DNA of 64,000 bases from Nostoc sp. DedSLP01 (GCA_034530875.2 JAVRCJ020000003.1:1-64000); one strand, 5' to 3'; numbered from the stretch's first letter, positions 1 through 64,000 are shown. Numbers and translations are program-made. The notes: generated by a model from the sequence alone, not told the origin.

Positions 1-541
1 GTGATTAGCGATCGCCTGTTTATTCCTGATTTTCCTTACTACATTGTTTGTCTAATTTGTCAATGCGTAACTCCTAAAATAGTCTTAAATTGTCCAGAAT
101 CATCTATTATCAAGCTGAATTCTGTGCTGATTCTGGTCTGGCTAAACTGGTTTATCGTTTCTAAGTGACGTTCGTTAACGTTGCTACTAGACTATTGGTT
201 AAAAATTGGTGCAAGCATTGGAGCCTACTATATTTCTGGCCTTAATTGAAAAAGGTCAACAGATAAAGGAGAAAGCGAAGATCCCTCCTTTTCTTTTTTC
301 TCTTCTTTTGACCAAACCACCAGATCAATTGTTGGTACTTATCCAAAAAGTATTATTTGTACCCAAGCTAAGTAAGACTTTGTTGACTTAGTACGATAAG
401 AAAAGCTCTTTGGATTAGACAGATTAGAGTAATATAGCAACGATGGTGTCATTGCATAAGAATGATACTGTAATTTTGCTTAGCATATAAAATTCTATTA
501 CCCTGCTAATAGAAAATTTTTCTTCAAAGGAGTTTGCTGTA

Positions 542-1411
542 ATGTCCACAACACCGACTACTCGATTAATTTTAGAAACTTTACTTCCTCATCTGAAAGT
601 AGCAGCAGCTTATGCCCGTTTTATGCAACCAAAAATTGCTGCGCTCCCTGCAAAAGAAGAAGGAAATAACTTTTTTGCAGCTGCACTGACTGACGCGGAT
701 GTGGCAATTCAAAATATGGTGGAAGTAGTACTCCTGGGAAGTTTCCCAGAGATTCGCTTTTTTGGCGAAGAGTATGAAAGTTCTAGAAATACTAAATATT
801 TTCGTGGTACTGAACTTGGTGCTGGAGGTGATTATTTAGTCACACTCGACCCCATTGATGGCACGAAGTTTTACATGGATGGGCATTCTAATTACCAAAT
901 TATTCTCAGTATTCTAAATTCAGATGATTTTGAGGCAGTATTGGCAATTTCTCCTGCCGAAAATGTTTATTTTTACGGTTTGCGAGGCGAAGGTGCTTTT
1001 AAAGGAACGTTGGAAATGAATTTAGAAGATTGCATTGCATTAGATATGACATCACCTAAACCTGCTATATTGTTGGGATGGGGAATGAATGCGATCGCAC
1101 CTCTACTAAAAAATCGCTATCAAGTAATTGATATTGCCAATGATTATTCTAGTGAGGTTCAAATTCCCAATCTCAATGGTATTCTGACTGGTGATTTAAG
1201 TGGAGCAGTAATCAGAGCAGGTAAATTTATTGATGGTGCTGCTCTGGCTTTTTTGGCAAGAGAAGCTGGTTATCTTGTTACTACTTTAGATGGTTCGGCT
1301 TTACCGCCTCTGCATACTTGTCAAAACTATAGTCTCCCTGGATTGATCCTAGCTGCATCAAAATCAGTTCACCAAGATTTACTCGAAGCAACCCAAAGCT
1401 TACTTGCTTAA
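542..1411 (+). CDS. Inositol monophosphatase/FIG superfamily metal-dependent phosphatase
   Basis: 289 aa ORF with GEE and LDPIDGT motifs; AAGGAG RBS upstream. Confidence 0.85.
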   Translation: MSTTPTTRLILETLLPHLKVAAAYARFMQPKIAALPAKEEGNNFFAAALTDADVAIQNMVEVVLLGSFPEIRFFGEEYESSRNTKYFRGTELGAGGDYLVTLDPIDGTKFYMDGHSNYQIILSILNSDDFEAVLAISPAENVYFYGLRGEGAFKGTLEMNLEDCIALDMTSPKPAILLGWGMNAIAPLLKNRYQVIDIANDYSSEVQIPNLNGILTGDLSGAVIRAGKFIDGAALAFLAREAGYLVTTLDGSALPPLHTCQNYSLPGLILAASKSVHQDLLEATQSLLA

Positions 1412-1439
1412 CGAAAAGCAAGGTCAATTAATATTTTTC

Positions 1440-4400
1440 CTATTCACCATTTCCTATTCCTTCTTTATTTACTGGGTTAGTTAAAAATTCTTGGATGCGG
1501 TTGACAAACTCTTCTATTTCTGAAATTAATTTGATCGTACCTTTATGCTCCTGCTGGAGAGCTTGTTGTTCTAGTTTTTCAACTGCTAGGTACATAGCTG
1601 TGGCTCCAACATTAGCACTACCACCTTTAAGGTAATGAGCTTCGCGGACAATTTGGCCAAAATCATAAAGTGCGATCGCACTTTTCAAAATCTCTAAACG
1701 GGGTTTAATATCTTGAACAAAGATTTGCAATAAATGTAATTCAAATTCTTTATCGTTATCTGATATCTGATGCAAATGTTCCCAATTAATTGCTTGGGTA
1801 ACTGGCTCGTTATTTACGCTGGTAAGCGTCTCCTCGCATCTAGCTACCGCCTGTTGTGAGAAGATTTTATCTGCCCAATAATCTAGGATTGCCGCCAATT
1901 TTTCTTTCAAAACCGGCTTACTAAGATAATCATCCATGCCGGCATTTAGACACTTTTGTTTATCTTCTTTCATAGCATTAGCTGTCATCGCAATCACCAC
2001 AGGTCGGCGATGGCTAGCAAAGGCGCTTTCTTGCCAACGATGAATTTCTTTTGTAGTTTCTAAACCATCAAGAATTGGCATGTGGCAATCCATTAAAATC
2101 AGATCGTAAGGAATTTTTTCTAGTAGCTGTAAAACTTCTTTGCCGTTGGCAACGACATCAGCTTTATAGCCCAAACTCTGGAGTTGCTTGAGGGTTACTT
2201 TCTGATTTACTAAATTATCTTCTGCTAGTAAAATCCTTAATTTATATTCACTAAAAAAATTAGAATTTAGTGATGGAGAAATAAAACAAGAATTATGAAT
2301 ATTTGCAGTTTTTTTACTTTGATCTTCTTCAGTAAGTTGTAGGTGCGAATCTCTAGCTTCTGGTTCTGGTTGAATTTCTAAAATATTTACAATCATATCC
2401 AGAAGACGTGACGCCTTAAGCGGTTTGACTAAATAAGCAGCAAATCCGATTTTGAGCGCTTGCTGTACTTGATGTCGTTGATTAGTTGAGGCAAGAATAA
2501 TTAAAGGTAAGTCAGCAATTGCAGAATTGGCTTTAATATGTTCTCCTAATTTAATGCCATCTGTTTCGGACATTTGCATATTAATTAAAGCGATATGATA
2601 TGGATTTCCTTGCTCAGAAGCTTTGTGAATTGCTTGGAGTGCAGCAGCAGCGCTGTTAGCCCGGCCTACCTGCATTCCCCAAGCGGTAGCTTGATGATGG
2701 ATAATTTTGCAATTAGTAGAGTTTTCATCTACTACTAATAAACGGCGATCGATTAAAAGTGGGCGTTCGTATGGTCTCAAAACAGGCTCAAGTTGCTTGG
2801 CAAAAGGCACTTCAAACCAAAACTTAGATCCTCTGCCAATTTCACTTTCTACCCCAATTACTCCTCCCATCAAAGTCACCAGTTGTTTGCAGATGGCTAA
2901 TCCCAAGCCCGTACCGCCATACTTGCGAGTGGTGGAACCATCGACTTGGCTAAATGGCATGAAGAGTTTGCGCTGGTCTTCAGAACTAATACCAAGACCT
3001 GTGTCTGTAATAGCAAAGTAAATGGTGACTGTAGTGGAGGAAAGAGAACGCAATTGTACTTCTACTAGGACTTCGCCAGCACTGGTAAATTTGATAGCAT
3101 TAGCGATCAGGTTCATGAGAATTTGCCGCAGCCTACCAGCATCTCCTTGGAGGTAAATCGGCACGTTATGCTCAATCAGGGCAGCAATTTCTAATCCCTT
3201 ATTATGTGCTGACGGAGCCAATAATTCCAAAACATCTTCAACACAGGTAGATAAGTTAAAATCTAGAGTTTCCAGAGCCATTTCTCCAACTTCAAGCTTG
3301 GAGAGATCTAAAATTTCATTGATTAAAGTTAATAAAGCTTCTCCACTGATACGAATTGTTTCTATAAAATCTCGTTGTTCTGGGTCTAAGGGAGTATCTA
3401 AGGCTAAATTCGTCATTCCCAATACAGCATTCATGGGAGTGCGAATTTCATGACTCATATTGGCTAAAAAGGCACTTTTGGTCTGAGAAGCCAATTCAGC
3501 TTGGTAACGGGCAATTTCAAGTTCTTGTCGTTGGCGAGTTTCTGCTTCTAATAGTTGGGCTTGGGTTAAGGCAATACCTACTTGGTCGGCTATTTGCCGC
3601 AAAAGATGAGTTTCAAAGCTCGACCATTGATGAGAATGGCCGCACTGATGAACTATCAGCAAACCGCGGAGTTCTTCTTTGACCAGAATTGGCACAACCA
3701 AATTGACTTTCACGCCAAACTGTTGCATTATTTGCAGATGACTTTGTTGGACTTCCAGCAAATCCAAATTAGCCAGTCCTACAATCTCTCCTTGACGGTA
3801 CTGTTGTAGATACTGTTGTTGTAGGTATTCGGCTTGAAAGTAGGGAGTGACGATATTTTGATTTTGCTCTTTAATTGCTGGTAAGCCAGAAACTACTGCT
3901 TCAATAACAGTAGTTGCAGATTCATCTGGTAAAAGCTGATAGATTAATACTCGGTCAGTTTGGAGAATTTTTTGAACTTCCTTGACAGTGACTTCCAGAA
4001 TTTCTTCGATTTGCAAAGACTGGCGAATTTTTAAGGTGATTTCGGTAAAAAGTTGCGATCGCAAGTTTTGCCGTTGTAATTCCTCTTCAGCTTGTTTGCG
4101 CTGGATAAATTGCCCTACTTGTTCGCCAATAAAATTCATCGTTTTTGCTAATTCTTCGTCAGGTTCTTGGATTTGACGATTGAAGCAAGTAATGGCGCCA
4201 AGGATGTTGTTACCTGTACGGATAGGAAAACCAAAAGCTGCATGTAGTCCTACTCGAGCTGCGATTTTGAAGCTAGGGAAATTTAAATCTTTAACGATAT
4301 CAGCAATCCAAACAGGTTCAGAAGTAGCCCAAACACGGCCGGGTAATCCAATTCCTAAAGCAAAAGTCGTTTGTCGATTTAAGCCTACCAACTCTTCCAT

Positions 4401-6170
4401 CTCAAGAGATGGTTTGTGCCACATATCGAAAAAACGCAGGAAATTCGCTTCTTTATCTACCATCCAAATTTCGCCCAAATCCCATCCCAAACTTTCACAA
4501 ATTCCTTGGAGAATTTGGGGCATAGCTTCGGCAATTGTAGTAGAATCTGCTAAAACGCGGGTTGCAGCATATTGTGCAGTCAGATGTTTTTCTGTTCGTT
4601 TGCGTAAGTGCAGCTCGTTGTAAACATCGGTAATATCAATACCCGTGCTAACAATATATTCTACTGAACCTTCATGATTTTTTAAGATGGTATTCGACCA
4701 AGATATTAGCCGTTTGCTACCATCCTTCATTACCCAATAGTTTTCGTTTTCGTGGAAGCTTTTACCAGTCCTTAATTGCTCAAAAATTGCTTTGACTGAT
4801 TCGACGTTTTCACTAGGTATAAACAAGTTCCAGAAAGACCTACCTATGACCTCATCAAAGGAGTAACCTGTTGTTTTTTCACATGCTTGATTGAAACGAA
4901 CGATTTGTCCTTGGGAGTTAGTAACTACTACTAATGCACTAGCTGTATCCAGGACTGCTGAGATAAAATTGCGTTCTTGGTTTAGAATTTCTTCTGTTCT
5001 TTTGCGTTCGCCAACTTCACGATAGATTAAATAGTAGACTACACCAAGAATTAAGCAACTGAGACTAATGGCGATCGCAATTGTTACCGCTGTTTTCTGA
5101 TTCCAAGCTTTTGCTGCTTGTGAAAGTTGCTGACGCCGCGCTTTTTCCTCGTTTTCTATCTGATGAGTGGCTTTATGGATTTCATTGATGAGATTTTGAC
5201 GTTCGTTTGCCAATAATACCTGTAACGCTGCCTTTAATCCCTTTTTTTGGCGCAATTCAACAGTCTGTTTTAATTGAGTAAATTCAGCTTTGATTAAAGA
5301 TTCAAGGGCTGCAATTTGCTTTTGTTGAGTTGGTAGATCTGTAGTTAAAGTCTTCAGTTTTATAATTTCGCGATCGGCATTATTAAGTGCTGTTTGATAT
5401 GCTTGAAGATAAATTTCTTTTCCAGTGAGGATATAACCACGTTGTCCAGTTTCGGCATCCTTTGTCTGAGATAGTAGTTTTTCCAAACTGTTAATTTTTT
5501 TGTAACTGTTTTTGATAATACTGCGGTTATTAATAGATACTCTTGTATTTTGGTAATAAAGCCCGGCGATCGCAACTAAAATAACTGAGACCAAACCAAA
5601 GCCTACTGCAATCTTTTTGAACAATTCCTTCTGGGCTTTTTTGGGCTGTTTGCCTTGATTGCTTCCAAGTACTAAATTTGCAAAATTGCGCCGCAATTCC
5701 AGTTGCTTGAGGACTTGACGACCCAAACTTCGTAAAGCTTCTATCTGATCTGAGGTCAGCGTTCGCGGTACGTAGTCAATCACACAAAGGGTTCCTAGTA
5801 CGTATCCCTCAGCATTAGTTAGGGGTACACCGGCATAAAAGCGAATTTTTGGCTCACAAGTCACTAGTGAATTTGCACAGAACCGTTCGTCACTTGTGGC
5901 ATCAGGTACAACAAGAATGCCAGATTCTAGAATAGTATGGGCACAAAATGCTTGGTCTCGATGTGTTTCTTGGAGATCCCAACCAACTTTTGACTTAAAC
6001 CACTGGCGATTTGTATCAATTAAGCTAATTAAGGCAATAGGAGTCTGGCAAATATACGAGGCTAAATGAGTGAGTTCGTCAAAGGACGCTTCAGGTGCTG
6101 TATCGAGAATTTTATACTGCAACAGTATCTCGATTCTCTGTGCTTCGTTATCGGGTAATGGTGCTTTCAT
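1440..6170 (-). CDS. Hybrid sensor histidine kinase: GAF-TM-CHASE3-TM-PAS-GAF-GAF-HisKA-HATPase-REC-REC-HPt
   Basis: DAETGQRGY (CHASE3), H-box [35 protein letters not shown], HPt [13 protein letters not shown]. Confidence 0.92.
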
Positions 6171-6381
6171 CCTTAAGCCTTATCTACGAGGGAATGGAGA
6201 GTGGGGAGATGGAGAGATGGAGAGAAATTGCAGCATTCTTTCCCCTCTGCCCTTTATCCGTCTGTCTCTTTTTCCCCACGAGCGATTCGATTAACAAACT
6301 TACTTCAATTAATGACAATAGTTGAGTGAAAAACGTTAGCGTAATTTCACTGAGTTCAACCTGAGTCACAAATTTAGTCAA

Positions 6382-6705
6382 ATGATTAAGTCGTTGTTGT
6401 ATTTTTTGTGGGCTGGTTTATTTGAAATCGCGGGTGGCTACTTGGTCTGGTTGTGGTTGCGTGAAGCTAAACCATTTTGGTACGGGATATTGGGTGGAAT
6501 TGCTTTAGTTATCTATGGAGTTATTGCAACTCTTCAACCGACAAATTTTGGTAGAGCGTATGCGGCTTATGGCGGCGTATTTATCGTCATGGCAATGCTT
6601 TGGGGTTGGAAGGTAGACGGGGTAATTCCAGACCGCTACGACTTAATTGGATCTGCTTTAGCTTTGGTAAGCGTATTAATTATTATGTTTGCACCTAGAT
6701 ATTAA
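6382..6705 (+). CDS. YnfA/UPF0060 small membrane protein (SMR-like)
   Basis: 107 aa, four hydrophobic segments, EIAGGYLVW and FGRAYAAYGG signatures. Confidence 0.9.
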   Translation: MIKSLLYFLWAGLFEIAGGYLVWLWLREAKPFWYGILGGIALVIYGVIATLQPTNFGRAYAAYGGVFIVMAMLWGWKVDGVIPDRYDLIGSALALVSVLIIMFAPRY

Positions 6706-6711
6706 GTAATG

Positions 6712-6728
6712 TTGCTAAAATTTAGCAA
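6712..6728. terminator. Short inverted repeat right after the YnfA-like gene
   Basis: TTGCTAAA-A-TTTAGCAA; AT-rich, weak as a terminator. Confidence 0.3.
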
Positions 6729-7192
6729 TTATTAAAGAGGACAAAGGTAGAACTAGCAACAAGTCTTTCTCCTTTGGTAGATCCAAAAATAAAAGCAAGA
6801 GCTGTTTCGAGGATATTGTTGCCAAAACTAGTAGATTTTGGCGCTTTCACCTGGAGGGCTTTCATCGACGACTAGGCATTTTATTACTTGTAGATGCCTT
6901 ATCCTTTTCGATAATCCATAAATGTTGATGAGGATTTTTTTCAAAAGTCAATTACCAAAGGCAAAATTGCAAAGGTTTTTGAGCAACTACATACCCAGAA
7001 GCAATTATATGTTTATTACGTATTTATGCCTAAATGAGAAAAAAATTGAATCACTACCATATTTTTGTAAATTTTTGGAGAATACTAGACAAAATTATCC
7101 ATAACTTCAAATTCATTAAATTCTCAATAATTCTCAGGAACCGAACTAAAAGATTATACTTTTGTTAATATTTGAAAAAAAAATAAATTTGA

Positions 7193-7228
7193 GTAGCTTT
7201 AAAGACAAAAAATAGTATCAAAAAGTAC
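7193..7228 (+). promoter_or_regulatory. NtcA-binding site(s) upstream of the ammonium transporter
   Basis: Perfect GTA-tcaaaaag-TAC at 7215-7228; imperfect GTA-gctttaaa-GAC at 7193-7206. Confidence 0.75.
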
Positions 7229-7280
7229 TGAAAATATATTAATCTATTACAAATTTGTTGGTGGTTAGGGACAAAAAGAA

Positions 7281-8735
7281 GTGTTCAAAAGAGTTGTTAC
7301 TATTGCGGTTATAACCCTGTTATTTTTGGCAGGGCCGCTGATGGGTAATGCTTTTGCCCAAACAGCAGCAGCCAGTCCGCCTGCGGCGGATACAGGAGAT
7401 ACAGCATTTATGCTGATTTCGGCAGCGCTTGTGCTGCTAATGACGCCAGGGTTGGCATTTTTCTACGGTGGATTTGTACGATCGCGCAACGTCCTAAATA
7501 CATTGATGATGAGCTTTGTATTAATGGCGATCGTGGGAGTGACCTGGATTCTCTGGGGTTATAGCCTAGCCTTTGCGCCGGGTTTGCCGTTCATTGGTGG
7601 ATTGCAGTGGTTGGGGTTAAATGGTGTTGGTTTAGAGACTCAAGGCTACTTGCCGCATCTACCATACGAAGACGCCCTCAAAGCCGCAGACTCCAACTAT
7701 GCCGATCTCGTCTCCTATGCTGGGACGATTCCCCACCAGGCATTCATGATTTACCAAGCCATGTTTGCCATTATCACCCCAGCCTTAATTTCTGGGGCGA
7801 TCGCCGAACGGATGAGTTTCCGTGCCTATTCATTGTTTGTGCTACTGTGGTCAACCTTTGTTTACGCTCCCTTGGCTCACATGGTGTGGGCTAAAGGTGG
7901 ATTCTTAGGTTTGGCTGGTGGTCTGGGTGCTTTGGACTTTGCAGGCGGTACAGTAGTTCACATTAGTTCCGGCGTTTCTGCTTTAGTAGCAGCGATCGTC
8001 CTCGGGCCTCGAAAAACCCATCCTGACCGTTTAAGCCCTCCACATAACGTTCCATTCATTTTGCTAGGTGCTGGCTTATTGTGGTTTGGCTGGTTCGGCT
8101 TCAACGCTGGTAGTGCTCTATCAGCTGGTAGCGGAACATCGGGTAACTTAGTCACAAATCTGGCAACCACAGCCTTTGTTGCTACTAACACAGCAGCAGC
8201 AGCAGCAGCTTTAATGTGGCTAATTTTGGAATCAGTTTTACGGGGTAAACCAACCGCAGTCGGAGCCGCTACCGGAGCCGTTGCAGGTTTAGTGGGCATC
8301 ACTCCTGCCGCGGGATTTGTCACACCGCTATCAGCGATTTTAATTGGTTTCATTACCGCCTTTGTTTGCTTCTATGCTATTAGTTTCAAACACAAGCTGC
8401 TAATAGACGATGCTTTAGATACCTATCCAGTGCATGGCGTTGGTGGTACTGTGGGGGCAATTTTAACAGCAATATTTGCTACCACCCAAGTCAACGGGGG
8501 AGGTAAAGACGGTGTGCTACGCGGTAATTTTGGTGAATTGGGAGTTGAACTAGCAGCAATTGCGATCGCTTATATCATTGCTGGTGTTGGTACCTGGATT
8601 ATTCTCAAAATTATCGATGCTACAGTCGGGCTGCGAGTCAAAGAGGAAGCAGAATTGCAAGGTTTGGATATCAACGAACACGGTGAAGAAGGTTACAATT
8701 CTGAGTTTGGTGGCGATCGGCCGATTCAGTCATAA
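7281..8735 (+). CDS. amt: Ammonium transporter (Amt1-like)
   Basis: GTG start; DFAGGTVVH, WFGWFGFNAGS, YPVHGVGG (twin His), GLDINEHGE. Confidence 0.95.
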   Translation: MFKRVVTIAVITLLFLAGPLMGNAFAQTAAASPPAADTGDTAFMLISAALVLLMTPGLAFFYGGFVRSRNVLNTLMMSFVLMAIVGVTWILWGYSLAFAPGLPFIGGLQWLGLNGVGLETQGYLPHLPYEDALKAADSNYADLVSYAGTIPHQAFMIYQAMFAIITPALISGAIAERMSFRAYSLFVLLWSTFVYAPLAHMVWAKGGFLGLAGGLGALDFAGGTVVHISSGVSALVAAIVLGPRKTHPDRLSPPHNVPFILLGAGLLWFGWFGFNAGSALSAGSGTSGNLVTNLATTAFVATNTAAAAAALMWLILESVLRGKPTAVGAATGAVAGLVGITPAAGFVTPLSAILIGFITAFVCFYAISFKHKLLIDDALDTYPVHGVGGTVGAILTAIFATTQVNGGGKDGVLRGNFGELGVELAAIAIAYIIAGVGTWIILKIIDATVGLRVKEEAELQGLDINEHGEEGYNSEFGGDRPIQS

Positions 8736-8737
8736 GT

Positions 8738-8829
8738 AGGGAGTAGAGAGATGGGAAAAGGTTAAAGGGAAAAGGGAAAAGGGATAAATTTAACCTTTCC
8801 CCTTTACCCCTTTCCCCATTCCCCATTTT
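8738..8829. repeat. Purine/pyrimidine heptamer-type repeats in inverted arrangement (hairpin after amt)
   Basis: gggaaaa-type units followed by complementary tttcccc-type units. Confidence 0.7.
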
Positions 8830-8897
8830 CATCTAGTGTGATTTTTGATTCCTAGCGTTAAAATCTGATTCAAAATAATTAGTAAATTTCGCTAGTC

Positions 8898-9767
8898 GTG
8901 TCTACTTCTGTAAAAACCTTTCCTATCTGGGCATTTTTCTCGCTGTTAACTAACGGCGTACTATTGTTGGCGGTCATTCTGCTAATTTGGCAACAGCAGA
9001 GATTGACCGCTTTTTTTGGGGGGGCCATAGCATCCCCAGGACAAATCAACGCGAACAACTCGCGATCTGTTTTGACACCCGATTTAGGCCGCCGTCATCA
9101 ACTTACTTACCAAGAGTGGGTAGATATCCTCAAACAAGAAGCTCAGGTAGCCGCAGAGCGCCACCCTCCGCACTTAAACATACTGGTGGGAGATTCTCTA
9201 AGTTTGTGGTTTCCGACTGAGTTATTACCGGAAGGGAAAAATTGGCTTAATCAAGGAATTTCTGGTGAGACAACCAAAGGGCTTTTGAAAAGATTGGATA
9301 TATTTGACCGCACCCAGTCGGAGGTAATTTTTGTGATGATTGGGATTAACGATCTAATCCGGGGAGTGAACGACGAGGTAATTTTAGATAATCACCAGCA
9401 AATTATGAGTTACCTACGCAGAAGGCATCCCACAGCTCAAATTGTTGTGCAATCGATTTTGCCGCATGGTGGAGAGGAAGCAACTTGGCAAGGACGAGAT
9501 AAACTTCTGGCTATTGGCAATACTCGCATTCGCCGATTGAATGAGCAACTGCAAAGCATATCTGCAAAAAAAGGTGTGAAATTTCTTGATTTATATCCTC
9601 TGTTTACCAATAAGCAAGGTAATCTTCGCCCGGAATTTACTACCGATGGCTTACACTTAAATCGTGAAGGCTACGTAGTTTGGCGTTCTGCATTGCAGAT
9701 TTATAGCAACATGGAATTAAAACCCGAACTTCAAGGTGCTTCAGAGAGGCAAAAGAATAAGAAGTAA
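8898..9767 (+). CDS. SGNH/GDSL-family lipase/esterase with N-terminal membrane anchor
   Basis: GDSL, NQGISG, IGIND and DGLH blocks. Confidence 0.9.
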   Translation: MSTSVKTFPIWAFFSLLTNGVLLLAVILLIWQQQRLTAFFGGAIASPGQINANNSRSVLTPDLGRRHQLTYQEWVDILKQEAQVAAERHPPHLNILVGDSLSLWFPTELLPEGKNWLNQGISGETTKGLLKRLDIFDRTQSEVIFVMIGINDLIRGVNDEVILDNHQQIMSYLRRRHPTAQIVVQSILPHGGEEATWQGRDKLLAIGNTRIRRLNEQLQSISAKKGVKFLDLYPLFTNKQGNLRPEFTTDGLHLNREGYVVWRSALQIYSNMELKPELQGASERQKNKK

Positions 9768-9845
9768 TATCTTTGAATACCAGTCTGTAGAAATCGCCTC
9801 TTGGCGCGAGAGAATAAAAAATAGTGGTTTAAGTAGACAAATCTA

Positions 9846-11054
9846 ATGGATACAAAAGCTTTTAAGCGGACACTGCAACATTCTGAAAATTACAATCGCA
9901 AAGGGTTTGGCCATCAAGCAGAAGTTACCACCCAGTTACAATCTGAATATCAAAGTAACTTGATTCAGGAAATCCGCGATCGCAATTACACCCTACAAAG
10001 AGGCGATGTCACCATCCGACTAGCCCAAGCCTTTGGCTTTTGCTGGGGTGTAGAACGTGCTGTGGCTATGGCTTATGAAACCCGGCAACACTTCCCCACA
10101 GAACGGATCTGGATTACTAACGAGATTATTCACAACCCTTCTGTGAATCAGCGGATGCAGGAGATGGAGGTAAAATTTATCCCAGTAGAAGCGAATCAAA
10201 AAGACTTTTCTGTTGTTGATAATGGCGATGTAGTCATATTACCCGCTTTTGGGGCTAGCGTTCAAGAAATGCAGATACTCCACGAAAAAGGCTGCAAAAT
10301 TGTTGATACAACTTGTCCTTGGGTATCTAAAGTTTGGAATACAGTAGAAAAGCACAAAAAAGTTGATTATACTTCAATTATTCACGGTAAATATAAACAC
10401 GAAGAAACAGTTGCGACTAGTTCTTTTGCTGGCAAATATTTAATTTTGTTGAATTTGTCAGAAGCAGAATATGTTGCTAACTATATTATTAATGGTGGCA
10501 ACCGTGAACAATTTCTCCAAAAATTTGCCAAAGCTTGTTCGCCAGAATTCGACCCAGACCGCGATTTAGAAAAAGTTGGTATTGCTAACCAAACTACCAT
10601 GCTCAAAGGCGAAACAGAGCAAATTGGCAAGCTTTTTGAGCGTACTATGTTGCAGAAGTATGGCCCTACCGAATTAAATCAGCATTTCCAAAGCTTTAAC
10701 ACTATTTGTGATGCCACCCAAGAACGGCAAGATGCAATGTTGGAGTTAGTAGAAGATAATTTAGATTTAATGGTAGTAATTGGCGGGTTTAATTCATCAA
10801 ATACTACTCAATTGCAACAAATTGCTATTGAAAAGGGAATTCCTTCCTATCATATTGATAGTGTTGCACGTTTGAAATCAGCAAATTCGATTGAACATCG
10901 GCAATTAAATGGGCAGTTAACCATTACAGAAAACTGGTTACCAGATGGAAAGATTGTTGTGGGAATTACTTCTGGTGCTTCTACACCAGATAAGGTAGTA
11001 GAAGATGTTATTGAAAGGATTTTCACTTTGAAATCAACACCAACACTCGTTTAA
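9846..11054 (+). CDS. ispH: 4-hydroxy-3-methylbut-2-enyl diphosphate reductase
   Basis: [24 protein letters not shown] (three Fe-S Cys), SGASTP. Confidence 0.97.
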
Positions 11055-11103
11055 ACTTCAGGAGTGTAGAGCAGCCTCATTAAACATAAAAGATTCAAGA
11101 AAT

Positions 11104-11136
11104 AGATACCCGACTTTTTTAAGAAGTCGGGTATCT
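11104..11136. repeat. Palindromic dispersed repeat / possible terminator after ispH
   Basis: AGATACCCGACTT...AAGTCGGGTATCT, 13-bp perfect arms. Confidence 0.75.
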
Positions 11137-11267
11137 GAGTAAGTCACTACCAACTGAGAATTCACGGATTGAGTTTAGCAGGCTATATTTAGAGACAATA
11201 CCAATTACTAATACTTTGCGGAAAACCGCACTTTGTATGTCTACATAATGAAGAAAGTTATATTTGA

Positions 11268-11684
11268 ATTGCTGCAAGAGATGTTTTTCATGATGCTGTT
11301 AGAAAAGGTCTAGAGAAAGAAGGCTGGGTGATTACAGACGATCCTCTAGAAATTGAAGTCGGTGGCGTTGAAATGTACATAGATTTAGGTGCAGAGTTGA
11401 TATTAGCAGCTGAAAAAGCGGGAGAGAAAATAGCGGTTGAGATTAAAAGTTTTGTTGGCGCCTCAAATATTTATGAATTTCATACAGCATTAGGTCAATG
11501 TTTCAACTATAAAATTGCTTTAGAGATTCAAGAACCGGAAAGAATTTTATACTTGGCTGTTCCTTTAGGAACTTATAACAGCTTTTTCGCATTACAATTT
11601 ATTCAACTTGTTATTCAACGCTCTCAAATAAAGTTAATCGTTTACGATCCTGTAAATGAGGTGATTGTAGAATGGAAAAACTAG
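11268..11684 (+). CDS. xisH: XisH-family protein (PD-(D/E)XK-like); homology begins at an ATT codon
   Basis: In frame (I)AARDVFHDAVRKGLEKEGWVITDDPL...IDLGAE...IAVEIKSF...ALGQ; the ORF-track start 11328 truncates the conserved N-terminus. Confidence 0.85.
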   Translation: MAARDVFHDAVRKGLEKEGWVITDDPLEIEVGGVEMYIDLGAELILAAEKAGEKIAVEIKSFVGASNIYEFHTALGQCFNYKIALEIQEPERILYLAVPLGTYNSFFALQFIQLVIQRSQIKLIVYDPVNEVIVEWKN

Positions 11685-12007
11685 AAAAATATCGAGTTTA
11701 TATTCAAGAATTATTGACAGTTTATGCTAGTCGAGGTTCGTCAAAAAGTGAAATAGAAAAACAAGTTATTTTCGATACTATTCACGACCACTATCAATTA
11801 GTATATGTAGGCTGGAAAAATCGAAGGCGGCAATATGGATGTGTTTTACATCTTGATATCAAAGATGTAAAAATTTGGATACAATACGATGGTACAGAGA
11901 TTGGTATTGCTAATGAGTTAGTAAAATTAGGAGTTCCAAAGGAAGATATTGTATTGGCATTTCATGAACCATTAGTAAGGCAATACACGGGATTTGCTGT
12001 GGGTTAA
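11672..12007 (+). CDS. xisI: XisI-family protein
   Basis: Overlaps xisH end; DHYQL, GW, KIWIQYDGTE, GVPKEDIVLAFH, TGFAVG. Confidence 0.9.
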   Translation: MEKLEKYRVYIQELLTVYASRGSSKSEIEKQVIFDTIHDHYQLVYVGWKNRRRQYGCVLHLDIKDVKIWIQYDGTEIGIANELVKLGVPKEDIVLAFHEPLVRQYTGFAVG

Positions 12008-12232
12008 TAAAGCTAGACTAGTGTCTATTGTTGTTATTAGTTTGTTTGGGTATTTGTTCCTCAGTTATTGCCAAAAACATCAATATTATAAAAAGATAAA
12101 CTACTATTGCGATCGCAATACTTGGATACGAAGATGAGAAAATAGTTCTTGTACTTCTACAAACAAGCGATACTGCAAATTTTTTTTATGGAATAAATCT
12201 AAAATCCAAAATGGCATTAGTTATGAATTAGC

Positions 12233-13450
12233 ATGACAAAAAAATGGCTTTCTATCGTCGGTATTGGCGAAGATGGGTTACAAGGATTAAACGCGATCGC
12301 TCTTTCTTTAATCGCTCAAGCTAAAGTAATTGTAGGAGGCGATCGCCATTTAGCAATGCTCACTCCAGACGACCAACGCGAGAAACTAGTCTGGGCATCT
12401 CCCATTAGCACTTCTGTCGAGGAAATTATCAAGCGTCGCGGCGAGTCAATCTGCGTATTAGCAAGCGGCGATCCCATGTGTTACGGCATTGGTGTCACCT
12501 TAACGCGGCGCATTCCGATTTCAGAAATAACGATTATCCCTGCACCTTCAGCCTTCAGCCTCGCCTGTGCCAGGATGGGATGGTCTTTGACTGAGGTGGA
12601 AACTTTGAGTTTGAATGGTCGCCCATCCTCCCTGCTGCAATCTTACATTTATCCGGGAGCTAAGCTGTTGATTTTGAGCCAAGGAAAGGACACACCCGCC
12701 ATCGTTGCCGAAATTTTGACAAATCGTGGCTATGGTGACAGCAAAATCGCAGTCTTGGAGCGTATGGGCGGCGCTGATGAAAGAATTGTGGAAGGGATCG
12801 CTGCATCTTGGACTGAAACTGAAGTTGCGGCTTTAAATGCGATCGCAGTTGATTGTATTGCCGATGCTGGGGTTGTACCTTTACCAAGATTACCAGGATT
12901 GCCAGATAACGCCTACCACCACGATGGACAGTTAACCAAGCGTGAAGTAAGGGCGATTACTTTAGCAGCTTTGGCGCCAACACCGGGACAATTATTGTGG
13001 GATGTGGGCGCGGGTTGCGGTTCAATTTCTATTGAATGGATGCGGAGTCATCCTCGGTGTCGGGCAATGGCGATCGAGCAAAATTCATCTAGGCTAAAAT
13101 ACATTGCTGATAATGCCGCTACTCTGGGTACTCCAAATCTGCAAATTATTGCAGGTAAAGCGCCCCATGCCTTGAAGGACTTACCGATACCAGATGCCAT
13201 TTTTATTGGTGGTGGAGTGACAGCTACGGGACTTTTTGATGTTTGCTGGGAAGCACTAAGGCCGGGGGGACGTTTGGTGGCGAATGTGGTGACGGTAGAA
13301 GGCGAACAAACTTTATTTCAATGGCACGAACGAGTTGGTGGCGATTTAATTCGTATTGCCATTCAACGGGCAGAACCTATTGGTACATTTTTGGGCTGGC
13401 GAGGAATGGCAGGTGTAACGCAATGGGTAGTTGTAAAGTCTCAAGCCTAA
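12233..13450 (+). CDS. cobL: Bifunctional precorrin-6Y C5,15-methyltransferase (decarboxylating), CbiE/CbiT
   Basis: IVGIG, LASGDPMCYGIG, GQLTKREVR, WDVGAGCGS. Confidence 0.92.
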   Translation: MTKKWLSIVGIGEDGLQGLNAIALSLIAQAKVIVGGDRHLAMLTPDDQREKLVWASPISTSVEEIIKRRGESICVLASGDPMCYGIGVTLTRRIPISEITIIPAPSAFSLACARMGWSLTEVETLSLNGRPSSLLQSYIYPGAKLLILSQGKDTPAIVAEILTNRGYGDSKIAVLERMGGADERIVEGIAASWTETEVAALNAIAVDCIADAGVVPLPRLPGLPDNAYHHDGQLTKREVRAITLAALAPTPGQLLWDVGAGCGSISIEWMRSHPRCRAMAIEQNSSRLKYIADNAATLGTPNLQIIAGKAPHALKDLPIPDAIFIGGGVTATGLFDVCWEALRPGGRLVANVVTVEGEQTLFQWHERVGGDLIRIAIQRAEPIGTFLGWRGMAGVTQWVVVKSQA

Positions 13451-13773
13451 GCCTTGACTAAGTAGGCGGACATAATTAAATGTAAAATCCAAAGGAGCGA
13501 AACCTTTTACTATTGAGAGTTTTACCTCCTGCCTCCTGCCTTCTACTTATCTTAAGAGTTTATTTTAAAATCCCCTACCCCCCTGCTGTTCATGTGCAGC
13601 TATATTTTCGAGAATTGGTATTAGAGGTACGAAGAATAAGCAACTAATTAAAAAGTATTTGCATAATTTTTTACCTTTGTACTGAAAATTACTTCAAGCT
13701 ACTTAATGCATCGATCGCTACCGATTTTCATCGTTAGCGCTAGGATAGCTATGTATTTTTTGGAAGTATAAAT

Positions 13774-15387
13774 ATGGCTCAAACTTTTTATGTAAATCCG
13801 GTAACAGGAAACGAGACTAACGCTGGTAGCCAACAAGCGCCGTTTAAAACTATTACGCAAGCTTTGAAATTAGCTAAAGTTGATACTAAGATTCAACTGG
13901 CAGATGGTAATTACAATGCTGCGAGTGGTGAGGTCTTCCCCCTAGCGATTCCATCTGGGGTGACAGTAGTAGGTAATGAAACTAACAAAGGAAATGGCAT
14001 TTTGATTGAAGGAAGTGGTAGTTTCCTCAGCCGTACTTTTGCGGCTCAAAATGTGACTTTTGTGCTAGCAGATAAAGCCGAACTCCGGGGAGTGACTGTA
14101 ACAAATCCGGCTAGCCGTGGTAGTGGTGTCTGGGTTGAATCAACTGCCCCTACTGTTGCTAATAGCACTTTCACTCAATGTAAGCGGGAAGGAGTATTTG
14201 CTACAGGCGATGCGAACCCAATGATTCTGGGTAATGTGTTCAGAGAGAACGCAGCGAATGGAATTGCGATCGCTAAAAATTCCCAAGGTCAAATTCAAGG
14301 TAATACTTGCATTAAAACAGGTTTTGGTATTGCCATTAGCGATACCGCATCGCCAATACTCCGAGATAACAAAATTTCTGAAAACCGTTCTGGAATCGTT
14401 GTCTCTGGCAGTGCTCGTCCTCTGTTGCGGAATAACCTGAGCGAAAATAACACTGATGATGGTTTAACTGTAATTGCCAGCGCCCTACCAGATATCGGCA
14501 GTAACAATAATCCAGGCGGCAATACTCTACGCAATAACGGTAAATTTGATTTACAAAATGCCAGTTCCAACAAGCTGCTTTCTGTGGGAAATACAATAGA
14601 TGCGACCAAAGTCACAGGAAAAGTAGAGTTTGCTGATACTTCGGTTCCCACACCGACACCAACACCAACGCCGACTCCTAATCCCACACCAACACCAACG
14701 CCAACGCCAACTCCCAATCCCACACCGACACCAACGCCAACTCCCAATCCTACGCCAACGCCGACTCCCAATCCTACGCCAACACCAACGCCAACTCCCA
14801 CGCCTACTGTTGAATTAACCGATATTACTAATCATTGGGCAGGTGCATTTATTCGGGAATTGGTTAAGTTGGAAATAATTAATGGTTTTCCCGATCGCAC
14901 ATTTAAACCCGATGCTACGATGACACGGGCGCAATATGCGGCATTAATAGTAAAAGCTTTCAACCCATCGCCAAATCGCCCAGTTGCCAAATTTAAAGAT
15001 GTACCAGCAGAGTTTTGGGCAGCAAAGGTAATTCAGCAAGCATATCAAGGCTTATTTCTCTCTGGTTTTCCCGATAATACCTTCGGCCCCAACAAAAATA
15101 TTCAGCGGGTGCAAGTGATTGTTTCTCTGGTGAATGGATTGGGGTTATCAAGTAATGGTACGACAACCACCAAAACTTTTGATGACCAAGCAAAGATTCC
15201 TGATTATGCTAAAGATGAAGTCATCAAGGCTATTCAAAAAGAGATTATTGTTAATTACCCTAATCTCAAACAACTCAATCCTACTCGTGATGCCACGCGT
15301 GCTGAAGTAGCTGTCATGGTATATCAAGCTTTGGTAGATGCTGGTCGTGTAACAGCGATCAACTCACCTTATATTGTGAGTGCTTGA
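13774..15387 (+). CDS. DUF1565/parallel beta-helix protein with Pro-Thr linker and C-terminal SLH repeats
   Basis: FYVNP..G...[10 protein letters not shown]-terminus, beta-helix repeats, (PT/PN)n linker, SLH motifs [28 protein letters not shown]. Confidence 0.88.
14647..14808 (+). repeat. Coding hexamer repeat encoding the Pro-Thr/Asn linker
   Basis: CCN-ACN units with periodic CCN-AAT. Confidence 0.9.
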
Positions 15388-15415
15388 CATACTCAAGAAA
15401 GAAGGCAGGGGGCAG

Positions 15416-15490
15416 GAGGCAGTCCCAATGAAACAAGTTTCATCGCCAAGAATGAAAGTATCTTTCTCCCCCTGCTTCCCCTGCCTCCCC
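15416..15490. repeat. Small dispersed repeat, copy 1
   Basis: GAGGCAGTCCCAATGAAACAAGTTTCA identical to 24217-24243; similarity continues for about 40 nt. Confidence 0.8.
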
Positions 15491-15626
15491 TGCTCAAGAA
15501 CTGCTCTTTCAAGTCAGGGGTTGTTCTCCCTAAGACAGTGTGTCAAACATTTTTTAATTCTGTGGAGACTACAGAGAAGGGATTACTTAGTGTAAATTAC
15601 ATTAAAGTCTGAAATGGAGATTGTCG

Positions 15627-16406
15627 ATGCAACTTCTCGAATGTCCTCGTGTTGCAGTCATCGCCGGAGAAAATGCGGTTCACGTTTCTCAACTACCTTC
15701 TATATGGCAAGAGATTGCGAGAGGAACCAAGAGTGTGGGACTTTCCCATCCACATACTTATGTTGAGATGGCGCAGTTATTTCTATACAAATTAGAGCAT
15801 GGTGACGTTGATTTATTTAGCGATCGCCCCCAATTAGCTCACTTAATACCGTCATTCTCCCAAATCTTTGCACAGCTAGCATGGGAAACCCTGGAATTTT
15901 TTGGAGAAGACTTTAGGAAAGATAGCTATCCGAATTTTGCAGAAATTCTCTGCGATCTCGAGTCAAAGGGAGTTGAATATGCCGAGCAAGTAAAAGTGGC
16001 TCGTATTGGTATAGATTTATTCAATGAATTTGGTTACGAACTTCCTGCGAGTTTCTATCACGTGCATTTAGCGCCAATTTACCGCGATGGTATTTTTGAA
16101 GAACGTGCCTTAAGATTTGACCCTCGCGATATAGAACACAAACGTGCTTGGGATGCCATACTCCATGCAGGTAAAGTATTTGCCATTCAGATGAAGGTGC
16201 AAAGTATTGCCTCAAAATATGGTTTTACCTATCAACACGGCTGCGGTTGTAACTCTCATCTATCTTCCATCGACCCTGCGCATGGCGCGTTTGAATACGA
16301 ATTGAGTCCAGAAAAGCGCCAGCGATGGATTCGCAGCTTCATCTGGACTGCTTGGTATGAGTATGCATTCTTTGCGATCGTGCCGAATACGATTTATTTA
16401 GTGTAG
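15627..16406 (+). CDS. Hypothetical protein with HGCGCxSH motif
   Basis: Long ORF; GGAGA RBS at 15616-15620 favours ATG 15627; family not recognised. Confidence 0.7.
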   Translation: MQLLECPRVAVIAGENAVHVSQLPSIWQEIARGTKSVGLSHPHTYVEMAQLFLYKLEHGDVDLFSDRPQLAHLIPSFSQIFAQLAWETLEFFGEDFRKDSYPNFAEILCDLESKGVEYAEQVKVARIGIDLFNEFGYELPASFYHVHLAPIYRDGIFEERALRFDPRDIEHKRAWDAILHAGKVFAIQMKVQSIASKYGFTYQHGCGCNSHLSSIDPAHGAFEYELSPEKRQRWIRSFIWTAWYEYAFFAIVPNTIYLV

Positions 16407-16408
16407 AA

Positions 16409-16553
16409 GGGACTGGGGACTGGTGACTGGTGATTGGGGATTGGGTATGTGGCAAACATGAGAGTGTGGGAGGTGCGGGAAGAGAGGGGGCATAAATTCT
16501 CTTTCTCCCCATCTCCCCATCTCCCCCAGTCCCCAATCCCCAATCCCCAATCA
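16409..16553. repeat. STRR heptamer tracts between convergent genes
   Basis: ggggact/ggtgact/ggggatt units mirrored by ccccagt/ccccaat units. Confidence 0.85.
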
Positions 16554-16556
16554 CTC

Positions 16557-17087
16557 CTAACCATTCTCATCCAAAATCGTTCCTTCTAAATTCGCTCCCT
16601 CTAAATTGGCTCCGTTTAAATTTGCTTGGTTTAAGTCTGCTTGATTCAGATTTGCCTGAGACAAGTCGGCTACGGTTAAATCTGCGCCACTCAAATCAGC
16701 TTTATTTAAATTGGCAGCAATTAAGCTTGCTTGGTGTAACTCCGCCTCAGTTAAGTTAGCTTCAATTAGCTTGGCAACTGTCAAATCAGCCTGACTTAAA
16801 TTAGCTCCATCCAAATTAGCTCCTTCTAAAATAGCTCCATCTAAAATAGCTCCAGCTAAGTTGCTACCACTGAGGTTGGCATTACTCAAATCTGCCCCGT
16901 TCAAGTCTGCTTCAATCAAACTAGTTCGCGCTAAATTAGCGTGGCTCAAATTAGCTCCATCCAAAACGGCTTTATCTAAAATTGCACCGCTAAGGTTAGC
17001 TTCTCTAAGGTTGGCCTCACTCAAGTTAACGCCAGTAAAATTTCTTATACCAGCAGTATAATTTTTCAAAAATTCTTCTGCTTTCAT
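16557..17087 (-). CDS. Pentapeptide repeat protein
   Basis: Continuous A(N/D)LxG/A(N/D)LS repeats. Confidence 0.95.
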   Translation of the reverse strand: MKAEEFLKNYTAGIRNFTGVNLSEANLREANLSGAILDKAVLDGANLSHANLARTSLIEADLNGADLSNANLSGSNLAGAILDGAILEGANLDGANLSQADLTVAKLIEANLTEAELHQASLIAANLNKADLSGADLTVADLSQANLNQADLNQANLNGANLEGANLEGTILDENG

Positions 17088-17347
17088 ATCTGTTTTGCGT
17101 CTGTTGGTGTGCTAAGGAACATTGAATTGAAGCTACGCAGATGTGCTAGCAATCTCCAGCACGCGCTATGGAGGATTTATATGTGGAGTATGAATCAGTT
17201 TTATCTAGAGTAGCGATCCTCGAATGTTAGCGCTACTACCGAGAGTTGTGATTTTATTTCATACTTATGAGAGATGTTTAGGAATTAATTAAGCATTAGT
17301 GCAAAGCGATCGCTATACTCTATTGTGGTGTTCGTCTGGCAGAGGTT

Positions 17348-18238
17348 ATGGCAAAACCAATTCGTATTCTCTTGCAAACCACAATTGCTACAACTGAAGA
17401 TGATTGGAGCATTTTTCGTTTCTCGATGTTGAAAGATTACTTAGCATCAATTAAAGATGAAGCGGGAAATTCTTTATTTGAAGTTACAGGGCGCGATTAT
17501 GAGTCAAATGGAGTTGATGGCGACCCGGTATTAAGTACTCTTGACAAATCAGATTTTGATGAACTTTGGCTATTTGCCTTAGATGTTGGTGATGGTTTAA
17601 CTGAAAAAGACATTGCCGGAATTAACGCTTTTCGGAAACGTGGCGGTGGGATTCTCACAACACGCGACCATCAAGATATGGGTTGTTCGATGTGTAGTTT
17701 GATTGACATTGGCGATCTCCACTATTTCAACACAAAAAATCCCGATCCTGATGAATCTCGCTTGAGCCGAGATGACTCATATACAACTTATATCTCTTGG
17801 CCTAACTATCATTCTGGTGCTAACGGCGATTATCAAAAAATTACCATTGTCGAACCCATTCACGAACTTTTGAAAAATCCCAATTCACCTTTTGGATATA
17901 TCGAATTATTTCCAGCGCATCCCCATGAAGGCGGGATTGGTTCGCCAGTAGGCAATAAAAATGCGCGGGTAATTGCTTTAGGAAAAAGTTTAATTACTGA
18001 GCGAAAGTTCAATCTTGTTGTAGCTATCGAACACCATCAAGATGGAGAAGGGAATACATTAGGAAGAGCAGTAGCTAATTCGAGTTTCCATCATTTAGTA
18101 GATTACAACTGGGATATCGAAAAAGGCTGCCCCTCTTTTGTAGATGAACCACCAGGAGATGGTATGAAAAAAGAGCCACGCGCTTTGGAAGATATCAAAA
18201 CTTATGTGCGTAACGTTGCTTTTTGGTTAGCAAATTAA
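17348..18238 (+). CDS. Conserved-looking hypothetical protein, possibly class I GATase/ThuA-like fold
   Basis: FDELWLF...AFRKRGGGIL pattern resembles flavodoxin-like GATase folds; His-rich motifs RDH, HSG, HPHEG, FHH. Confidence 0.55.
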   Translation: MAKPIRILLQTTIATTEDDWSIFRFSMLKDYLASIKDEAGNSLFEVTGRDYESNGVDGDPVLSTLDKSDFDELWLFALDVGDGLTEKDIAGINAFRKRGGGILTTRDHQDMGCSMCSLIDIGDLHYFNTKNPDPDESRLSRDDSYTTYISWPNYHSGANGDYQKITIVEPIHELLKNPNSPFGYIELFPAHPHEGGIGSPVGNKNARVIALGKSLITERKFNLVVAIEHHQDGEGNTLGRAVANSSFHHLVDYNWDIEKGCPSFVDEPPGDGMKKEPRALEDIKTYVRNVAFWLAN

Positions 18239-18328
18239 AAAATACAATTCATGGCAAAAGTTAAAGTAAGTTTGAGAGCAAGTTTACAAGACTAACTGTA
18301 GGTTGAGTTTACTGCGTTCAAACCCTCT

Positions 18329-18391
18329 TGTAGAGACGCGATTTATCGCGTCTAAAAATAAGACAGACAAGGGTAAATCGCCGTCTCTACA
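18329..18391. repeat. REP-like inverted pair (GTAG-type)
   Basis: TGTAGAGACG...CGTCTCTACA with internal palindrome AGACGCGAT-TT-ATCGCGTCT. Confidence 0.75.
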
Positions 18392-18417
18392 GAAGCCAAA
18401 GGAGATTGGGGTAAGAT

Positions 18418-18556
18418 TAGACCTCTTGCATAAATATTTTTGTGTTTCACGCAGAGGCGCAGAGGAGGACACTTCCGTGGGTGGGTTTCCCGACTTGAGG
18501 AAAGTGTCCGCCGCGCAGAGAAGAGAACGCAAAGAAAGACTTTTGCAAGAGGTATA
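18418..18556. mobile_element. MITE-like element with a nested hairpin repeat
   Basis: Ends TAGACCTCTTGCATAA / TTTTGCAAGAGGTATA (14/16 inverted match); internal GGACACTTCC...GGAAAGTGTCC at 18467-18509. Confidence 0.7.
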
Positions 18557-18911
18557 TTGCACAAACTGTTTGAAAATTATTTTAAAAAATAAGTATTTTT
18601 ACTTATTCTTGTAAAAAGTTTTATTCCTTTAGTAGAAGTCAGACTCACCAAAATATTTTTATAATATTAATAAAGTAATATTTTTCAGAGGACACAAAGT
18701 TTTACTTTGTGTATTTCAATCACTAGATACAAAATCAACGTTTGAATTCAGAACAAATAAAATTTATTTAAATATGTTTAACTTTAATAAATTTTGTGCG
18801 CTTTTTGATGAAAAAAACAAGCGATGGATTATATATTTCCCACAAAAGTGATTGTATTAATGTATAGAATCATTAATTTTTCAATTTAATCTAATTAAAA
18901 AAGAGGTTTTA

Positions 18912-20771
18912 ATGAAGTTATTAAATAATGATACTGGAGTCACATTATCAGTTAAAAGTGATGATGAGAATGTGATTCACAGTACACAAATTACACATCC
19001 ACGTCCGCAGTTGCAGCGATCGCCTTGGCAAAGCCTAAATGGTTTGTGGAAGTTTGCTTATGATGACGAAGGAAAATGCATTGAACCCAGTGACTTAAAG
19101 CAATGGACTCATTTGATAGAAGTTCCGTTTGCTCCAGAATCAACTAAAAGTAGAATAGGTGACACGAATCTTCACTCAAATTGTTGGTACGAAAGAGAAT
19201 TTCCCACGCCAGAAGGTGATGGTCGATTGCTGTTACACTTTGGGGCGGTGGACTACCGCGCTCGTGTATGGGTTAACGATAAATACATAGGCGAACATGA
19301 AGGCGGACACACCAATTTCTCCCTCGATATTACTCACGCTTTAAATGACAGTGGCATAACGAAAGTAACAGTGTGGGCGCAAGACGATCCCCAAGACCTC
19401 GCCAAACCTCGCGGGAAACAAGATTGGCAATTAAAACCGCACAGTATTTGGTATCCTCGCACTACGGGCATTTGGCAGACAGTCTGGATTGAGCGAGTGG
19501 GTAAGGCTTATCTCGGTCATCTGTGCTGGAATTCCGATTTTGAGCGATGGGAGGTTAGTTTTGAAGCGATTCTCGCTGGTGATGTACCTGTTGACGGCGT
19601 ACAACTCAAGATGAAATTGAGCATTGGTAGTAATGTATTGGTTAACGATACATACCAAGTGTTGAACGGAGAAATTAACCGCCGCATTGCTCTTGGCGAT
19701 CCTGGAATTGATGACTTCCGTAATGAATTATTGTGGAGTCCAGAAAAACCAACGCTCATTGATGCCCAAATTCAACTGTGGTATAAAGATTGCTTGTTAG
19801 ATGAAGTCAAATCTTATACAGCGATGCGAACAGTGAGCGTACAGCGCGATCGCTTTATGCTCAACGGTCGCCCCTACTATTTACGCCTTGTACTCGATCA
19901 AGGTTACTGGCCGGATACACTGATGACTCCACCCAACGATGAGGCAGTGCGGCGTGATGTAGAACTAATCAAAGCAATGGGTTTCAACGGAGTCCGCAAA
20001 CACCAGAAAATTGAAGACCCGCGATTTTTGTATTGGGCAGATGTCTTAGGGTTATTGGTATGGGAGGAAATGCCCAGTGCCTATCGCTTTACCCGGAAAG
20101 CCGTAGAACGCACGACACGCGAATGGGGTGAAGTCATCAAGCGAGATTCCAGCCATCCATGTATTGTTGCTTGGGTGCCGTTTAATGAATCTTGGGGAGT
20201 ACCAAATTTAGTCGAGACGGCTGCTCACCGCAACTATGTTTTGGCAATGTATCACCTAACCAAAACCCTTGACCCAACTCGTCCCGTAATTGGTAACGAT
20301 GGCTGGGAAAGTACGGATACAGACATTCTGGCAATCCATGATTATGATACCAAGCCACAGCAATTAATCCGTCGTTACGGGCCGGAGGTGAAGCTGTCAG
20401 ATATGCTCAGTCATAAACGCCCCGGAGGACGTATCCTCACGCTTGACAACTATCCACATCAAGGTCAACCAGTGATGCTCACAGAGTTTGGTGGTATTGC
20501 TTATGCTCCAGAAGACAAGCCAAATACAGACCAAGCTTGGGGATACGAGCGCTGCTGGAGTATCTCGGAGTTAGAAATGAAATATATTGCTCTACTGGAA
20601 ACCATCAATAATATTGAACTCTTCAGTGGATTTTGTTACACGCAATTTACCGATACTTTCCAAGAAGCTAACGGTTTATTGTACAGCGATCGCACTCCTA
20701 AATTTCCCATTGAGGTAATCCGGGCTGCAACCCTTTCCGATGGAGGATTTTGCACTCCTAGTAGGTGTTAA
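18912..20771 (+). CDS. Glycoside hydrolase family 2 (beta-galactosidase/glucuronidase-like)
   Basis: SLNGLWKF, LHFGAVDY, HEGG, GIWQTVW, acid/base WVPFNESWG, nucleophile TEFGG. Confidence 0.92.
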   Translation: MKLLNNDTGVTLSVKSDDENVIHSTQITHPRPQLQRSPWQSLNGLWKFAYDDEGKCIEPSDLKQWTHLIEVPFAPESTKSRIGDTNLHSNCWYEREFPTPEGDGRLLLHFGAVDYRARVWVNDKYIGEHEGGHTNFSLDITHALNDSGITKVTVWAQDDPQDLAKPRGKQDWQLKPHSIWYPRTTGIWQTVWIERVGKAYLGHLCWNSDFERWEVSFEAILAGDVPVDGVQLKMKLSIGSNVLVNDTYQVLNGEINRRIALGDPGIDDFRNELLWSPEKPTLIDAQIQLWYKDCLLDEVKSYTAMRTVSVQRDRFMLNGRPYYLRLVLDQGYWPDTLMTPPNDEAVRRDVELIKAMGFNGVRKHQKIEDPRFLYWADVLGLLVWEEMPSAYRFTRKAVERTTREWGEVIKRDSSHPCIVAWVPFNESWGVPNLVETAAHRNYVLAMYHLTKTLDPTRPVIGNDGWESTDTDILAIHDYDTKPQQLIRRYGPEVKLSDMLSHKRPGGRILTLDNYPHQGQPVMLTEFGGIAYAPEDKPNTDQAWGYERCWSISELEMKYIALLETINNIELFSGFCYTQFTDTFQEANGLLYSDRTPKFPIEVIRAATLSDGGFCTPSRC

Positions 20772-20797
20772 AGTTATACCAATTCAAAATTCACGCA

Positions 20798-21099
20798 TTA
20801 CAGCAGTTTTTATGTATTTGAACCACAATCCTTCGTAGGGGCTTTAGAGGTGTCCATTTGTGTCAACTTAACGTGAAACCCTTGTAAAGATGTGATATTC
20901 AGTTCTCTCACTTCCCATCAAGATCCGCGTCACCCCACCCCGGTTTTGTCTAAAGCCAAAACCGCCCCTCCCCTTGCCAAGGGGAGGGGTTGGGGGGTGG
21001 GGTAAAACGATTGTGGGATAAGCGTTTGAGCTTCAGTTGACACCAATGACAGCTGTAAAGCCCCTACCCTATGGTTTAATTACCTGAAAATTGCTGTAA
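20798..21099. mobile_element. Four-layer nested MITE/REP/small-repeat composite
   Basis: Outer 28-nt TIRs (23/28 match); GTAGGGGCTTTA/TAAAGCCCCTAC pair; CATTTGTGTCAACTTAA/TTCAGTTGACACCAATG pair; inner G/C-rich hairpin 20932-21003. Confidence 0.8.
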
Positions 21100-21133
21100 G
21101 AACTTGGTTTTCTTTATTTGCTAAAACTCTTCT

Positions 21134-24106
21134 CTACTTACTTTTGATAGTAGATGCTTGTGGTGGATACTGCTGCAATACGTGTTGTAAATATTGCCCA
21201 GTATAAGATTTAGGATTTGCTGCAACTTCCTCGGGTGTCCCCACAGCAATCAATTCTCCGCCTTTATCGCCACCTTCTGGCCCCAAATCTATTACCCAAT
21301 CAGCACAACGAATCACATCTAAATTGTGTTCGATAACTAAAATTGAATTGCCTTTATCCACTAGTCTTTGCAATACATCTAATAATTTATGCACATCGTA
21401 AAAAGATAACCCTGTTGTTGGTTCATCTATTAAATAAAGCGTCTTACCTGTGGCACGGCGAGATAATTCTGTGGCTAATTTTACCCGCTGTGCTTCACCA
21501 CCAGATAAAGTAGTCGCAGGTTGTCCCAATTGAATATAACCCAAGCCGACATCAAATAAAGTTTGCAAGCGGGCGATCGCTTTGGGAATATTTTGGAAAA
21601 AATCTAAACTTTCTTCAATAGTCATGTTGAGAACATCAGAAATAGATTTGTCTTTGTACTTCACCTGCAATGTTTCGCGATTGTATCTTGCACCTTTACA
21701 AATTTCGCATTGCACGTAAACATCAGGGAGAAAGTTCATTTCAATTACATTCACACCCTGTCCGCTACAAGCTTCGCAACGTCCGCCTTTAACGTTGAAA
21801 GAAAATTGTCCGGGTTTGTAACCTCTAGCTTTGGCTTCTACTGTTTGTGAAAATACATCCCGAATAGCATCGAAAATTCCCGTGTAAGTTGCAGGATTAG
21901 AACGTGGCGTGCGTCCAATGGGGGATTGATCGATGACAATCGCTTTATCAATTGCATTTAATCCTTGAATTTTATCTAAGTCTTTCGGTAAGGGAACTTT
22001 CTTAGTTAAATGATGTTGTAATGATGGATAAAGTAACTCATTAATTAAGGTAGATTTTCCAGAACCAGATACGCCAGTAACAGCTACAAGCTTCCCTAAT
22101 GGAATTTCTACATCGATATTTCTTAAATTGTTGCGATGGGCATTTTGAATTATTAAACTGCGCCCATTTCCTTCTCGGCGTTCTGCTGGCGTGTGAATTA
22201 CTCGCCGTCCTGATAAATAAGCACCCGTCAAGGAATCTTCTGCTGCTAATAATGCCTCTAAATCACCTTGAGCGATAATACTTCCGCCGTGAATTCCTGC
22301 ACCAGGCCCGATATCTACTATATAGTTGGCTGCACGAATTGTTTCTTCATCGTGTTCGACGACAATTAAAGTATTACCTAAATCGCGCAATTTCGTTAAA
22401 GTTTTCAGCAATCTGCCATTATCGCGTTGATGCAAACCAATACTTGGTTCGTCTAAAACGTAGAGAACTCCTGTTAAACCAGAACCAATTTGTGTTGCTA
22501 AACGAATGCGTTGCGCTTCGCCACCAGAAAGCGTCATTGCTGGACGGTCTAGGGTGAGGTAATCTAAACCGACATCTAACAAAAATTGCAATCTGGCTTT
22601 AATTTCTCTAAGTACTAAATCGGCAATTTGCAACTGGCGATCGCTCAGCTTAAATCGCTCGATTCTTTCCCGACAATCTCGAATCGATACGCTAGTTAAA
22701 TCTAAAATTCCATATTGTCCTAACTTCACCGACAAAGCTTCTGGTTTTAATCTTTTACCATTACAAACTTCACACGGCTGGTCGATTAAATACTGCTCTA
22801 ATTTTTGCTTAATTAACTCCGTTCCACCCTCATATTGCCGTTGCAAAATTGGCACAATACCTTTAAAAATTTGTTTTTTCTCTGTTTTTGTATTTCCTTC
22901 TTTTTCTCCATACAAAAGAGTCTGCTGCTGTTCTTCTGTCAGCTTGCTCCAATTTGTTTGTAATTCAAATCCATAAGCTTGCCCTACACTGTAGAGCAAT
23001 TCCAAATAATAAGAATTATCCTTTTCTGACCAAGGAGCGATCGCAGCATAAACTGGGGCTTCCGGGTCGGGTACAATCAAATCTGGCGCAAATCTCCTTA
23101 AAGTCCCGATTCCATGACAGTTGGGACAAGCACCGTAAGGCGAATTAAACGAGAACAATCGCGGCGATAATTCCTCCATTACCGCGCCGTGTTCCGGACA
23201 AGCAAAATTTTCCGAAAATACTAATTCTTCTTCTGAGTTAGACCCCCCGCCTTCGGCACCCCCCCTTGCCAAGGGGGGTTCCTTAGATGAGTCATGACTA
23301 ACAACGATGGTTGCAATGCCACCGGATTGTTTTAAGCACGTAGATAAAGAATCGACCAAACGCTCTTGGATACCATCTTTTTTCACCAAGCGGTCAATTA
23401 CTACTTCGATAGTATGTGTTAAATTTTTATCCAAATCAATAGAATCTGACAGTTCGCGCACCTCGCCATCGACACGCACGCGCACAAAACCTTGAGACGC
23501 TAGACTTGACAAAAGCTTACGGTGCGTGCCTTTTTTACCCCTGACTACAGGTGCAAGAATTTGGAAACGGGTGCGGTCTGGTAATTCGAGAATGCGATCG
23601 CACATTTCATCAATTGTCTGGGGTGCAATACAGCGATCGCAAATCGGACAATGGGGTTCGCCAGCCCGACCAAACAACAGCCGCAAATAGTCATAAATCT
23701 CCGTCACCGTACCCACAGTGGAACGCGGGTTATGAGAAGTTGACTTTTGGTCAATGGAAATCGCCGGACTTAAGCCTTCAATCGCTTCTACATCCGGCTT
23801 ATCCAGCTGTCCTAAAAATTGCCTAGCGTAGGCGCTGAGGGATTCTACATAGCGACGCTGCCCTTCAGCGAAAATCGTATCAAACGCTAAAGAAGACTTA
23901 CCAGAACCAGAAACGCCAGTAAATACAATTAAGCGATCGCGTGGCAATTCTAAATCAATATTTTTCAGATTATGCTGCCTAGCACCCCGAATCCGAATGG
24001 TATTCTGGCTATTGTGCGAGGGAAAATGTCCGTTCAACAGAGAAGCCTGGGCATTAGCTGGCTCTGAACCGAACTTCGGGGATGCTGTGAGCTGTGGGTC
24101 TGACAT
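21134..24106 (-). CDS. uvrA: Excinuclease ABC subunit A
   Basis: Two Walker A GVSGSGKS, two LSGGEAQR, Zn-finger CxxC pairs; ATG 24106 (MSDPQ) preferred. Confidence 0.97.
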
Positions 24107-24175
24107 ATTGGGCCGCAAAAAAGGAGTTTCTTATGAAACAGTCCTTAATAATACTATCTTTAACTAGTTTACAGT

Positions 24176-24189
24176 AGAACAATAGTACT
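24176..24189 (-). promoter_or_regulatory. Cyanobacterial LexA box upstream of uvrA
   Basis: Minus strand AGTAC-TATT-GTTCT fits RGTAC-N3-D-GTWCB, 70 bp upstream of the start. Confidence 0.8.
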
Positions 24190-24216
24190 GTTTTAAATAC
24201 TTATTGGGCATAGGAA

Positions 24217-24283
24217 GAGGCAGTCCCAATGAAACAAGTTTCACAAGCCTTGAATGAAAGTGTCTTTCTTCCCCTGCCTCCCT
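24217..24283. repeat. Small dispersed repeat, copy 2
   Basis: First 27 nt identical to 15416-15442. Confidence 0.8.
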
Positions 24284-24340
24284 CCGCCCAAAGCTCTTTT
24301 TCTAGCTAGAGGGGCAGAGGGGGCAGGGTGCAGGGAAAAA

Positions 24341-24377
24341 CTAATGACCAATGACTAATGACTAATGACTAATGACA
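24341..24377. repeat. STRR heptamer (CTAATGA/CCAATGA) array
   Basis: About five tandem units. Confidence 0.85.
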
Positions 24378-24387
24378 ATTACCAAAT

Positions 24388-25929
24388 TTAACGCAAACAA
24401 CGAATTGCTTCTAACAGACCTCTAGCTTTATTTAGTGTCTCTTCGTATTCTTTTTCAGGTTGGGAATCAGCTACCAAACCAGCGCCAGCTTGCACGCTGA
24501 CGGTGCGATCGTGCACAACCATTGTGCGAATTGCGATCGCAGTATTTAATTGTCCTTCAAAATCATAATATCCGTAAACACCGGAATAAACACCACGGCG
24601 ACTAGGCTCTAACTCGTGGATAATTTCCATTGCTCTAATTTTGGGCGCGCCGCTGACTGTACCGGCTGGAAAACAGGCTTTGAGTAAATCCCATGCTGTT
24701 TTATCAAGTGCTAATTTACCGACAACATTGCTAACAATGTGCATTACATGGGAGTAGCGTTCAACTACCATTAATTCATCAACTTTGACGCTACCACTTT
24801 GACAGACACGCCCTAAATCGTTTCGTCCTAAATCGACAAGCATCACATGTTCGGCAATCTCTTTAGGATCTTGGAGTAAATCTTCAGCAAAAGCTGTATC
24901 TTCTTGGCTGGTTTTACCCCGCGGACGGGTTCCTGCAATTGGACGTACAGTTGCGATCGCTCCACCATTTGGATCGGTTTCGGCTTTTACCATCACTTCG
25001 GGACTGGAACCGATGATTTGCCAATTTTGGAAGTGAAAATAAGCCATGTAAGGCGAAGGATTTATCTGACGTAGAGAACGGTAAAGAGCAAAGGGGTCGC
25101 CTGCGTATGTTGTTGATAATCGCTGGGAAATAACTACTTGAAAGATGTCACCAGCTTTAATGTATTCTTTTGCTTTTTGGACGCTTGCACAAAAATCAGA
25201 GCGAGTAAAGTTACTCTGATACTCCTCTGCTCCCTTGCCTCCCGGTTCCCCTGCTCCTCTGCTTCCTGGCGATTTCCATTCCAGCCGAGTTTTTTCTGGC
25301 GATAGGGGGAGAGATAGCTTTTCGAGCATTTGGGTAACGCGATCGCAAGCTTTTTGATATGCTGCCTGTAAAGACGTTAGATCTAACGTCTCTACATTGC
25401 GTAAATCAGCGTATGCTACTGCCCAAATTTTTCGCTTCACCTGGTCAAAAATCAACAGGTGGTCTACCTGCATCCACAATCCATCGGGGATATTTCGCTC
25501 ATCTGGCGGGTGAATTGGTACGCGGGGTTCGATCCAGCGAATTAATTCATAGCCCCAAAACCCAAACAAACCACCAATTCCTGGCGGTAGCTGTGGTAAT
25601 TTCACTGGGTGATAAGGCTCTAGGCATTGAGCTAAAGCTGTAAAAGGGTCGCCTGCAAAAATTATCTGGGAGCCATCGCGGTTGATTTGAGTCGTGCGAT
25701 CGCCCCTTGCTTCCAAAACCCATACCGGATCGCAACCCACTAAACTATAACGTCCGAGTTTTTCTCCACCTTCTATGGATTCCAACAAAAAGCTATAAGG
25801 CTGACCTGCACAGACTTTATACCAAGCAGATACTGGCGTATCTAAGTCTGCTACCCATTCCTGATATACAGGAACAAAATTGCCTTGTACAGCTAGCTGA
25901 GAAAATTCAGAAAAATCGGGAAATACCAT
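24388..25929 (-). CDS. trpE: Anthranilate synthase component I
   Basis: SFLLES, GDIFQVV, NPSPYM, GSSPE, PIAGTRPRG, EHVMLVDLGRND, SGAPKIRAM; true start MVFPDF (the ORF-track extension is translated STRR). Confidence 0.93.
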   Translation of the reverse strand: MVFPDFSEFSQLAVQGNFVPVYQEWVADLDTPVSAWYKVCAGQPYSFLLESIEGGEKLGRYSLVGCDPVWVLEARGDRTTQINRDGSQIIFAGDPFTALAQCLEPYHPVKLPQLPPGIGGLFGFWGYELIRWIEPRVPIHPPDERNIPDGLWMQVDHLLIFDQVKRKIWAVAYADLRNVETLDLTSLQAAYQKACDRVTQMLEKLSLPLSPEKTRLEWKSPGSRGAGEPGGKGAEEYQSNFTRSDFCASVQKAKEYIKAGDIFQVVISQRLSTTYAGDPFALYRSLRQINPSPYMAYFHFQNWQIIGSSPEVMVKAETDPNGGAIATVRPIAGTRPRGKTSQEDTAFAEDLLQDPKEIAEHVMLVDLGRNDLGRVCQSGSVKVDELMVVERYSHVMHIVSNVVGKLALDKTAWDLLKACFPAGTVSGAPKIRAMEIIHELEPSRRGVYSGVYGYYDFEGQLNTAIAIRTMVVHDRTVSVQAGAGLVADSQPEKEYEETLNKARGLLEAIRCLR

Positions 25930-25936
25930 AAATAGC

Positions 25937-26095
25937 TTGGGGTTTGGGATTGGGGACTGGGGACTGGGGACTGGGGACTGGGGACTGGGGAATGGGGACT
26001 GGGTATGGGGCATAGGGCATTGGTTATTCCCCTTATCTCCCTATCTTCCCATCTCCCTATCTCCCCATCTCCCTATCTCCCCATTCCCCAATACC
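25937..26095. repeat. STRR tracts between psaD and trpE
   Basis: (GGGGACT)n, GGGCAT units and (TCCCCATC/TCCCTATC)n. Confidence 0.9.
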
Positions 26096-26108
26096 CAGTA
26101 ACTAATCC

Positions 26109-26528
26109 CTATGCATCATAGGTGGCTGTACCGCTGAACTTGAGCTGTGCAGGGTTGGGGTTTTGTCCGATGCTGCGTGCGACGAAACGTACTTTTTCAC
26201 GGCCTTCATTCACTTTTTCGGGGAAGACACCATCAGCTGGGTGAATAAAAGTAGTTTCTCCGTTGGGAAAAATCCGGTAAATTTTGTAGTCTGTAATCTT
26301 GAATTTCCGGAGTTGACCGCCCAAAGCGATGGCTTGTTCTTTGCGAGCCAAGTACAGCAGGTTTTCACCTTTTACCGCAGTGGCAGCGCCACCTGTGGGC
26401 AATTCAAATACTTGGTCTTTGGGGCTAGTCCAAGTAATAGCGTACTTTTCTTCCACTTCTGCTTTTCTTAGCAAGCCGCCAGTGTTGCCAGCAAATCGTG
26501 GTGTTTGTCCAGAGAGTGTTTCTGCCAT
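26109..26528 (-). CDS. psaD: Photosystem I subunit II
   Basis: [48 protein letters not shown]. Confidence 0.97.
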
Positions 26529-26690
26529 AAAGTGTGCTCTCAACGTTTTTAGGGCATACTAACATCGTAACTAGGATCGTATTGCAATCGCGTCATAGAC
26601 TGTAACAGTTTTTAGTCATTGGTCATTGGTCATTAGTTTTTCCCTGCCCCCTCTGCTCCTCTGCCCCTACACTTCCCCATCTCCCCATAC

Positions 26691-28700
26691 CTATTTACTC
26701 TTGACTTTTGCCCGCTTTTCCTCTTGGGTACTTTGAACAATTGGGATGGTGAAGTGGAACTGACTACCCTGGTCTTTGCCTGCTGACTTCGCCCAAATTT
26801 GCCCACCCCAGCCATTGACAATTTGACGACAAATTGCTAGTCCAATTCCAGTACCACCAGTGGTACGTCGCAGCGCTCCTTCTTCTTGATAGAAGCGGTC
26901 AAAAACGACTTCTAAGCGGTTCGGTTCAATGCCACGTCCTGTATCAGCTACAGTAACTTCAACCATTTGATGGGTGTTGCGAATCGCCCTGATGCTGATT
27001 TCTCCTTGGGATGGCGTAAATTTACAAGCGTTGTCAATGAGTTTTGCTAGTACTTCTACCAGCCAATCACCATCAGCCCTGACTAGGGGTAGATTTTCGG
27101 GAATTTCGGTTTTGATTTGGGGTGGTTTTTCTGTTGAGGAACGGGTGCGAATGCGGCTGAGTGCTAAATCTACACACTCTTGTAAAGTCAGGGATTCTGG
27201 ATGCCATTCCACGCGACCGCTTTCTAAGTTGGAAAGTGTGAGAAAATCTTGCACGAGTTTCCGCATTCGTTCTGAGTCGGCAAGAGCAGTACTAAGCATC
27301 ACTTGTTGCAATTCCAAGGGCATATCTGGCTCGCTAGCCAGACTTTCTAAGCACACTTGAATGGTGGAGAGGGGAGTACGCAGTTCGTGCCCGGTAATGG
27401 CTATGAGGTTGCTGCGGGTGCGGTCTAAAGCTTCTAGCTGCTGATTGAATTCTTCTAGGTTAGCGTAAGCTTCGGCTTGGATGAGGGCTGCTCCCACTTG
27501 GGTGGCGATCGCTTTCACTAAATCTAATTCCCCTGGTTGGCACTCGTGCGGCGGCATTTTGCAGTAGTGTAACTCCACGATCCCTAGCAATCGTCCTTGA
27601 TAAAAAACTGGTTCCATCAACCAAGAACGAATGGCGAACTTTTTGGCAATCAACGAAAGTCCCGCAAAATTAGTCACGCGAGGGTCGCTAAGCGTATCGC
27701 TAATACAAACACCTTCGCCTTGTTGCACGATGTCCCGAAATAAAGGATTTTTCTCTAATTCCCAGGTTTGCCCGCGAATAGATAAAACACCAGCCGTCAA
27801 AAATTCATGTTCGATGATTGCTTGGCTATCTGTAGCTTGGGCGCGGTAAATTAGACAGCGACAAGCATTGAGGTGTTGTCCTAATTCTTGTGCTGCTATT
27901 TGCAGAACTTCGTGAGGATCGAGCGATCGCCGAATCGCAGTACTAATGGTATTGACTAATCGCTCTTTTCGTGCTTGGGCAGTAATTGAACGGTAAGCTT
28001 TATGCAATTTGTACTGACTAGCTTGTAAGTAAGTTACTAAGCGTTGCACAAAGGGATCTGTGTCAATGTCACAAGCATATTCGCTGAGCTGTTCTGCTCC
28101 AAAGTAGGTTCTGCTTTGTCCAATGCCAAATCTCTGACGTGCCTGCTCAATTTTGCTTGCCAGTTCTGGTCTATAGACTAAAATCCTATCTAACAACAAT
28201 TCGGCAGCTTTGAGGCTAACTCCCCTTTCTGATGTCCAAACACCCTCAAACCTTCGTGCTGTATCCATATCCAGACTGGGGGTATGGTCTGGTAGTTGCT
28301 GGTTTTTAGTAATAGAACCAAGATTTTCCCGGCAAACCAAACAAGTCGCGTAACTATCAGCAATTACAACCAGATGCCACTCGTGGCTTAAGCCATCTTC
28401 TGGTTCAAAAGCTACCTTTTCGTAGTGTTCCGAACTGTTAACAAAATCAGTTTCCGGAGCTGACAATACGTATATTTGATTACTTCGCAAGGCAAGCCTC
28501 TGGTAGCGATGAGCTTCTTGGCGGTAGAATCGCTCTCGCTGAAAACTAGCAATTACAAGGGGTTGAGCTAAAGTCGCAGCCAGAACTTGATCTTCCATTG
28601 CGTGGGAGAGTGCCGTTAATGAAGCCTTAAAATATAGCTGGGGCCGCAAGTACGGTAAGGACTTTAGGAGATCGCTCAGCACAGAAGTCGAAATGCTCAT
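26691..28700 (-). CDS. DICT-GAF-HisKA-HATPase sensor histidine kinase
   Basis: DICT SLTALSHAMED/ASFQ/EWHLVV; H-box GHELRTPL; DNACKF; GGTGIGLAI. Confidence 0.9.
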   Translation of the reverse strand: MSISTSVLSDLLKSLPYLRPQLYFKASLTALSHAMEDQVLAATLAQPLVIASFQRERFYRQEAHRYQRLALRSNQIYVLSAPETDFVNSSEHYEKVAFEPEDGLSHEWHLVVIADSYATCLVCRENLGSITKNQQLPDHTPSLDMDTARRFEGVWTSERGVSLKAAELLLDRILVYRPELASKIEQARQRFGIGQSRTYFGAEQLSEYACDIDTDPFVQRLVTYLQASQYKLHKAYRSITAQARKERLVNTISTAIRRSLDPHEVLQIAAQELGQHLNACRCLIYRAQATDSQAIIEHEFLTAGVLSIRGQTWELEKNPLFRDIVQQGEGVCISDTLSDPRVTNFAGLSLIAKKFAIRSWLMEPVFYQGRLLGIVELHYCKMPPHECQPGELDLVKAIATQVGAALIQAEAYANLEEFNQQLEALDRTRSNLIAITGHELRTPLSTIQVCLESLASEPDMPLELQQVMLSTALADSERMRKLVQDFLTLSNLESGRVEWHPESLTLQECVDLALSRIRTRSSTEKPPQIKTEIPENLPLVRADGDWLVEVLAKLIDNACKFTPSQGEISIRAIRNTHQMVEVTVADTGRGIEPNRLEVVFDRFYQEEGALRRTTGGTGIGLAICRQIVNGWGGQIWAKSAGKDQGSQFHFTIPIVQSTQEEKRAKVKSK

Positions 28701-29276
28701 GAATTATCGTTAAACGCCCAATCTCAACAAGATCCACGTCACAGCTGCATTGTACAAATTCCAAAGGACTCTCAAGTTAAATAGACAGTTTCAATATGTA
28801 AAGAACGCTAAAATGCACTTTTTGCTCGGGTAAATGCAACACTTTGTTACCTATTAGCAGGAGTCGGTACAACTAGCTAGCTTCATTTACAAAATTTCAA
28901 AGTCTTGAGTAGGAAATAGAGCAATAGTGGCAATGCATTCGTCTTTCTCACCTTAGTGTGGCGTAGTCATTGGTCATATCGCTTTATTCTTAACTCAAGT
29001 CTTTTTATCCATTGGCTGACATTGTGATTTTTAAATAATAAACCACTAAGCCCAATATACATTCTCGATCGCCTTTGTCATCACCGAACAAGCTAAAAGT
29101 CAAAAATTAAAATACGAACCACTGTGCTAGATTACTGCTTTTTTGGGGCGATCGCCTCTCGAAACTTTGAAATTTTCTTACCTACTTTCCTCTTTTAGGA
29201 TGTATTGCACCTAATGGATAACAGCTATAAATAATACGATCGCAAAAATATAGACTTGTACGCGGAACTTTGGCTA

Positions 29277-31568
29277 ATGACTCCAGACACACTCATAACC
29301 CCGGAAAAAATTTTAGTAGATGGTAAAACTTTTATTGCTGCCGATCGATTACCTATCCCAGAGTGGCCTAGTGTTGTCAGTGAAAAGCCACAGCCGACAC
29401 TAACTGTTAAAGATGACGATTTATTTTTGGTCACAGATACTATGGGGAACATTTCTGGCTGTTCCCTGAATGAGGCAAATCCCAGCATGGGGCTGTTTTG
29501 CTGCGATACGCGATTTCTCAATCGCTTAGAGTTGCAAATTGAAGGGCGATCGCCTGTACTCTTAAGTAGTAGTGCCGAAAAAGGCTTTTTCATCTCCGTT
29601 TTGTGTACCAACCCCAAAATCGACGAAGGCTTGAAAGCCGACACAATAGGAATTCGTCGGGAAATGGTACTAAATGGCGCACTATTTGAAGAAATAGAAG
29701 TATCTAACTACAGCACAACCACCATCAGTTTTGAACTCAGCATCAGCTTTGATGCGGATTTTGTTGATTTGTTTGAAGTCCGGGGTTACGGCAGAGACAA
29801 ACAAGGTAGGCTTTTACGCCTAGTGGAACCAACAGCTGAAGAAGGAACATTTTCTCTGGTGCATAGTGTTTCACCTCTACCCAAGGAGTCATCCGCTTTT
29901 AGGGAAGAATCTTTAACCCTTGCCTATCAAGGTCTGGATAATTCGGTGATGGAATCGCGTATTGTATTCCAGCATCGGCAACCAGACTATTTCAAAGGTT
30001 ATACTGCGGTTTGGCGGCTAGAGTTAGCTTCTCACGAAACCCAAAAGCTCGGCTACCGAGTCAATATGGTAACCAACAACAAATCAACTTCAACTGTCAG
30101 CGCCCCTGCCACCTTAGGACAAGCAAAAGCTGCGGAGTTGATGGAAGAACAATACTGGGTACAACAAATTACATGCATTCGCTCCGATAAAAGCATTTTC
30201 AATCGAGTCATTGAACGAGCCGAGCAAGATATGTATTTGTTGCGCCAGTCCTTTGGCAAGTATAAAACCGTTTCCGCCGGAGTACCGTGGTTTTCTACAT
30301 TGTTTGGGCGGGATTCGTTGATTACAGCTTCCCAAACTCTGATGTTAAATTCACAAATCGCCAAAGAAACCCTGATACTGCTTGCGACATACCAAGGTAA
30401 AACCGACGATGAATGGCGCGAGGAAGAACCGGGTAAGATTTTGCACGAGTTACGTTTGGGAGAAATGGCTCGGTGTCAAGAAATTCCTCATACCCCTTAC
30501 TACGGTACAGTTGATGCGACTCCCTTGTGGCTGATGCTATATGCCGATTATTATGCTTGGACTCACGACCAAGAACTTCTAGAGCAACTTTGGCCGAATG
30601 CTCTAGCAGCAATGGAGTGGATCGATCGCAATAGCCAACAAACCGGCTACCTCAGCTACTACTGTAAATCCAAACGCGGTCTTGCAAACCAAGGTTGGAA
30701 AGATTCTGGCGATTGTATTGTTGACCGTAAGGGAGAACTCGCCAACGGCCCCATCGCTTTATGTGAAGTGCAAGCTTACGTCTATGGAGCAAAAATGCGC
30801 CTAGCAGAAATAGCTAGAATGAAGAAGCGGCTTGATTTGGCAGACCGTTGGCAAGAAGAGGCCAAAAATCTCAAGGTGCGTTTTAATCGAGATTTTTGGA
30901 TGGAAGACGAGGATTTCTGCGCTTTGGCTTTGGATGGAAATGGCAAACGAGTCGATAGCATTACCTCAAACCCCGGTCATTGTCTGCATTTGGGCATCTT
31001 CACCCACGAAAAAGCCTACAGTGTAGCAGAACGCTTGCGGGCACCAGATATGTTTAATGGTTGGGGTATTCGCACCCTGAGTAGTTTGTCGCCAGCCTAC
31101 AATCCAATGGGCTATCACATAGGTTCGGTTTGGCCTCATGATAACTCTTTGATTGCAATGGGATTGCGATCGCTCGGTCTGATTGACCAAGCCCTGGAAA
31201 TTTTCCAAGGTTTATTCGACATGACTAGTCTGCAACCCTACCAACGTCCTCCAGAACTTTTCTGCGGCTACGAACGTAACGCTGATAATGCCCCCGTGCA
31301 GTATCCAGTCGCCTGCACCCCCCAAGCTTGGGCTACTGGTACTATCTTCCAATTACTGCAAATGATGGTTAACTTAGTACCTGATGCTCAAAACAACTGC
31401 TTGCGAATCATCGACCCGGCTTTACCAGAATCGATTAATCGCCTGTCATTTCATAATTTGCAAGTCGGTACTACAGTCCTCGATTTAGAATTCGAGCGTT
31501 CTGGTAGTACAACAGCTTGCCGCGTTGCTAAAAAACGCGGTAATCTGCGGGTAGTTATTGAAGCGTAG
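29277..31568 (+). CDS. Amylo-alpha-1,6-glucosidase (glycogen debranching enzyme family)
   Basis: AGVPWFSTLFGRDS, EEPGKILHE, YYGTVDAT, NQGWKDS, YHIGSVWPHD, PELFCG. Confidence 0.92.
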   Translation: MTPDTLITPEKILVDGKTFIAADRLPIPEWPSVVSEKPQPTLTVKDDDLFLVTDTMGNISGCSLNEANPSMGLFCCDTRFLNRLELQIEGRSPVLLSSSAEKGFFISVLCTNPKIDEGLKADTIGIRREMVLNGALFEEIEVSNYSTTTISFELSISFDADFVDLFEVRGYGRDKQGRLLRLVEPTAEEGTFSLVHSVSPLPKESSAFREESLTLAYQGLDNSVMESRIVFQHRQPDYFKGYTAVWRLELASHETQKLGYRVNMVTNNKSTSTVSAPATLGQAKAAELMEEQYWVQQITCIRSDKSIFNRVIERAEQDMYLLRQSFGKYKTVSAGVPWFSTLFGRDSLITASQTLMLNSQIAKETLILLATYQGKTDDEWREEEPGKILHELRLGEMARCQEIPHTPYYGTVDATPLWLMLYADYYAWTHDQELLEQLWPNALAAMEWIDRNSQQTGYLSYYCKSKRGLANQGWKDSGDCIVDRKGELANGPIALCEVQAYVYGAKMRLAEIARMKKRLDLADRWQEEAKNLKVRFNRDFWMEDEDFCALALDGNGKRVDSITSNPGHCLHLGIFTHEKAYSVAERLRAPDMFNGWGIRTLSSLSPAYNPMGYHIGSVWPHDNSLIAMGLRSLGLIDQALEIFQGLFDMTSLQPYQRPPELFCGYERNADNAPVQYPVACTPQAWATGTIFQLLQMMVNLVPDAQNNCLRIIDPALPESINRLSFHNLQVGTTVLDLEFERSGSTTACRVAKKRGNLRVVIEA

Positions 31569-31623
31569 GAAGGGAATAGGGAGTGGGGAGTGGGGAATTT
31601 ACTGCTCCCTATTTTATGGTGAG

Positions 31624-31654
31624 TGCGTAGGCGTAGCCCGTCGTAGACATCGCT
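31624..31654. repeat. Small dispersed hairpin repeat of the Nostoc SDR type
   Basis: TGCGTAGGCGTAGCCCGTCGTAGACATCGCT; recognised from memory, single copy in window. Confidence 0.55.
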
Positions 31655-31707
31655 TGCCAGCATAACCTGAAATTTAGCACCTGGGCTTCGCTCTAACCAA
31701 GGCAGTG

Positions 31708-32388
31708 TTAGCTTGCTTCATCGCCAGTGTGTAGAGTTCTCAAGAGCTGCTCTGTAAGCTCGATCGATTCACATACAGTATTTTGCGTCAGTTCTGTAGT
31801 TTTAAACCCATGAGCAATAGAATTACGTAATAAGAGTGCATTCATTAGTAACTGATACTCAGATTTTGAAATTACACCTTCAGTTGCTAATTGCTTGACT
31901 AAGTAGCGTGGATCGAATCTTTCTAAACTTAGCTCTTCCTTTTGGGCAATAAGTCTCAAAGTTGCTTCTACCAAAGACCAACAATATAAGATAGCTGATT
32001 CTGGATGTTGGATTGTAAGTTGCCTTGCTACTTCCAACTGTGATTCTATTTCATGTTCTTGAAGAGAACGCTCTGCTTTCAGAGAATACATTACATCCTC
32101 AGGGTTGGTCATTACTAATTCAAATCTCCAACCAGGATGTTTTTCTACCGCTTGAGCTAAATTACGTAAGTATTGATTAGAAGGAGAACTAAGTGAGGAG
32201 CGTGACTTGACTTCAATAACTACATTTTCTTCTCCTCGACGTACTATCATATCGGGACGATAGTTATTAAGGAACTCAGGCAAGTCTTCTGAATTCGGGC
32301 GAACAAAAACTTCGTAACCCTTTTGGCGATATTCCTCTGCTAGTTTCAACAATCGCTCTTTTTCTAAGTTCGCGCTTGAAGTTGTCAT
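31708..32388 (-). CDS. PD-(D/E)XK (REase_AHJR-like) domain fused to a HEPN-like domain
   Basis: RPDMIV..VIEVKS nuclease motif; C-terminal LRNSIAH (R-X4-H) at 31810-31827; ATG overlaps upstream TGA. Confidence 0.75.
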   Translation of the reverse strand: MTTSSANLEKERLLKLAEEYRQKGYEVFVRPNSEDLPEFLNNYRPDMIVRRGEENVVIEVKSRSSLSSPSNQYLRNLAQAVEKHPGWRFELVMTNPEDVMYSLKAERSLQEHEIESQLEVARQLTIQHPESAILYCWSLVEATLRLIAQKEELSLERFDPRYLVKQLATEGVISKSEYQLLMNALLLRNSIAHGFKTTELTQNTVCESIELTEQLLRTLHTGDEAS

Positions 32389-32802
32389 CAAGTAACTACC
32401 TCCTGGTTAGGAGCATCAATTACGACAATATGTAAGAACTCATTGCCACGAGCAAAGCCTTCCGCCAATGTCGGGGTCATGTTTTCTATTCTAAAGTTAC
32501 CTGACAAATCCCTCTTTCTAACTACGAGATCGCTAACTTGGCGATCGTCTTTATAGGCTAATTCTTTAATTGCATCTAAAATGGGCTTCGGTATATTGTC
32601 CACATCTATAATTGTCAGAATCATAGAAATAGGTTATCTGGAGCATAACCCACCCAGTAGCTGTTTTTTGTTCCGAAGACCAGTATTTTTCAGCCTCTTG
32701 TCGCACTATCTTTTTCCAATCTTCAAGCCGATTGCCCTTACCACGCTTACGAGTTTGTTGTGATACTGGTGGTCCATCCACTATAAACTCAAATCTGGTC
32801 AA
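32388..32802 (-). pseudogene. RusA-family Holliday junction resolvase-like gene split by a frameshift near 32610
   Basis: Frame A FEFIVDGPPVSQQ...ITYFYDSD joins frame B IDVDNIPKPILDA..AYKDDRQV (RusA DxDN and DD..V motifs). Confidence 0.75.
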
Positions 32803-32881
32803 TGCACTTCTAAATAATAGACATAGGTTATTTTATGTTAATAACCTCGAACACAACCCAATAAATCACCATACGCCAATC

Positions 32882-32916
32882 AAAAAACGAGGCGGGTGCT
32901 TTTCACATTCCCGCCT
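32882..32916 (-). terminator. Rho-independent terminator downstream of the DUF2973-like gene
   Basis: Minus strand AGGCGGG...CCCGCCT stem followed by CG and a T run. Confidence 0.65.
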
Positions 32917-33059
32917 TAGCAAAGTTGATTTTAATCTTTAACTGCTAATTCTTAACTTGGCAATTTGAAATTTTCCTGACAATTCAAAATCAAAGTTGCT
33001 CTTTGGGCGAACCTTTGGTGCGCCCTGAAATCTAAAATTGAATGGCTCTTAAGTTTCTT

Positions 33060-33383
33060 TTACGCTTCTTCAGAATTATCTCTTTTCTGCCCTGGAGATG
33101 CTTCGTAAAGCGCATCAAGATGTTGGCGAGCATCTTCAACATTAATCGAACGCATTACCAATAATGGTTCTTTAATTAAATTGCCGGCGCTATCTAATAA
33201 CTCTGGATGGGGTACAAACTGTTTTCTCGCTGCGTAATAACCAAAACTACCTCGATCGCCTGAAGAATTGGTTGGATAAGTTCGCTCCCTATCGAAACTG
33301 AACATAATCAGGTTACGAATTAAGTTACCAACAGCTATAAATGCAAGGATTGTAAAAGCAAAGATGTAAAGCAGGTGTAACAT
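33060..33383 (-). CDS. Conserved cyanobacterial protein (DUF2973-like)
   Basis: N-terminal TM helix; HPELLD..G..EPLLVMR motif. Confidence 0.8.
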   Translation of the reverse strand: MLHLLYIFAFTILAFIAVGNLIRNLIMFSFDRERTYPTNSSGDRGSFGYYAARKQFVPHPELLDSAGNLIKEPLLVMRSINVEDARQHLDALYEASPGQKRDNSEEA

Positions 33384-33672
33384 CGGATTTTCCTCCAGGG
33401 CAGCAATTTTTTAAAAGTTTATTTTGTAACGTTTTGGTTCGCCGACACGTGACTCACAGTTAAAGCTAAAGATTTAACGCTCTTTTTGTGCGCTTGTATT
33501 GATATGGAGCTATCTGTCAACCGTTATTCCACTTACGGTAACATAGGATACATTATTTTGTTAATCTCAACAGCCTTAAGAAAAAGTTAAGTTTTGTGTA
33601 CTATTTATTTAACGACTGAATATGTTGTTTTGTAGTTGTTAAGCACTTTATTCAGAATTTAACTGATACTGT

Positions 33673-33990
33673 TTAGGCTCCTGGGGCTTGACGAAAGCGC
33701 ATTGCCACATTCCAGCATTCTGTAACTAATTGATGCCAAGGCATTAAAGTTGCCATATCAATTCCGACTTGCCCCTCAGTAGCACTAAAAAGCATTTTGG
33801 CGGTGTTTAGTTCTTCTTGGGCTTGCTTAACCCGCAAGAGTAAGTCGGATTGCTCTTGATTGCTCATAAATGAGAGCTTCTCTGTTTCTAGTAAGTCACG
33901 CGATCGCTTAAACCAATACTGAAAATCATCCAACAACGGTTCTAAAACCGTTTTCAGCAAATCAGTCCCCGGTAAATTTGAGTCTCGCAT
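33673..33990 (-). CDS. Conserved cyanobacterial protein (DUF2605-like)
   Basis: LLKTVLEPLLDDFQYWF..PWHQLVTECW. Confidence 0.8.
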   Translation of the reverse strand: MRDSNLPGTDLLKTVLEPLLDDFQYWFKRSRDLLETEKLSFMSNQEQSDLLLRVKQAQEELNTAKMLFSATEGQVGIDMATLMPWHQLVTECWNVAMRFRQAPGA

Positions 33991-34098
33991 AAATGAGAGG
34001 AATATTTCAAACTTTCTTACTAATATTAACGTTATTTACGATTCTTAACAATTATCTTATTTCTATCGCTCGGAAGAAATTTCAAAAAATTAGTATTT

Positions 34099-34114
34099 TG
34101 TAACAAAAGCTACA
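34099..34114. promoter_or_regulatory. Consensus NtcA site between divergent DUF2605-like gene and thrS
   Basis: TGTA-ACAAAAGC-TACA. Confidence 0.6.
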
Positions 34115-34182
34115 GATTTAATTATATAGCTTTGTTAAGAGGTTTGTACAGTTCCCTGAGGAAGGTGTCTATAGATATAGAT

Positions 34183-34340
34183 GGGGCATGGGGAATAAGG
34201 CATGGGGCATAGGGTATGGGTAGATGGCAAGCAGGGGAAGCAGGGGAAAAGGAAAAAGGAATAAATTTAATCTTTCTCCTTCCCCCTTACCCCTTTCCCT
34301 TTCCCCATGACCAATGCCCAATGCCCAATTCCCCATACCC
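34183..34340. repeat. STRR tracts (GGGCAT../..ATGCCC) in inverted arrangement upstream of thrS
   Basis: Visible heptamer units and their complements. Confidence 0.85.
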
Positions 34341-34428
34341 TGTTTGGCCAATGCCGCTATAGTTGAATAAGCTTACAAATTCAGCTCGATTCCTTTTTGT
34401 AATTACTTCGCCAACGGTTCAGCAACCA

Positions 34429-36267
34429 ATGTCGCTAAAACTATCATCAAATCCTTCAGAAGAGTTGGACAAACCTGAAAAAATTTATTTACCGCGTACC
34501 AGCGAATCGGAGAAGTTAAAAAAGATTCGCCATACTGCTTCCCATGTCATGGCGATGGCGGTACAAAAGCTGTTTCCCAAGGCGCAAGTTACAATTGGCC
34601 CTTGGATTGAAAACGGATTTTATTATGACTTCGACAATCCAGAACCATTTAGCGAAAACGATCTCAAAGCCATCAAAAAAGAGATGGTCAAGATTATCAA
34701 TCGCAAATTGCCAGTTATTCAAGAAGAAGTCAGCCGCGAAGAAGCCGAACGCCGCATTCAGGAAATTAACGAACCTTACAAGCTAGAAATCCTAGCGGAT
34801 ATTAAACAGGAACCAATTACGATTTACCACTTGGGGAATGAATGGTGGGATCTGTGTGCGGGGCCTCATGTGGAAAATACCAGTGAGTTAAATCCTAAAG
34901 CCATTGAATTAGAAAGTGTTGCCGGTGCTTATTGGCGTGGGGATGAAACCAAAGCCCAACTACAACGCATCTATGCTACTGCTTGGGAAAGTCCAGAACA
35001 ACTTGCTGAGTACAAGCGACGCAAAGAAGAAGCGTTGCGGCGAGATCATAAAAAACTTGGTAAAGAACTGGGATTATTTATATTTTCTGATTTAGTGGGG
35101 CCGGGTTTACCGTTGTGGACGCCCAAAGGTACTCTGTTACGGAATATTTTAGAAGATTTTCTGAAACAAGAACAATTAAAACGCGGTTATTTGCCTGTCG
35201 TAACGCCCCACATTGCTAAGGTCGATTTATTTAAAACCTCGGGACACTGGCAAAAATATAAAGAAGATATGTTCCCTTTGATGGCGGACGATGAAAAAGC
35301 AGCCGCACAGGAACAAGGCTTCGTGATGAAGCCGATGAATTGTCCTTTCCACATCCAAATATATAAGAGTGAATTACGTTCCTATCGGGATCTACCGATG
35401 CGCTTGGCTGAATTCGGTACTGTGTATCGCTACGAACAATCAGGGGAATTAGGCGGTTTAACGCGGGTACGGGGTTTTACCGTGGATGATTCTCACCTGT
35501 TCGTTACGCCAGAACAACTCGATAGCGAATTCCTCAACGTGGTGGATTTGATTTTATCGGTGTTTAATAAACTGCAACTGAAGAACTTTAAAGCCAGACT
35601 GAGTTTTCGCGATCCAGCTAGTGATAAGTATATTGGTAGCGATGAAGTTTGGGATAAAGCCGAAGGTGCGATTCGCCGTGCAGTTGAAACCTTAGGGATG
35701 GAACACTTTGAAGGAATCGGAGAAGCGGCGTTTTACGGGCCGAAACTCGATTTTATCTTCAGTGATGCCCTAGAACGGGAGTGGCAATTAGGAACTGTAC
35801 AAGTAGATTACAACTTGCCAGAACGTTTTGAGTTAGAGTACGTTGCTGAAGATGGTTCTCGCAAACGTCCGGTGATGATTCACCGTGCGCCTTTTGGTTC
35901 GCTAGAAAGGTTGATTGGTATTTTGATTGAAGAGTATGCAGGCGATTTTCCCTTGTGGTTGGCGCCAGTGCAAGCAAGATTGCTGCCAGTGGGTGAAGCA
36001 CAATTAGATTTTACTCAAGATGTGGCAGCAAAGATGCGGGCATTGGGTATCCGTGCAGAGGTGGATACTAGCGGGGATCGCTTGGGTAAACTCATTCGCA
36101 ACGCAGAGAAAGATAAAATACCTGTGATGGCAGTTGTGGGAGCCAAGGAAGTGGAAACCAATACCTTGAGCATCCGTACCCGCGCCTCTGGGGAATTAGG
36201 AGTTATATCTGTAGATGAGGTGTTGGATAAGATGAAGAATGCGATCGCTAACTTCGATAACTTCTAG
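34429..36267 (+). CDS. thrS: Threonine--tRNA ligase (start codon uncertain)
   Basis: RHTASH, DLCAGPH, KPMNCP, YRYEQSG, FYGPKLD, MIHRAPFGSLER. Confidence 0.96.
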   Translation: MSLKLSSNPSEELDKPEKIYLPRTSESEKLKKIRHTASHVMAMAVQKLFPKAQVTIGPWIENGFYYDFDNPEPFSENDLKAIKKEMVKIINRKLPVIQEEVSREEAERRIQEINEPYKLEILADIKQEPITIYHLGNEWWDLCAGPHVENTSELNPKAIELESVAGAYWRGDETKAQLQRIYATAWESPEQLAEYKRRKEEALRRDHKKLGKELGLFIFSDLVGPGLPLWTPKGTLLRNILEDFLKQEQLKRGYLPVVTPHIAKVDLFKTSGHWQKYKEDMFPLMADDEKAAAQEQGFVMKPMNCPFHIQIYKSELRSYRDLPMRLAEFGTVYRYEQSGELGGLTRVRGFTVDDSHLFVTPEQLDSEFLNVVDLILSVFNKLQLKNFKARLSFRDPASDKYIGSDEVWDKAEGAIRRAVETLGMEHFEGIGEAAFYGPKLDFIFSDALEREWQLGTVQVDYNLPERFELEYVAEDGSRKRPVMIHRAPFGSLERLIGILIEEYAGDFPLWLAPVQARLLPVGEAQLDFTQDVAAKMRALGIRAEVDTSGDRLGKLIRNAEKDKIPVMAVVGAKEVETNTLSIRTRASGELGVISVDEVLDKMKNAIANFDNF

Positions 36268-36273
36268 TAAAAA

Positions 36274-36298
36274 GTAGGGTGAGCAATGCTCATCCTAC
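36274..36298. repeat. REP-like hairpin right after the thrS stop
   Basis: GTAGGGTGAGCA-A-TGCTCATCCTAC. Confidence 0.7.
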
Positions 36299-37221
36299 AA
36301 AATTAAATCTTTTGTTGATGCTTGCAGAAGTTTTCAGCCTACTGAACTTGAATAACCAGTGGTGTTGCTAAGGTAATCTGATAATTTGATCGCTTCGGTA
36401 CTTAAACGATCCCACCGTGAATTCCAATTAACAATTGCAACTATCGACGGCAAACTCCTTTGTGCAGACATCTGCGCGTAACTTTTTGCAAGGCGTTGCA
36501 TAATTGGGCGTTACTGATTTCATGTATGAAAAAGATTGTGCATGATAGCAAAATCTTTGTAAGCACGTTGTAATCGCTAATCTCTACATCTAGATTCAGG
36601 CTGTAGTCTTTAAAGGTCTAATTTTCTATTTTTTGAATGAATTTATGCAAAAATACTTAATTTTCTTAGTTATCAAGCGTTATCAAATGTATGGTAAGTG
36701 ATGAGTGCGCAAAGACATCAGAGGCAGTTTCGATCTGAGATGTTTTGCGAGAAAATAGGGGCTTGAATTTTCTTTTAACAAAAAATAAGATGAGCGTATT
36801 AAATATTTCTTAAGTAAGATTGACAGGAAAAAAAATAATTTTATTCTATATCGTGGGATGGATAACTGACAGGACAAATACATCTAAGGTATTAGAATCC
36901 TTTAATAAAAACGGTTTTGGCGCTTTATAATTTTTCCTATTTTTTCGTCAAAATCCTTATCCAGTAGGGGTTTTGTAAATACCCTGCCTTCGCCCTGAGA
37001 TTACTAGTTATCATTGCAATAATCACAGTCATAAGTACTGCCGAATTTTATTTCTAAAAATAAAATCCAAAGCCAAATAAGTATTTGTAATACAACAAAG
37101 GCGTTTATTAGTGATGATTTCAAGACAAGGGTATTGCATTATTAATCAACTAAATGTAATGTATTAAATTAAAGAGATTTTTGATAAAAAGTAATAAAAC
37201 TTAGTAAAGTCAACAAAAATA

Positions 37222-37263
37222 TTTAATTTAGATGAGAATAAATATATTTTCATCTAAATTAAA
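37222..37263. promoter_or_regulatory. 14-bp perfect inverted repeat upstream of the cluster regulator
   Basis: TTTAATTTAGATGA-N14-TCATCTAAATTAAA. Confidence 0.55.
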
Positions 37264-37422
37264 GCTGACACAAATAAATAGGATGCTTATGTAAAATTTG
37301 ATATTGAATAAATTAAATTAAATCGATCTCATCTAAAAAGTCTTAAAAAATGCTTAGTTAAGTAACATACTTAATTTAAGAATAATTCTTCCTTGCTTAT
37401 GATGAATAAACAAGTTTGTAAT

Positions 37423-38262
37423 ATGAGAAAAATTTTGCTTATTGAATCAGAAGTAAAAGCCAAAAACTTTTTTTTAGATTGTCTTGAAGTCGGGGATTTT
37501 TATCCTATATATGCTGAAAATGGCCTAATTGGTATTCAACAAGCAAAAGAAGAATTACCCGATCTGATAATAAGTGAAATTTCGCTTCCTCAGCTTGATG
37601 GCTACAGAGTCTTAAGTATATTGCGCCAAGACCTTTCTACAGCTAGGATACCTATAATTTTTGTGACTACAAAAGCAAATCGCGCTGACATTCGTAAAGC
37701 TATGGAACTAGGAGCAGATGATTATCTGACTAAGCCTTGTACAGCAAACGAATTACTAGGGGCGATCGCAGCTTGTTTGGCAAAACGGAACCTTCTGCAA
37801 CAATGTTACAGTAATTGGCCTATTTTACCGTTACAACCATTGCCAGAATCATCATTACTTGCAGATAGTATCAAGCAAGTAAACGTTAAATTGGCATTTC
37901 CATCTAATTCTTTGTTGAGTAAAGTCTTTAATTTTATTGAGGCTAATTATTACCAACAAATTGCCCTCAGTGATGTGGCGATCGCAGTTGGCTACTCGTC
38001 AACTTATCTGACAGATTTAGTGCGTCGTCAAACAGGACAAACCGTCCAAAACTGGATTATTGAGTATCGAATGACAGCAGCTCGTGGTTTGTTATTAAAT
38101 ACTGACGAAACAATCGAGACAATTGCTGCAAAAATAGGCTATCAAAATGTGACTCATTTCTTCCGCCAGTTTCGTCAGCATCACGGAACAACGCCCCAAA
38201 GCTGGAGAACAGAGCATCGCCAGCAAGAAAATAAAGCAACAACAAAAGAATTGCTAGTTTAA
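37423..38262 (+). CDS. REC-AraC family transcriptional regulator (atypical receiver)
   Basis: KILLIE..PDLIISEI..GADDYLTKP; AraC double HTH LSDVAIAVGYS..IAAKIGYQNVTHFFRQF..TPQSWR; alternative ATGs 37399/37402. Confidence 0.9.
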   Translation: MRKILLIESEVKAKNFFLDCLEVGDFYPIYAENGLIGIQQAKEELPDLIISEISLPQLDGYRVLSILRQDLSTARIPIIFVTTKANRADIRKAMELGADDYLTKPCTANELLGAIAACLAKRNLLQQCYSNWPILPLQPLPESSLLADSIKQVNVKLAFPSNSLLSKVFNFIEANYYQQIALSDVAIAVGYSSTYLTDLVRRQTGQTVQNWIIEYRMTAARGLLLNTDETIETIAAKIGYQNVTHFFRQFRQHHGTTPQSWRTEHRQQENKATTKELLV

Positions 38263-38446
38263 TCGAAGGATAAGTAATAGTTAAATACTTAGATTAATGC
38301 AAAAATTAGCCCTATAGACAATTACATAAATTTTGTTTCTCACAATACACAACAATGCTCCAAAGTTGGGGAATGGGGTATATTAACTAACTAAAGTAGA
38401 AACAAAAACAAAAGAATTGTTACCTTTTCCGAAGGATAAGTGATAG
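38241..38446 (+). promoter_or_regulatory. Imperfect 40-bp direct repeat pair ahead of the FAAL gene (candidate AraC operators)
   Basis: 38241-38280 vs 38407-38446, 33/40 identical, core CGAAGGATAAGT. Confidence 0.65.
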
Positions 38447-38630
38447 AAAACTATTCTCAAATACTGTAAATATTACCTCTGTAAGCAGTATACAGGATAT
38501 TAACTCAACTGCTGATAGTGAAAAATAGCGTGCAATCTAACTGGGTGTAACTACGAGAATTTTTGAAATCCCGATAAATCCTTCTATTGTACAGGAATAA
38601 CTGTACTGTAATGTCATAGAGGTAAATATT

Positions 38631-40469
38631 ATGAGTACTAATTCTCAGCCTTTGCTAACTCAAAACCATTTTGCAACATTGGTTGAATTGTTGAGTTATA
38701 GGGCAAGCACTCAGTCTAAACAGCAAGCTTATACTTTTTTACAAAGTAGTGAAGCAGAAGCAGAATCTCTGACTTATGAAGCTTTACATTTGCAAGCACA
38801 GGCGATCGCAGCTAACTTACAATCTCTAAATGCTTGCGGACAAAGAGCTTTATTACTCTATCAACCAGGTCTAGATTTTATTGCTGCCTTCTTTGGATGT
38901 CTGTATGCTGGTGTTGTTGCTGTTCCCGCCTATCCACCAAGGCGAAATCAGAGTCTTTCCAGATTGCAAGCGATCGCCCAAGATGCCGAAGCAAAAGTAG
39001 TATTAACCTCTACAAAATTGCTTTCCAGCCTCCAATCTAGTTCTATTCAAGAGGGTCTAGAACTCGCTGGATTGCATTGGCTTGCTACCGATGGATTGAG
39101 TACCGACATAGCATCAACCTGGCAACCTCAGGAACTAGATAGCGATACGTTGGCTTTCATCCAATACACATCTGGTTCCACAGGCACGCCAAAAGGAGTA
39201 ATGATTAGTCATGGGAATCTGCTGCATAACGAGTACGCCATCGAGAGAGCCTTCGGACATACAGACAAAACTGTTGTTGTTGGTTGGTTGCCTGTTTTCC
39301 ATGACATGGGACTGATTGGAAATGTCTTGCAACCCTTATATTTAGGCGTTCCTTGCATTCTGATGTCCCCAGTAGATTTTCTACAAAAGCCAATCCGTTG
39401 GTTACAAGCCATATCAGACTATAAAGCAACAACTAGTGGCGGCCCGAATTTTGCTTACGATCTTTGCATTCGTAAGGTAACACCCGAACAGCTGAACAAT
39501 CTCGATCTCAGCAGTTGGGAGGTTGCTTTCACCGGTGCTGAACCTGTCCGTGCAGAGACTTTAGAGCAGTTTGCTTCTACTTTTGCACCTTGTGGCTTCC
39601 GCAAAGAAGCATTTTACCCCTGTTACGGTATGGCAGAAACCACCCTGATAGTAACCGGAGGTGAGAAAACAGCTTTACCAATTGTTTGGAATCTAGAAAA
39701 AACAGCATTAGAGCAAAACCGGATTGTTAAAGCCCACAAGGTCAAGGAAGATATACAGACGATAGTAGGTTGCGGACAAAACGTTCCAGATCTGAAAGTT
39801 GTGATTGTTGACCCACAAACATTAACCGTTTGTGCTTCCGACCAAGTTGGCGAAGTTTGGGTATCCGGGCCGAGTGTTGCTCAAGGTTATTGGAATCAAC
39901 CAGAAAAGACAGAAGAAACTTTCCATGCCTATTTAGCAGATACAGGTGCAGGCCCGTTTCTTCGCACTGGAGACTTAGGATTTTTGCAAGATGGAGAGTT
40001 ATTTATCACAGGACGAATCAAAGATGTAATTATCATCAGAGGGCAAAATCATTATCCCCAAGATATCGAACTAACTGTAGAAAAAAGCCATCCATCTCTG
40101 CGGCCTAGTAGTGGAGCAGCATTTGCCATTGATGCCAAGGGTTCTGAACGATTAGTTATTGTTCAGGAAGTAGAACGGAGTTATCTGCGCAAGTTAAACG
40201 TTCAAGAAGTCGTCGGGCAAATTAGACAAAAAGTAGCTGCACAACATGGATTGGAAGTTTATGCTACCGTACTTGTCAAAACAGGTAGTATTCTCAAAAC
40301 TTCTAGCGGTAAAATTCGGCGTCAAGCTTGTCGAGATGCGTTCCTTACTGGAAGTTTAGATGTGGTAGACGATTGGAGCGAAAATCCTCAAAACAAAGCA
40401 AAGTTTATCCATTTACAAGCCGAACTTGATTCGATGCTAGGACAACTAACATCTGGAAAACAGTCATAA
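38631..40469 (+). CDS. Fatty acyl-AMP ligase (FAAL)
   Basis: AFIQYTSGSTGTPKG, WLPVFHDMGLIG, PCYGMAETTL with FAAL insertion, LRTGDLG, KTSSGKIRR. Confidence 0.93.
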   Translation: MSTNSQPLLTQNHFATLVELLSYRASTQSKQQAYTFLQSSEAEAESLTYEALHLQAQAIAANLQSLNACGQRALLLYQPGLDFIAAFFGCLYAGVVAVPAYPPRRNQSLSRLQAIAQDAEAKVVLTSTKLLSSLQSSSIQEGLELAGLHWLATDGLSTDIASTWQPQELDSDTLAFIQYTSGSTGTPKGVMISHGNLLHNEYAIERAFGHTDKTVVVGWLPVFHDMGLIGNVLQPLYLGVPCILMSPVDFLQKPIRWLQAISDYKATTSGGPNFAYDLCIRKVTPEQLNNLDLSSWEVAFTGAEPVRAETLEQFASTFAPCGFRKEAFYPCYGMAETTLIVTGGEKTALPIVWNLEKTALEQNRIVKAHKVKEDIQTIVGCGQNVPDLKVVIVDPQTLTVCASDQVGEVWVSGPSVAQGYWNQPEKTEETFHAYLADTGAGPFLRTGDLGFLQDGELFITGRIKDVIIIRGQNHYPQDIELTVEKSHPSLRPSSGAAFAIDAKGSERLVIVQEVERSYLRKLNVQEVVGQIRQKVAAQHGLEVYATVLVKTGSILKTSSGKIRRQACRDAFLTGSLDVVDDWSENPQNKAKFIHLQAELDSMLGQLTSGKQS

Positions 40470-40601
40470 ACCCGAATCAGCTCGTAGCCGAAATACCAAC
40501 AAAAACACCGTGTAATTTAGCGTTTGCCTTAGCAAAATAATTACACACACTATTCTTTTATTGCCCATTCCTGTTTCTACCTACATTAAGGACGAAATCA
40601 A

Positions 40602-40883
40602 ATGACCCCAATTTCTACAATTTCACAAAAATCTACTCGGACACGCACAGCAGCCGAAATTCAGGAGTGGACAGTTTCTTATTTAGCGAACTTGCTAGAA
40701 GTTACTCCTGAAGAAGTTGATGTGACGATTCCTTTTGACCGTTATGGTTTAGATTCTTTAGCGGCAGTTAGTTTAACTGGCGACTTGCAAGATTGGCTAG
40801 GAATTGATGTCGATCCGACTCTAATTTACGATTACCCAACTATTGAAGGACTCGTTAAGTATTTAAGTACTAATTTAAATTAA
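40602..40883 (+). CDS. Stand-alone acyl carrier protein
   Basis: FDRYGLDSL..YDYPTI. Confidence 0.93.
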   Translation: MTPISTISQKSTRTRTAAEIQEWTVSYLANLLEVTPEEVDVTIPFDRYGLDSLAAVSLTGDLQDWLGIDVDPTLIYDYPTIEGLVKYLSTNLN

Positions 40884-40929
40884 GAATGAGAAATTCTGTT
40901 TTTCAAACTCAGGTTTTGAGGCACAAATA

Positions 40930-42288
40930 ATGACTACAGCTAACGTATTAAATGAGAAAACCACAGATTTAAATCTGCCTGGAGATAAACAGAAGAGGCA
41001 TTTTCAAGTCATTCAGAAAACATATCAGAACAACATCGACTCTGATTACACAGAGAAGATGGAATCTTTAGGCAAAAACTTTGATTACAACAAAAATAGT
41101 AATCATTTTTGGGGCGATCGCCAACTTTCTACCTTATATGGTACCCCTCTTTACAACCAAGCTTCTCAAGCGCAAAAATTAGCCCTTAACCATCTTTACT
41201 GGGTAGGGCAGTATCAACATACTGCCTCTGCGGAAGCAAACACCATGCTCTACAACCAAATTACATCTGGTGTTTTTACCCACGTTGGCGGATACGAAAC
41301 TCTTTGCCAAGAACTAGATTTTGAAACCAGTCAGGAACGCCATCACATCAATACTTTCCATAGAATTGGTTATAAGACCAAACTCGCTTTACTAGGCAAA
41401 GAATCCTTTGGTAATCCTTTGCATAAAAAATTAAATAATCAGACTCAGAAGAAATTGCTGCCTTTGCCAGAACTGCCGAAAAAAGAAGCAGTTCAAGATT
41501 TCACCTATCGCTTTCTCACCAAATTGATGCATCAAGGCAAAGACAACTACTATTCTGAGTACTTGAAAGAGAAAAGCGAATCAATTCCTACAGCAACTGG
41601 TGGACTCGCTGGCGTAACTGCATCTCCATCTGTATTTAAATACTTGAGTTTGAATTGGGGTAGTTCTCCCTTTTTAGCCGCGCAGTATTATTCGGTGCGG
41701 ATGGTTGCAAATATGTCCTTAAAAACTTATGAGTACCACTACTACAAACAGTTCAAGGAGCTAGATAAAAAGGGTGAGTTTATCCCAGATCCAATTGCTG
41801 TATCTCATTATCACTTGTTGGATGAGTCTTTCCATACCACAATGTCTCAGACCATTGCCCAAGAGGTATATAAAGATTTTCCGAAGCCAACAATGTATGA
41901 AAAGCTTCTCTCTAATGTAATTATCTTATTGGTACAAAGAGGGGTTTTGAGTGGGCTGTCTGGTGCTTTACCTGCTACATTCCGCGATGATGTGAATTTT
42001 ATACCTGCTTATTATCGTCTGCTGACATCGCCTCTATTTAAGATGTCCCAGGAAGACGCACTTTATTGGATGGAAAAATGCTTGTGTGAAGAACACGAAG
42101 GCTTTCATACGAATCACAAATTCCATCAAACTCTTCTGAATGATTTAAGACGCTTCTTTGGCCATCTAGAATATTTGTGGCCAGTTAACCGCGAAATGCG
42201 CTTAATGGCTGAAGGTGGTTCGATAGAGAAGGCAATTCAACGCAATCAAATAGCGTTTAAGCAGTTCGCTAGTTCTGTTGCTGCATAG
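40930..42288 (+). CDS. CylC-type dimetal-carboxylate (AurF-like) ACP-dependent halogenase
   Basis: ETSQERHH (ExxH) at 41323-41346 and HYHLLDESFH (HxxDExxH) at 41806-41835; directly follows FAAL-ACP. Confidence 0.85.
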   Translation: MTTANVLNEKTTDLNLPGDKQKRHFQVIQKTYQNNIDSDYTEKMESLGKNFDYNKNSNHFWGDRQLSTLYGTPLYNQASQAQKLALNHLYWVGQYQHTASAEANTMLYNQITSGVFTHVGGYETLCQELDFETSQERHHINTFHRIGYKTKLALLGKESFGNPLHKKLNNQTQKKLLPLPELPKKEAVQDFTYRFLTKLMHQGKDNYYSEYLKEKSESIPTATGGLAGVTASPSVFKYLSLNWGSSPFLAAQYYSVRMVANMSLKTYEYHYYKQFKELDKKGEFIPDPIAVSHYHLLDESFHTTMSQTIAQEVYKDFPKPTMYEKLLSNVIILLVQRGVLSGLSGALPATFRDDVNFIPAYYRLLTSPLFKMSQEDALYWMEKCLCEEHEGFHTNHKFHQTLLNDLRRFFGHLEYLWPVNREMRLMAEGGSIEKAIQRNQIAFKQFASSVAA

Positions 42289-42423
42289 AGCGATCGCATT
42301 AATTTTGAGAAGTATGTTTTTTAACGCAGAATTAGTAATTCTGACACCTCAAAATTAACGATCGGAACTAGTAGAGCGGACACCTTTTTTTGCAGCAATA
42401 CATTAAGTGTTGAGGGCTGAGTC

Positions 42424-45400
42424 GTGGAACCCATAGCTATTGTTGGTATTGGTTGTCGCTTTCCTGGCGCTAACAATCCAGAGGAATTCTGGCATATTTT
42501 ATCTAATGGCATTGATGCTATATCCGAAGTCCCTAAAGAACGATGGGATGTAGATAATTTCTACCATCCCCAACCTGCCACACCAGGCAAAATGAGTACT
42601 CGTTATGGTGGATTTATTGAGGGAGTAGATAGTTTCGATCCGGCCTTTTTTGGCATTTCCCCGCGTGAGGCTGAACGTATAGATCCCCAACAGAGGTTAG
42701 TTCTCAAAGTTGTTTGGGAGGCTTTGGAAAATGCTGCAATTGTGCCTGCTAGCCTCTCTGGTAGTCAGACAGGAGTGTTTATTGGAATTGGCAACTATGA
42801 TTATGGAATTGTCATTTCCAAAGATTTAGAGCGCATCAATGCCTACGATGGCACCGGTAATACACTTGGTGTTGCTGCAAATCGGGTGTCTTATCTGCTC
42901 AACCTGCGGGGCCCGAGTTTAGCGATAGAAACATCCTGTTCTTCCTCGCTGGTAGCGATACATTTGGCTTGTCGCAGCCTGGAAAATGCCGAGTCCGATT
43001 TATGCTTGGTGGGAGCAGTTAGTTTAATGTTGTCGCCACAACAAACTATTATTTACTCCCAAGCTCGGATGATGGCATCTGATGGGCGTTGTAAGACCTT
43101 CGATGCTAGTGCTGATGGTTACGTTCGCGGTGAAGGCTGTGGGATTGTCGTACTCAAGCGTCTAAGGGATGCGATTAGAGATGGCGATCGCATTCAAGCA
43201 GTCATCCGCGGTACGGCAATTAATCAAGATGGTTTGAGTAATGGCTTGACTGCTCCTAACGGGCCTTCGCAACAGGCTGTGATTCGCCAAGCTTTAGAAA
43301 ATGCAGGGGTTGAGCCGTCCCAAATCAACTATGTAGAAGCACATGGAACCGGTACATCTTTAGGAGATCCGATTGAAGTCAGGTCTTTAAAAACTGTACT
43401 GATGCCAGGACGCAGTGCCGAGCAGCCTTGTTTGATTGGTTCGGTAAAAACCAATATCGGTCATTTAGAAGCTGCGGCTGGGATGGCTGGCTTAATCAAG
43501 GTAGTACTGGCACTACAGCACAAAAAAATTCCAGCCCACCTGCATCTTAAAGAGTTGAATCCATACATTTCCTTGGCTGGGACACCTATGGGTATCCCTA
43601 CAGAACTCCAGCCTTGGAATGTGAATGGAGGAACTCGTTTGGCAGGTATTAGTTCTTTTGGTTTTGGGGGTACTAATGCCCACATCATTGTCGAGGAAGC
43701 AGTCTCTAAAGAGGGTGTGGGTACAGGCACATACACAGATCCCGAGAGTTTTTTCCCCACGTCATCACCTCTCGCCCTCACCGCGTCTGCTTCTCGTCCT
43801 TTACATTTATTGAGTTTGTCTGCAAAAAGCGAACAAGCTTTACAAGATTTGGGCCAGCGCTATGTAGATTTTCTGGCAAGGTATCCAGAGTTATCTCTGG
43901 CTGATATTTGCTTTACTGCTAGTACGGGGCGATCGCATTTTGATTATCGCTTGGCTGTGAGTGCTGAATCTGTCGAACAATTAAAAGAGCAGTTGAGCGC
44001 TTTCGTTGCCAGACAGCAGTCTGGTGAATTAGTAACCGGCCAGCTAAGTAGCCGCAAACAACCAAAGACAGCCTTTTTGTTCACTGGGCAGGGTTCTCAG
44101 TATGTGAAAATGGGGCGCGAGTTATACGAAACCCAGCCCACTTTCCGTAAAACCTTACAGCAGTGCGATGAAATTCTGCGTTTGTATCTTGACAAATCAC
44201 TGCTAGATGTGCTTTATCCCACCGATAATGACACAGTTGGTCTAGTAGATGAAACTGCCTATACTCAACCAGCACTGTTTGCTTTGGAATATGCCTTATG
44301 CAAACTTTGGCAGTCTTGGGGTATTGCACCTGCTGTAGTCATGGGGCATAGTATCGGAGAATATGTCGCGGCTTGTGTAGCTGGCGTATTCAGCCTAGAA
44401 GACGGATTGAAGCTGATTGCTGCCCGGGGACGGCTGATGCAAGCTCTACCTGCTAATGGCATGATGGTAGCAGTCATGACCAGCCCAGAACAAATAGCAG
44501 AACATATTCAAGGCTACGAAAAGAATATTGCGATCGCTGCTATTAACGGGCCGCGGAGTGTGGTGATTTCTGGGGAACGGCAGGCGGTAGAAACATTGTG
44601 CCAGTCCCTAGACACAGATGGAATCAAAACGAAACAATTAACGGTGTCTCATGCCTTCCATTCTCCATTAATGGCACCGATGATTGAGGAGTTTGCAGCA
44701 GTTGCGAAAACCGTTAACTACTCGCTTCCTCAAATTAAATTAGTTTCTAACGTTACTGGCAAACTCATCAGCCAAGAAGTAGCTAATCCTGAGTACTGGT
44801 GCAATCACGTCCTGCAACCAGTATTATTTGCCGAGGGAATGCAGACTTTAGCACAGCAAAAGTGTGATGTATTATTAGAAGTTGGCCCCAAACCAATATT
44901 ATTGGGTATGGGCAAGCAGTGCTTGTCTGATGCTGAAATCCAAAAACTAGTATGGTTGCCGAGTTTACGTCCAGGCCAATCCGATTGGCAGCAATTACTC
45001 CAGAGTTTGGCACAAATGTACGTGCAAGGAGTAGCAATAGACTGGAAAGGATTTGACCGAGATTACATCCGTCAGCGCGTTCTATTACCTACATATCCCT
45101 TTCAGGAACAACGCTATTGGGTGGAACTTGAAGAAAATCAGTCAGCGAACAAGCAAGTGATTTCTACGAATCTTGTAGAAACTCCTATGTTGCACTTACT
45201 ACAGCAAGGAGAAATTCAACAGCTAACAGAACAAATTGCTAAAACAGCGAATTTATCTGCCCACGAGCAACAATTTTTACCGAAGTTGTTAGAAGTTCTG
45301 GCAAAGCAGTACAAACACGAATCAATAGCGGCCTCAATTCAAGATTGGCTTTACAAAATTGAGTGGCAACCCAAGGCAAGAAAGATTGCAGCAGGTGACA

Positions 45401-47271
45401 AAAAGCCCCAAATCGGCAGTTGGCTGATTCTGGCTGATATGAAAGGAATCGGACAAACTCTTGCCGAACACCTGCAAAAACAAGGATTATCTTGTATTTT
45501 GGTTTATCCAGGCGAATCTTATCAGTCGAAGGGAAATTCTACCTGGATTATTAATCCGACAAGTACAGAAGATTTTCAGCAGTTGCTAAATGAAATTAAG
45601 GTAACTAGCCAAAAGTTACAAGGTGTAATTCACCTGTGGACTTTAGATACAGCTACATCTGAGGTAACAGTACGAGAGTTAGAAAAATCCCAGGTGTTGG
45701 GCTGTAGTAGCGTTCTATCTCTAGTACAGGCTCTAACTCAAGACAGCGAAGTTGATTCACTCCGTCTGTGGTTAGTGACGCAAGGCGCGCAGCCAGTAAA
45801 AACTTTACCGCGAGTTACCCAAGCATCATTATGGGGTATGGGTAAAGTAGTGGCTCTCGAGCATCCTGAAATATTCGGTGGGATGGTAGATTTATCTGTT
45901 GAGCCAACGTCAGAGGAAATATCCTTACTGTTGTCAGACATTGCAGATCCTCAAGGTGAAGACCATCTAGTATATCGTGGCGGACAACGTTATGTAGCTC
46001 GTTTGATACCCAAACAATTACCATCTACCTTAGAAAGTTGTTCGATATCCCCGGATAGCACTTATTTAATTACAGGCGGACTCGGGGCGCTAGGGTTGAA
46101 AGTGGCAGAGTGGTTGGTGGAACAAGGAGCCAAACAACTGGTACTGACTGGGCGCAAACAGCCAACAGCCGAAGCACAAACAGCGATCGCTCGTTTAGAA
46201 AAAATGGGAGCTACAATCCTAGCAGCCCAAGCTGATGTCACCCAAGAGCAAGATTTATCACAGCTATTAGAAACAGTGCAAGCAACAATGCCACCGCTAG
46301 GCGGGATCGTTCATGCAGCAGGGGTTGTGGGATATGAAACATTGCCATCTCTGCAATGGGAGTCCCTAGAGGCAGTATTACGCCCTAAAACGATGGGTAC
46401 TTGGCTGTTACACGAACTCACCCAAGATATAAACCTGGATTTCTTTGTTGTTTTCTCTTCTATTGCCTCAGTATGGGGTTCTCGCGGACAAGCTCATTAC
46501 GCAGCTGCCAATGCTTTCCTAGATAGTTTTGCTCACTATCGCCAAGGACAGGGAATGCCGACTTTAAGTGTGAACTGGGGCCCCTGGGCTGATGGTGGTA
46601 TGGCTTCTGATGAAGCCCAAAGTTGGCTGACTCGTATGGGAATTGGCATATTACAACCAGAACAAGCGCTGACAGCTTTGGGTTTATTACTTGGCTCGGA
46701 TACAGCGCAGGCAACTGTAACTCAGGTGGATTGGGCGCTGTTCAAGAGGTTATACGAGGCCAGAGGACGGCGAACTTTATTTGACGAGATATTAATTCAA
46801 CCATTAGCTGACAACCAACAGCAGCCAACTACTACATCAACACTGGTGGAAGAGTTAGAAGCTGCTTCAGTTAGCGAGGCAAGAGCCATGTTAACTGCTT
46901 ATCTCCAGACAGAAGTCGGCAAAGTACTGGGCTTTGAGGCATCAAAACTGCCTAACCCAGAGCAAGGCTTTCTCGATATGGGTATGGATTCGCTGATGGC
47001 AATTGATTTAAAAAACCGACTAGATAAGAACCTGGGAACAACATTGCCCTCAACAATTACATTTGAGTGTCCGACAATTGTCGATTTAGTCAAATATTTG
47101 GGGCGAGAGGTGTTGAACTGGGACAGTACCGCCAGCGATGTCATAACTTCGCCAGACGAACAGGAAAGGGCTGCAACGGTGGAAGGAATTCAGCAACTTT
47201 CAGAAGATGCACTTGAACTTTCAATAGCAGAGGAACTAGCAGGATTAGAATCTTTACTTCAAAGGAATTAA
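42424..47271 (+). CDS. Type I PKS module KS-AT-KR-ACP
   Basis: KS ETSCSSS/EAHGTGT/NIGH; AT GHSIG + HAFH (malonyl); KR GGLGALG, no LDD, SVWGSRGQAHYAAAN (A-type); ACP GMDSL; C-terminal docking helix. Confidence 0.95.
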   Translation: MEPIAIVGIGCRFPGANNPEEFWHILSNGIDAISEVPKERWDVDNFYHPQPATPGKMSTRYGGFIEGVDSFDPAFFGISPREAERIDPQQRLVLKVVWEALENAAIVPASLSGSQTGVFIGIGNYDYGIVISKDLERINAYDGTGNTLGVAANRVSYLLNLRGPSLAIETSCSSSLVAIHLACRSLENAESDLCLVGAVSLMLSPQQTIIYSQARMMASDGRCKTFDASADGYVRGEGCGIVVLKRLRDAIRDGDRIQAVIRGTAINQDGLSNGLTAPNGPSQQAVIRQALENAGVEPSQINYVEAHGTGTSLGDPIEVRSLKTVLMPGRSAEQPCLIGSVKTNIGHLEAAAGMAGLIKVVLALQHKKIPAHLHLKELNPYISLAGTPMGIPTELQPWNVNGGTRLAGISSFGFGGTNAHIIVEEAVSKEGVGTGTYTDPESFFPTSSPLALTASASRPLHLLSLSAKSEQALQDLGQRYVDFLARYPELSLADICFTASTGRSHFDYRLAVSAESVEQLKEQLSAFVARQQSGELVTGQLSSRKQPKTAFLFTGQGSQYVKMGRELYETQPTFRKTLQQCDEILRLYLDKSLLDVLYPTDNDTVGLVDETAYTQPALFALEYALCKLWQSWGIAPAVVMGHSIGEYVAACVAGVFSLEDGLKLIAARGRLMQALPANGMMVAVMTSPEQIAEHIQGYEKNIAIAAINGPRSVVISGERQAVETLCQSLDTDGIKTKQLTVSHAFHSPLMAPMIEEFAAVAKTVNYSLPQIKLVSNVTGKLISQEVANPEYWCNHVLQPVLFAEGMQTLAQQKCDVLLEVGPKPILLGMGKQCLSDAEIQKLVWLPSLRPGQSDWQQLLQSLAQMYVQGVAIDWKGFDRDYIRQRVLLPTYPFQEQRYWVELEENQSANKQVISTNLVETPMLHLLQQGEIQQLTEQIAKTANLSAHEQQFLPKLLEVLAKQYKHESIAASIQDWLYKIEWQPKARKIAAGDKKPQIGSWLILADMKGIGQTLAEHLQKQGLSCILVYPGESYQSKGNSTWIINPTSTEDFQQLLNEIKVTSQKLQGVIHLWTLDTATSEVTVRELEKSQVLGCSSVLSLVQALTQDSEVDSLRLWLVTQGAQPVKTLPRVTQASLWGMGKVVALEHPEIFGGMVDLSVEPTSEEISLLLSDIADPQGEDHLVYRGGQRYVARLIPKQLPSTLESCSISPDSTYLITGGLGALGLKVAEWLVEQGAKQLVLTGRKQPTAEAQTAIARLEKMGATILAAQADVTQEQDLSQLLETVQATMPPLGGIVHAAGVVGYETLPSLQWESLEAVLRPKTMGTWLLHELTQDINLDFFVVFSSIASVWGSRGQAHYAAANAFLDSFAHYRQGQGMPTLSVNWGPWADGGMASDEAQSWLTRMGIGILQPEQALTALGLLLGSDTAQATVTQVDWALFKRLYEARGRRTLFDEILIQPLADNQQQPTTTSTLVEELEAASVSEARAMLTAYLQTEVGKVLGFEASKLPNPEQGFLDMGMDSLMAIDLKNRLDKNLGTTLPSTITFECPTIVDLVKYLGREVLNWDSTASDVITSPDEQERAATVEGIQQLSEDALELSIAEELAGLESLLQRN

Positions 47272-47272
47272 C

Positions 47273-50200
47273 ATGGCTGAGTATTCTCCAAAAGTAGACC
47301 AGTTGAATTCATCACAGCGCTTGCTTTTGGCATTAAAGGAAGCGCGGGCTAAACTTGAGGCGGTAGAGCGTTCCAAAAGCGAGCCGATCGCCATCGTTGG
47401 TGCTAGCTGTCGGTTTCCTGGCAAAGCCAATAACCCAGAAGCATTTTGGCAGCTATTGCGTAATGGGGTAGATGCGATTACAGAAGTTCCCCCTCAGCGA
47501 TGGGACATAGACGCTTACTACGATCCAGAACCCGATACCCCAGGCAAAATATATACCCGCTTTGGTGGTTTTTTGGAAGATGTAGACCAGTTCGATCCGC
47601 AGTTTTTTGGCATGTCTCCCCGAACGGCGGCAATGTCAGATCCACAACAGCGATTGCTCCTACAAGTCAGCTGGGAAGCTTTAGAGAATGCAGGTCAAGT
47701 TCCAGAAAGGTTGTCAGGTAGCCAAACTGGGGTTTTTGTCGGAATTACCACCAATGATTATGCACGTCTTTTGCTTCAAGATGGCGGACTGAGCCAAATT
47801 GACGCCAATTACATCACAGGTAACCCACTCAACACTGTTGCCGGACGGCTATCTTACACATTAGGTCTACAAGGGCCCAGTTTAGTAGTTGATACAGCTT
47901 GTTCCAGTTCTTTGGTAGCAGTTCATTTAGCTTGTCAAAGTCTCCGCAATCAAGAGTGCGATCGCGCCTTGGCAGGAGGAGTCAACGTAATTTTGTCACC
48001 AGAAGGTGCAGTGGCTCTGTGCCGGACACGGATGATGTCGCAGGATGGTCGTTGTAAAACCTTTGATGCTAACGCTGATGGTTTTGTCCGTTCGGAAGGA
48101 TGTGGTGTTATCGTCCTCAAACGACTCTCGGATGCTTTAGCTGATGGAGACAACATCTTAGCTTTGATTCGCGGTTCAGCAGTCAATCATAATGGTGGCA
48201 GCAGTAGCAGTTTCCTGGCACCGAGTGGAGTATCTCAACAAGCTGTGATTCGTAAAGCTCTAGAGAATAGCGGCGTCAAGCCAGCCGACATCGATTATGT
48301 TGAAGTTCAAGGTACTGGCACAGCTTTAGGAGGCGATCCGCTAGAAGTGGCAGCTTTAGCGGCAGTATATAGCCAGGATCGTCCCCGGGAGCGACCGCTG
48401 GTAATCGGGTCGGTGAAAACCAACATTGGTCACCCAGAATCAGCCGCAGGTATAGCAGCCTTACTCAAGGTTGTGCTTTCCCTACAAAATAAAGAAATTC
48501 CACCCCATTTAAATTTCAAACAGCCCAATCCTCACATTAACTGGGATAAATTACCAGTAAAAGTACCAACCGAACTGATGCCTTGGTCTAGTGATTCCAG
48601 GCGGCTGGCGGCAGTCAATAGCTATGGAGCCAGCGGTACTAATGCTCATGTTGTACTTGAAGAAGCGCCAGTTCTAGAGACAATTACAGAATCTGCGGAG
48701 CGTCCCCTGCATCTATTAACGCTATCAGCTAAGACCGATGTGGCATTGAAGCAGTTAGCCAAAAAATACGAGAGCCACTTAGCTGCACATCCAGAGTTAC
48801 CGATTCAAAACATTTGTTTTACTGCTAACACTGGTCGCTTGCACTTCGAGCATAGATTAAGTGCGATCGCTACTTCTTCAGTGCAACTGCACCAACAGCT
48901 AGCAGCTTTTGCTGCTGGACAACAAGCAACCGCAGTCTTTCAAGGACAAATAGAAGGAAATAGCCAGCCCAAAATAGCTTTTGTCTTCGCGGGTGAGGAA
49001 TCCCAATACGTGAATATGGGGCGCCAACTTTATGAAACCCAACCGGAGTTCCGCAAATGGCTTGAGCGCTGCGAAAATATTTTGGGTTCTGAGCTAAAAC
49101 AGCCTTTAATTGAGATTTTGTACCCGCAAACACGGACTAACTCTCCTTTAAATGAAACTAGTTACAGCCAACCTGCTTTATTTGCCGTAGAGTATGCCCT
49201 CTTCCAGTTATGGAAATCCTGGGGCATAGAACCTAGTGTAGTCATGGGTCATGGTGTAGGAGAATATGTAGCCGCCTGTGTAGCTGGAATTTTCACCTTG
49301 GAAGAAGGTTTGCAGCTGGTTGCTCAAAGAGGACGCTTGCTGGAAACACTGTCCTCAGAATCAATATTAGAGAAATTTCAGCAGGCTGCCGAAGCGGTAA
49401 CTTACTATAAACCTCAAATTGCTTTCGTTTCTAGCCTCACTGGAGAATTAGCAACAAATGAAGTTAGCACCCCTGAATATTGGTGCGATCGCTTGCAACA
49501 GCCTGGGAAATTTGCTGCTAGTATCCAAACTCTGGCTCGACAAGAGTATAAGTTATTTGTCGAAATTGGTTGTCAGCCGCTTGGCAACAATTTGCCGGAC
49601 ATTGAGGGAGTTTGGCTTCCTAGCCTCAATCCAGAAAAAGAAGATTGGCAACAGCTACTAGAGAGTTTGGCAACATTATACGTAGGTGGTGTGAGAGTAG
49701 ACTGGTTGGGTTTTGACCGGGGCTATTTGCATCAACGCTTACCATTACCAACTTATTCTTGGCAGCAACAGCGCTGTTGGTTTGAGCCGACGAAAAATGG
49801 TCGCGGTAAGCTAGAAAACTCGTCTATAGCTAACTTATTTAGTCAAAGCGATCGCCAACAATTAGTTAACCAGTTAGAAAACACTGGAGAACTCACAAAA
49901 GATGAGTTGAGGTTGCTCCCCAGAATTGTTGAATTCCTAATCGAGCAATTCCAGCAGGAGATTGAAGTATCTCAACCACACGAAAAAATAGAACAAACAT
50001 CAATCCCCCAGGTGGATGTAAGTACTCTAACCGCAGCAGATATTCAAGTTTGGCTAGTTAATAAAGTTGTTAACGAGTTAGGAGTCAAATCTGAGGACAT
50101 TAACCTCCAAGCACCTTTTGATAGTTACGGTCTAGATTCAGTACTGGCAATTGGTATTGCTAGTGCTGGCGAACAATATTTTGGAGTTAAACTGTCTCCT

Positions 50201-50293
50201 TTGGTGTTAGTGCATTATCCAACAATTGAATCTCTTTCTCACTATTTAGCTCAAGAAATTGCAGCTTCAGAGTCAGAAATGTTTGAAATCTAA
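47273..50293 (+). CDS. Non-elongating PKS protein KS0-AT0-ACP
   Basis: KS DTACSSS intact but EVQGTGT (H>Q); AT GHGVG (S>G) with internal deletion of the HAFH region; ACP YGLDSV; ends ...EMFEI. Confidence 0.9.
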   Translation: MAEYSPKVDQLNSSQRLLLALKEARAKLEAVERSKSEPIAIVGASCRFPGKANNPEAFWQLLRNGVDAITEVPPQRWDIDAYYDPEPDTPGKIYTRFGGFLEDVDQFDPQFFGMSPRTAAMSDPQQRLLLQVSWEALENAGQVPERLSGSQTGVFVGITTNDYARLLLQDGGLSQIDANYITGNPLNTVAGRLSYTLGLQGPSLVVDTACSSSLVAVHLACQSLRNQECDRALAGGVNVILSPEGAVALCRTRMMSQDGRCKTFDANADGFVRSEGCGVIVLKRLSDALADGDNILALIRGSAVNHNGGSSSSFLAPSGVSQQAVIRKALENSGVKPADIDYVEVQGTGTALGGDPLEVAALAAVYSQDRPRERPLVIGSVKTNIGHPESAAGIAALLKVVLSLQNKEIPPHLNFKQPNPHINWDKLPVKVPTELMPWSSDSRRLAAVNSYGASGTNAHVVLEEAPVLETITESAERPLHLLTLSAKTDVALKQLAKKYESHLAAHPELPIQNICFTANTGRLHFEHRLSAIATSSVQLHQQLAAFAAGQQATAVFQGQIEGNSQPKIAFVFAGEESQYVNMGRQLYETQPEFRKWLERCENILGSELKQPLIEILYPQTRTNSPLNETSYSQPALFAVEYALFQLWKSWGIEPSVVMGHGVGEYVAACVAGIFTLEEGLQLVAQRGRLLETLSSESILEKFQQAAEAVTYYKPQIAFVSSLTGELATNEVSTPEYWCDRLQQPGKFAASIQTLARQEYKLFVEIGCQPLGNNLPDIEGVWLPSLNPEKEDWQQLLESLATLYVGGVRVDWLGFDRGYLHQRLPLPTYSWQQQRCWFEPTKNGRGKLENSSIANLFSQSDRQQLVNQLENTGELTKDELRLLPRIVEFLIEQFQQEIEVSQPHEKIEQTSIPQVDVSTLTAADIQVWLVNKVVNELGVKSEDINLQAPFDSYGLDSVLAIGIASAGEQYFGVKLSPLVLVHYPTIESLSHYLAQEIAASESEMFEI

Positions 50294-50333
50294 TGATTTG
50301 AATAATTTAATAAAACCAAGGAAGTTGTCAACA

Positions 50334-52202
50334 ATGAATGCATCTGAAATTGTAGAAAATCTTACCCAACAAGGCGTTCAGCTTTGGGCTGATAATGGCA
50401 AACTCAAAATTAACTCTCCCAAAGGGATTTTAACGCCAGAATTGCGCACAGAAATTGCTCAACGCAAACCAGAAATCCTCAAGTTTTTAAGTCAAAATAA
50501 CCAAACCATCAGCGATAATTGTGCTACTCAGACCGAAGATCTGAGCTTACAAACAATTGGTCGTTTGATTGGAGGATTTTGTAATGGTTCTAGTATAGGC
50601 TTTAAAGCCCCAGTCATCGATTCCAAAGCAATGGCGAAAAAGTTGGTCATCACTTTCCGTCCGTTGCCGCAAGGATACAAAAATGATGCGATTATTAAAT
50701 TTAGAGAAAAATTAGAACTCAAATTTCAGAGTTACGGCATTAAAATTGAACCTTGGGAACAAGCAACAAAAGAGTTTTCCTACGAACTGAAGCTACCATT
50801 TACCAATTGGAAGAAAAGCATCAAAACAAGAGTTATCAAATCTGGCATTAGTGCAGTAGTTGATGTTGAAAGACATCCTAACTTCACAGGAAAATTAAAA
50901 ATTTTTACTGCTGAAAAGCTATATCAAGGCTACTCTCGTTTTATTTTAAAAAATCAAAAAATGTCAGTCTCGAAAATTGCTCAATTTATTAGCTGGGCAG
51001 AAGAAAATATCCGCCCGGCTGAAGACCCTACAAATACTCAAGTAATCGTACTTACAGAGCCAGACGAAAAATTTAGCGATCCCAAAATTCCTTACGAACA
51101 AAAAATTCCCATTGGTATTAGTACTTTAGTTAGAACATTTTCTGAGATTGTCATCGGAGTTTCTCATACTCAGATTTCTATCCTCAATATGAATCTTTCC
51201 GATTCAAAATTTCCTATAGATAATATAGATGAATTCGTTTTAAAATCATTAGTTCCGAAGATTTACGTGCCGATAATGCCACTATCAATGAGTCGATTTG
51301 AAGTGGGAGAATATGACTCAAAGCAATCTGAATATGCGGCAAAATTGGTGAAATTAGGTCAAGAATTAGCATCAACAGGTTTACTTCCTGCTGGCTTTAA
51401 GATTGATAACGTTATTAAAAGAAAGTCACACAGAGATATTGTTGACTGGATGGCTAAAGGACGGACGGGAGTTTCCTATGGTTTTGTTGCTTATGCCGAA
51501 CCACCGCAATATGTAGGGCCAGTTGAAATCTCAGCTAAAGAATGGGAAAGCCTTGCATCTGTAGATGGGTTTAGTAATAACGAACTGCGTCAGAATGAAA
51601 GCGGTAGAAAGTATATCAGAACCAAAATCGGTCAAGAATGGAAGTTTAAGCAAATTCCCGATATTTGGCTTGTATGCTCTCGTTCTGGCTCTAATAAAAC
51701 AAACTTGAATCTTGAAACCGACGTTCTCCGCATTGGGTTAAAAGGTAATTTATTACTCCAATTGCCACAAGGAAACGATTTAGCAGCAGCGGATATCAAG
51801 CCTTCTTACGATATTTATGTGATGATTGCTATGACTCTTGCAGCCGCATTGTATGCACCTGCACTGCTAGAAAATGGCGCACCTATGGTTCATTTTCATG
51901 GATATCCATCAAAAGAATGGTTCCAAAAAAATGAATACTGCACTGGAGTTGAGAATCCATCAGTACCTTGTGGAACTTACGAGGCAGGCGTTTTTAACTT
52001 CTTAGGCATTCGTCAATTGGCTGAGCAAAGTAACAGCAAGTTTGCCTTAGGTAGTTTGATAGAACCAGATCATGGAACCAACTTTATCGCACCCGATCTC
52101 ACGTATATCGTAGACAGGCTCAAAGCAGGAATTGAACAGGGACAAATCGAATTAGGCGGCAAGTATTTGGTGTCCTTAAAAGAAAACTTAGCTCTTAATT
52201 AA
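50334..52202 (+). CDS. TubC_N (beta-hairpin docking) domain + unknown domain + class II aldolase/adducin-like C-terminus
   Basis: N-terminus LTQQGVQLWADNGKLKINSPKGILTPELRTEIAQRKPEILKFL; C-terminal KPSYD, VHFHG, PCGT, EPDHG; ATG 50334 preceded by AGGAAG. Confidence 0.65.
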   Translation: MNASEIVENLTQQGVQLWADNGKLKINSPKGILTPELRTEIAQRKPEILKFLSQNNQTISDNCATQTEDLSLQTIGRLIGGFCNGSSIGFKAPVIDSKAMAKKLVITFRPLPQGYKNDAIIKFREKLELKFQSYGIKIEPWEQATKEFSYELKLPFTNWKKSIKTRVIKSGISAVVDVERHPNFTGKLKIFTAEKLYQGYSRFILKNQKMSVSKIAQFISWAEENIRPAEDPTNTQVIVLTEPDEKFSDPKIPYEQKIPIGISTLVRTFSEIVIGVSHTQISILNMNLSDSKFPIDNIDEFVLKSLVPKIYVPIMPLSMSRFEVGEYDSKQSEYAAKLVKLGQELASTGLLPAGFKIDNVIKRKSHRDIVDWMAKGRTGVSYGFVAYAEPPQYVGPVEISAKEWESLASVDGFSNNELRQNESGRKYIRTKIGQEWKFKQIPDIWLVCSRSGSNKTNLNLETDVLRIGLKGNLLLQLPQGNDLAAADIKPSYDIYVMIAMTLAAALYAPALLENGAPMVHFHGYPSKEWFQKNEYCTGVENPSVPCGTYEAGVFNFLGIRQLAEQSNSKFALGSLIEPDHGTNFIAPDLTYIVDRLKAGIEQGQIELGGKYLVSLKENLALN

Positions 52203-52274
52203 TCTTTGATTTGTAAGAGACTCTAGTGTGTTGCGATCGCCAGCAAAATTTACCTTAGAAAGATGTGAGTAATC

Positions 52275-53153
52275 ATGACAGCTATAGCAGGTAAAACGGT
52301 ACTTTTAACGGGAGCTTCCCGCGGTCTTGGTGTATTCATTGCTCGTGCTTTAGCAAAAGAAGGTGCAACGATAATCGGCGTTTCTCGTTCCAAGGAGAAA
52401 CTAGAAAAAGTAGGCCTTGAAATCAATGCTTTAGGCTCTAAAGGGATAAGCATTCCCTTTGATATTAGTCAGGTAGAGCAATTGCCGGATCTCTTACAAG
52501 AGGTGAATCAGCTTGCAGGCCCCGTTGATATTCTAATCAATAATGCTGGCATAGAAATTTACCGAGCTTTTCAAGATTACTCGCTTGCAGAACTAAAGTC
52601 AGTATTATCAATTAATTTACTGGCTGCTATGGAATTAACGCGTTTGCTTTTGCCAAGCATGTTACGCCAGCGTAGCGGTCACATTGTCAATATTGCTTCT
52701 TTAGGTGGTAAAAAAGGATCTCCTTACGACAGCATTTATTGTTCTAGTAAAGCTGGGTTGCTGATTTTTAGCGATGCACTTAGGCAAGAATTGGCTGGTA
52801 CTGGTGTAGAAATATCAGCTATTTCTCCAGGATATATAGCCGAATTTGGTATGTTTGCTGATACTCACGTACCTGCACCAGAACTTGCAGGTAAGTCTGC
52901 ACCAGAACAGGTAGTAAAAGCAGTAATTAAAGCTATTAGGGAAAATAAGGCGGAAGTGATTGTCAATCAAGATTCTATGACAGAAGTTTTGACGAAATTA
53001 CTATTTGCGGTTGAGCAATTTTTTCCTCGCTTTGGAGATGCGGTTCATCAGCGGTTAGGTGTAGGAGAGTTAAACAAAATGCGTGTAAAAAATCAAATAA
53101 TTGCAAATATATCTAAAAACCAAGTTTATTTAGATAAAGTTTCAAATAAATGA
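52275..53153 (+). CDS. Short-chain dehydrogenase/reductase (classical, probably NADP(H))
   Basis: TGASRGLG, NNAG, catalytic S and YCSSK. Confidence 0.92.
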   Translation: MTAIAGKTVLLTGASRGLGVFIARALAKEGATIIGVSRSKEKLEKVGLEINALGSKGISIPFDISQVEQLPDLLQEVNQLAGPVDILINNAGIEIYRAFQDYSLAELKSVLSINLLAAMELTRLLLPSMLRQRSGHIVNIASLGGKKGSPYDSIYCSSKAGLLIFSDALRQELAGTGVEISAISPGYIAEFGMFADTHVPAPELAGKSAPEQVVKAVIKAIRENKAEVIVNQDSMTEVLTKLLFAVEQFFPRFGDAVHQRLGVGELNKMRVKNQIIANISKNQVYLDKVSNK

Positions 53154-53389
53154 AAAAGAATTCAAAATTCAACAATCTTTTAGTGTGGAATTCACCAAAA
53201 ATTCGAGTTAGTGTATTCCTGTCCTAGAGCGCAGGCTTCCGACGATATGAAATTTTCAAGACAGATATGCCACTAATATTCAAGAACATAATTAGCAATA
53301 ATCTTGTTCTTTCTGTCAAGATTTGAGTCATCAATAAAGTGCATTTAAACATTAAAGAACATGAAGACAATAATAGGGAGATTAATTGA

Positions 53390-54664
53390 ATGAGCTATTA
53401 CACTCTTGCTTTTATCTTCACTACTTTTCCCCCTGAAGTAAGTGGTTCGTCACAATTTAACTGGGAGCGCGTACAATGGTTGGCACAACAAGGAATATAC
53501 CGTGTTGTTGTACTGACACCAGATTGCCAAAACCCATCAGCTTTGCCATCAGTACCATCAGATTTGTGTGAAAGGTTAATTATTGAAAGCTATCCCTCAA
53601 AACCTTGGCTTCCTTATGAACTGAATTATGTACCTACAGTAGCAGCAGAACGTCAAATTAGCGAGAGGTTGGCTTATTACAAACCACATCTAATTACTCT
53701 AGTGGATATAGAGAGGGCTTTCTTGTTTAGTACATGGCAATTCCCTGGCAAACGCTATGCAAAAGAAAACCAGATTCCATATATTACCGAATACCAAACA
53801 GATTATTACAATTTTGCAGGTAGCTATCCTGCTTGGCAATTTTTACGAGACTTAGTTATCCGTCCTTTGACCAACTATTTATATAGTCGATTCGATACCA
53901 CATTAGTTCCTAGTAAATTAGTCAAGAACAATCTCCAAAAAATTGGAATTAAAAATTCTCTCTTTGTACCCTTTTTTGGTATCGATATTTCCTTGTATAG
54001 CCCCCAGCGACGGAATCGAAAATTATTGGATAAGTGGTTAAGTGACGAGGAAAAAGATAACAAAGTTTTACTTTTTTTAGGGCGTTTGAGTTTAGAAAAA
54101 CGAGTGGATTTATTGATAGAAGCATTTGCAAGGTTAAAAACTAGACAAGAAAAGTATTCTTTGATAATTGCTGGAGATGGGCCTGCTGCTGCTGTCAAAA
54201 AATTAAAGAGCCTTGCTGCCTCTATTTCCAACATCCATTTTACAGGTTTTATTCACGGAGAAGAAAAAGCAAATTTGTTAGCTTCATGTGATGTATTTTG
54301 CAACCCTTCACCTTACGAAACTTTCGGACGAACAGTTGTGGAAGCCATGGCTTCAGGGATACCAACTGTAACTGTTAATAGCGGTGCAGTTTCTGAATAC
54401 GCAATTGATAATGTAAATTCCTATCTTGTCCCACATGATAATGTTGAAGAGTTCGCCAATACCATTGAAAAAGCCTTGTTTAAAGATAATACAGCAATAA
54501 TTAACCGCGCTCTAGAAGATGCCAATCAGCTCTCTAGCAAACAAGGATGCAAAAATCTTAATGAGTATTATCAACATTTATTAGGATTGTATAGTAATCC
54601 GCAAATAAATGCAAAAAAACTAACCGAAAATCGAGTTTATTTAGAGCAAGTTTCTCATAAATAA
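53390..54664 (+). CDS. GT4-family glycosyltransferase
   Basis: FLGRLSLEKRVD, IAGDGP, PSPYETFGRTVVEAMASG. Confidence 0.9.
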   Translation: MSYYTLAFIFTTFPPEVSGSSQFNWERVQWLAQQGIYRVVVLTPDCQNPSALPSVPSDLCERLIIESYPSKPWLPYELNYVPTVAAERQISERLAYYKPHLITLVDIERAFLFSTWQFPGKRYAKENQIPYITEYQTDYYNFAGSYPAWQFLRDLVIRPLTNYLYSRFDTTLVPSKLVKNNLQKIGIKNSLFVPFFGIDISLYSPQRRNRKLLDKWLSDEEKDNKVLLFLGRLSLEKRVDLLIEAFARLKTRQEKYSLIIAGDGPAAAVKKLKSLAASISNIHFTGFIHGEEKANLLASCDVFCNPSPYETFGRTVVEAMASGIPTVTVNSGAVSEYAIDNVNSYLVPHDNVEEFANTIEKALFKDNTAIINRALEDANQLSSKQGCKNLNEYYQHLLGLYSNPQINAKKLTENRVYLEQVSHK

Positions 54665-54684
54665 ACAATCAATCGCAATTAAAA

Positions 54685-54723
54685 TTATAGAGACTAAATA
54701 CAATAGTCTCTATAAATTTTTTA
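54685..54723 (+). terminator. Intra-cluster hairpin with T tail
   Basis: TTATAGAGACTA-N7-TAGTCTCTATAA then ATTTTTTT; resembles the GTAGAGAC REP family. Confidence 0.55.
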
Positions 54724-54761
54724 CTGTTTGATGTAGCATAGATATCAAAAATTTTCCCAAC

Positions 54762-56288
54762 ATGACTAATACTCACTATGATGTCATAATTATAGGAACT
54801 GGTGCTGGTGGTGGAACTTTATTACATCGGTTAGCACCAAGCGGTAAGAAAATTTTAGTATTAGAAAGAGGTAATTTTCTCCCTAGAGAAAAAGCTAACT
54901 GGAGTTCAAAAGAAGTTAATCAAAATCGCCGCTATTCTACATCAGAGACATGGTACGATAAAAACGATAAAGCTGTGCATCCGATAACGCATTATTATGT
55001 CGGAGGTAACACCAAATTTTATGCCAGTGCATTACAGAGATTTCGCCAACGAGATTTTGAAAAAGTTATTCATGAAGGTGGTATTTCGCCAGAATGGCCG
55101 TTAAAATATAACGACTTTGCCCCCTACTACACCCAAGCGGAAAAACTCTATGAAGTCCACGGTAAACGCGGTCTAGATCCCACTGAACCAGACACTACTG
55201 AGGAATACCCGTTTCCAGCAATCAGTCACGAACCCTACGTGCAAGAAATCCACGATCGCTTAAAGGATAACTTCTTGCACCCATTTTTTGTACCTCTTGG
55301 GATTAAACTGAATGAAGCCCAGCGTCATTTAAGCGCCTGTATTCGCTGTGATACTTGCGATTGCTTCCCATGTTTAATCAATGGTAAATCTGATGCCGAT
55401 ATTAACTGTGTACGTCCGGCAATGACTCATGCAGATATTACCTTACTAACTCAAGCAAAAGTTTTACGTCTGCATACGAGTGCATCAGGTCGTGAAATAA
55501 CTGGAGTAGAAGCACAAATCGGCGCTCAACGTCAAATATTTTCTGCGGATATTGTTGTTGTTGCATGTGGAGCAATTAATTCGGCAGTTTTGTTACTCCA
55601 GTCTGCTAACGAGCGACATCCCAACGGATTAGCTAATAGTTCTAATCTCGTAGGGCGTAACTATATGTATCATAACAACGGTGTTGTCATCAGTTTATCA
55701 CAGCAACAAAAGCCGACAGTTTTTTCCAAAACACTGGCTATATATGATTTTTATTGGGGTGATAAAGAATTTCCTTTCCCAATGGGAATCGTGCATTCGC
55801 GGGGTAGTGTCGATAAAGATTTAATAGCCACGTATGGGCCGCCTTTTATGCCTAGCTTCATACCTGAAGAGTTATCAAAATATTCCTTTAGTTGGTGGAT
55901 TATCTCAGAAGATTTACCAGATATTAATAATCGCGTCTGGATTAAAGATAATAAAATCGTGCTTGATTGTACTAACAACAATATGCAAGCATTTAATCGT
56001 TTAATGCAGCGTTGGGTTGAAACATTAAAATTAATCAATCAAGGTAAATCTTTATATTTTAAACATCGAATTGGGCTAGAAGGTGTTGCACATCAATGCG
56101 GTACTTGTGTTTTTGGCGAAGATCCAACCACTTCAGTTCTGAATTTGAATTGCTGCACCCATGATGTTGAAAACCTTTACGTTGTTGATGGCAGTTTTTT
56201 CCCTTCATGTGCTGCTGTAAATCCTTCACTAACGATTATGGCAAATGCCTTACGTGTTGGAGACCATTTGTTAAAAGTACTCGCCTAA
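54762..56288 (+). CDS. GMC-family FAD oxidoreductase
   Basis: IIGTGAGGG, VGGNTKFY, CxxCxxC, HQCGTC, VVDGSFFP, NPSLTI. Confidence 0.9.
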   Translation: MTNTHYDVIIIGTGAGGGTLLHRLAPSGKKILVLERGNFLPREKANWSSKEVNQNRRYSTSETWYDKNDKAVHPITHYYVGGNTKFYASALQRFRQRDFEKVIHEGGISPEWPLKYNDFAPYYTQAEKLYEVHGKRGLDPTEPDTTEEYPFPAISHEPYVQEIHDRLKDNFLHPFFVPLGIKLNEAQRHLSACIRCDTCDCFPCLINGKSDADINCVRPAMTHADITLLTQAKVLRLHTSASGREITGVEAQIGAQRQIFSADIVVVACGAINSAVLLLQSANERHPNGLANSSNLVGRNYMYHNNGVVISLSQQQKPTVFSKTLAIYDFYWGDKEFPFPMGIVHSRGSVDKDLIATYGPPFMPSFIPEELSKYSFSWWIISEDLPDINNRVWIKDNKIVLDCTNNNMQAFNRLMQRWVETLKLINQGKSLYFKHRIGLEGVAHQCGTCVFGEDPTTSVLNLNCCTHDVENLYVVDGSFFPSCAAVNPSLTIMANALRVGDHLLKVLA

Positions 56289-56432
56289 TAAGTTTGGGTG
56301 TAAAAATAGCCTTCTTTTGTGATTCTGGCTGAAAAATATACTTTGGAAAAAAAAGTTTAATTGAAATAAACGTTTCGCAAAATAATTCCAAAGCAAAAAT
56401 CAAGAAATTCAAGAGAACTGAGGTGAAATCAG

Positions 56433-57587
56433 ATGAAAAAAGTGCATTTAATGATATATGATTTAGGCGCAGGTCACCGGAGTACAGCTAATGCTTTGAA
56501 AGAAGTTATCGAAAAACGAAAATTGTCATGGGAAATTAAAATTGTTGATGTCTTTAAAGAAATTTTTGGCACGACTACGCCCCACTATATCTACAACAAT
56601 TTTGTATTGAAAAAAAAATGGGCAAGACTTATTAATGATTCTCTATCTGTACCTTTTTTCAAGCAGCAAATTCGCTTCAACCATAATGCTTGGCAAAAGC
56701 TTCTGAGAAATTATTGGCGGCAGCACCAGCCTGATATGGTAGTTTCATTGCTTCCACTTGTGAACCGAGTGCTTTACGAAAGCTTACAGGCAGAACTGCC
56801 AGGTACTCCCTTTGTGACTTCCATGACGGATTTTGCTGATTCTCCCCCTAACTTTTGGATAGAAAAGCAAGAGCAATATCTCATTTGTCCTTCTGAGAAA
56901 GCAGTTCACCAAGCCGAATCTTGCGGTTATCCAGAAAACAGAATTTTCCGCACTTCAGGAATAATTATCCAGCCTCGTTTTAATCAGCCTATTACTATCG
57001 ATCGCTACATTCAAAGACAACGCTTGGGACTAGATCCAAATTTACCCACCGGCTTAGTTATATTTGGTAGTCACGGCTCAAAGGAAATGATCGAGATTAC
57101 CGAGAGTATAGAGCAATCATCGCTGAAGTTGCAACTCATATTTATATGCGGACGTAATGAAAAACTAGCAACAGATTTGCAAAATCGTCAAAGCCGCTTA
57201 CCCAAGTTTGTGGAAAACTTTACTACTCAAATTCCTTACTATATGCATTTGTCCGATTTCTTCATTGGCAAACCGGGTAGTGTCGGTATTAGTGAAGCTG
57301 TGGCAATGAATTTGCCAGTAATTACAGAATGTAATGCTTTAACGCTCCATCAAGAAAAACCCACAACTGAGTGGCTGGCAAGTAATGAGTTCGGAATTGT
57401 AGTTAATAATTTTCGCAAAGATATCACTCAAGCGATCGCACAGCTCATTGAGCCAGAAAATTTTGCTCGCTATCAGGCTAATGTCAGAGCTTACAATAAT
57501 CAGGCTGTATTTGAAGTGGCTGATATTTTGGCAGGCATCCTGGAATCCCAGACTACTCACAATCGCCTCGTGGCTCAAAGAGCTTGA
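56433..57587 (+). CDS. GT28/MGDG-synthase-like glycosyltransferase
   Basis: GAGHRSTA, TDF, ICGRNEKL, SDFFIGKPG, ISEA, QE. Confidence 0.85.
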   Translation: MKKVHLMIYDLGAGHRSTANALKEVIEKRKLSWEIKIVDVFKEIFGTTTPHYIYNNFVLKKKWARLINDSLSVPFFKQQIRFNHNAWQKLLRNYWRQHQPDMVVSLLPLVNRVLYESLQAELPGTPFVTSMTDFADSPPNFWIEKQEQYLICPSEKAVHQAESCGYPENRIFRTSGIIIQPRFNQPITIDRYIQRQRLGLDPNLPTGLVIFGSHGSKEMIEITESIEQSSLKLQLIFICGRNEKLATDLQNRQSRLPKFVENFTTQIPYYMHLSDFFIGKPGSVGISEAVAMNLPVITECNALTLHQEKPTTEWLASNEFGIVVNNFRKDITQAIAQLIEPENFARYQANVRAYNNQAVFEVADILAGILESQTTHNRLVAQRA

Positions 57588-57717
57588 CTTGAAAAACTCA
57601 CAAATCCTGTTTCTAACTTCTCAGAATTGCTCAAATCTGAATCTTTAAGCAGCAATCTCAGAGAAATTAAAACTATCAACATATCTGCGTTGTTTGCTAA
57701 ATAACCGAGTCAAAGAA

Positions 57718-58845
57718 ATGAGATTTGATTGGCTGATAATCGGAGCGGGATATTCAGCCTGTGTCATGGCTGAACGACTGGCAACTCAACTTGCACACAG
57801 GGTCTTAATTGTCGAGCAAAGAGATCGCATTGGCGGCAATGCCTATGACTACTACAACGAGCATGGCATTTTAACTCATAAATACGGGCCTCACATCTTT
57901 CACACTAAGTCGAAAAAAGTCTGGGATTATCTCTCTCAATTTACAGAATGGAGACACTACTATCACCATGTGCTAGGAGTAGTGGAAGGTAAGAAAGTTC
58001 CCATTCCTTTTAACCTCAATTCCCTTTATGCTCTTTTTCCTCCAAAGTATGCAGAAAAACTAGAAAATTTACTTCTAGAAAACTTTGGTTTTGGGGTAAA
58101 AGTACCAATTTTAAAACTGCGTGAAAGTGCCAGCGGTGACCTAGCTTTTTTAGCTGATTATATTTATGAAAATATTTTCCTCCGCTACACCATGAAGCAG
58201 TGGGGAGTGAAACCAGAGGAATTGGATCGAGGAGTAACCGGACGCGTTCCAGTCTACATCAGTCGGGATAACCGCTACTTTCAAGACCCTTACCAAGCTA
58301 TGCCGAAACTTGGCTACACCGAAATGTTCCGTCGAATGTTGGCTCACCCCAATATTAAGGTGCTTTTAAATACAGATTATCGAGAAATCATCAACGACGT
58401 TAAATTTAATCGCATACTTTGCACTGGGCCGATTGATACTTTTTTTGATTATATGTATGGCGAGTTACCTTATCGGAGTTTGCGCTTTGAATTTGAGACT
58501 TTAGATCGAGAGTGTTATCAAGAAGTTGGTACAGTCAATTATCCCAACGACTACGAAATCACCCGCATAACCGAGCAGAAGTATTTGTCAGGACAAACTT
58601 CTCCCAAAACTACCCTGGTGATGGAATATCCGCAAGCTTATATCCCAGGAAAAAACGATCCCTATTATCCCATCCTCAATGACGATAACCGCGATCGCCT
58701 GAACCTATATCTCAAAGAGGTAGAAAAACTCAACGGTACAGTATTGTTTGCAGGACGACTTGCAGATTACAAGTATTACGATATGGATCATGCAGTCCTT
58801 CGCGCACTGGGTTTGTTTGAGAAAGAAATAGCAAATTCAAAATAA
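57718..58845 (+). CDS. glf: UDP-galactopyranose mutase
   Basis: IIGAG, RIGGNAYD, HKYGPHIFHT, KQWG, RITE, YYP, GRLADYKYYDMD. Confidence 0.95.
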   Translation: MRFDWLIIGAGYSACVMAERLATQLAHRVLIVEQRDRIGGNAYDYYNEHGILTHKYGPHIFHTKSKKVWDYLSQFTEWRHYYHHVLGVVEGKKVPIPFNLNSLYALFPPKYAEKLENLLLENFGFGVKVPILKLRESASGDLAFLADYIYENIFLRYTMKQWGVKPEELDRGVTGRVPVYISRDNRYFQDPYQAMPKLGYTEMFRRMLAHPNIKVLLNTDYREIINDVKFNRILCTGPIDTFFDYMYGELPYRSLRFEFETLDRECYQEVGTVNYPNDYEITRITEQKYLSGQTSPKTTLVMEYPQAYIPGKNDPYYPILNDDNRDRLNLYLKEVEKLNGTVLFAGRLADYKYYDMDHAVLRALGLFEKEIANSK

Positions 58846-58860
58846 GGTCTGGGAAAAAAA

Positions 58861-58950
58861 GGGTATATGGGTATGAGGGTGTAGGGGTATAAGAGAAGAA
58901 GTGAATTTCCATTAACTCTTGTTCCATTACACCCTTACACCAATATACCC
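58861..58950. repeat. Inverted octamer-type repeat element between glf and the MFS gene
   Basis: gggtatat/gggtgtag units mirrored by acacccttacacc/atataccc. Confidence 0.6.
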
Positions 58951-59008
58951 AGACAATGTTTGTGCGTAAGTCCTGAGAAATTGCGAAGCATCTGGAGTGT
59001 TTTTAACG

Positions 59009-60550
59009 ATGAATCGATTTAGCGAACAAGCGATTGCGCTCTTGGTGATGGGTTTGGCACTTTTTATGGCAAATCTCGATGATACCGTCATGAATGTAGC
59101 GCTTCCCAAGATTCAAATTAGTCTAGGTTCCGATCTCTCGCAATTGCAGTGGATTCTTAACGCCTACACCCTGACTGCTGCTAGTTTAATATTGACGAGT
59201 GGGACATTGGGCGATATATATGGGCGCAAACGAATTTTCCTTACAGGCCTGGTAGTTTTCACAATTGCTTCTATAATTTGCAGTCTAGCTCCCAATTTAG
59301 GAATTTTGATTGCTGGGCGTACTTTTCAGGGAATCGGTGCTGCTGTCTTAGTAACAATTTCTCTGTCTATTCTCACTGAAAAGTTTCCTGAGCCAAAGCA
59401 GAGAGCTAAAGCTCTTGGTATCTGGGCTGGGATATCAGGAATAGCTCTGGTTGCCGGGCCTGTGCTTGGTGGGTTGTTAGTAGATAACTTGGGATGGCAG
59501 AGTGTGTTCTTTCTCAACGTGCCCCTTGGCGCGGTCGTTTTTTGGCTGACCTCCCGCGTTATCAGAGAAAGTAAAAATCCCGGAAAGCAGCGTCTTGATG
59601 TGCCAGGTTTGGTGTTGAGTATAGTGTTGCTGGCATCACTGACCTACGCACTTACCGAGGGTAACGCTGGCCTGTGGCGATCCCCGTTGATTGTTTTTTT
59701 GCTGGCGATGGCTGGATTGAGCCTTTTGGGTTTTTTGCTTGTTGAGTCCCGCAGTAGCCACCCAATGCTGCCACTACATTTATTCAATAACCCAACCTTT
59801 GCTGTAGTCAACATCGTCTCAGTTTTAGTGTTTTTCACTCTCGTCAGCTTGCTGTTCATCTTCAGCCTGTTTTTACAGCAAGTACAGGGTTACTCGGCGG
59901 CGGCTACTGGTGTGCGCTTTTTGCCGATGAATGCGGCTTTTGTAATTGCATCACTTTGTTCTGGGTGGTTCGCTGCTCGTTTGGGGTGGCGGTTTGGAAT
60001 TGCAACGGGACTATTGCTTGCAGGCATGGCTGCCTTATCGTTTATACAAGTAAATGCCGATACGGAGTATGGAGCCATCTGGTGGAAGCTTATTCTCTGT
60101 GGGTTTGGTGCTGGCTTAACACTAGCGCCTTTGACAGCAGCAGCCATGAGTACCGTAGCCCCGACTCAAACAGGAATTGCCTCAGGGATACTTAACACTA
60201 GTAACCGTCTCGGCAGTGTTCTGGGAGTTGCCCTACAGGGAACAATTTTGACACAACGCCTTGCTTCGGATTTGAGGCGATCGCTTTCTGCTTGGGATCT
60301 ACCCTCAAACCTAAAACAACAGCTTATTGTCGATGCTTTGCACGGTGCAGCGAAAGTTCCTAGCGACCTCCCAGGCAGTATTTCTGAGGTCGATCTGGAG
60401 CAAGCGATTAATAATGCCTTCGTATCAGGTCTACATGCAGCTATACTCGTAGCTAGTTTTGCCCTTCTAACTGGAGCATTTTTGATTCTGGTATTTGTTC
60501 AACCAACTTTTAAGGAAGCCACCAGCAATTCTCGTCTTTCTGTTAAGTAA
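59009..60550 (+). CDS. DHA2-type (EmrB/QacA-like) MFS efflux transporter
   Basis: LDDTVMNVALP, GTLGDIYGRKR, GRTFQGIG, GPVLGG, WQSVFFLNVPLG; many TM segments. Confidence 0.92.
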   Translation: MNRFSEQAIALLVMGLALFMANLDDTVMNVALPKIQISLGSDLSQLQWILNAYTLTAASLILTSGTLGDIYGRKRIFLTGLVVFTIASIICSLAPNLGILIAGRTFQGIGAAVLVTISLSILTEKFPEPKQRAKALGIWAGISGIALVAGPVLGGLLVDNLGWQSVFFLNVPLGAVVFWLTSRVIRESKNPGKQRLDVPGLVLSIVLLASLTYALTEGNAGLWRSPLIVFLLAMAGLSLLGFLLVESRSSHPMLPLHLFNNPTFAVVNIVSVLVFFTLVSLLFIFSLFLQQVQGYSAAATGVRFLPMNAAFVIASLCSGWFAARLGWRFGIATGLLLAGMAALSFIQVNADTEYGAIWWKLILCGFGAGLTLAPLTAAAMSTVAPTQTGIASGILNTSNRLGSVLGVALQGTILTQRLASDLRRSLSAWDLPSNLKQQLIVDALHGAAKVPSDLPGSISEVDLEQAINNAFVSGLHAAILVASFALLTGAFLILVFVQPTFKEATSNSRLSVK

Positions 60551-60719
60551 AGGTCAAATAGTAAATTTTAGAGGCAGATTTACAACAGGTAATACCAATT
60601 TGAAAAAAGAATGCGACAGATACATAAGCTCTAAATCTGTTGTTATAGGTAACTTTATTTTTTGAGAATTTCTACTCAATAAAAACCTAAATATTTTCAA
60701 TTAAGGATTTAAACAACTT

Positions 60720-60758
60720 GCTTATGTGATTTCCAAACCTGAAGTAGATTTAAAGTTA
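60720..60758 (+). pseudogene. Short relic of a paralog of the downstream beta-propeller gene
   Basis: 60729-60752 identical to 62316-62339; translates AYVISKPEVDLKL vs SFVISKPEVDLDL. Confidence 0.55.
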
Positions 60759-61769
60759 ACAAGTATTTTTATTAACATCAAAACTTCAGAAACCTAACTC
60801 CCTTAGCCTCCCTTTTCTACAAGAAAATGGGGGTTGCAAAACCTCTCTCTGTTTCCAAGAGAGGTGTAGAGAGGAATTGATAGTACACTTTATGGCTTTT
60901 CCAAATTCTCTAAAGAGAGAAATATAGTAGATGACTTCATTCGACATCTGCAAATAAAGTGCGAGTACGATAGAAAGCTGTTTATTTTTTTCTATTAGCT
61001 CTTTATTCAGCTTTTTAGCAGTTAATTGCTGTTCTATTTAATATCACAAAATGTTTTATTTTGTGTACCAAATTTGCTAAATTTTTTATAAAGTTTAGAT
61101 GAATTCTTAAGAATAGCCAAATAATGTCTTGACAGACTGAGCATGAATTTACAATACTACTAACAAATACTTATGTGCGTATAAAAACGCTGATTTAAGT
61201 CTGTTTTTTGGCAAAAGTTTTTCCTCTAGACGAGTTATTTCATTTATTTGCTATTACACTTTTCTTTTGAAAGTGAGCATTAATTTAAGGTTTTTGCTGC
61301 AAGAAATATGTCATATTTTACTGACACATGACGCTAAGATTTTTTAGCACAGCGGACTTGTGCTGGAATTAATCAAATTTTCAGGGTTGCATCTTCGCAG
61401 GATAACTAAGGCTACGACAGACAAAGCATTATAGTACTGCACATGATGTAAGATAGCTTTACCATTTTTACTGAAGTATGGATATTGAAGTGCATAAAAA
61501 TACTTCCTAAATAAATATTAATTTAGGAATTAATAATTGGGTTGGTTTACTATCGCGACCATTATTTTTCTGCTAGCCTGAGCATTTTTGATTTTGGTGT
61601 TTGTTAGACCAAGTTTGAACTAAACGGTTGAAAAATCTTTACTTTTTCTCAAAAAATAAACGCACAAAATAAATTTTTTAGGTGCATCTACACGAACTAA
61701 GGCAAAGTAGCGACAAATGTAAATGTTACATCTCAAAAAACTGAAATTCTAAAAAAGGACTGAAATGAA

Positions 61770-63998
61770 ATGGCTACTCCTAAAGTAATCTCTTCGTTAT
61801 TTACACCTGCCAGCGATCTAGTCTTTGGAGGGCAAGTAAATTTTGAAGCCATTTTCGGGCGTGCAGGAAACGATCTGATTTACAGTTACGATCCTGATGT
61901 AGATAATACTCAAAGTCAAAATATTGATTTTTTGTTTGGCGACCTATTTGATAATTCACCAGAAGAATTTGGGGTTATTCTTAATATTCAACAAGGTAAT
62001 CTCTTAGCTATTTTAGATACAAATATACCATCAGTAGGAAAGGATAAATTTATTCTTGGCGACAAAAACCAACCCTACTACACAAATAATGGCAGCCCAG
62101 GCAATTTACTCACCACAGATTTTCTTGGTTTGAATGAGTACGCCTTAATTTATGATTTCAGTCCGTCTCAAGATACTATACGGCTAAATGGCAAAAAAGA
62201 AGACTATCGAATAGTAGAAATTAATGGATTAAAGGTTGAGGGAATCGAACCACTTTTTTATGGAAAGGCAATTTTTTCAATCCAACAGGGAATACCTGAC
62301 CTCGTTAGTTTTGTAATTTCCAAACCTGAAGTAGATTTAGATCTTAATGGATCGTATTTCGAGTTTATAGGCGAAAAACCACTAACAAAACCAGCAAAAA
62401 AGAAGATTGGGCAATTAGGAACTACTGCTATAGATGTTGGTACTGCTGCCGCTACAGATCCTTCGGGCAATGTATACATAGCAGGATTTACTGGCGGCTC
62501 TTTGCAAGGAACCAGTAAAGGTTCTACAGATGGCTGGGTAATTAAATATGATAAAAGTGGCAATCAGTTGTGGGGTAAACAGATTGGTAGTTCTAATTTG
62601 GATCAAATCTATTCTACAGTCACAGACAAGGACGGTAACTTTTATTTAGCAGGGCCTACAGGGGGCAACTTATTTGGAGCCAAACAATCACAAGATAGTG
62701 ATGTTTGGGTAGCTAAGTACGACAAAAATGGTAATCAGTTGTGGGGTAAACAGTTTGGAACTAATGTAACTGGAGGTTTTGCTAATGCTAGCTTTGGTCT
62801 AGATGTAGATGAAAAGAACAATGTCTACTTATCGGGATTAGCAATTAAGGAAAATACAAATCTGAACATTTTCAATTTTCCCGTTCAAGATGATTCTTGG
62901 GTGGCTAAATTCGATAGTAATGGTAATCAGCAGTGGTTTACGCAAATTAAAGATCCGAATGCGGGTTTCCCTTTTAACCTAGCTCCCTTTTTTGACGAAA
63001 CTTACGATCTTGCCGTCGATAAGGATGGCAATAGTTACCTTTCAGGATGGACTCAAGGTTTAGTAAAAGAGTCAGACCCGTCTCGAAATCTTTTAAAGTA
63101 CGATGCTTGGTTGGCGAAGGTCAATCCCGGCGGTCAGGTACAGTGGGTTCAGCAGTTTGGGAGTAAAAATGAGGGTACTGAATTTTCATGGGCTGTTGAC
63201 ACTGATAGTAAGGGAAATATCTATGCTACCGGATGGACTACAGGCGACTTAGGAACAAAGGATAAAAAGGGTAGCAAAATCGGATCTTACGATGTTTGGC
63301 TGGCTAAGTTTACCCCAGATGGAACTCAGGTGTGGGCTAAACAGTTTGGCTCTAAAGGTGATGATGGCGTCTACTTATCTGACTTAGAGATTGATTCACA
63401 AGACAACATCTTCTTGACAGGATATTCTAACGATAAGTTAGGAAAAGGCAACAAAGATACGGCTTATAATGCTTTTGTCGCAAAGTTCGACACTAACGGC
63501 ACAAACAAGTGGATTCAACAGTTCGGCAGCAAATCCAGACTCGACTACGCTACAGGTCTTACTGCTGACGATACTGGTAGGCTTTTCGTTACTGGAGTTA
63601 CAGATGGCTTATTGGGCAGTGGTACTAGTGCAAATAATGGCTCGGCTTTAGATGCTTGGGTGGCCGAACTTAATGCAAATAATGGTAAACTACGAAAATT
63701 TACTGGCACTGCAAACGATGTAATTAGTATTACCGATCCCGGGCCAATCCCCACTATTGATGTAACTGATGATTTTGTGACTGATGATAAGTTACCTAGT
63801 GGTGATAATATCATTGACCCCGCTAAGGGAATCAATACGGACGTCAAGTCATTTAATTATGGACAATTCTCTTCTAAACTTGGCGATATATTCGACCCTA
63901 ACGAACAAAACTCTTTTGCTTCAGTATTGTCTCGGGGAGTTAGTAGTGGTAATGCTCCCTTCCTCAGTAATGATGATTTAAAATTTTTACAACGTTAA
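61770..63998 (+). CDS. CylK/BrtB-like protein: RTX-like Ca-binding N-terminal region + SBBP beta-propeller (candidate alkyl-halide-using alkylating enzyme)
   Basis: GRAGNDLIY, DFLFGD, DKFILGD..PYY, ALIYDFSPSQDTIRLNG, then about seven D..GN.Y..G.T.G..D.W..K.D..G.Q.W..Q.G repeats; stop TAA 63996-63998. Confidence 0.78.
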   Translation: MATPKVISSLFTPASDLVFGGQVNFEAIFGRAGNDLIYSYDPDVDNTQSQNIDFLFGDLFDNSPEEFGVILNIQQGNLLAILDTNIPSVGKDKFILGDKNQPYYTNNGSPGNLLTTDFLGLNEYALIYDFSPSQDTIRLNGKKEDYRIVEINGLKVEGIEPLFYGKAIFSIQQGIPDLVSFVISKPEVDLDLNGSYFEFIGEKPLTKPAKKKIGQLGTTAIDVGTAAATDPSGNVYIAGFTGGSLQGTSKGSTDGWVIKYDKSGNQLWGKQIGSSNLDQIYSTVTDKDGNFYLAGPTGGNLFGAKQSQDSDVWVAKYDKNGNQLWGKQFGTNVTGGFANASFGLDVDEKNNVYLSGLAIKENTNLNIFNFPVQDDSWVAKFDSNGNQQWFTQIKDPNAGFPFNLAPFFDETYDLAVDKDGNSYLSGWTQGLVKESDPSRNLLKYDAWLAKVNPGGQVQWVQQFGSKNEGTEFSWAVDTDSKGNIYATGWTTGDLGTKDKKGSKIGSYDVWLAKFTPDGTQVWAKQFGSKGDDGVYLSDLEIDSQDNIFLTGYSNDKLGKGNKDTAYNAFVAKFDTNGTNKWIQQFGSKSRLDYATGLTADDTGRLFVTGVTDGLLGSGTSANNGSALDAWVAELNANNGKLRKFTGTANDVISITDPGPIPTIDVTDDFVTDDKLPSGDNIIDPAKGINTDVKSFNYGQFSSKLGDIFDPNEQNSFASVLSRGVSSGNAPFLSNDDLKFLQR

Positions 63999-64000
63999 GG

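Follow-up and report, generated by a model that had tools for sequence, protein, structure and literature searches.

The genes at 37423-63998 of the 64,000-nucleotide stretch of Nostoc sp. DedSLP01 DNA analysed here (hereafter the window) probably represent a one-module paralogue of the ngl cluster that makes a chlorinated alkane-1,2,4-triol glycoside, with a CylK-like enzyme likely to couple this product to lipids. The nostochloroside (ngl/pks3) cluster was described in Nostoc punctiforme ATCC 29133 (Glasser et al. 2024, PMC10849952). Its chain is built from C16 and two modules, and its product has a C21 chain with a sugar on O1, hydroxyls at positions 2 and 6 and chlorine at position 12, so that the extra carbon and the vicinal diol must arise after the polyketide synthase (PKS); NglG, whose role in the ngl pathway is itself a hypothesis, and a reductase have been proposed as their source (PMC10849952). 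While the cluster type has already been published, the key step, from C20 thioester to C21 vicinal diol, is still a hypothesis in the literature found, and searches (with subscription journals mostly outside reach) returned no biochemical study of NglG and no characterised product or NglG study beyond PMC10849952. The one-module version predicts an odd-carbon 1,2,4-triol with set masses and would test the NglG hypothesis independently of ngl.

All 14 open reading frames (ORFs) are intact and on the plus strand (the longest minus-strand ORF in the interval is 119 aa), in the order given by the original prediction of 14 co-oriented genes; curated Pfam cut-offs were passed by 13 of the 14 proteins, and the earlier domain calls held in Pfam and motif checks (Table 1). 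Nine genes are common to the window and the ngl-order locus, at 42-68% identity and in conserved order: FAAL, ACP, CylC, the NglD-type KR module and the C-Q-H KS*-ACP, followed by NglG, the NglH-type SDR, GT4 and the CylK homologue, bearing out the suggested kinship to the nostochloroside cluster. Additionally, both have a PKS without a thioesterase (TE) domain and a CylK homologue with the Arg/Glu/Tyr triad. The ngl cluster has two elongating modules whereas the window has one, an architecture also found in 15 of 40 related loci.

Table 1. Features of the interval and the basis of each assignment
Feature	Position	Strand	Basis
Receiver-AraC regulator (adjoins cluster, membership unproven)	37423..38262	+	Pfam
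Fatty acyl-AMP ligase (FAAL), NglA-like	38631..40469	+	NCBIfam, identity to relatives
Free-standing ACP, NglB-like	40602..40883	+	PF00550
CylC-family diiron halogenase, NglC-like	40930..42288	+	Nine family residues
Single elongating module KS-AT(malonyl)-KR(Trp-motif type)-ACP, NglD-like (PKS1)	42424..47271	+	Pfam, motifs
Non-elongating KS*(C-Q-H)-AT0-ACP (PKS2)	47273..50293	+	Motifs, alignment
NglG-like protein: TubC_N docking, alpha/beta middle and class II aldolase-fold domains (fold predicted)	50334..52202	+	Pfam, predicted model
SDR, NglH-like, predicted ketone reductase	52275..53153	+	Motifs, identity
GT4 glycosyltransferase, NglM-like	53390..54664	+	Pfam
GMC flavoprotein, glucose/fructose dehydrogenase large-subunit type, Cys cluster	54762..56288	+	PDB matches
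MGDG-synthase/GT28-like glycosyltransferase	56433..57587	+	PF06925
UDP-galactopyranose mutase (Glf)	57718..58845	+	TIGR00031
DHA2-family MFS exporter	58997..60550	+	TIGR00711 above cut-off
Conserved non-coding leader upstream of CylK-like gene	60955..61540	+	Cross-genome similarity
CylK/BrtB/NglO-family alkyl-chloride-using beta-propeller, without NglO RTX tail	61770..63998	+	Structure matches

Halogenation and chain assembly

As judged from its residues, the putative halogenase is a member of the CylC family: it gave only a sub-threshold AurF match in Pfam (E 1.5e-4), while the nine residues of the family are all present (E102, Q135-E136-x-x-H139, E268 and H295-x-x-D298-E299-x-x-H302) and are invariant in 16 aligned sequences. 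These nine comprise the motifs QExxH and HxxDExxH and two further Glu (PMC12101540), and E268 sits 30 residues before D298, a spacing as for E252/D282 of NocO. The FAAL and ACP genes lie directly upstream, and the predicted FAAL-ACP-CylC cassette is upheld. The top NCBIfam single-domain matches of the FAAL are FAALs, below cut-off; it is 80-82% identical to those of G002, G064, G081 and G084. Relative to the ngl-order locus, the FAAL (67%) and the halogenase (66%) show identities from which neither starter length nor chlorine position can be read. The FAAL would load a fatty acid (C16 in ngl) onto the ACP, and the CylC homologue would then chlorinate the chain, activity and position both being putative.

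PKS1 carries an intact KS (C172/H307/H347), a malonyl-type AT (S643, HAFH), a KR and an ACP, while DH, ER and TE domains are absent by Pfam and motif analysis; with these domains it would add one malonyl unit and leave a hydroxyl. In PKS2 the KS residues are C210/Q346/H387, while in its AT the Ser is replaced by Gly661 and 80 residues are deleted relative to the related locus L013. This C-Q-H KS* may hand the chain, unextended, to its own ACP, as has likewise been proposed for NglF (PMC10849952). Among 32 KS* genes of related loci, 30 have Gln and one has Asn where the His would stand, the remaining one being unreadable.

The gene for PKS2 is a mosaic, with an N-terminal docking region of the module-2 type and mixed sequence again after residue 346; a single-breakpoint test for L041 was not significant (1068/5000 shuffles). 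Following its ACP is the C-terminal docking tail SESEMFEI, and 26 aligned ACPs, among them free ACPs of PUFA-synthase-type loci, have a tail of the form E-x-(F/L)-E-(I/L/V). The second module appears to have been lost by recombination that retained a matching docking domain, and the sequences are consistent with two separate crossovers, each of which would have taken out one module while compatible docking domains were kept. Judged from motifs, the docking domains stayed compatible through the loss of the module, which suggests that a working line was under selection, and the family, in which module number and KR type vary, amounts to a natural experiment in PKS editing.

Chain release by the NglG-like protein

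The NglG-like protein is 67% identical to its counterpart in the ngl-order locus, and Pfam identified its TubC_N docking domain. In its model (pLDDT 92), residues about 328-622 match RhuA (Z 14.9, rmsd 3.2 A, 187 aligned) and FucA (Z 14.7), and Foldseek gave E 1.3e-5 to the class II aldolase fold, which the protein is accordingly predicted to adopt. It shares 12-13% identity with RhuA and FucA and, unlike these, has large inserts, extra middle and docking domains and an invariant Cys; furthermore, its acceptor would be an acyl thioester and not an aldehyde. The fold assignment rests on the predicted model since aligning the NglG-family profile to class II aldolases by hhalign gave no significant score (probability 0.5%, E 0.12), though with HxH and xHG in register. 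PDB sequence and Pfam searches with the core gave no aldolase match, detecting the docking domain only, an ESM Atlas search gave no usable match, and the best structural match of the middle domain, a weak one, is CoaB-like (Z 9.5). Residues H520, H522, H580, D493 and C546 are invariant in 81 NglG-family sequences, and the spacing of the three His resembles that of FucA H92/H94/H155 and RhaD H141/H143/H212.

By analogy, the NglG-like protein is predicted to be the chain-releasing, one-carbon-adding enzyme, which would dock on the ACP tail, free the chain and add one CH2OH carbon. In the preferred chemistry, the metal-bound enediolate of a ketose phosphate would attack the thioester, perhaps via Cys546, and C-C cleavage would then give a 1-hydroxy-2-ketone, which the SDR (TGxxxGxG, NNAG and YxxxK motifs; 68% to the ngl-order locus) would reduce to a 1,2-diol. 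In the 40 related loci, the gene directly upstream of the NglG homologue ends in an ACP motif in 36 of the 39 that have one, and in 39 of 40 a Rossmann reductase gene lies no more than two genes downstream. A thioesterase gene flanks the ngl cluster (PMC10849952), and thioesterases of this type gave zero matches within the 40 related loci, each reaching 10 kb each way.

Given the triol scaffold, a minority possibility affecting the release step only is that the NglG-like protein is O2- and iron-dependent, one further malonyl unit being condensed or accepted and then oxidatively decarboxylated, with C1 derived from acetate and not from a sugar. The carbon count of ngl would suit this equally well (C22 minus CO2), and dioxygenases and decarboxylases also have this fold: the structural matches include TqaM (Z 11.1) and, both at Z 12.3, pyruvic oxime dioxygenase and a decarboxylase. 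However, the top matches are sugar-phosphate aldolases at Z 14-15, albeit with modest gaps of 2-3 Z units, and Ser-Gly451-452, Ser491, Arg377 and Lys455, invariant in the NglG-like family, resemble what we take to be a phosphate pocket by comparison with FucA. Additionally, malonyl decarboxylation requires a His that the KS* does not have, and the AT is dead.

Thermophilic bacteria have 1,2-diol membrane lipids; distant NglG homologues as their makers are not supported by the organisms named. Among the 120 distant homologues listed, all 17 that name an organism are Patescibacteria-type, and 103 name none.

Glycosylation, coupling and the predicted product

The GT4 protein is 58% identical to that of the ngl-order locus and 90% to that of L013, and at the 3' end of its gene is a 42-bp repeat (81%) of the 3' end of the SDR gene. 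The GMC flavoprotein matches 6a2u and 8k6k in the PDB; at 23% identity it was ruled out as an NglL orthologue, and it lacks the second SDR that adjoins the GMC in L019, L027, L035 and L046. The GT28-like protein matches MGD1 (4wyi, E 1e-23), and Glf scored 435 bits with TIGR00031 against a cut-off of 303.75; Glf occurs in 15 of the 40 related loci, in each alongside a close GT28-like gene. The four-gene sugar set of the window occurs in 0 of 40, representing a mosaic unseen in these loci, in which some genes may be passengers. The GT4 and GT28-like enzymes would add one or two sugars to the aglycone, the second, by the GT28-like enzyme, being likely galactofuranose supplied by Glf; the GMC protein may oxidise a sugar hydroxyl and the MFS protein would export the lipid. 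The glycolipid class of the product appears to have been rightly predicted.

The propeller aligns with the CylK structures 7ron/7fh6 at E about 1e-102, and its R31, E410 and Y444 align to CylK R105, D440 and Y473, of which the Arg and Tyr bind the halide and the acidic residue is the base, in agreement with the proposed CylK-type coupling enzyme. It shows type I secretion traits like those of BrtB (acidic with pI 4.45, Gly-rich at 11.3%, no Cys and no hydrophobic signal peptide; PMC13712857), while an RTX tail is absent and a single GxxGxD-type repeat is present. It is likely secreted, and would likely couple the glycolipid to other lipids by chloride displacement, with ether or ester bonds formed at the C-Cl carbon. 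Since the O6 hydroxyl presumed to serve NglO would be missing from the predicted product, a different nucleophile would be required, and the chemistry known for alkyl-halide-using enzymes could be widened as a result.

That no chlorinated glycolipid is made, either because the locus is a silent or partly degenerate mosaic or because its diiron enzyme acts as a hydroxylase or desaturase, is unlikely. Such decay could be read from the mosaic KS* gene with its truncated AT0, the duplicated junction after GT4 and a CylK-like remnant of 19 codons in the gap at 60.7 kb, but the full set of 14 intact ORFs argues against it, as does the retention of catalytic motifs in FAAL, halogenase, KS, AT, KR, SDR, GT4, GMC and CylK. 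Furthermore, the halogenase-specific QExxH motif has its Gln, and the CylK partner requires an alkyl halide.

By analogy with ngl, the one-module pathway is predicted to yield as aglycone a chloro-alkane-1,2,4-triol (C19 from a palmitate starter) and not a released 3-hydroxy acid; as the fully reducing module is missing and the KS*-NglG-SDR-GT4 block is kept, the hydroxyl would move from C6 to C4, and the product would be shorter than the chlorinated glycolipid of ngl. From palmitate, the aglycone would be C19H39ClO3, with calculated [M+H]+ values of 513.319 (monohexoside) and 675.372 (dihexoside); the same arithmetic reproduces the published value for nostochloroside A, 555.3658. Less probable still than decay is the release originally envisaged, in which a chloro-3-hydroxy fatty acyl chain is freed as an acid or moved to a sugar and then glycosylated. 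One KR module does yield a 3-hydroxyacyl thioester, and one NglG homologue (P0132) is fused to a thioesterase; however, no TE or acyltransferase occurs among the 14 genes, and the supposed docked unknown enzyme and SDR are NglG and NglH homologues. Such release is unsupported since the characterised KS*-NglG-SDR pathway gives an odd-carbon, ether-linked diol without a carboxyl group, the chain being one carbon longer and ending in a 1,2-diol.

Beyond the triol pathway itself, we tentatively entertain a broader reading in which the cluster exemplifies, in its smallest natural form, an unstudied assembly-line ending, where a class II aldolase-fold enzyme turns acyl-ACP into a 1-hydroxy-2-ketone with a sugar-derived carbon. 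This ending would operate in cyanobacteria on modular and PUFA-type synthases, with a docking-less form in Patescibacteria beside 7TM histidine kinases, and the product would be a galactofuranose-bearing chloro-1,2,4-triol glycolipid, cross-linked at the cell surface by the secreted CylK homologue via a nucleophile new to its family.

Relationship to known clusters and extent

That the cluster is an ngl orthologue making nostochloroside A itself (C28H55ClO8) is very improbable despite the nine genes in common order, given that NglE, NglI, J, K, N, P, Q and R have no counterpart, the GMC is the divergent one noted above and the NglG-like protein falls outside the ngl-order group. In a quick tree this protein groups with L013, L014 and L017 (97), apart from the copy encoded by a second, closer ngl-like cluster of the same genome on contig C10, which sits in the ngl-order group (100). 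The missing genes, the level of identity and the closer paralogue on C10 indicate at the sequence level that the cluster is a paralogue of ngl and not the orthologue that had been considered. The second, fully reducing module NglE (KS-AT-DH-ER-KR-ACP) is absent, with no DH or ER Pfam match among the 14 proteins, and the cluster also lacks the FAD oxidase, second SDR, epimerase, NglL-type GMC and O-methyltransferase of ngl (6-O-methylgulose genes), its RTX tail, its flanking TE and its HlyD/DevC ABC exporter, none of the latter lying downstream of the window either. Present in addition are a different GMC, the GT28-like transferase, Glf and the MFS exporter.

The cyl cluster shares the FAAL-ACP-CylC start and a CylK homologue with R105 and Y473 equivalents, whereas the window has no type III PKS/resorcinol synthase, has Glu for Asp440 as in NglO and contains glycosylation genes. 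With brt (BrtJ/BrtB) it shares the logic of a chlorinated glycolipid; unlike brt, it has no DarA/DarB dialkylresorcinol genes, and its scaffold would be made by a type I PKS and NglG-like release. No Pfam family for a resorcinol-forming type III PKS or DarA/DarB was found among the 14 proteins. Relative to the chlorosphaerolactylate/nocuolactylate and columbamide clusters, the window presumably differs in having no NRPS, one halogenase, the NglG-SDR termination block and a CylK homologue. Those type I PKS clusters are alike in carrying FAAL and ACP upstream of, and type I PKS downstream from, a CylC homologue (PMC8406957).

The suggested continuation past the window end was rejected: on contig C3 the next genes are three short or unrelated minus-strand ones (65, 87 and 232 aa), followed by a sensor-like gene and ruvC. 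The 232-aa ORF is a TPMT-like methyltransferase with one weak match (29%, L044) to proteins of related loci. The regulator, originally counted in the cluster, is not supported as a conserved member: across 127 genomes of the genus, with 19 candidates scored in each, the closest matches are 61-65% identical, and no regulator-like gene lies directly upstream of FAAL in six related clusters fetched with upstream DNA.

A promoter scan gave 13 hits, in line with the 11.0 +/- 3.5 due to chance, no common motif was found in the sequences preceding the regulator, FAAL and CylK-like genes, and Rfam gave zero matches at gathering score across 36200-64000, the leader of the CylK-like gene included. In G081, the DNA preceding the second CylK-like gene matches this leader at 77% identity across 596 nt.

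Gene content and relation to the nostochloroside cluster

The cluster belongs to a widespread orphan family and works like ngl, the nostochloroside cluster of Nostoc punctiforme ATCC 29133. A literature search returned no product for any NglG-containing cluster except ngl; the available text of PMC8406957 assigns FAAL-ACP-CylC-PKS clusters to a broadly defined type I PKS class, that of PMC8073705 describes the region holding one related locus (L021) as a T1PKS with similarity to the carbamidocyclophanes and shows no product, and the portion available of preprint 10.64898/2026.09.06.749771 mentions neither nostochlorosides nor CylK. Within this orphan family, the cluster in the window offers a sharp, testable product prediction.

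ORF calling on the window returned 14 intact plus-strand ORFs between 37423 and 63998, with no minus-strand ORF between them exceeding 119 aa, and 13 of the 14 proteins matched Pfam families above cut-off, in keeping with the co-oriented genes originally predicted; the fourteenth, the halogenase, gave a weak AurF match only. Genes on the contig beyond 63998 are unrelated, so the cluster ends within the window and the suggested extension past it is rejected. The named loci matching the cluster best are from Nostoc. The regulator adjoins the cluster in the same orientation and is not assigned to it, since no close orthologue was found in the genus search and it does not flank the related clusters compared.

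Coordinates of the features discussed (window positions unless a contig of the same genome is named)
Feature	Position	Remark
Short repeat	36500-36600	after thrS; 19 matches elsewhere in genome
42-bp near-palindrome	37222-37263	upstream of regulator
Regulator	37423-38262	receiver-AraC
PKS1	42424-47271	elongating module
PKS2 (KS* gene)	47273-50293	non-elongating KS*-AT0-ACP
Docked enzyme	50334-52202	NglG-like
GT4	53390-54664	
GMC	54762-56288	
GT28-like	56433-57587	
Glf	57718-58845	
CylK-like remnant	60717-60773	19 codons
Conserved non-coding DNA	60955-61540	no Rfam match
CylK homologue	61770-63998	propeller
Second CylC/CylK cluster	G000:C10:87166-128747	both modules present
Lone GT4	G000:C23:30405-31646	outside any PKS cluster

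As described in the available text of PMC10849952, ngl starts with a reverse-oriented TE, FAAL, ACP, CylC, KS-AT-KR-ACP, KS-AT-DH-ER-KR-ACP, KS*-ACP (C-Q-H), NglG and SDR, continues with FAD oxidase, SDR, epimerase, GMC, GT and methyltransferase genes, and ends with a CylK homologue with an RTX tail, a membrane-fusion protein and DevC. From a palmitate starter, ngl makes a C21 chain that carries 6-O-methylgulose on O1, hydroxyls at positions 2 and 6 and chlorine at position 12, and that NglO oligomerises via ethers, probably at O6 (PMC10849952, same text). For all its similarity in working to ngl, the cluster is not counted as a true ngl cluster, since a second elongating module and the features of ngl for gulose, methylation and export were looked for in the window and were absent.

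A locus with the ngl gene order in genome G020 served as the sequence stand-in for ngl; L038, a named locus, has this order too, as far as it reaches. The window cluster is 67% (FAAL), 65% (ACP), 66% (halogenase), 60% (module), 60% (KS*), 67% (NglG), 68% (SDR), 58% (GT4), 42% (CylK) and 23% (GMC) identical to the stand-in, while the TE and the eight core genes from FAAL to SDR of the second cluster in the same genome, on contig C10, reach 81-90%. In a quick tree of NglG homologues (n=43) the C10 copy groups with the ngl-order loci (support 100) and the window copy with those of L013, L014 and L017 (support 97). Because the C10 cluster is closer to the ngl-order locus and groups with it, the window cluster is, by these comparisons, a paralogue of ngl and not an orthologue; of the kinship originally proposed, the common core parts stand and the orthology does not.

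In the C10 cluster, UbiA-like, HAD-like and methyltransferase genes (labelled by reading the sequence) replace the gulose cassette, and a TE and a tandem double-CylK protein (1766 aa) with an RTX tail are present. It is predicted to make a C21 lipid of the nostochloroside type whose head group differs. The same cassette type is common to L040, L042 and L048.

Halogenase, CylK homologue and docked enzyme

E102, Q135-E136-x-x-H139, E268 and H295-x-x-D298-E299-x-x-H302 of the halogenase are invariant in an alignment of 16 homologues, and the same motifs are stated for CylC-family halogenases and are essential in NocO (PMC12101540, available text), which bears out a dimetal CylC-type enzyme. The predicted alkyl-halide-coupling function fits the match of the propeller to CylK structures (E about 1e-102), in which R31, E410 and Y444 align on CylK R105, D440 and Y473; equivalents of the three residues are present in every one of the 17 homologous domains aligned. 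The protein also shows the traits that the available text of PMC13712857 gives for secreted BrtB. Candidate nucleophiles are O4 and O2, sugar hydroxyls and free fatty acids.

The remnant upstream resembles CylK-like residues 179-197 (E 2e-4 to 4e-3 when 1.3 kb were searched) and perhaps derives from a lost second copy. Two CylK-like genes each are found in G081 and G021. Over 596 nt, the non-coding stretch matches the DNA preceding a G081 CylK-like gene at 77% identity, a conservation equal to that of the coding DNA.

The docked enzyme is an NglG homologue, and a model built from an 81-sequence alignment had a pLDDT of 92 and a pTM of 0.92. In this model the C-terminal half resembles rhamnulose- and fuculose-1-phosphate aldolases (Foldseek E 1.3e-5; Z 14.9, rmsd 3.2 A, 187 residues), and by profile comparison alone the match of the NglG family to class II aldolases is below significance. 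Weak template matches for NglG, in agreement with an aldolase fold, were given by Glasser et al. (PMC10849952, available text). H520, H522, H580, D493, S491, S451-G452, K455, R377 and C546 are invariant in the NglG-like homologues aligned, and the spacing of the three histidines is that of the FucA and RhaD zinc sites (PMC6202814, available text).

An ACP directly precedes the NglG homologue in 36 of 39 loci and a reductase lies within two genes of it in 39 of 40, counts that are not independent because the loci are kin; no match to the ngl-type TE was found in the 40 locus stretches, taken up to 10 kb on each side. NglG homologues occur in 45 of 127 genus genomes and 30 of 401 genomes drawn from the phylum, and several hundred in PKS clusters were already noted by Glasser et al. 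(PMC10849952, available text). Many follow a free ACP behind PUFA-synthase-type genes, and this ACP ends in the same tail as the modular ACPs.

Such PUFA-synthase-type clusters (L043-L045, L047, L050, L052, L067-L068, L108-L119) were seen in all eight genomes examined for them and comprise PfaA/BC/D-like genes, usually a PapA-like acyltransferase, the free ACP, the NglG homologue and often a reductase and GT4. Their NglG homologues form a group of their own in a quick tree, and the literature search found no product for this cluster type. One NglG homologue (P0132) is fused to a C-terminal thioesterase domain.

Docking-less NglG homologues (L120-L199) keep the His triad and the Cys; among the 120 matches listed, all 17 proteins naming an organism are Patescibacteria-type. 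In 63 of 79 loci the gene that follows belongs to a single sequence cluster; four of its 85 members were checked and all were HisKA_7TM proteins, the two full-length ones being histidine kinases. A PlsC-type acyltransferase occurs in 30 of 80 loci (two checked). The pair looks like a lipid-signal synthase with its receptor, and we would guess, by analogy, at an alpha-hydroxyketone signal. CqsA/CqsS of Vibrio is an alpha-hydroxyketone signal system.

Probable module loss and predicted chain

In PKS1 the KS is intact, the AT is malonyl-type and the KR bears the Trp-motif fingerprint of NglD-type modules. PKS2 has C210/Q346/H387, an AT Ser to Gly change and an 80-residue AT deletion relative to L013, and its ACP lies at residues about 915-1006. 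In the genus genomes G064, G081 and G084, FAAL, halogenase and first module are 81-85% identical to those of the window and a second KR module is present. The window KS* gene starts with the docking sequence of the G064-type second module: over residues 1-50 the identity is 88% to G064 module 2 and 38% to G064 KS*, while over residues 300-450 KS* is the closer match (72, 66 and 64% against 46, 60 and 44%). Thirty-six sites tell seven module-2 proteins apart from seven KS* proteins; at these, the window protein has nine module-2 residues and one KS* residue up to position 187, and six and 12 thereafter, a split equalled by 148 of 5000 shuffles; two control KS* proteins had no module-2 residues at 33 and 34 informative sites. 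The simplest reading of these alignments is that module 2 was lost by a crossover between two KS domains, with the docking partner of module 1 retained. In G002 another crossover, near residue 1100, removed a module but left the KR of module 2 and its C-terminal docking end in place. Halogenase, one module and KS* occur together in 15 of 40 loci; the KR is of the Trp type in three of these and of the other type in 12, and the two fingerprints would presumably give opposite hydroxyl configurations.

L020, L021, L023, L051, G064, G081 and G084 have two KR modules without DH/ER, and 1,2,4,6-tetraol glycolipids are predicted from them. In G021 the FAAL is split and the KS* gene frameshifted.

In the ngl logic, a C16 starter extended by two modules becomes C20 with 5-OH and 11-Cl, and the product has these positions shifted by one and a 1,2-diol (PMC10849952, available text). 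By analogy, an ngl-type step after one module would give an alkane-1,2,4-triol. Its chlorine would sit at C10 if palmitate is halogenated at C7, as it is in ngl; both chain length and chlorine position are guesses. The predicted [M+H]+ values are 513.319 (C25H49ClO8) with one hexose and 675.372 (C31H59ClO13) with two, or those of homologues differing by 28.031.

Sugar genes

The cluster's GT4 belongs to the NglM type, and its GT28-like enzyme is similar to MGDG synthase. Among the 40 loci, some cut by contig ends, close homologues of the GT4 (five loci) and of the GT28-like enzyme (20 loci) never occur together, Glf (15) and window-type GMC (six) always accompany a GT28-like gene, and none combines all four. 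The closest locus, L013 (69-90% identity; 82-90% for the core genes), carries only GT4 of these four, along with a remnant of a GMC gene. In the window, the end of GT4 contains 42 bp copied from the 3' end of the SDR gene. The mutually exclusive sets, the remnant and the copied SDR end together make the window look like a hybrid of two sugar cassettes, from which a diglycoside or two series of products may result. The GMC is similar to the large subunits of glucose and fructose dehydrogenases, and our guess is that it oxidises a sugar hydroxyl.

Glf shares 91-94% identity with homologues from loci in which the NglG-like protein reaches just 66-70%, a contrast that suggests either a recent exchange or strong constraint. 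The lone GT4 on contig C23 is 74% identical to the cluster GT4 and adjoins a locus that looks RiPP-type.
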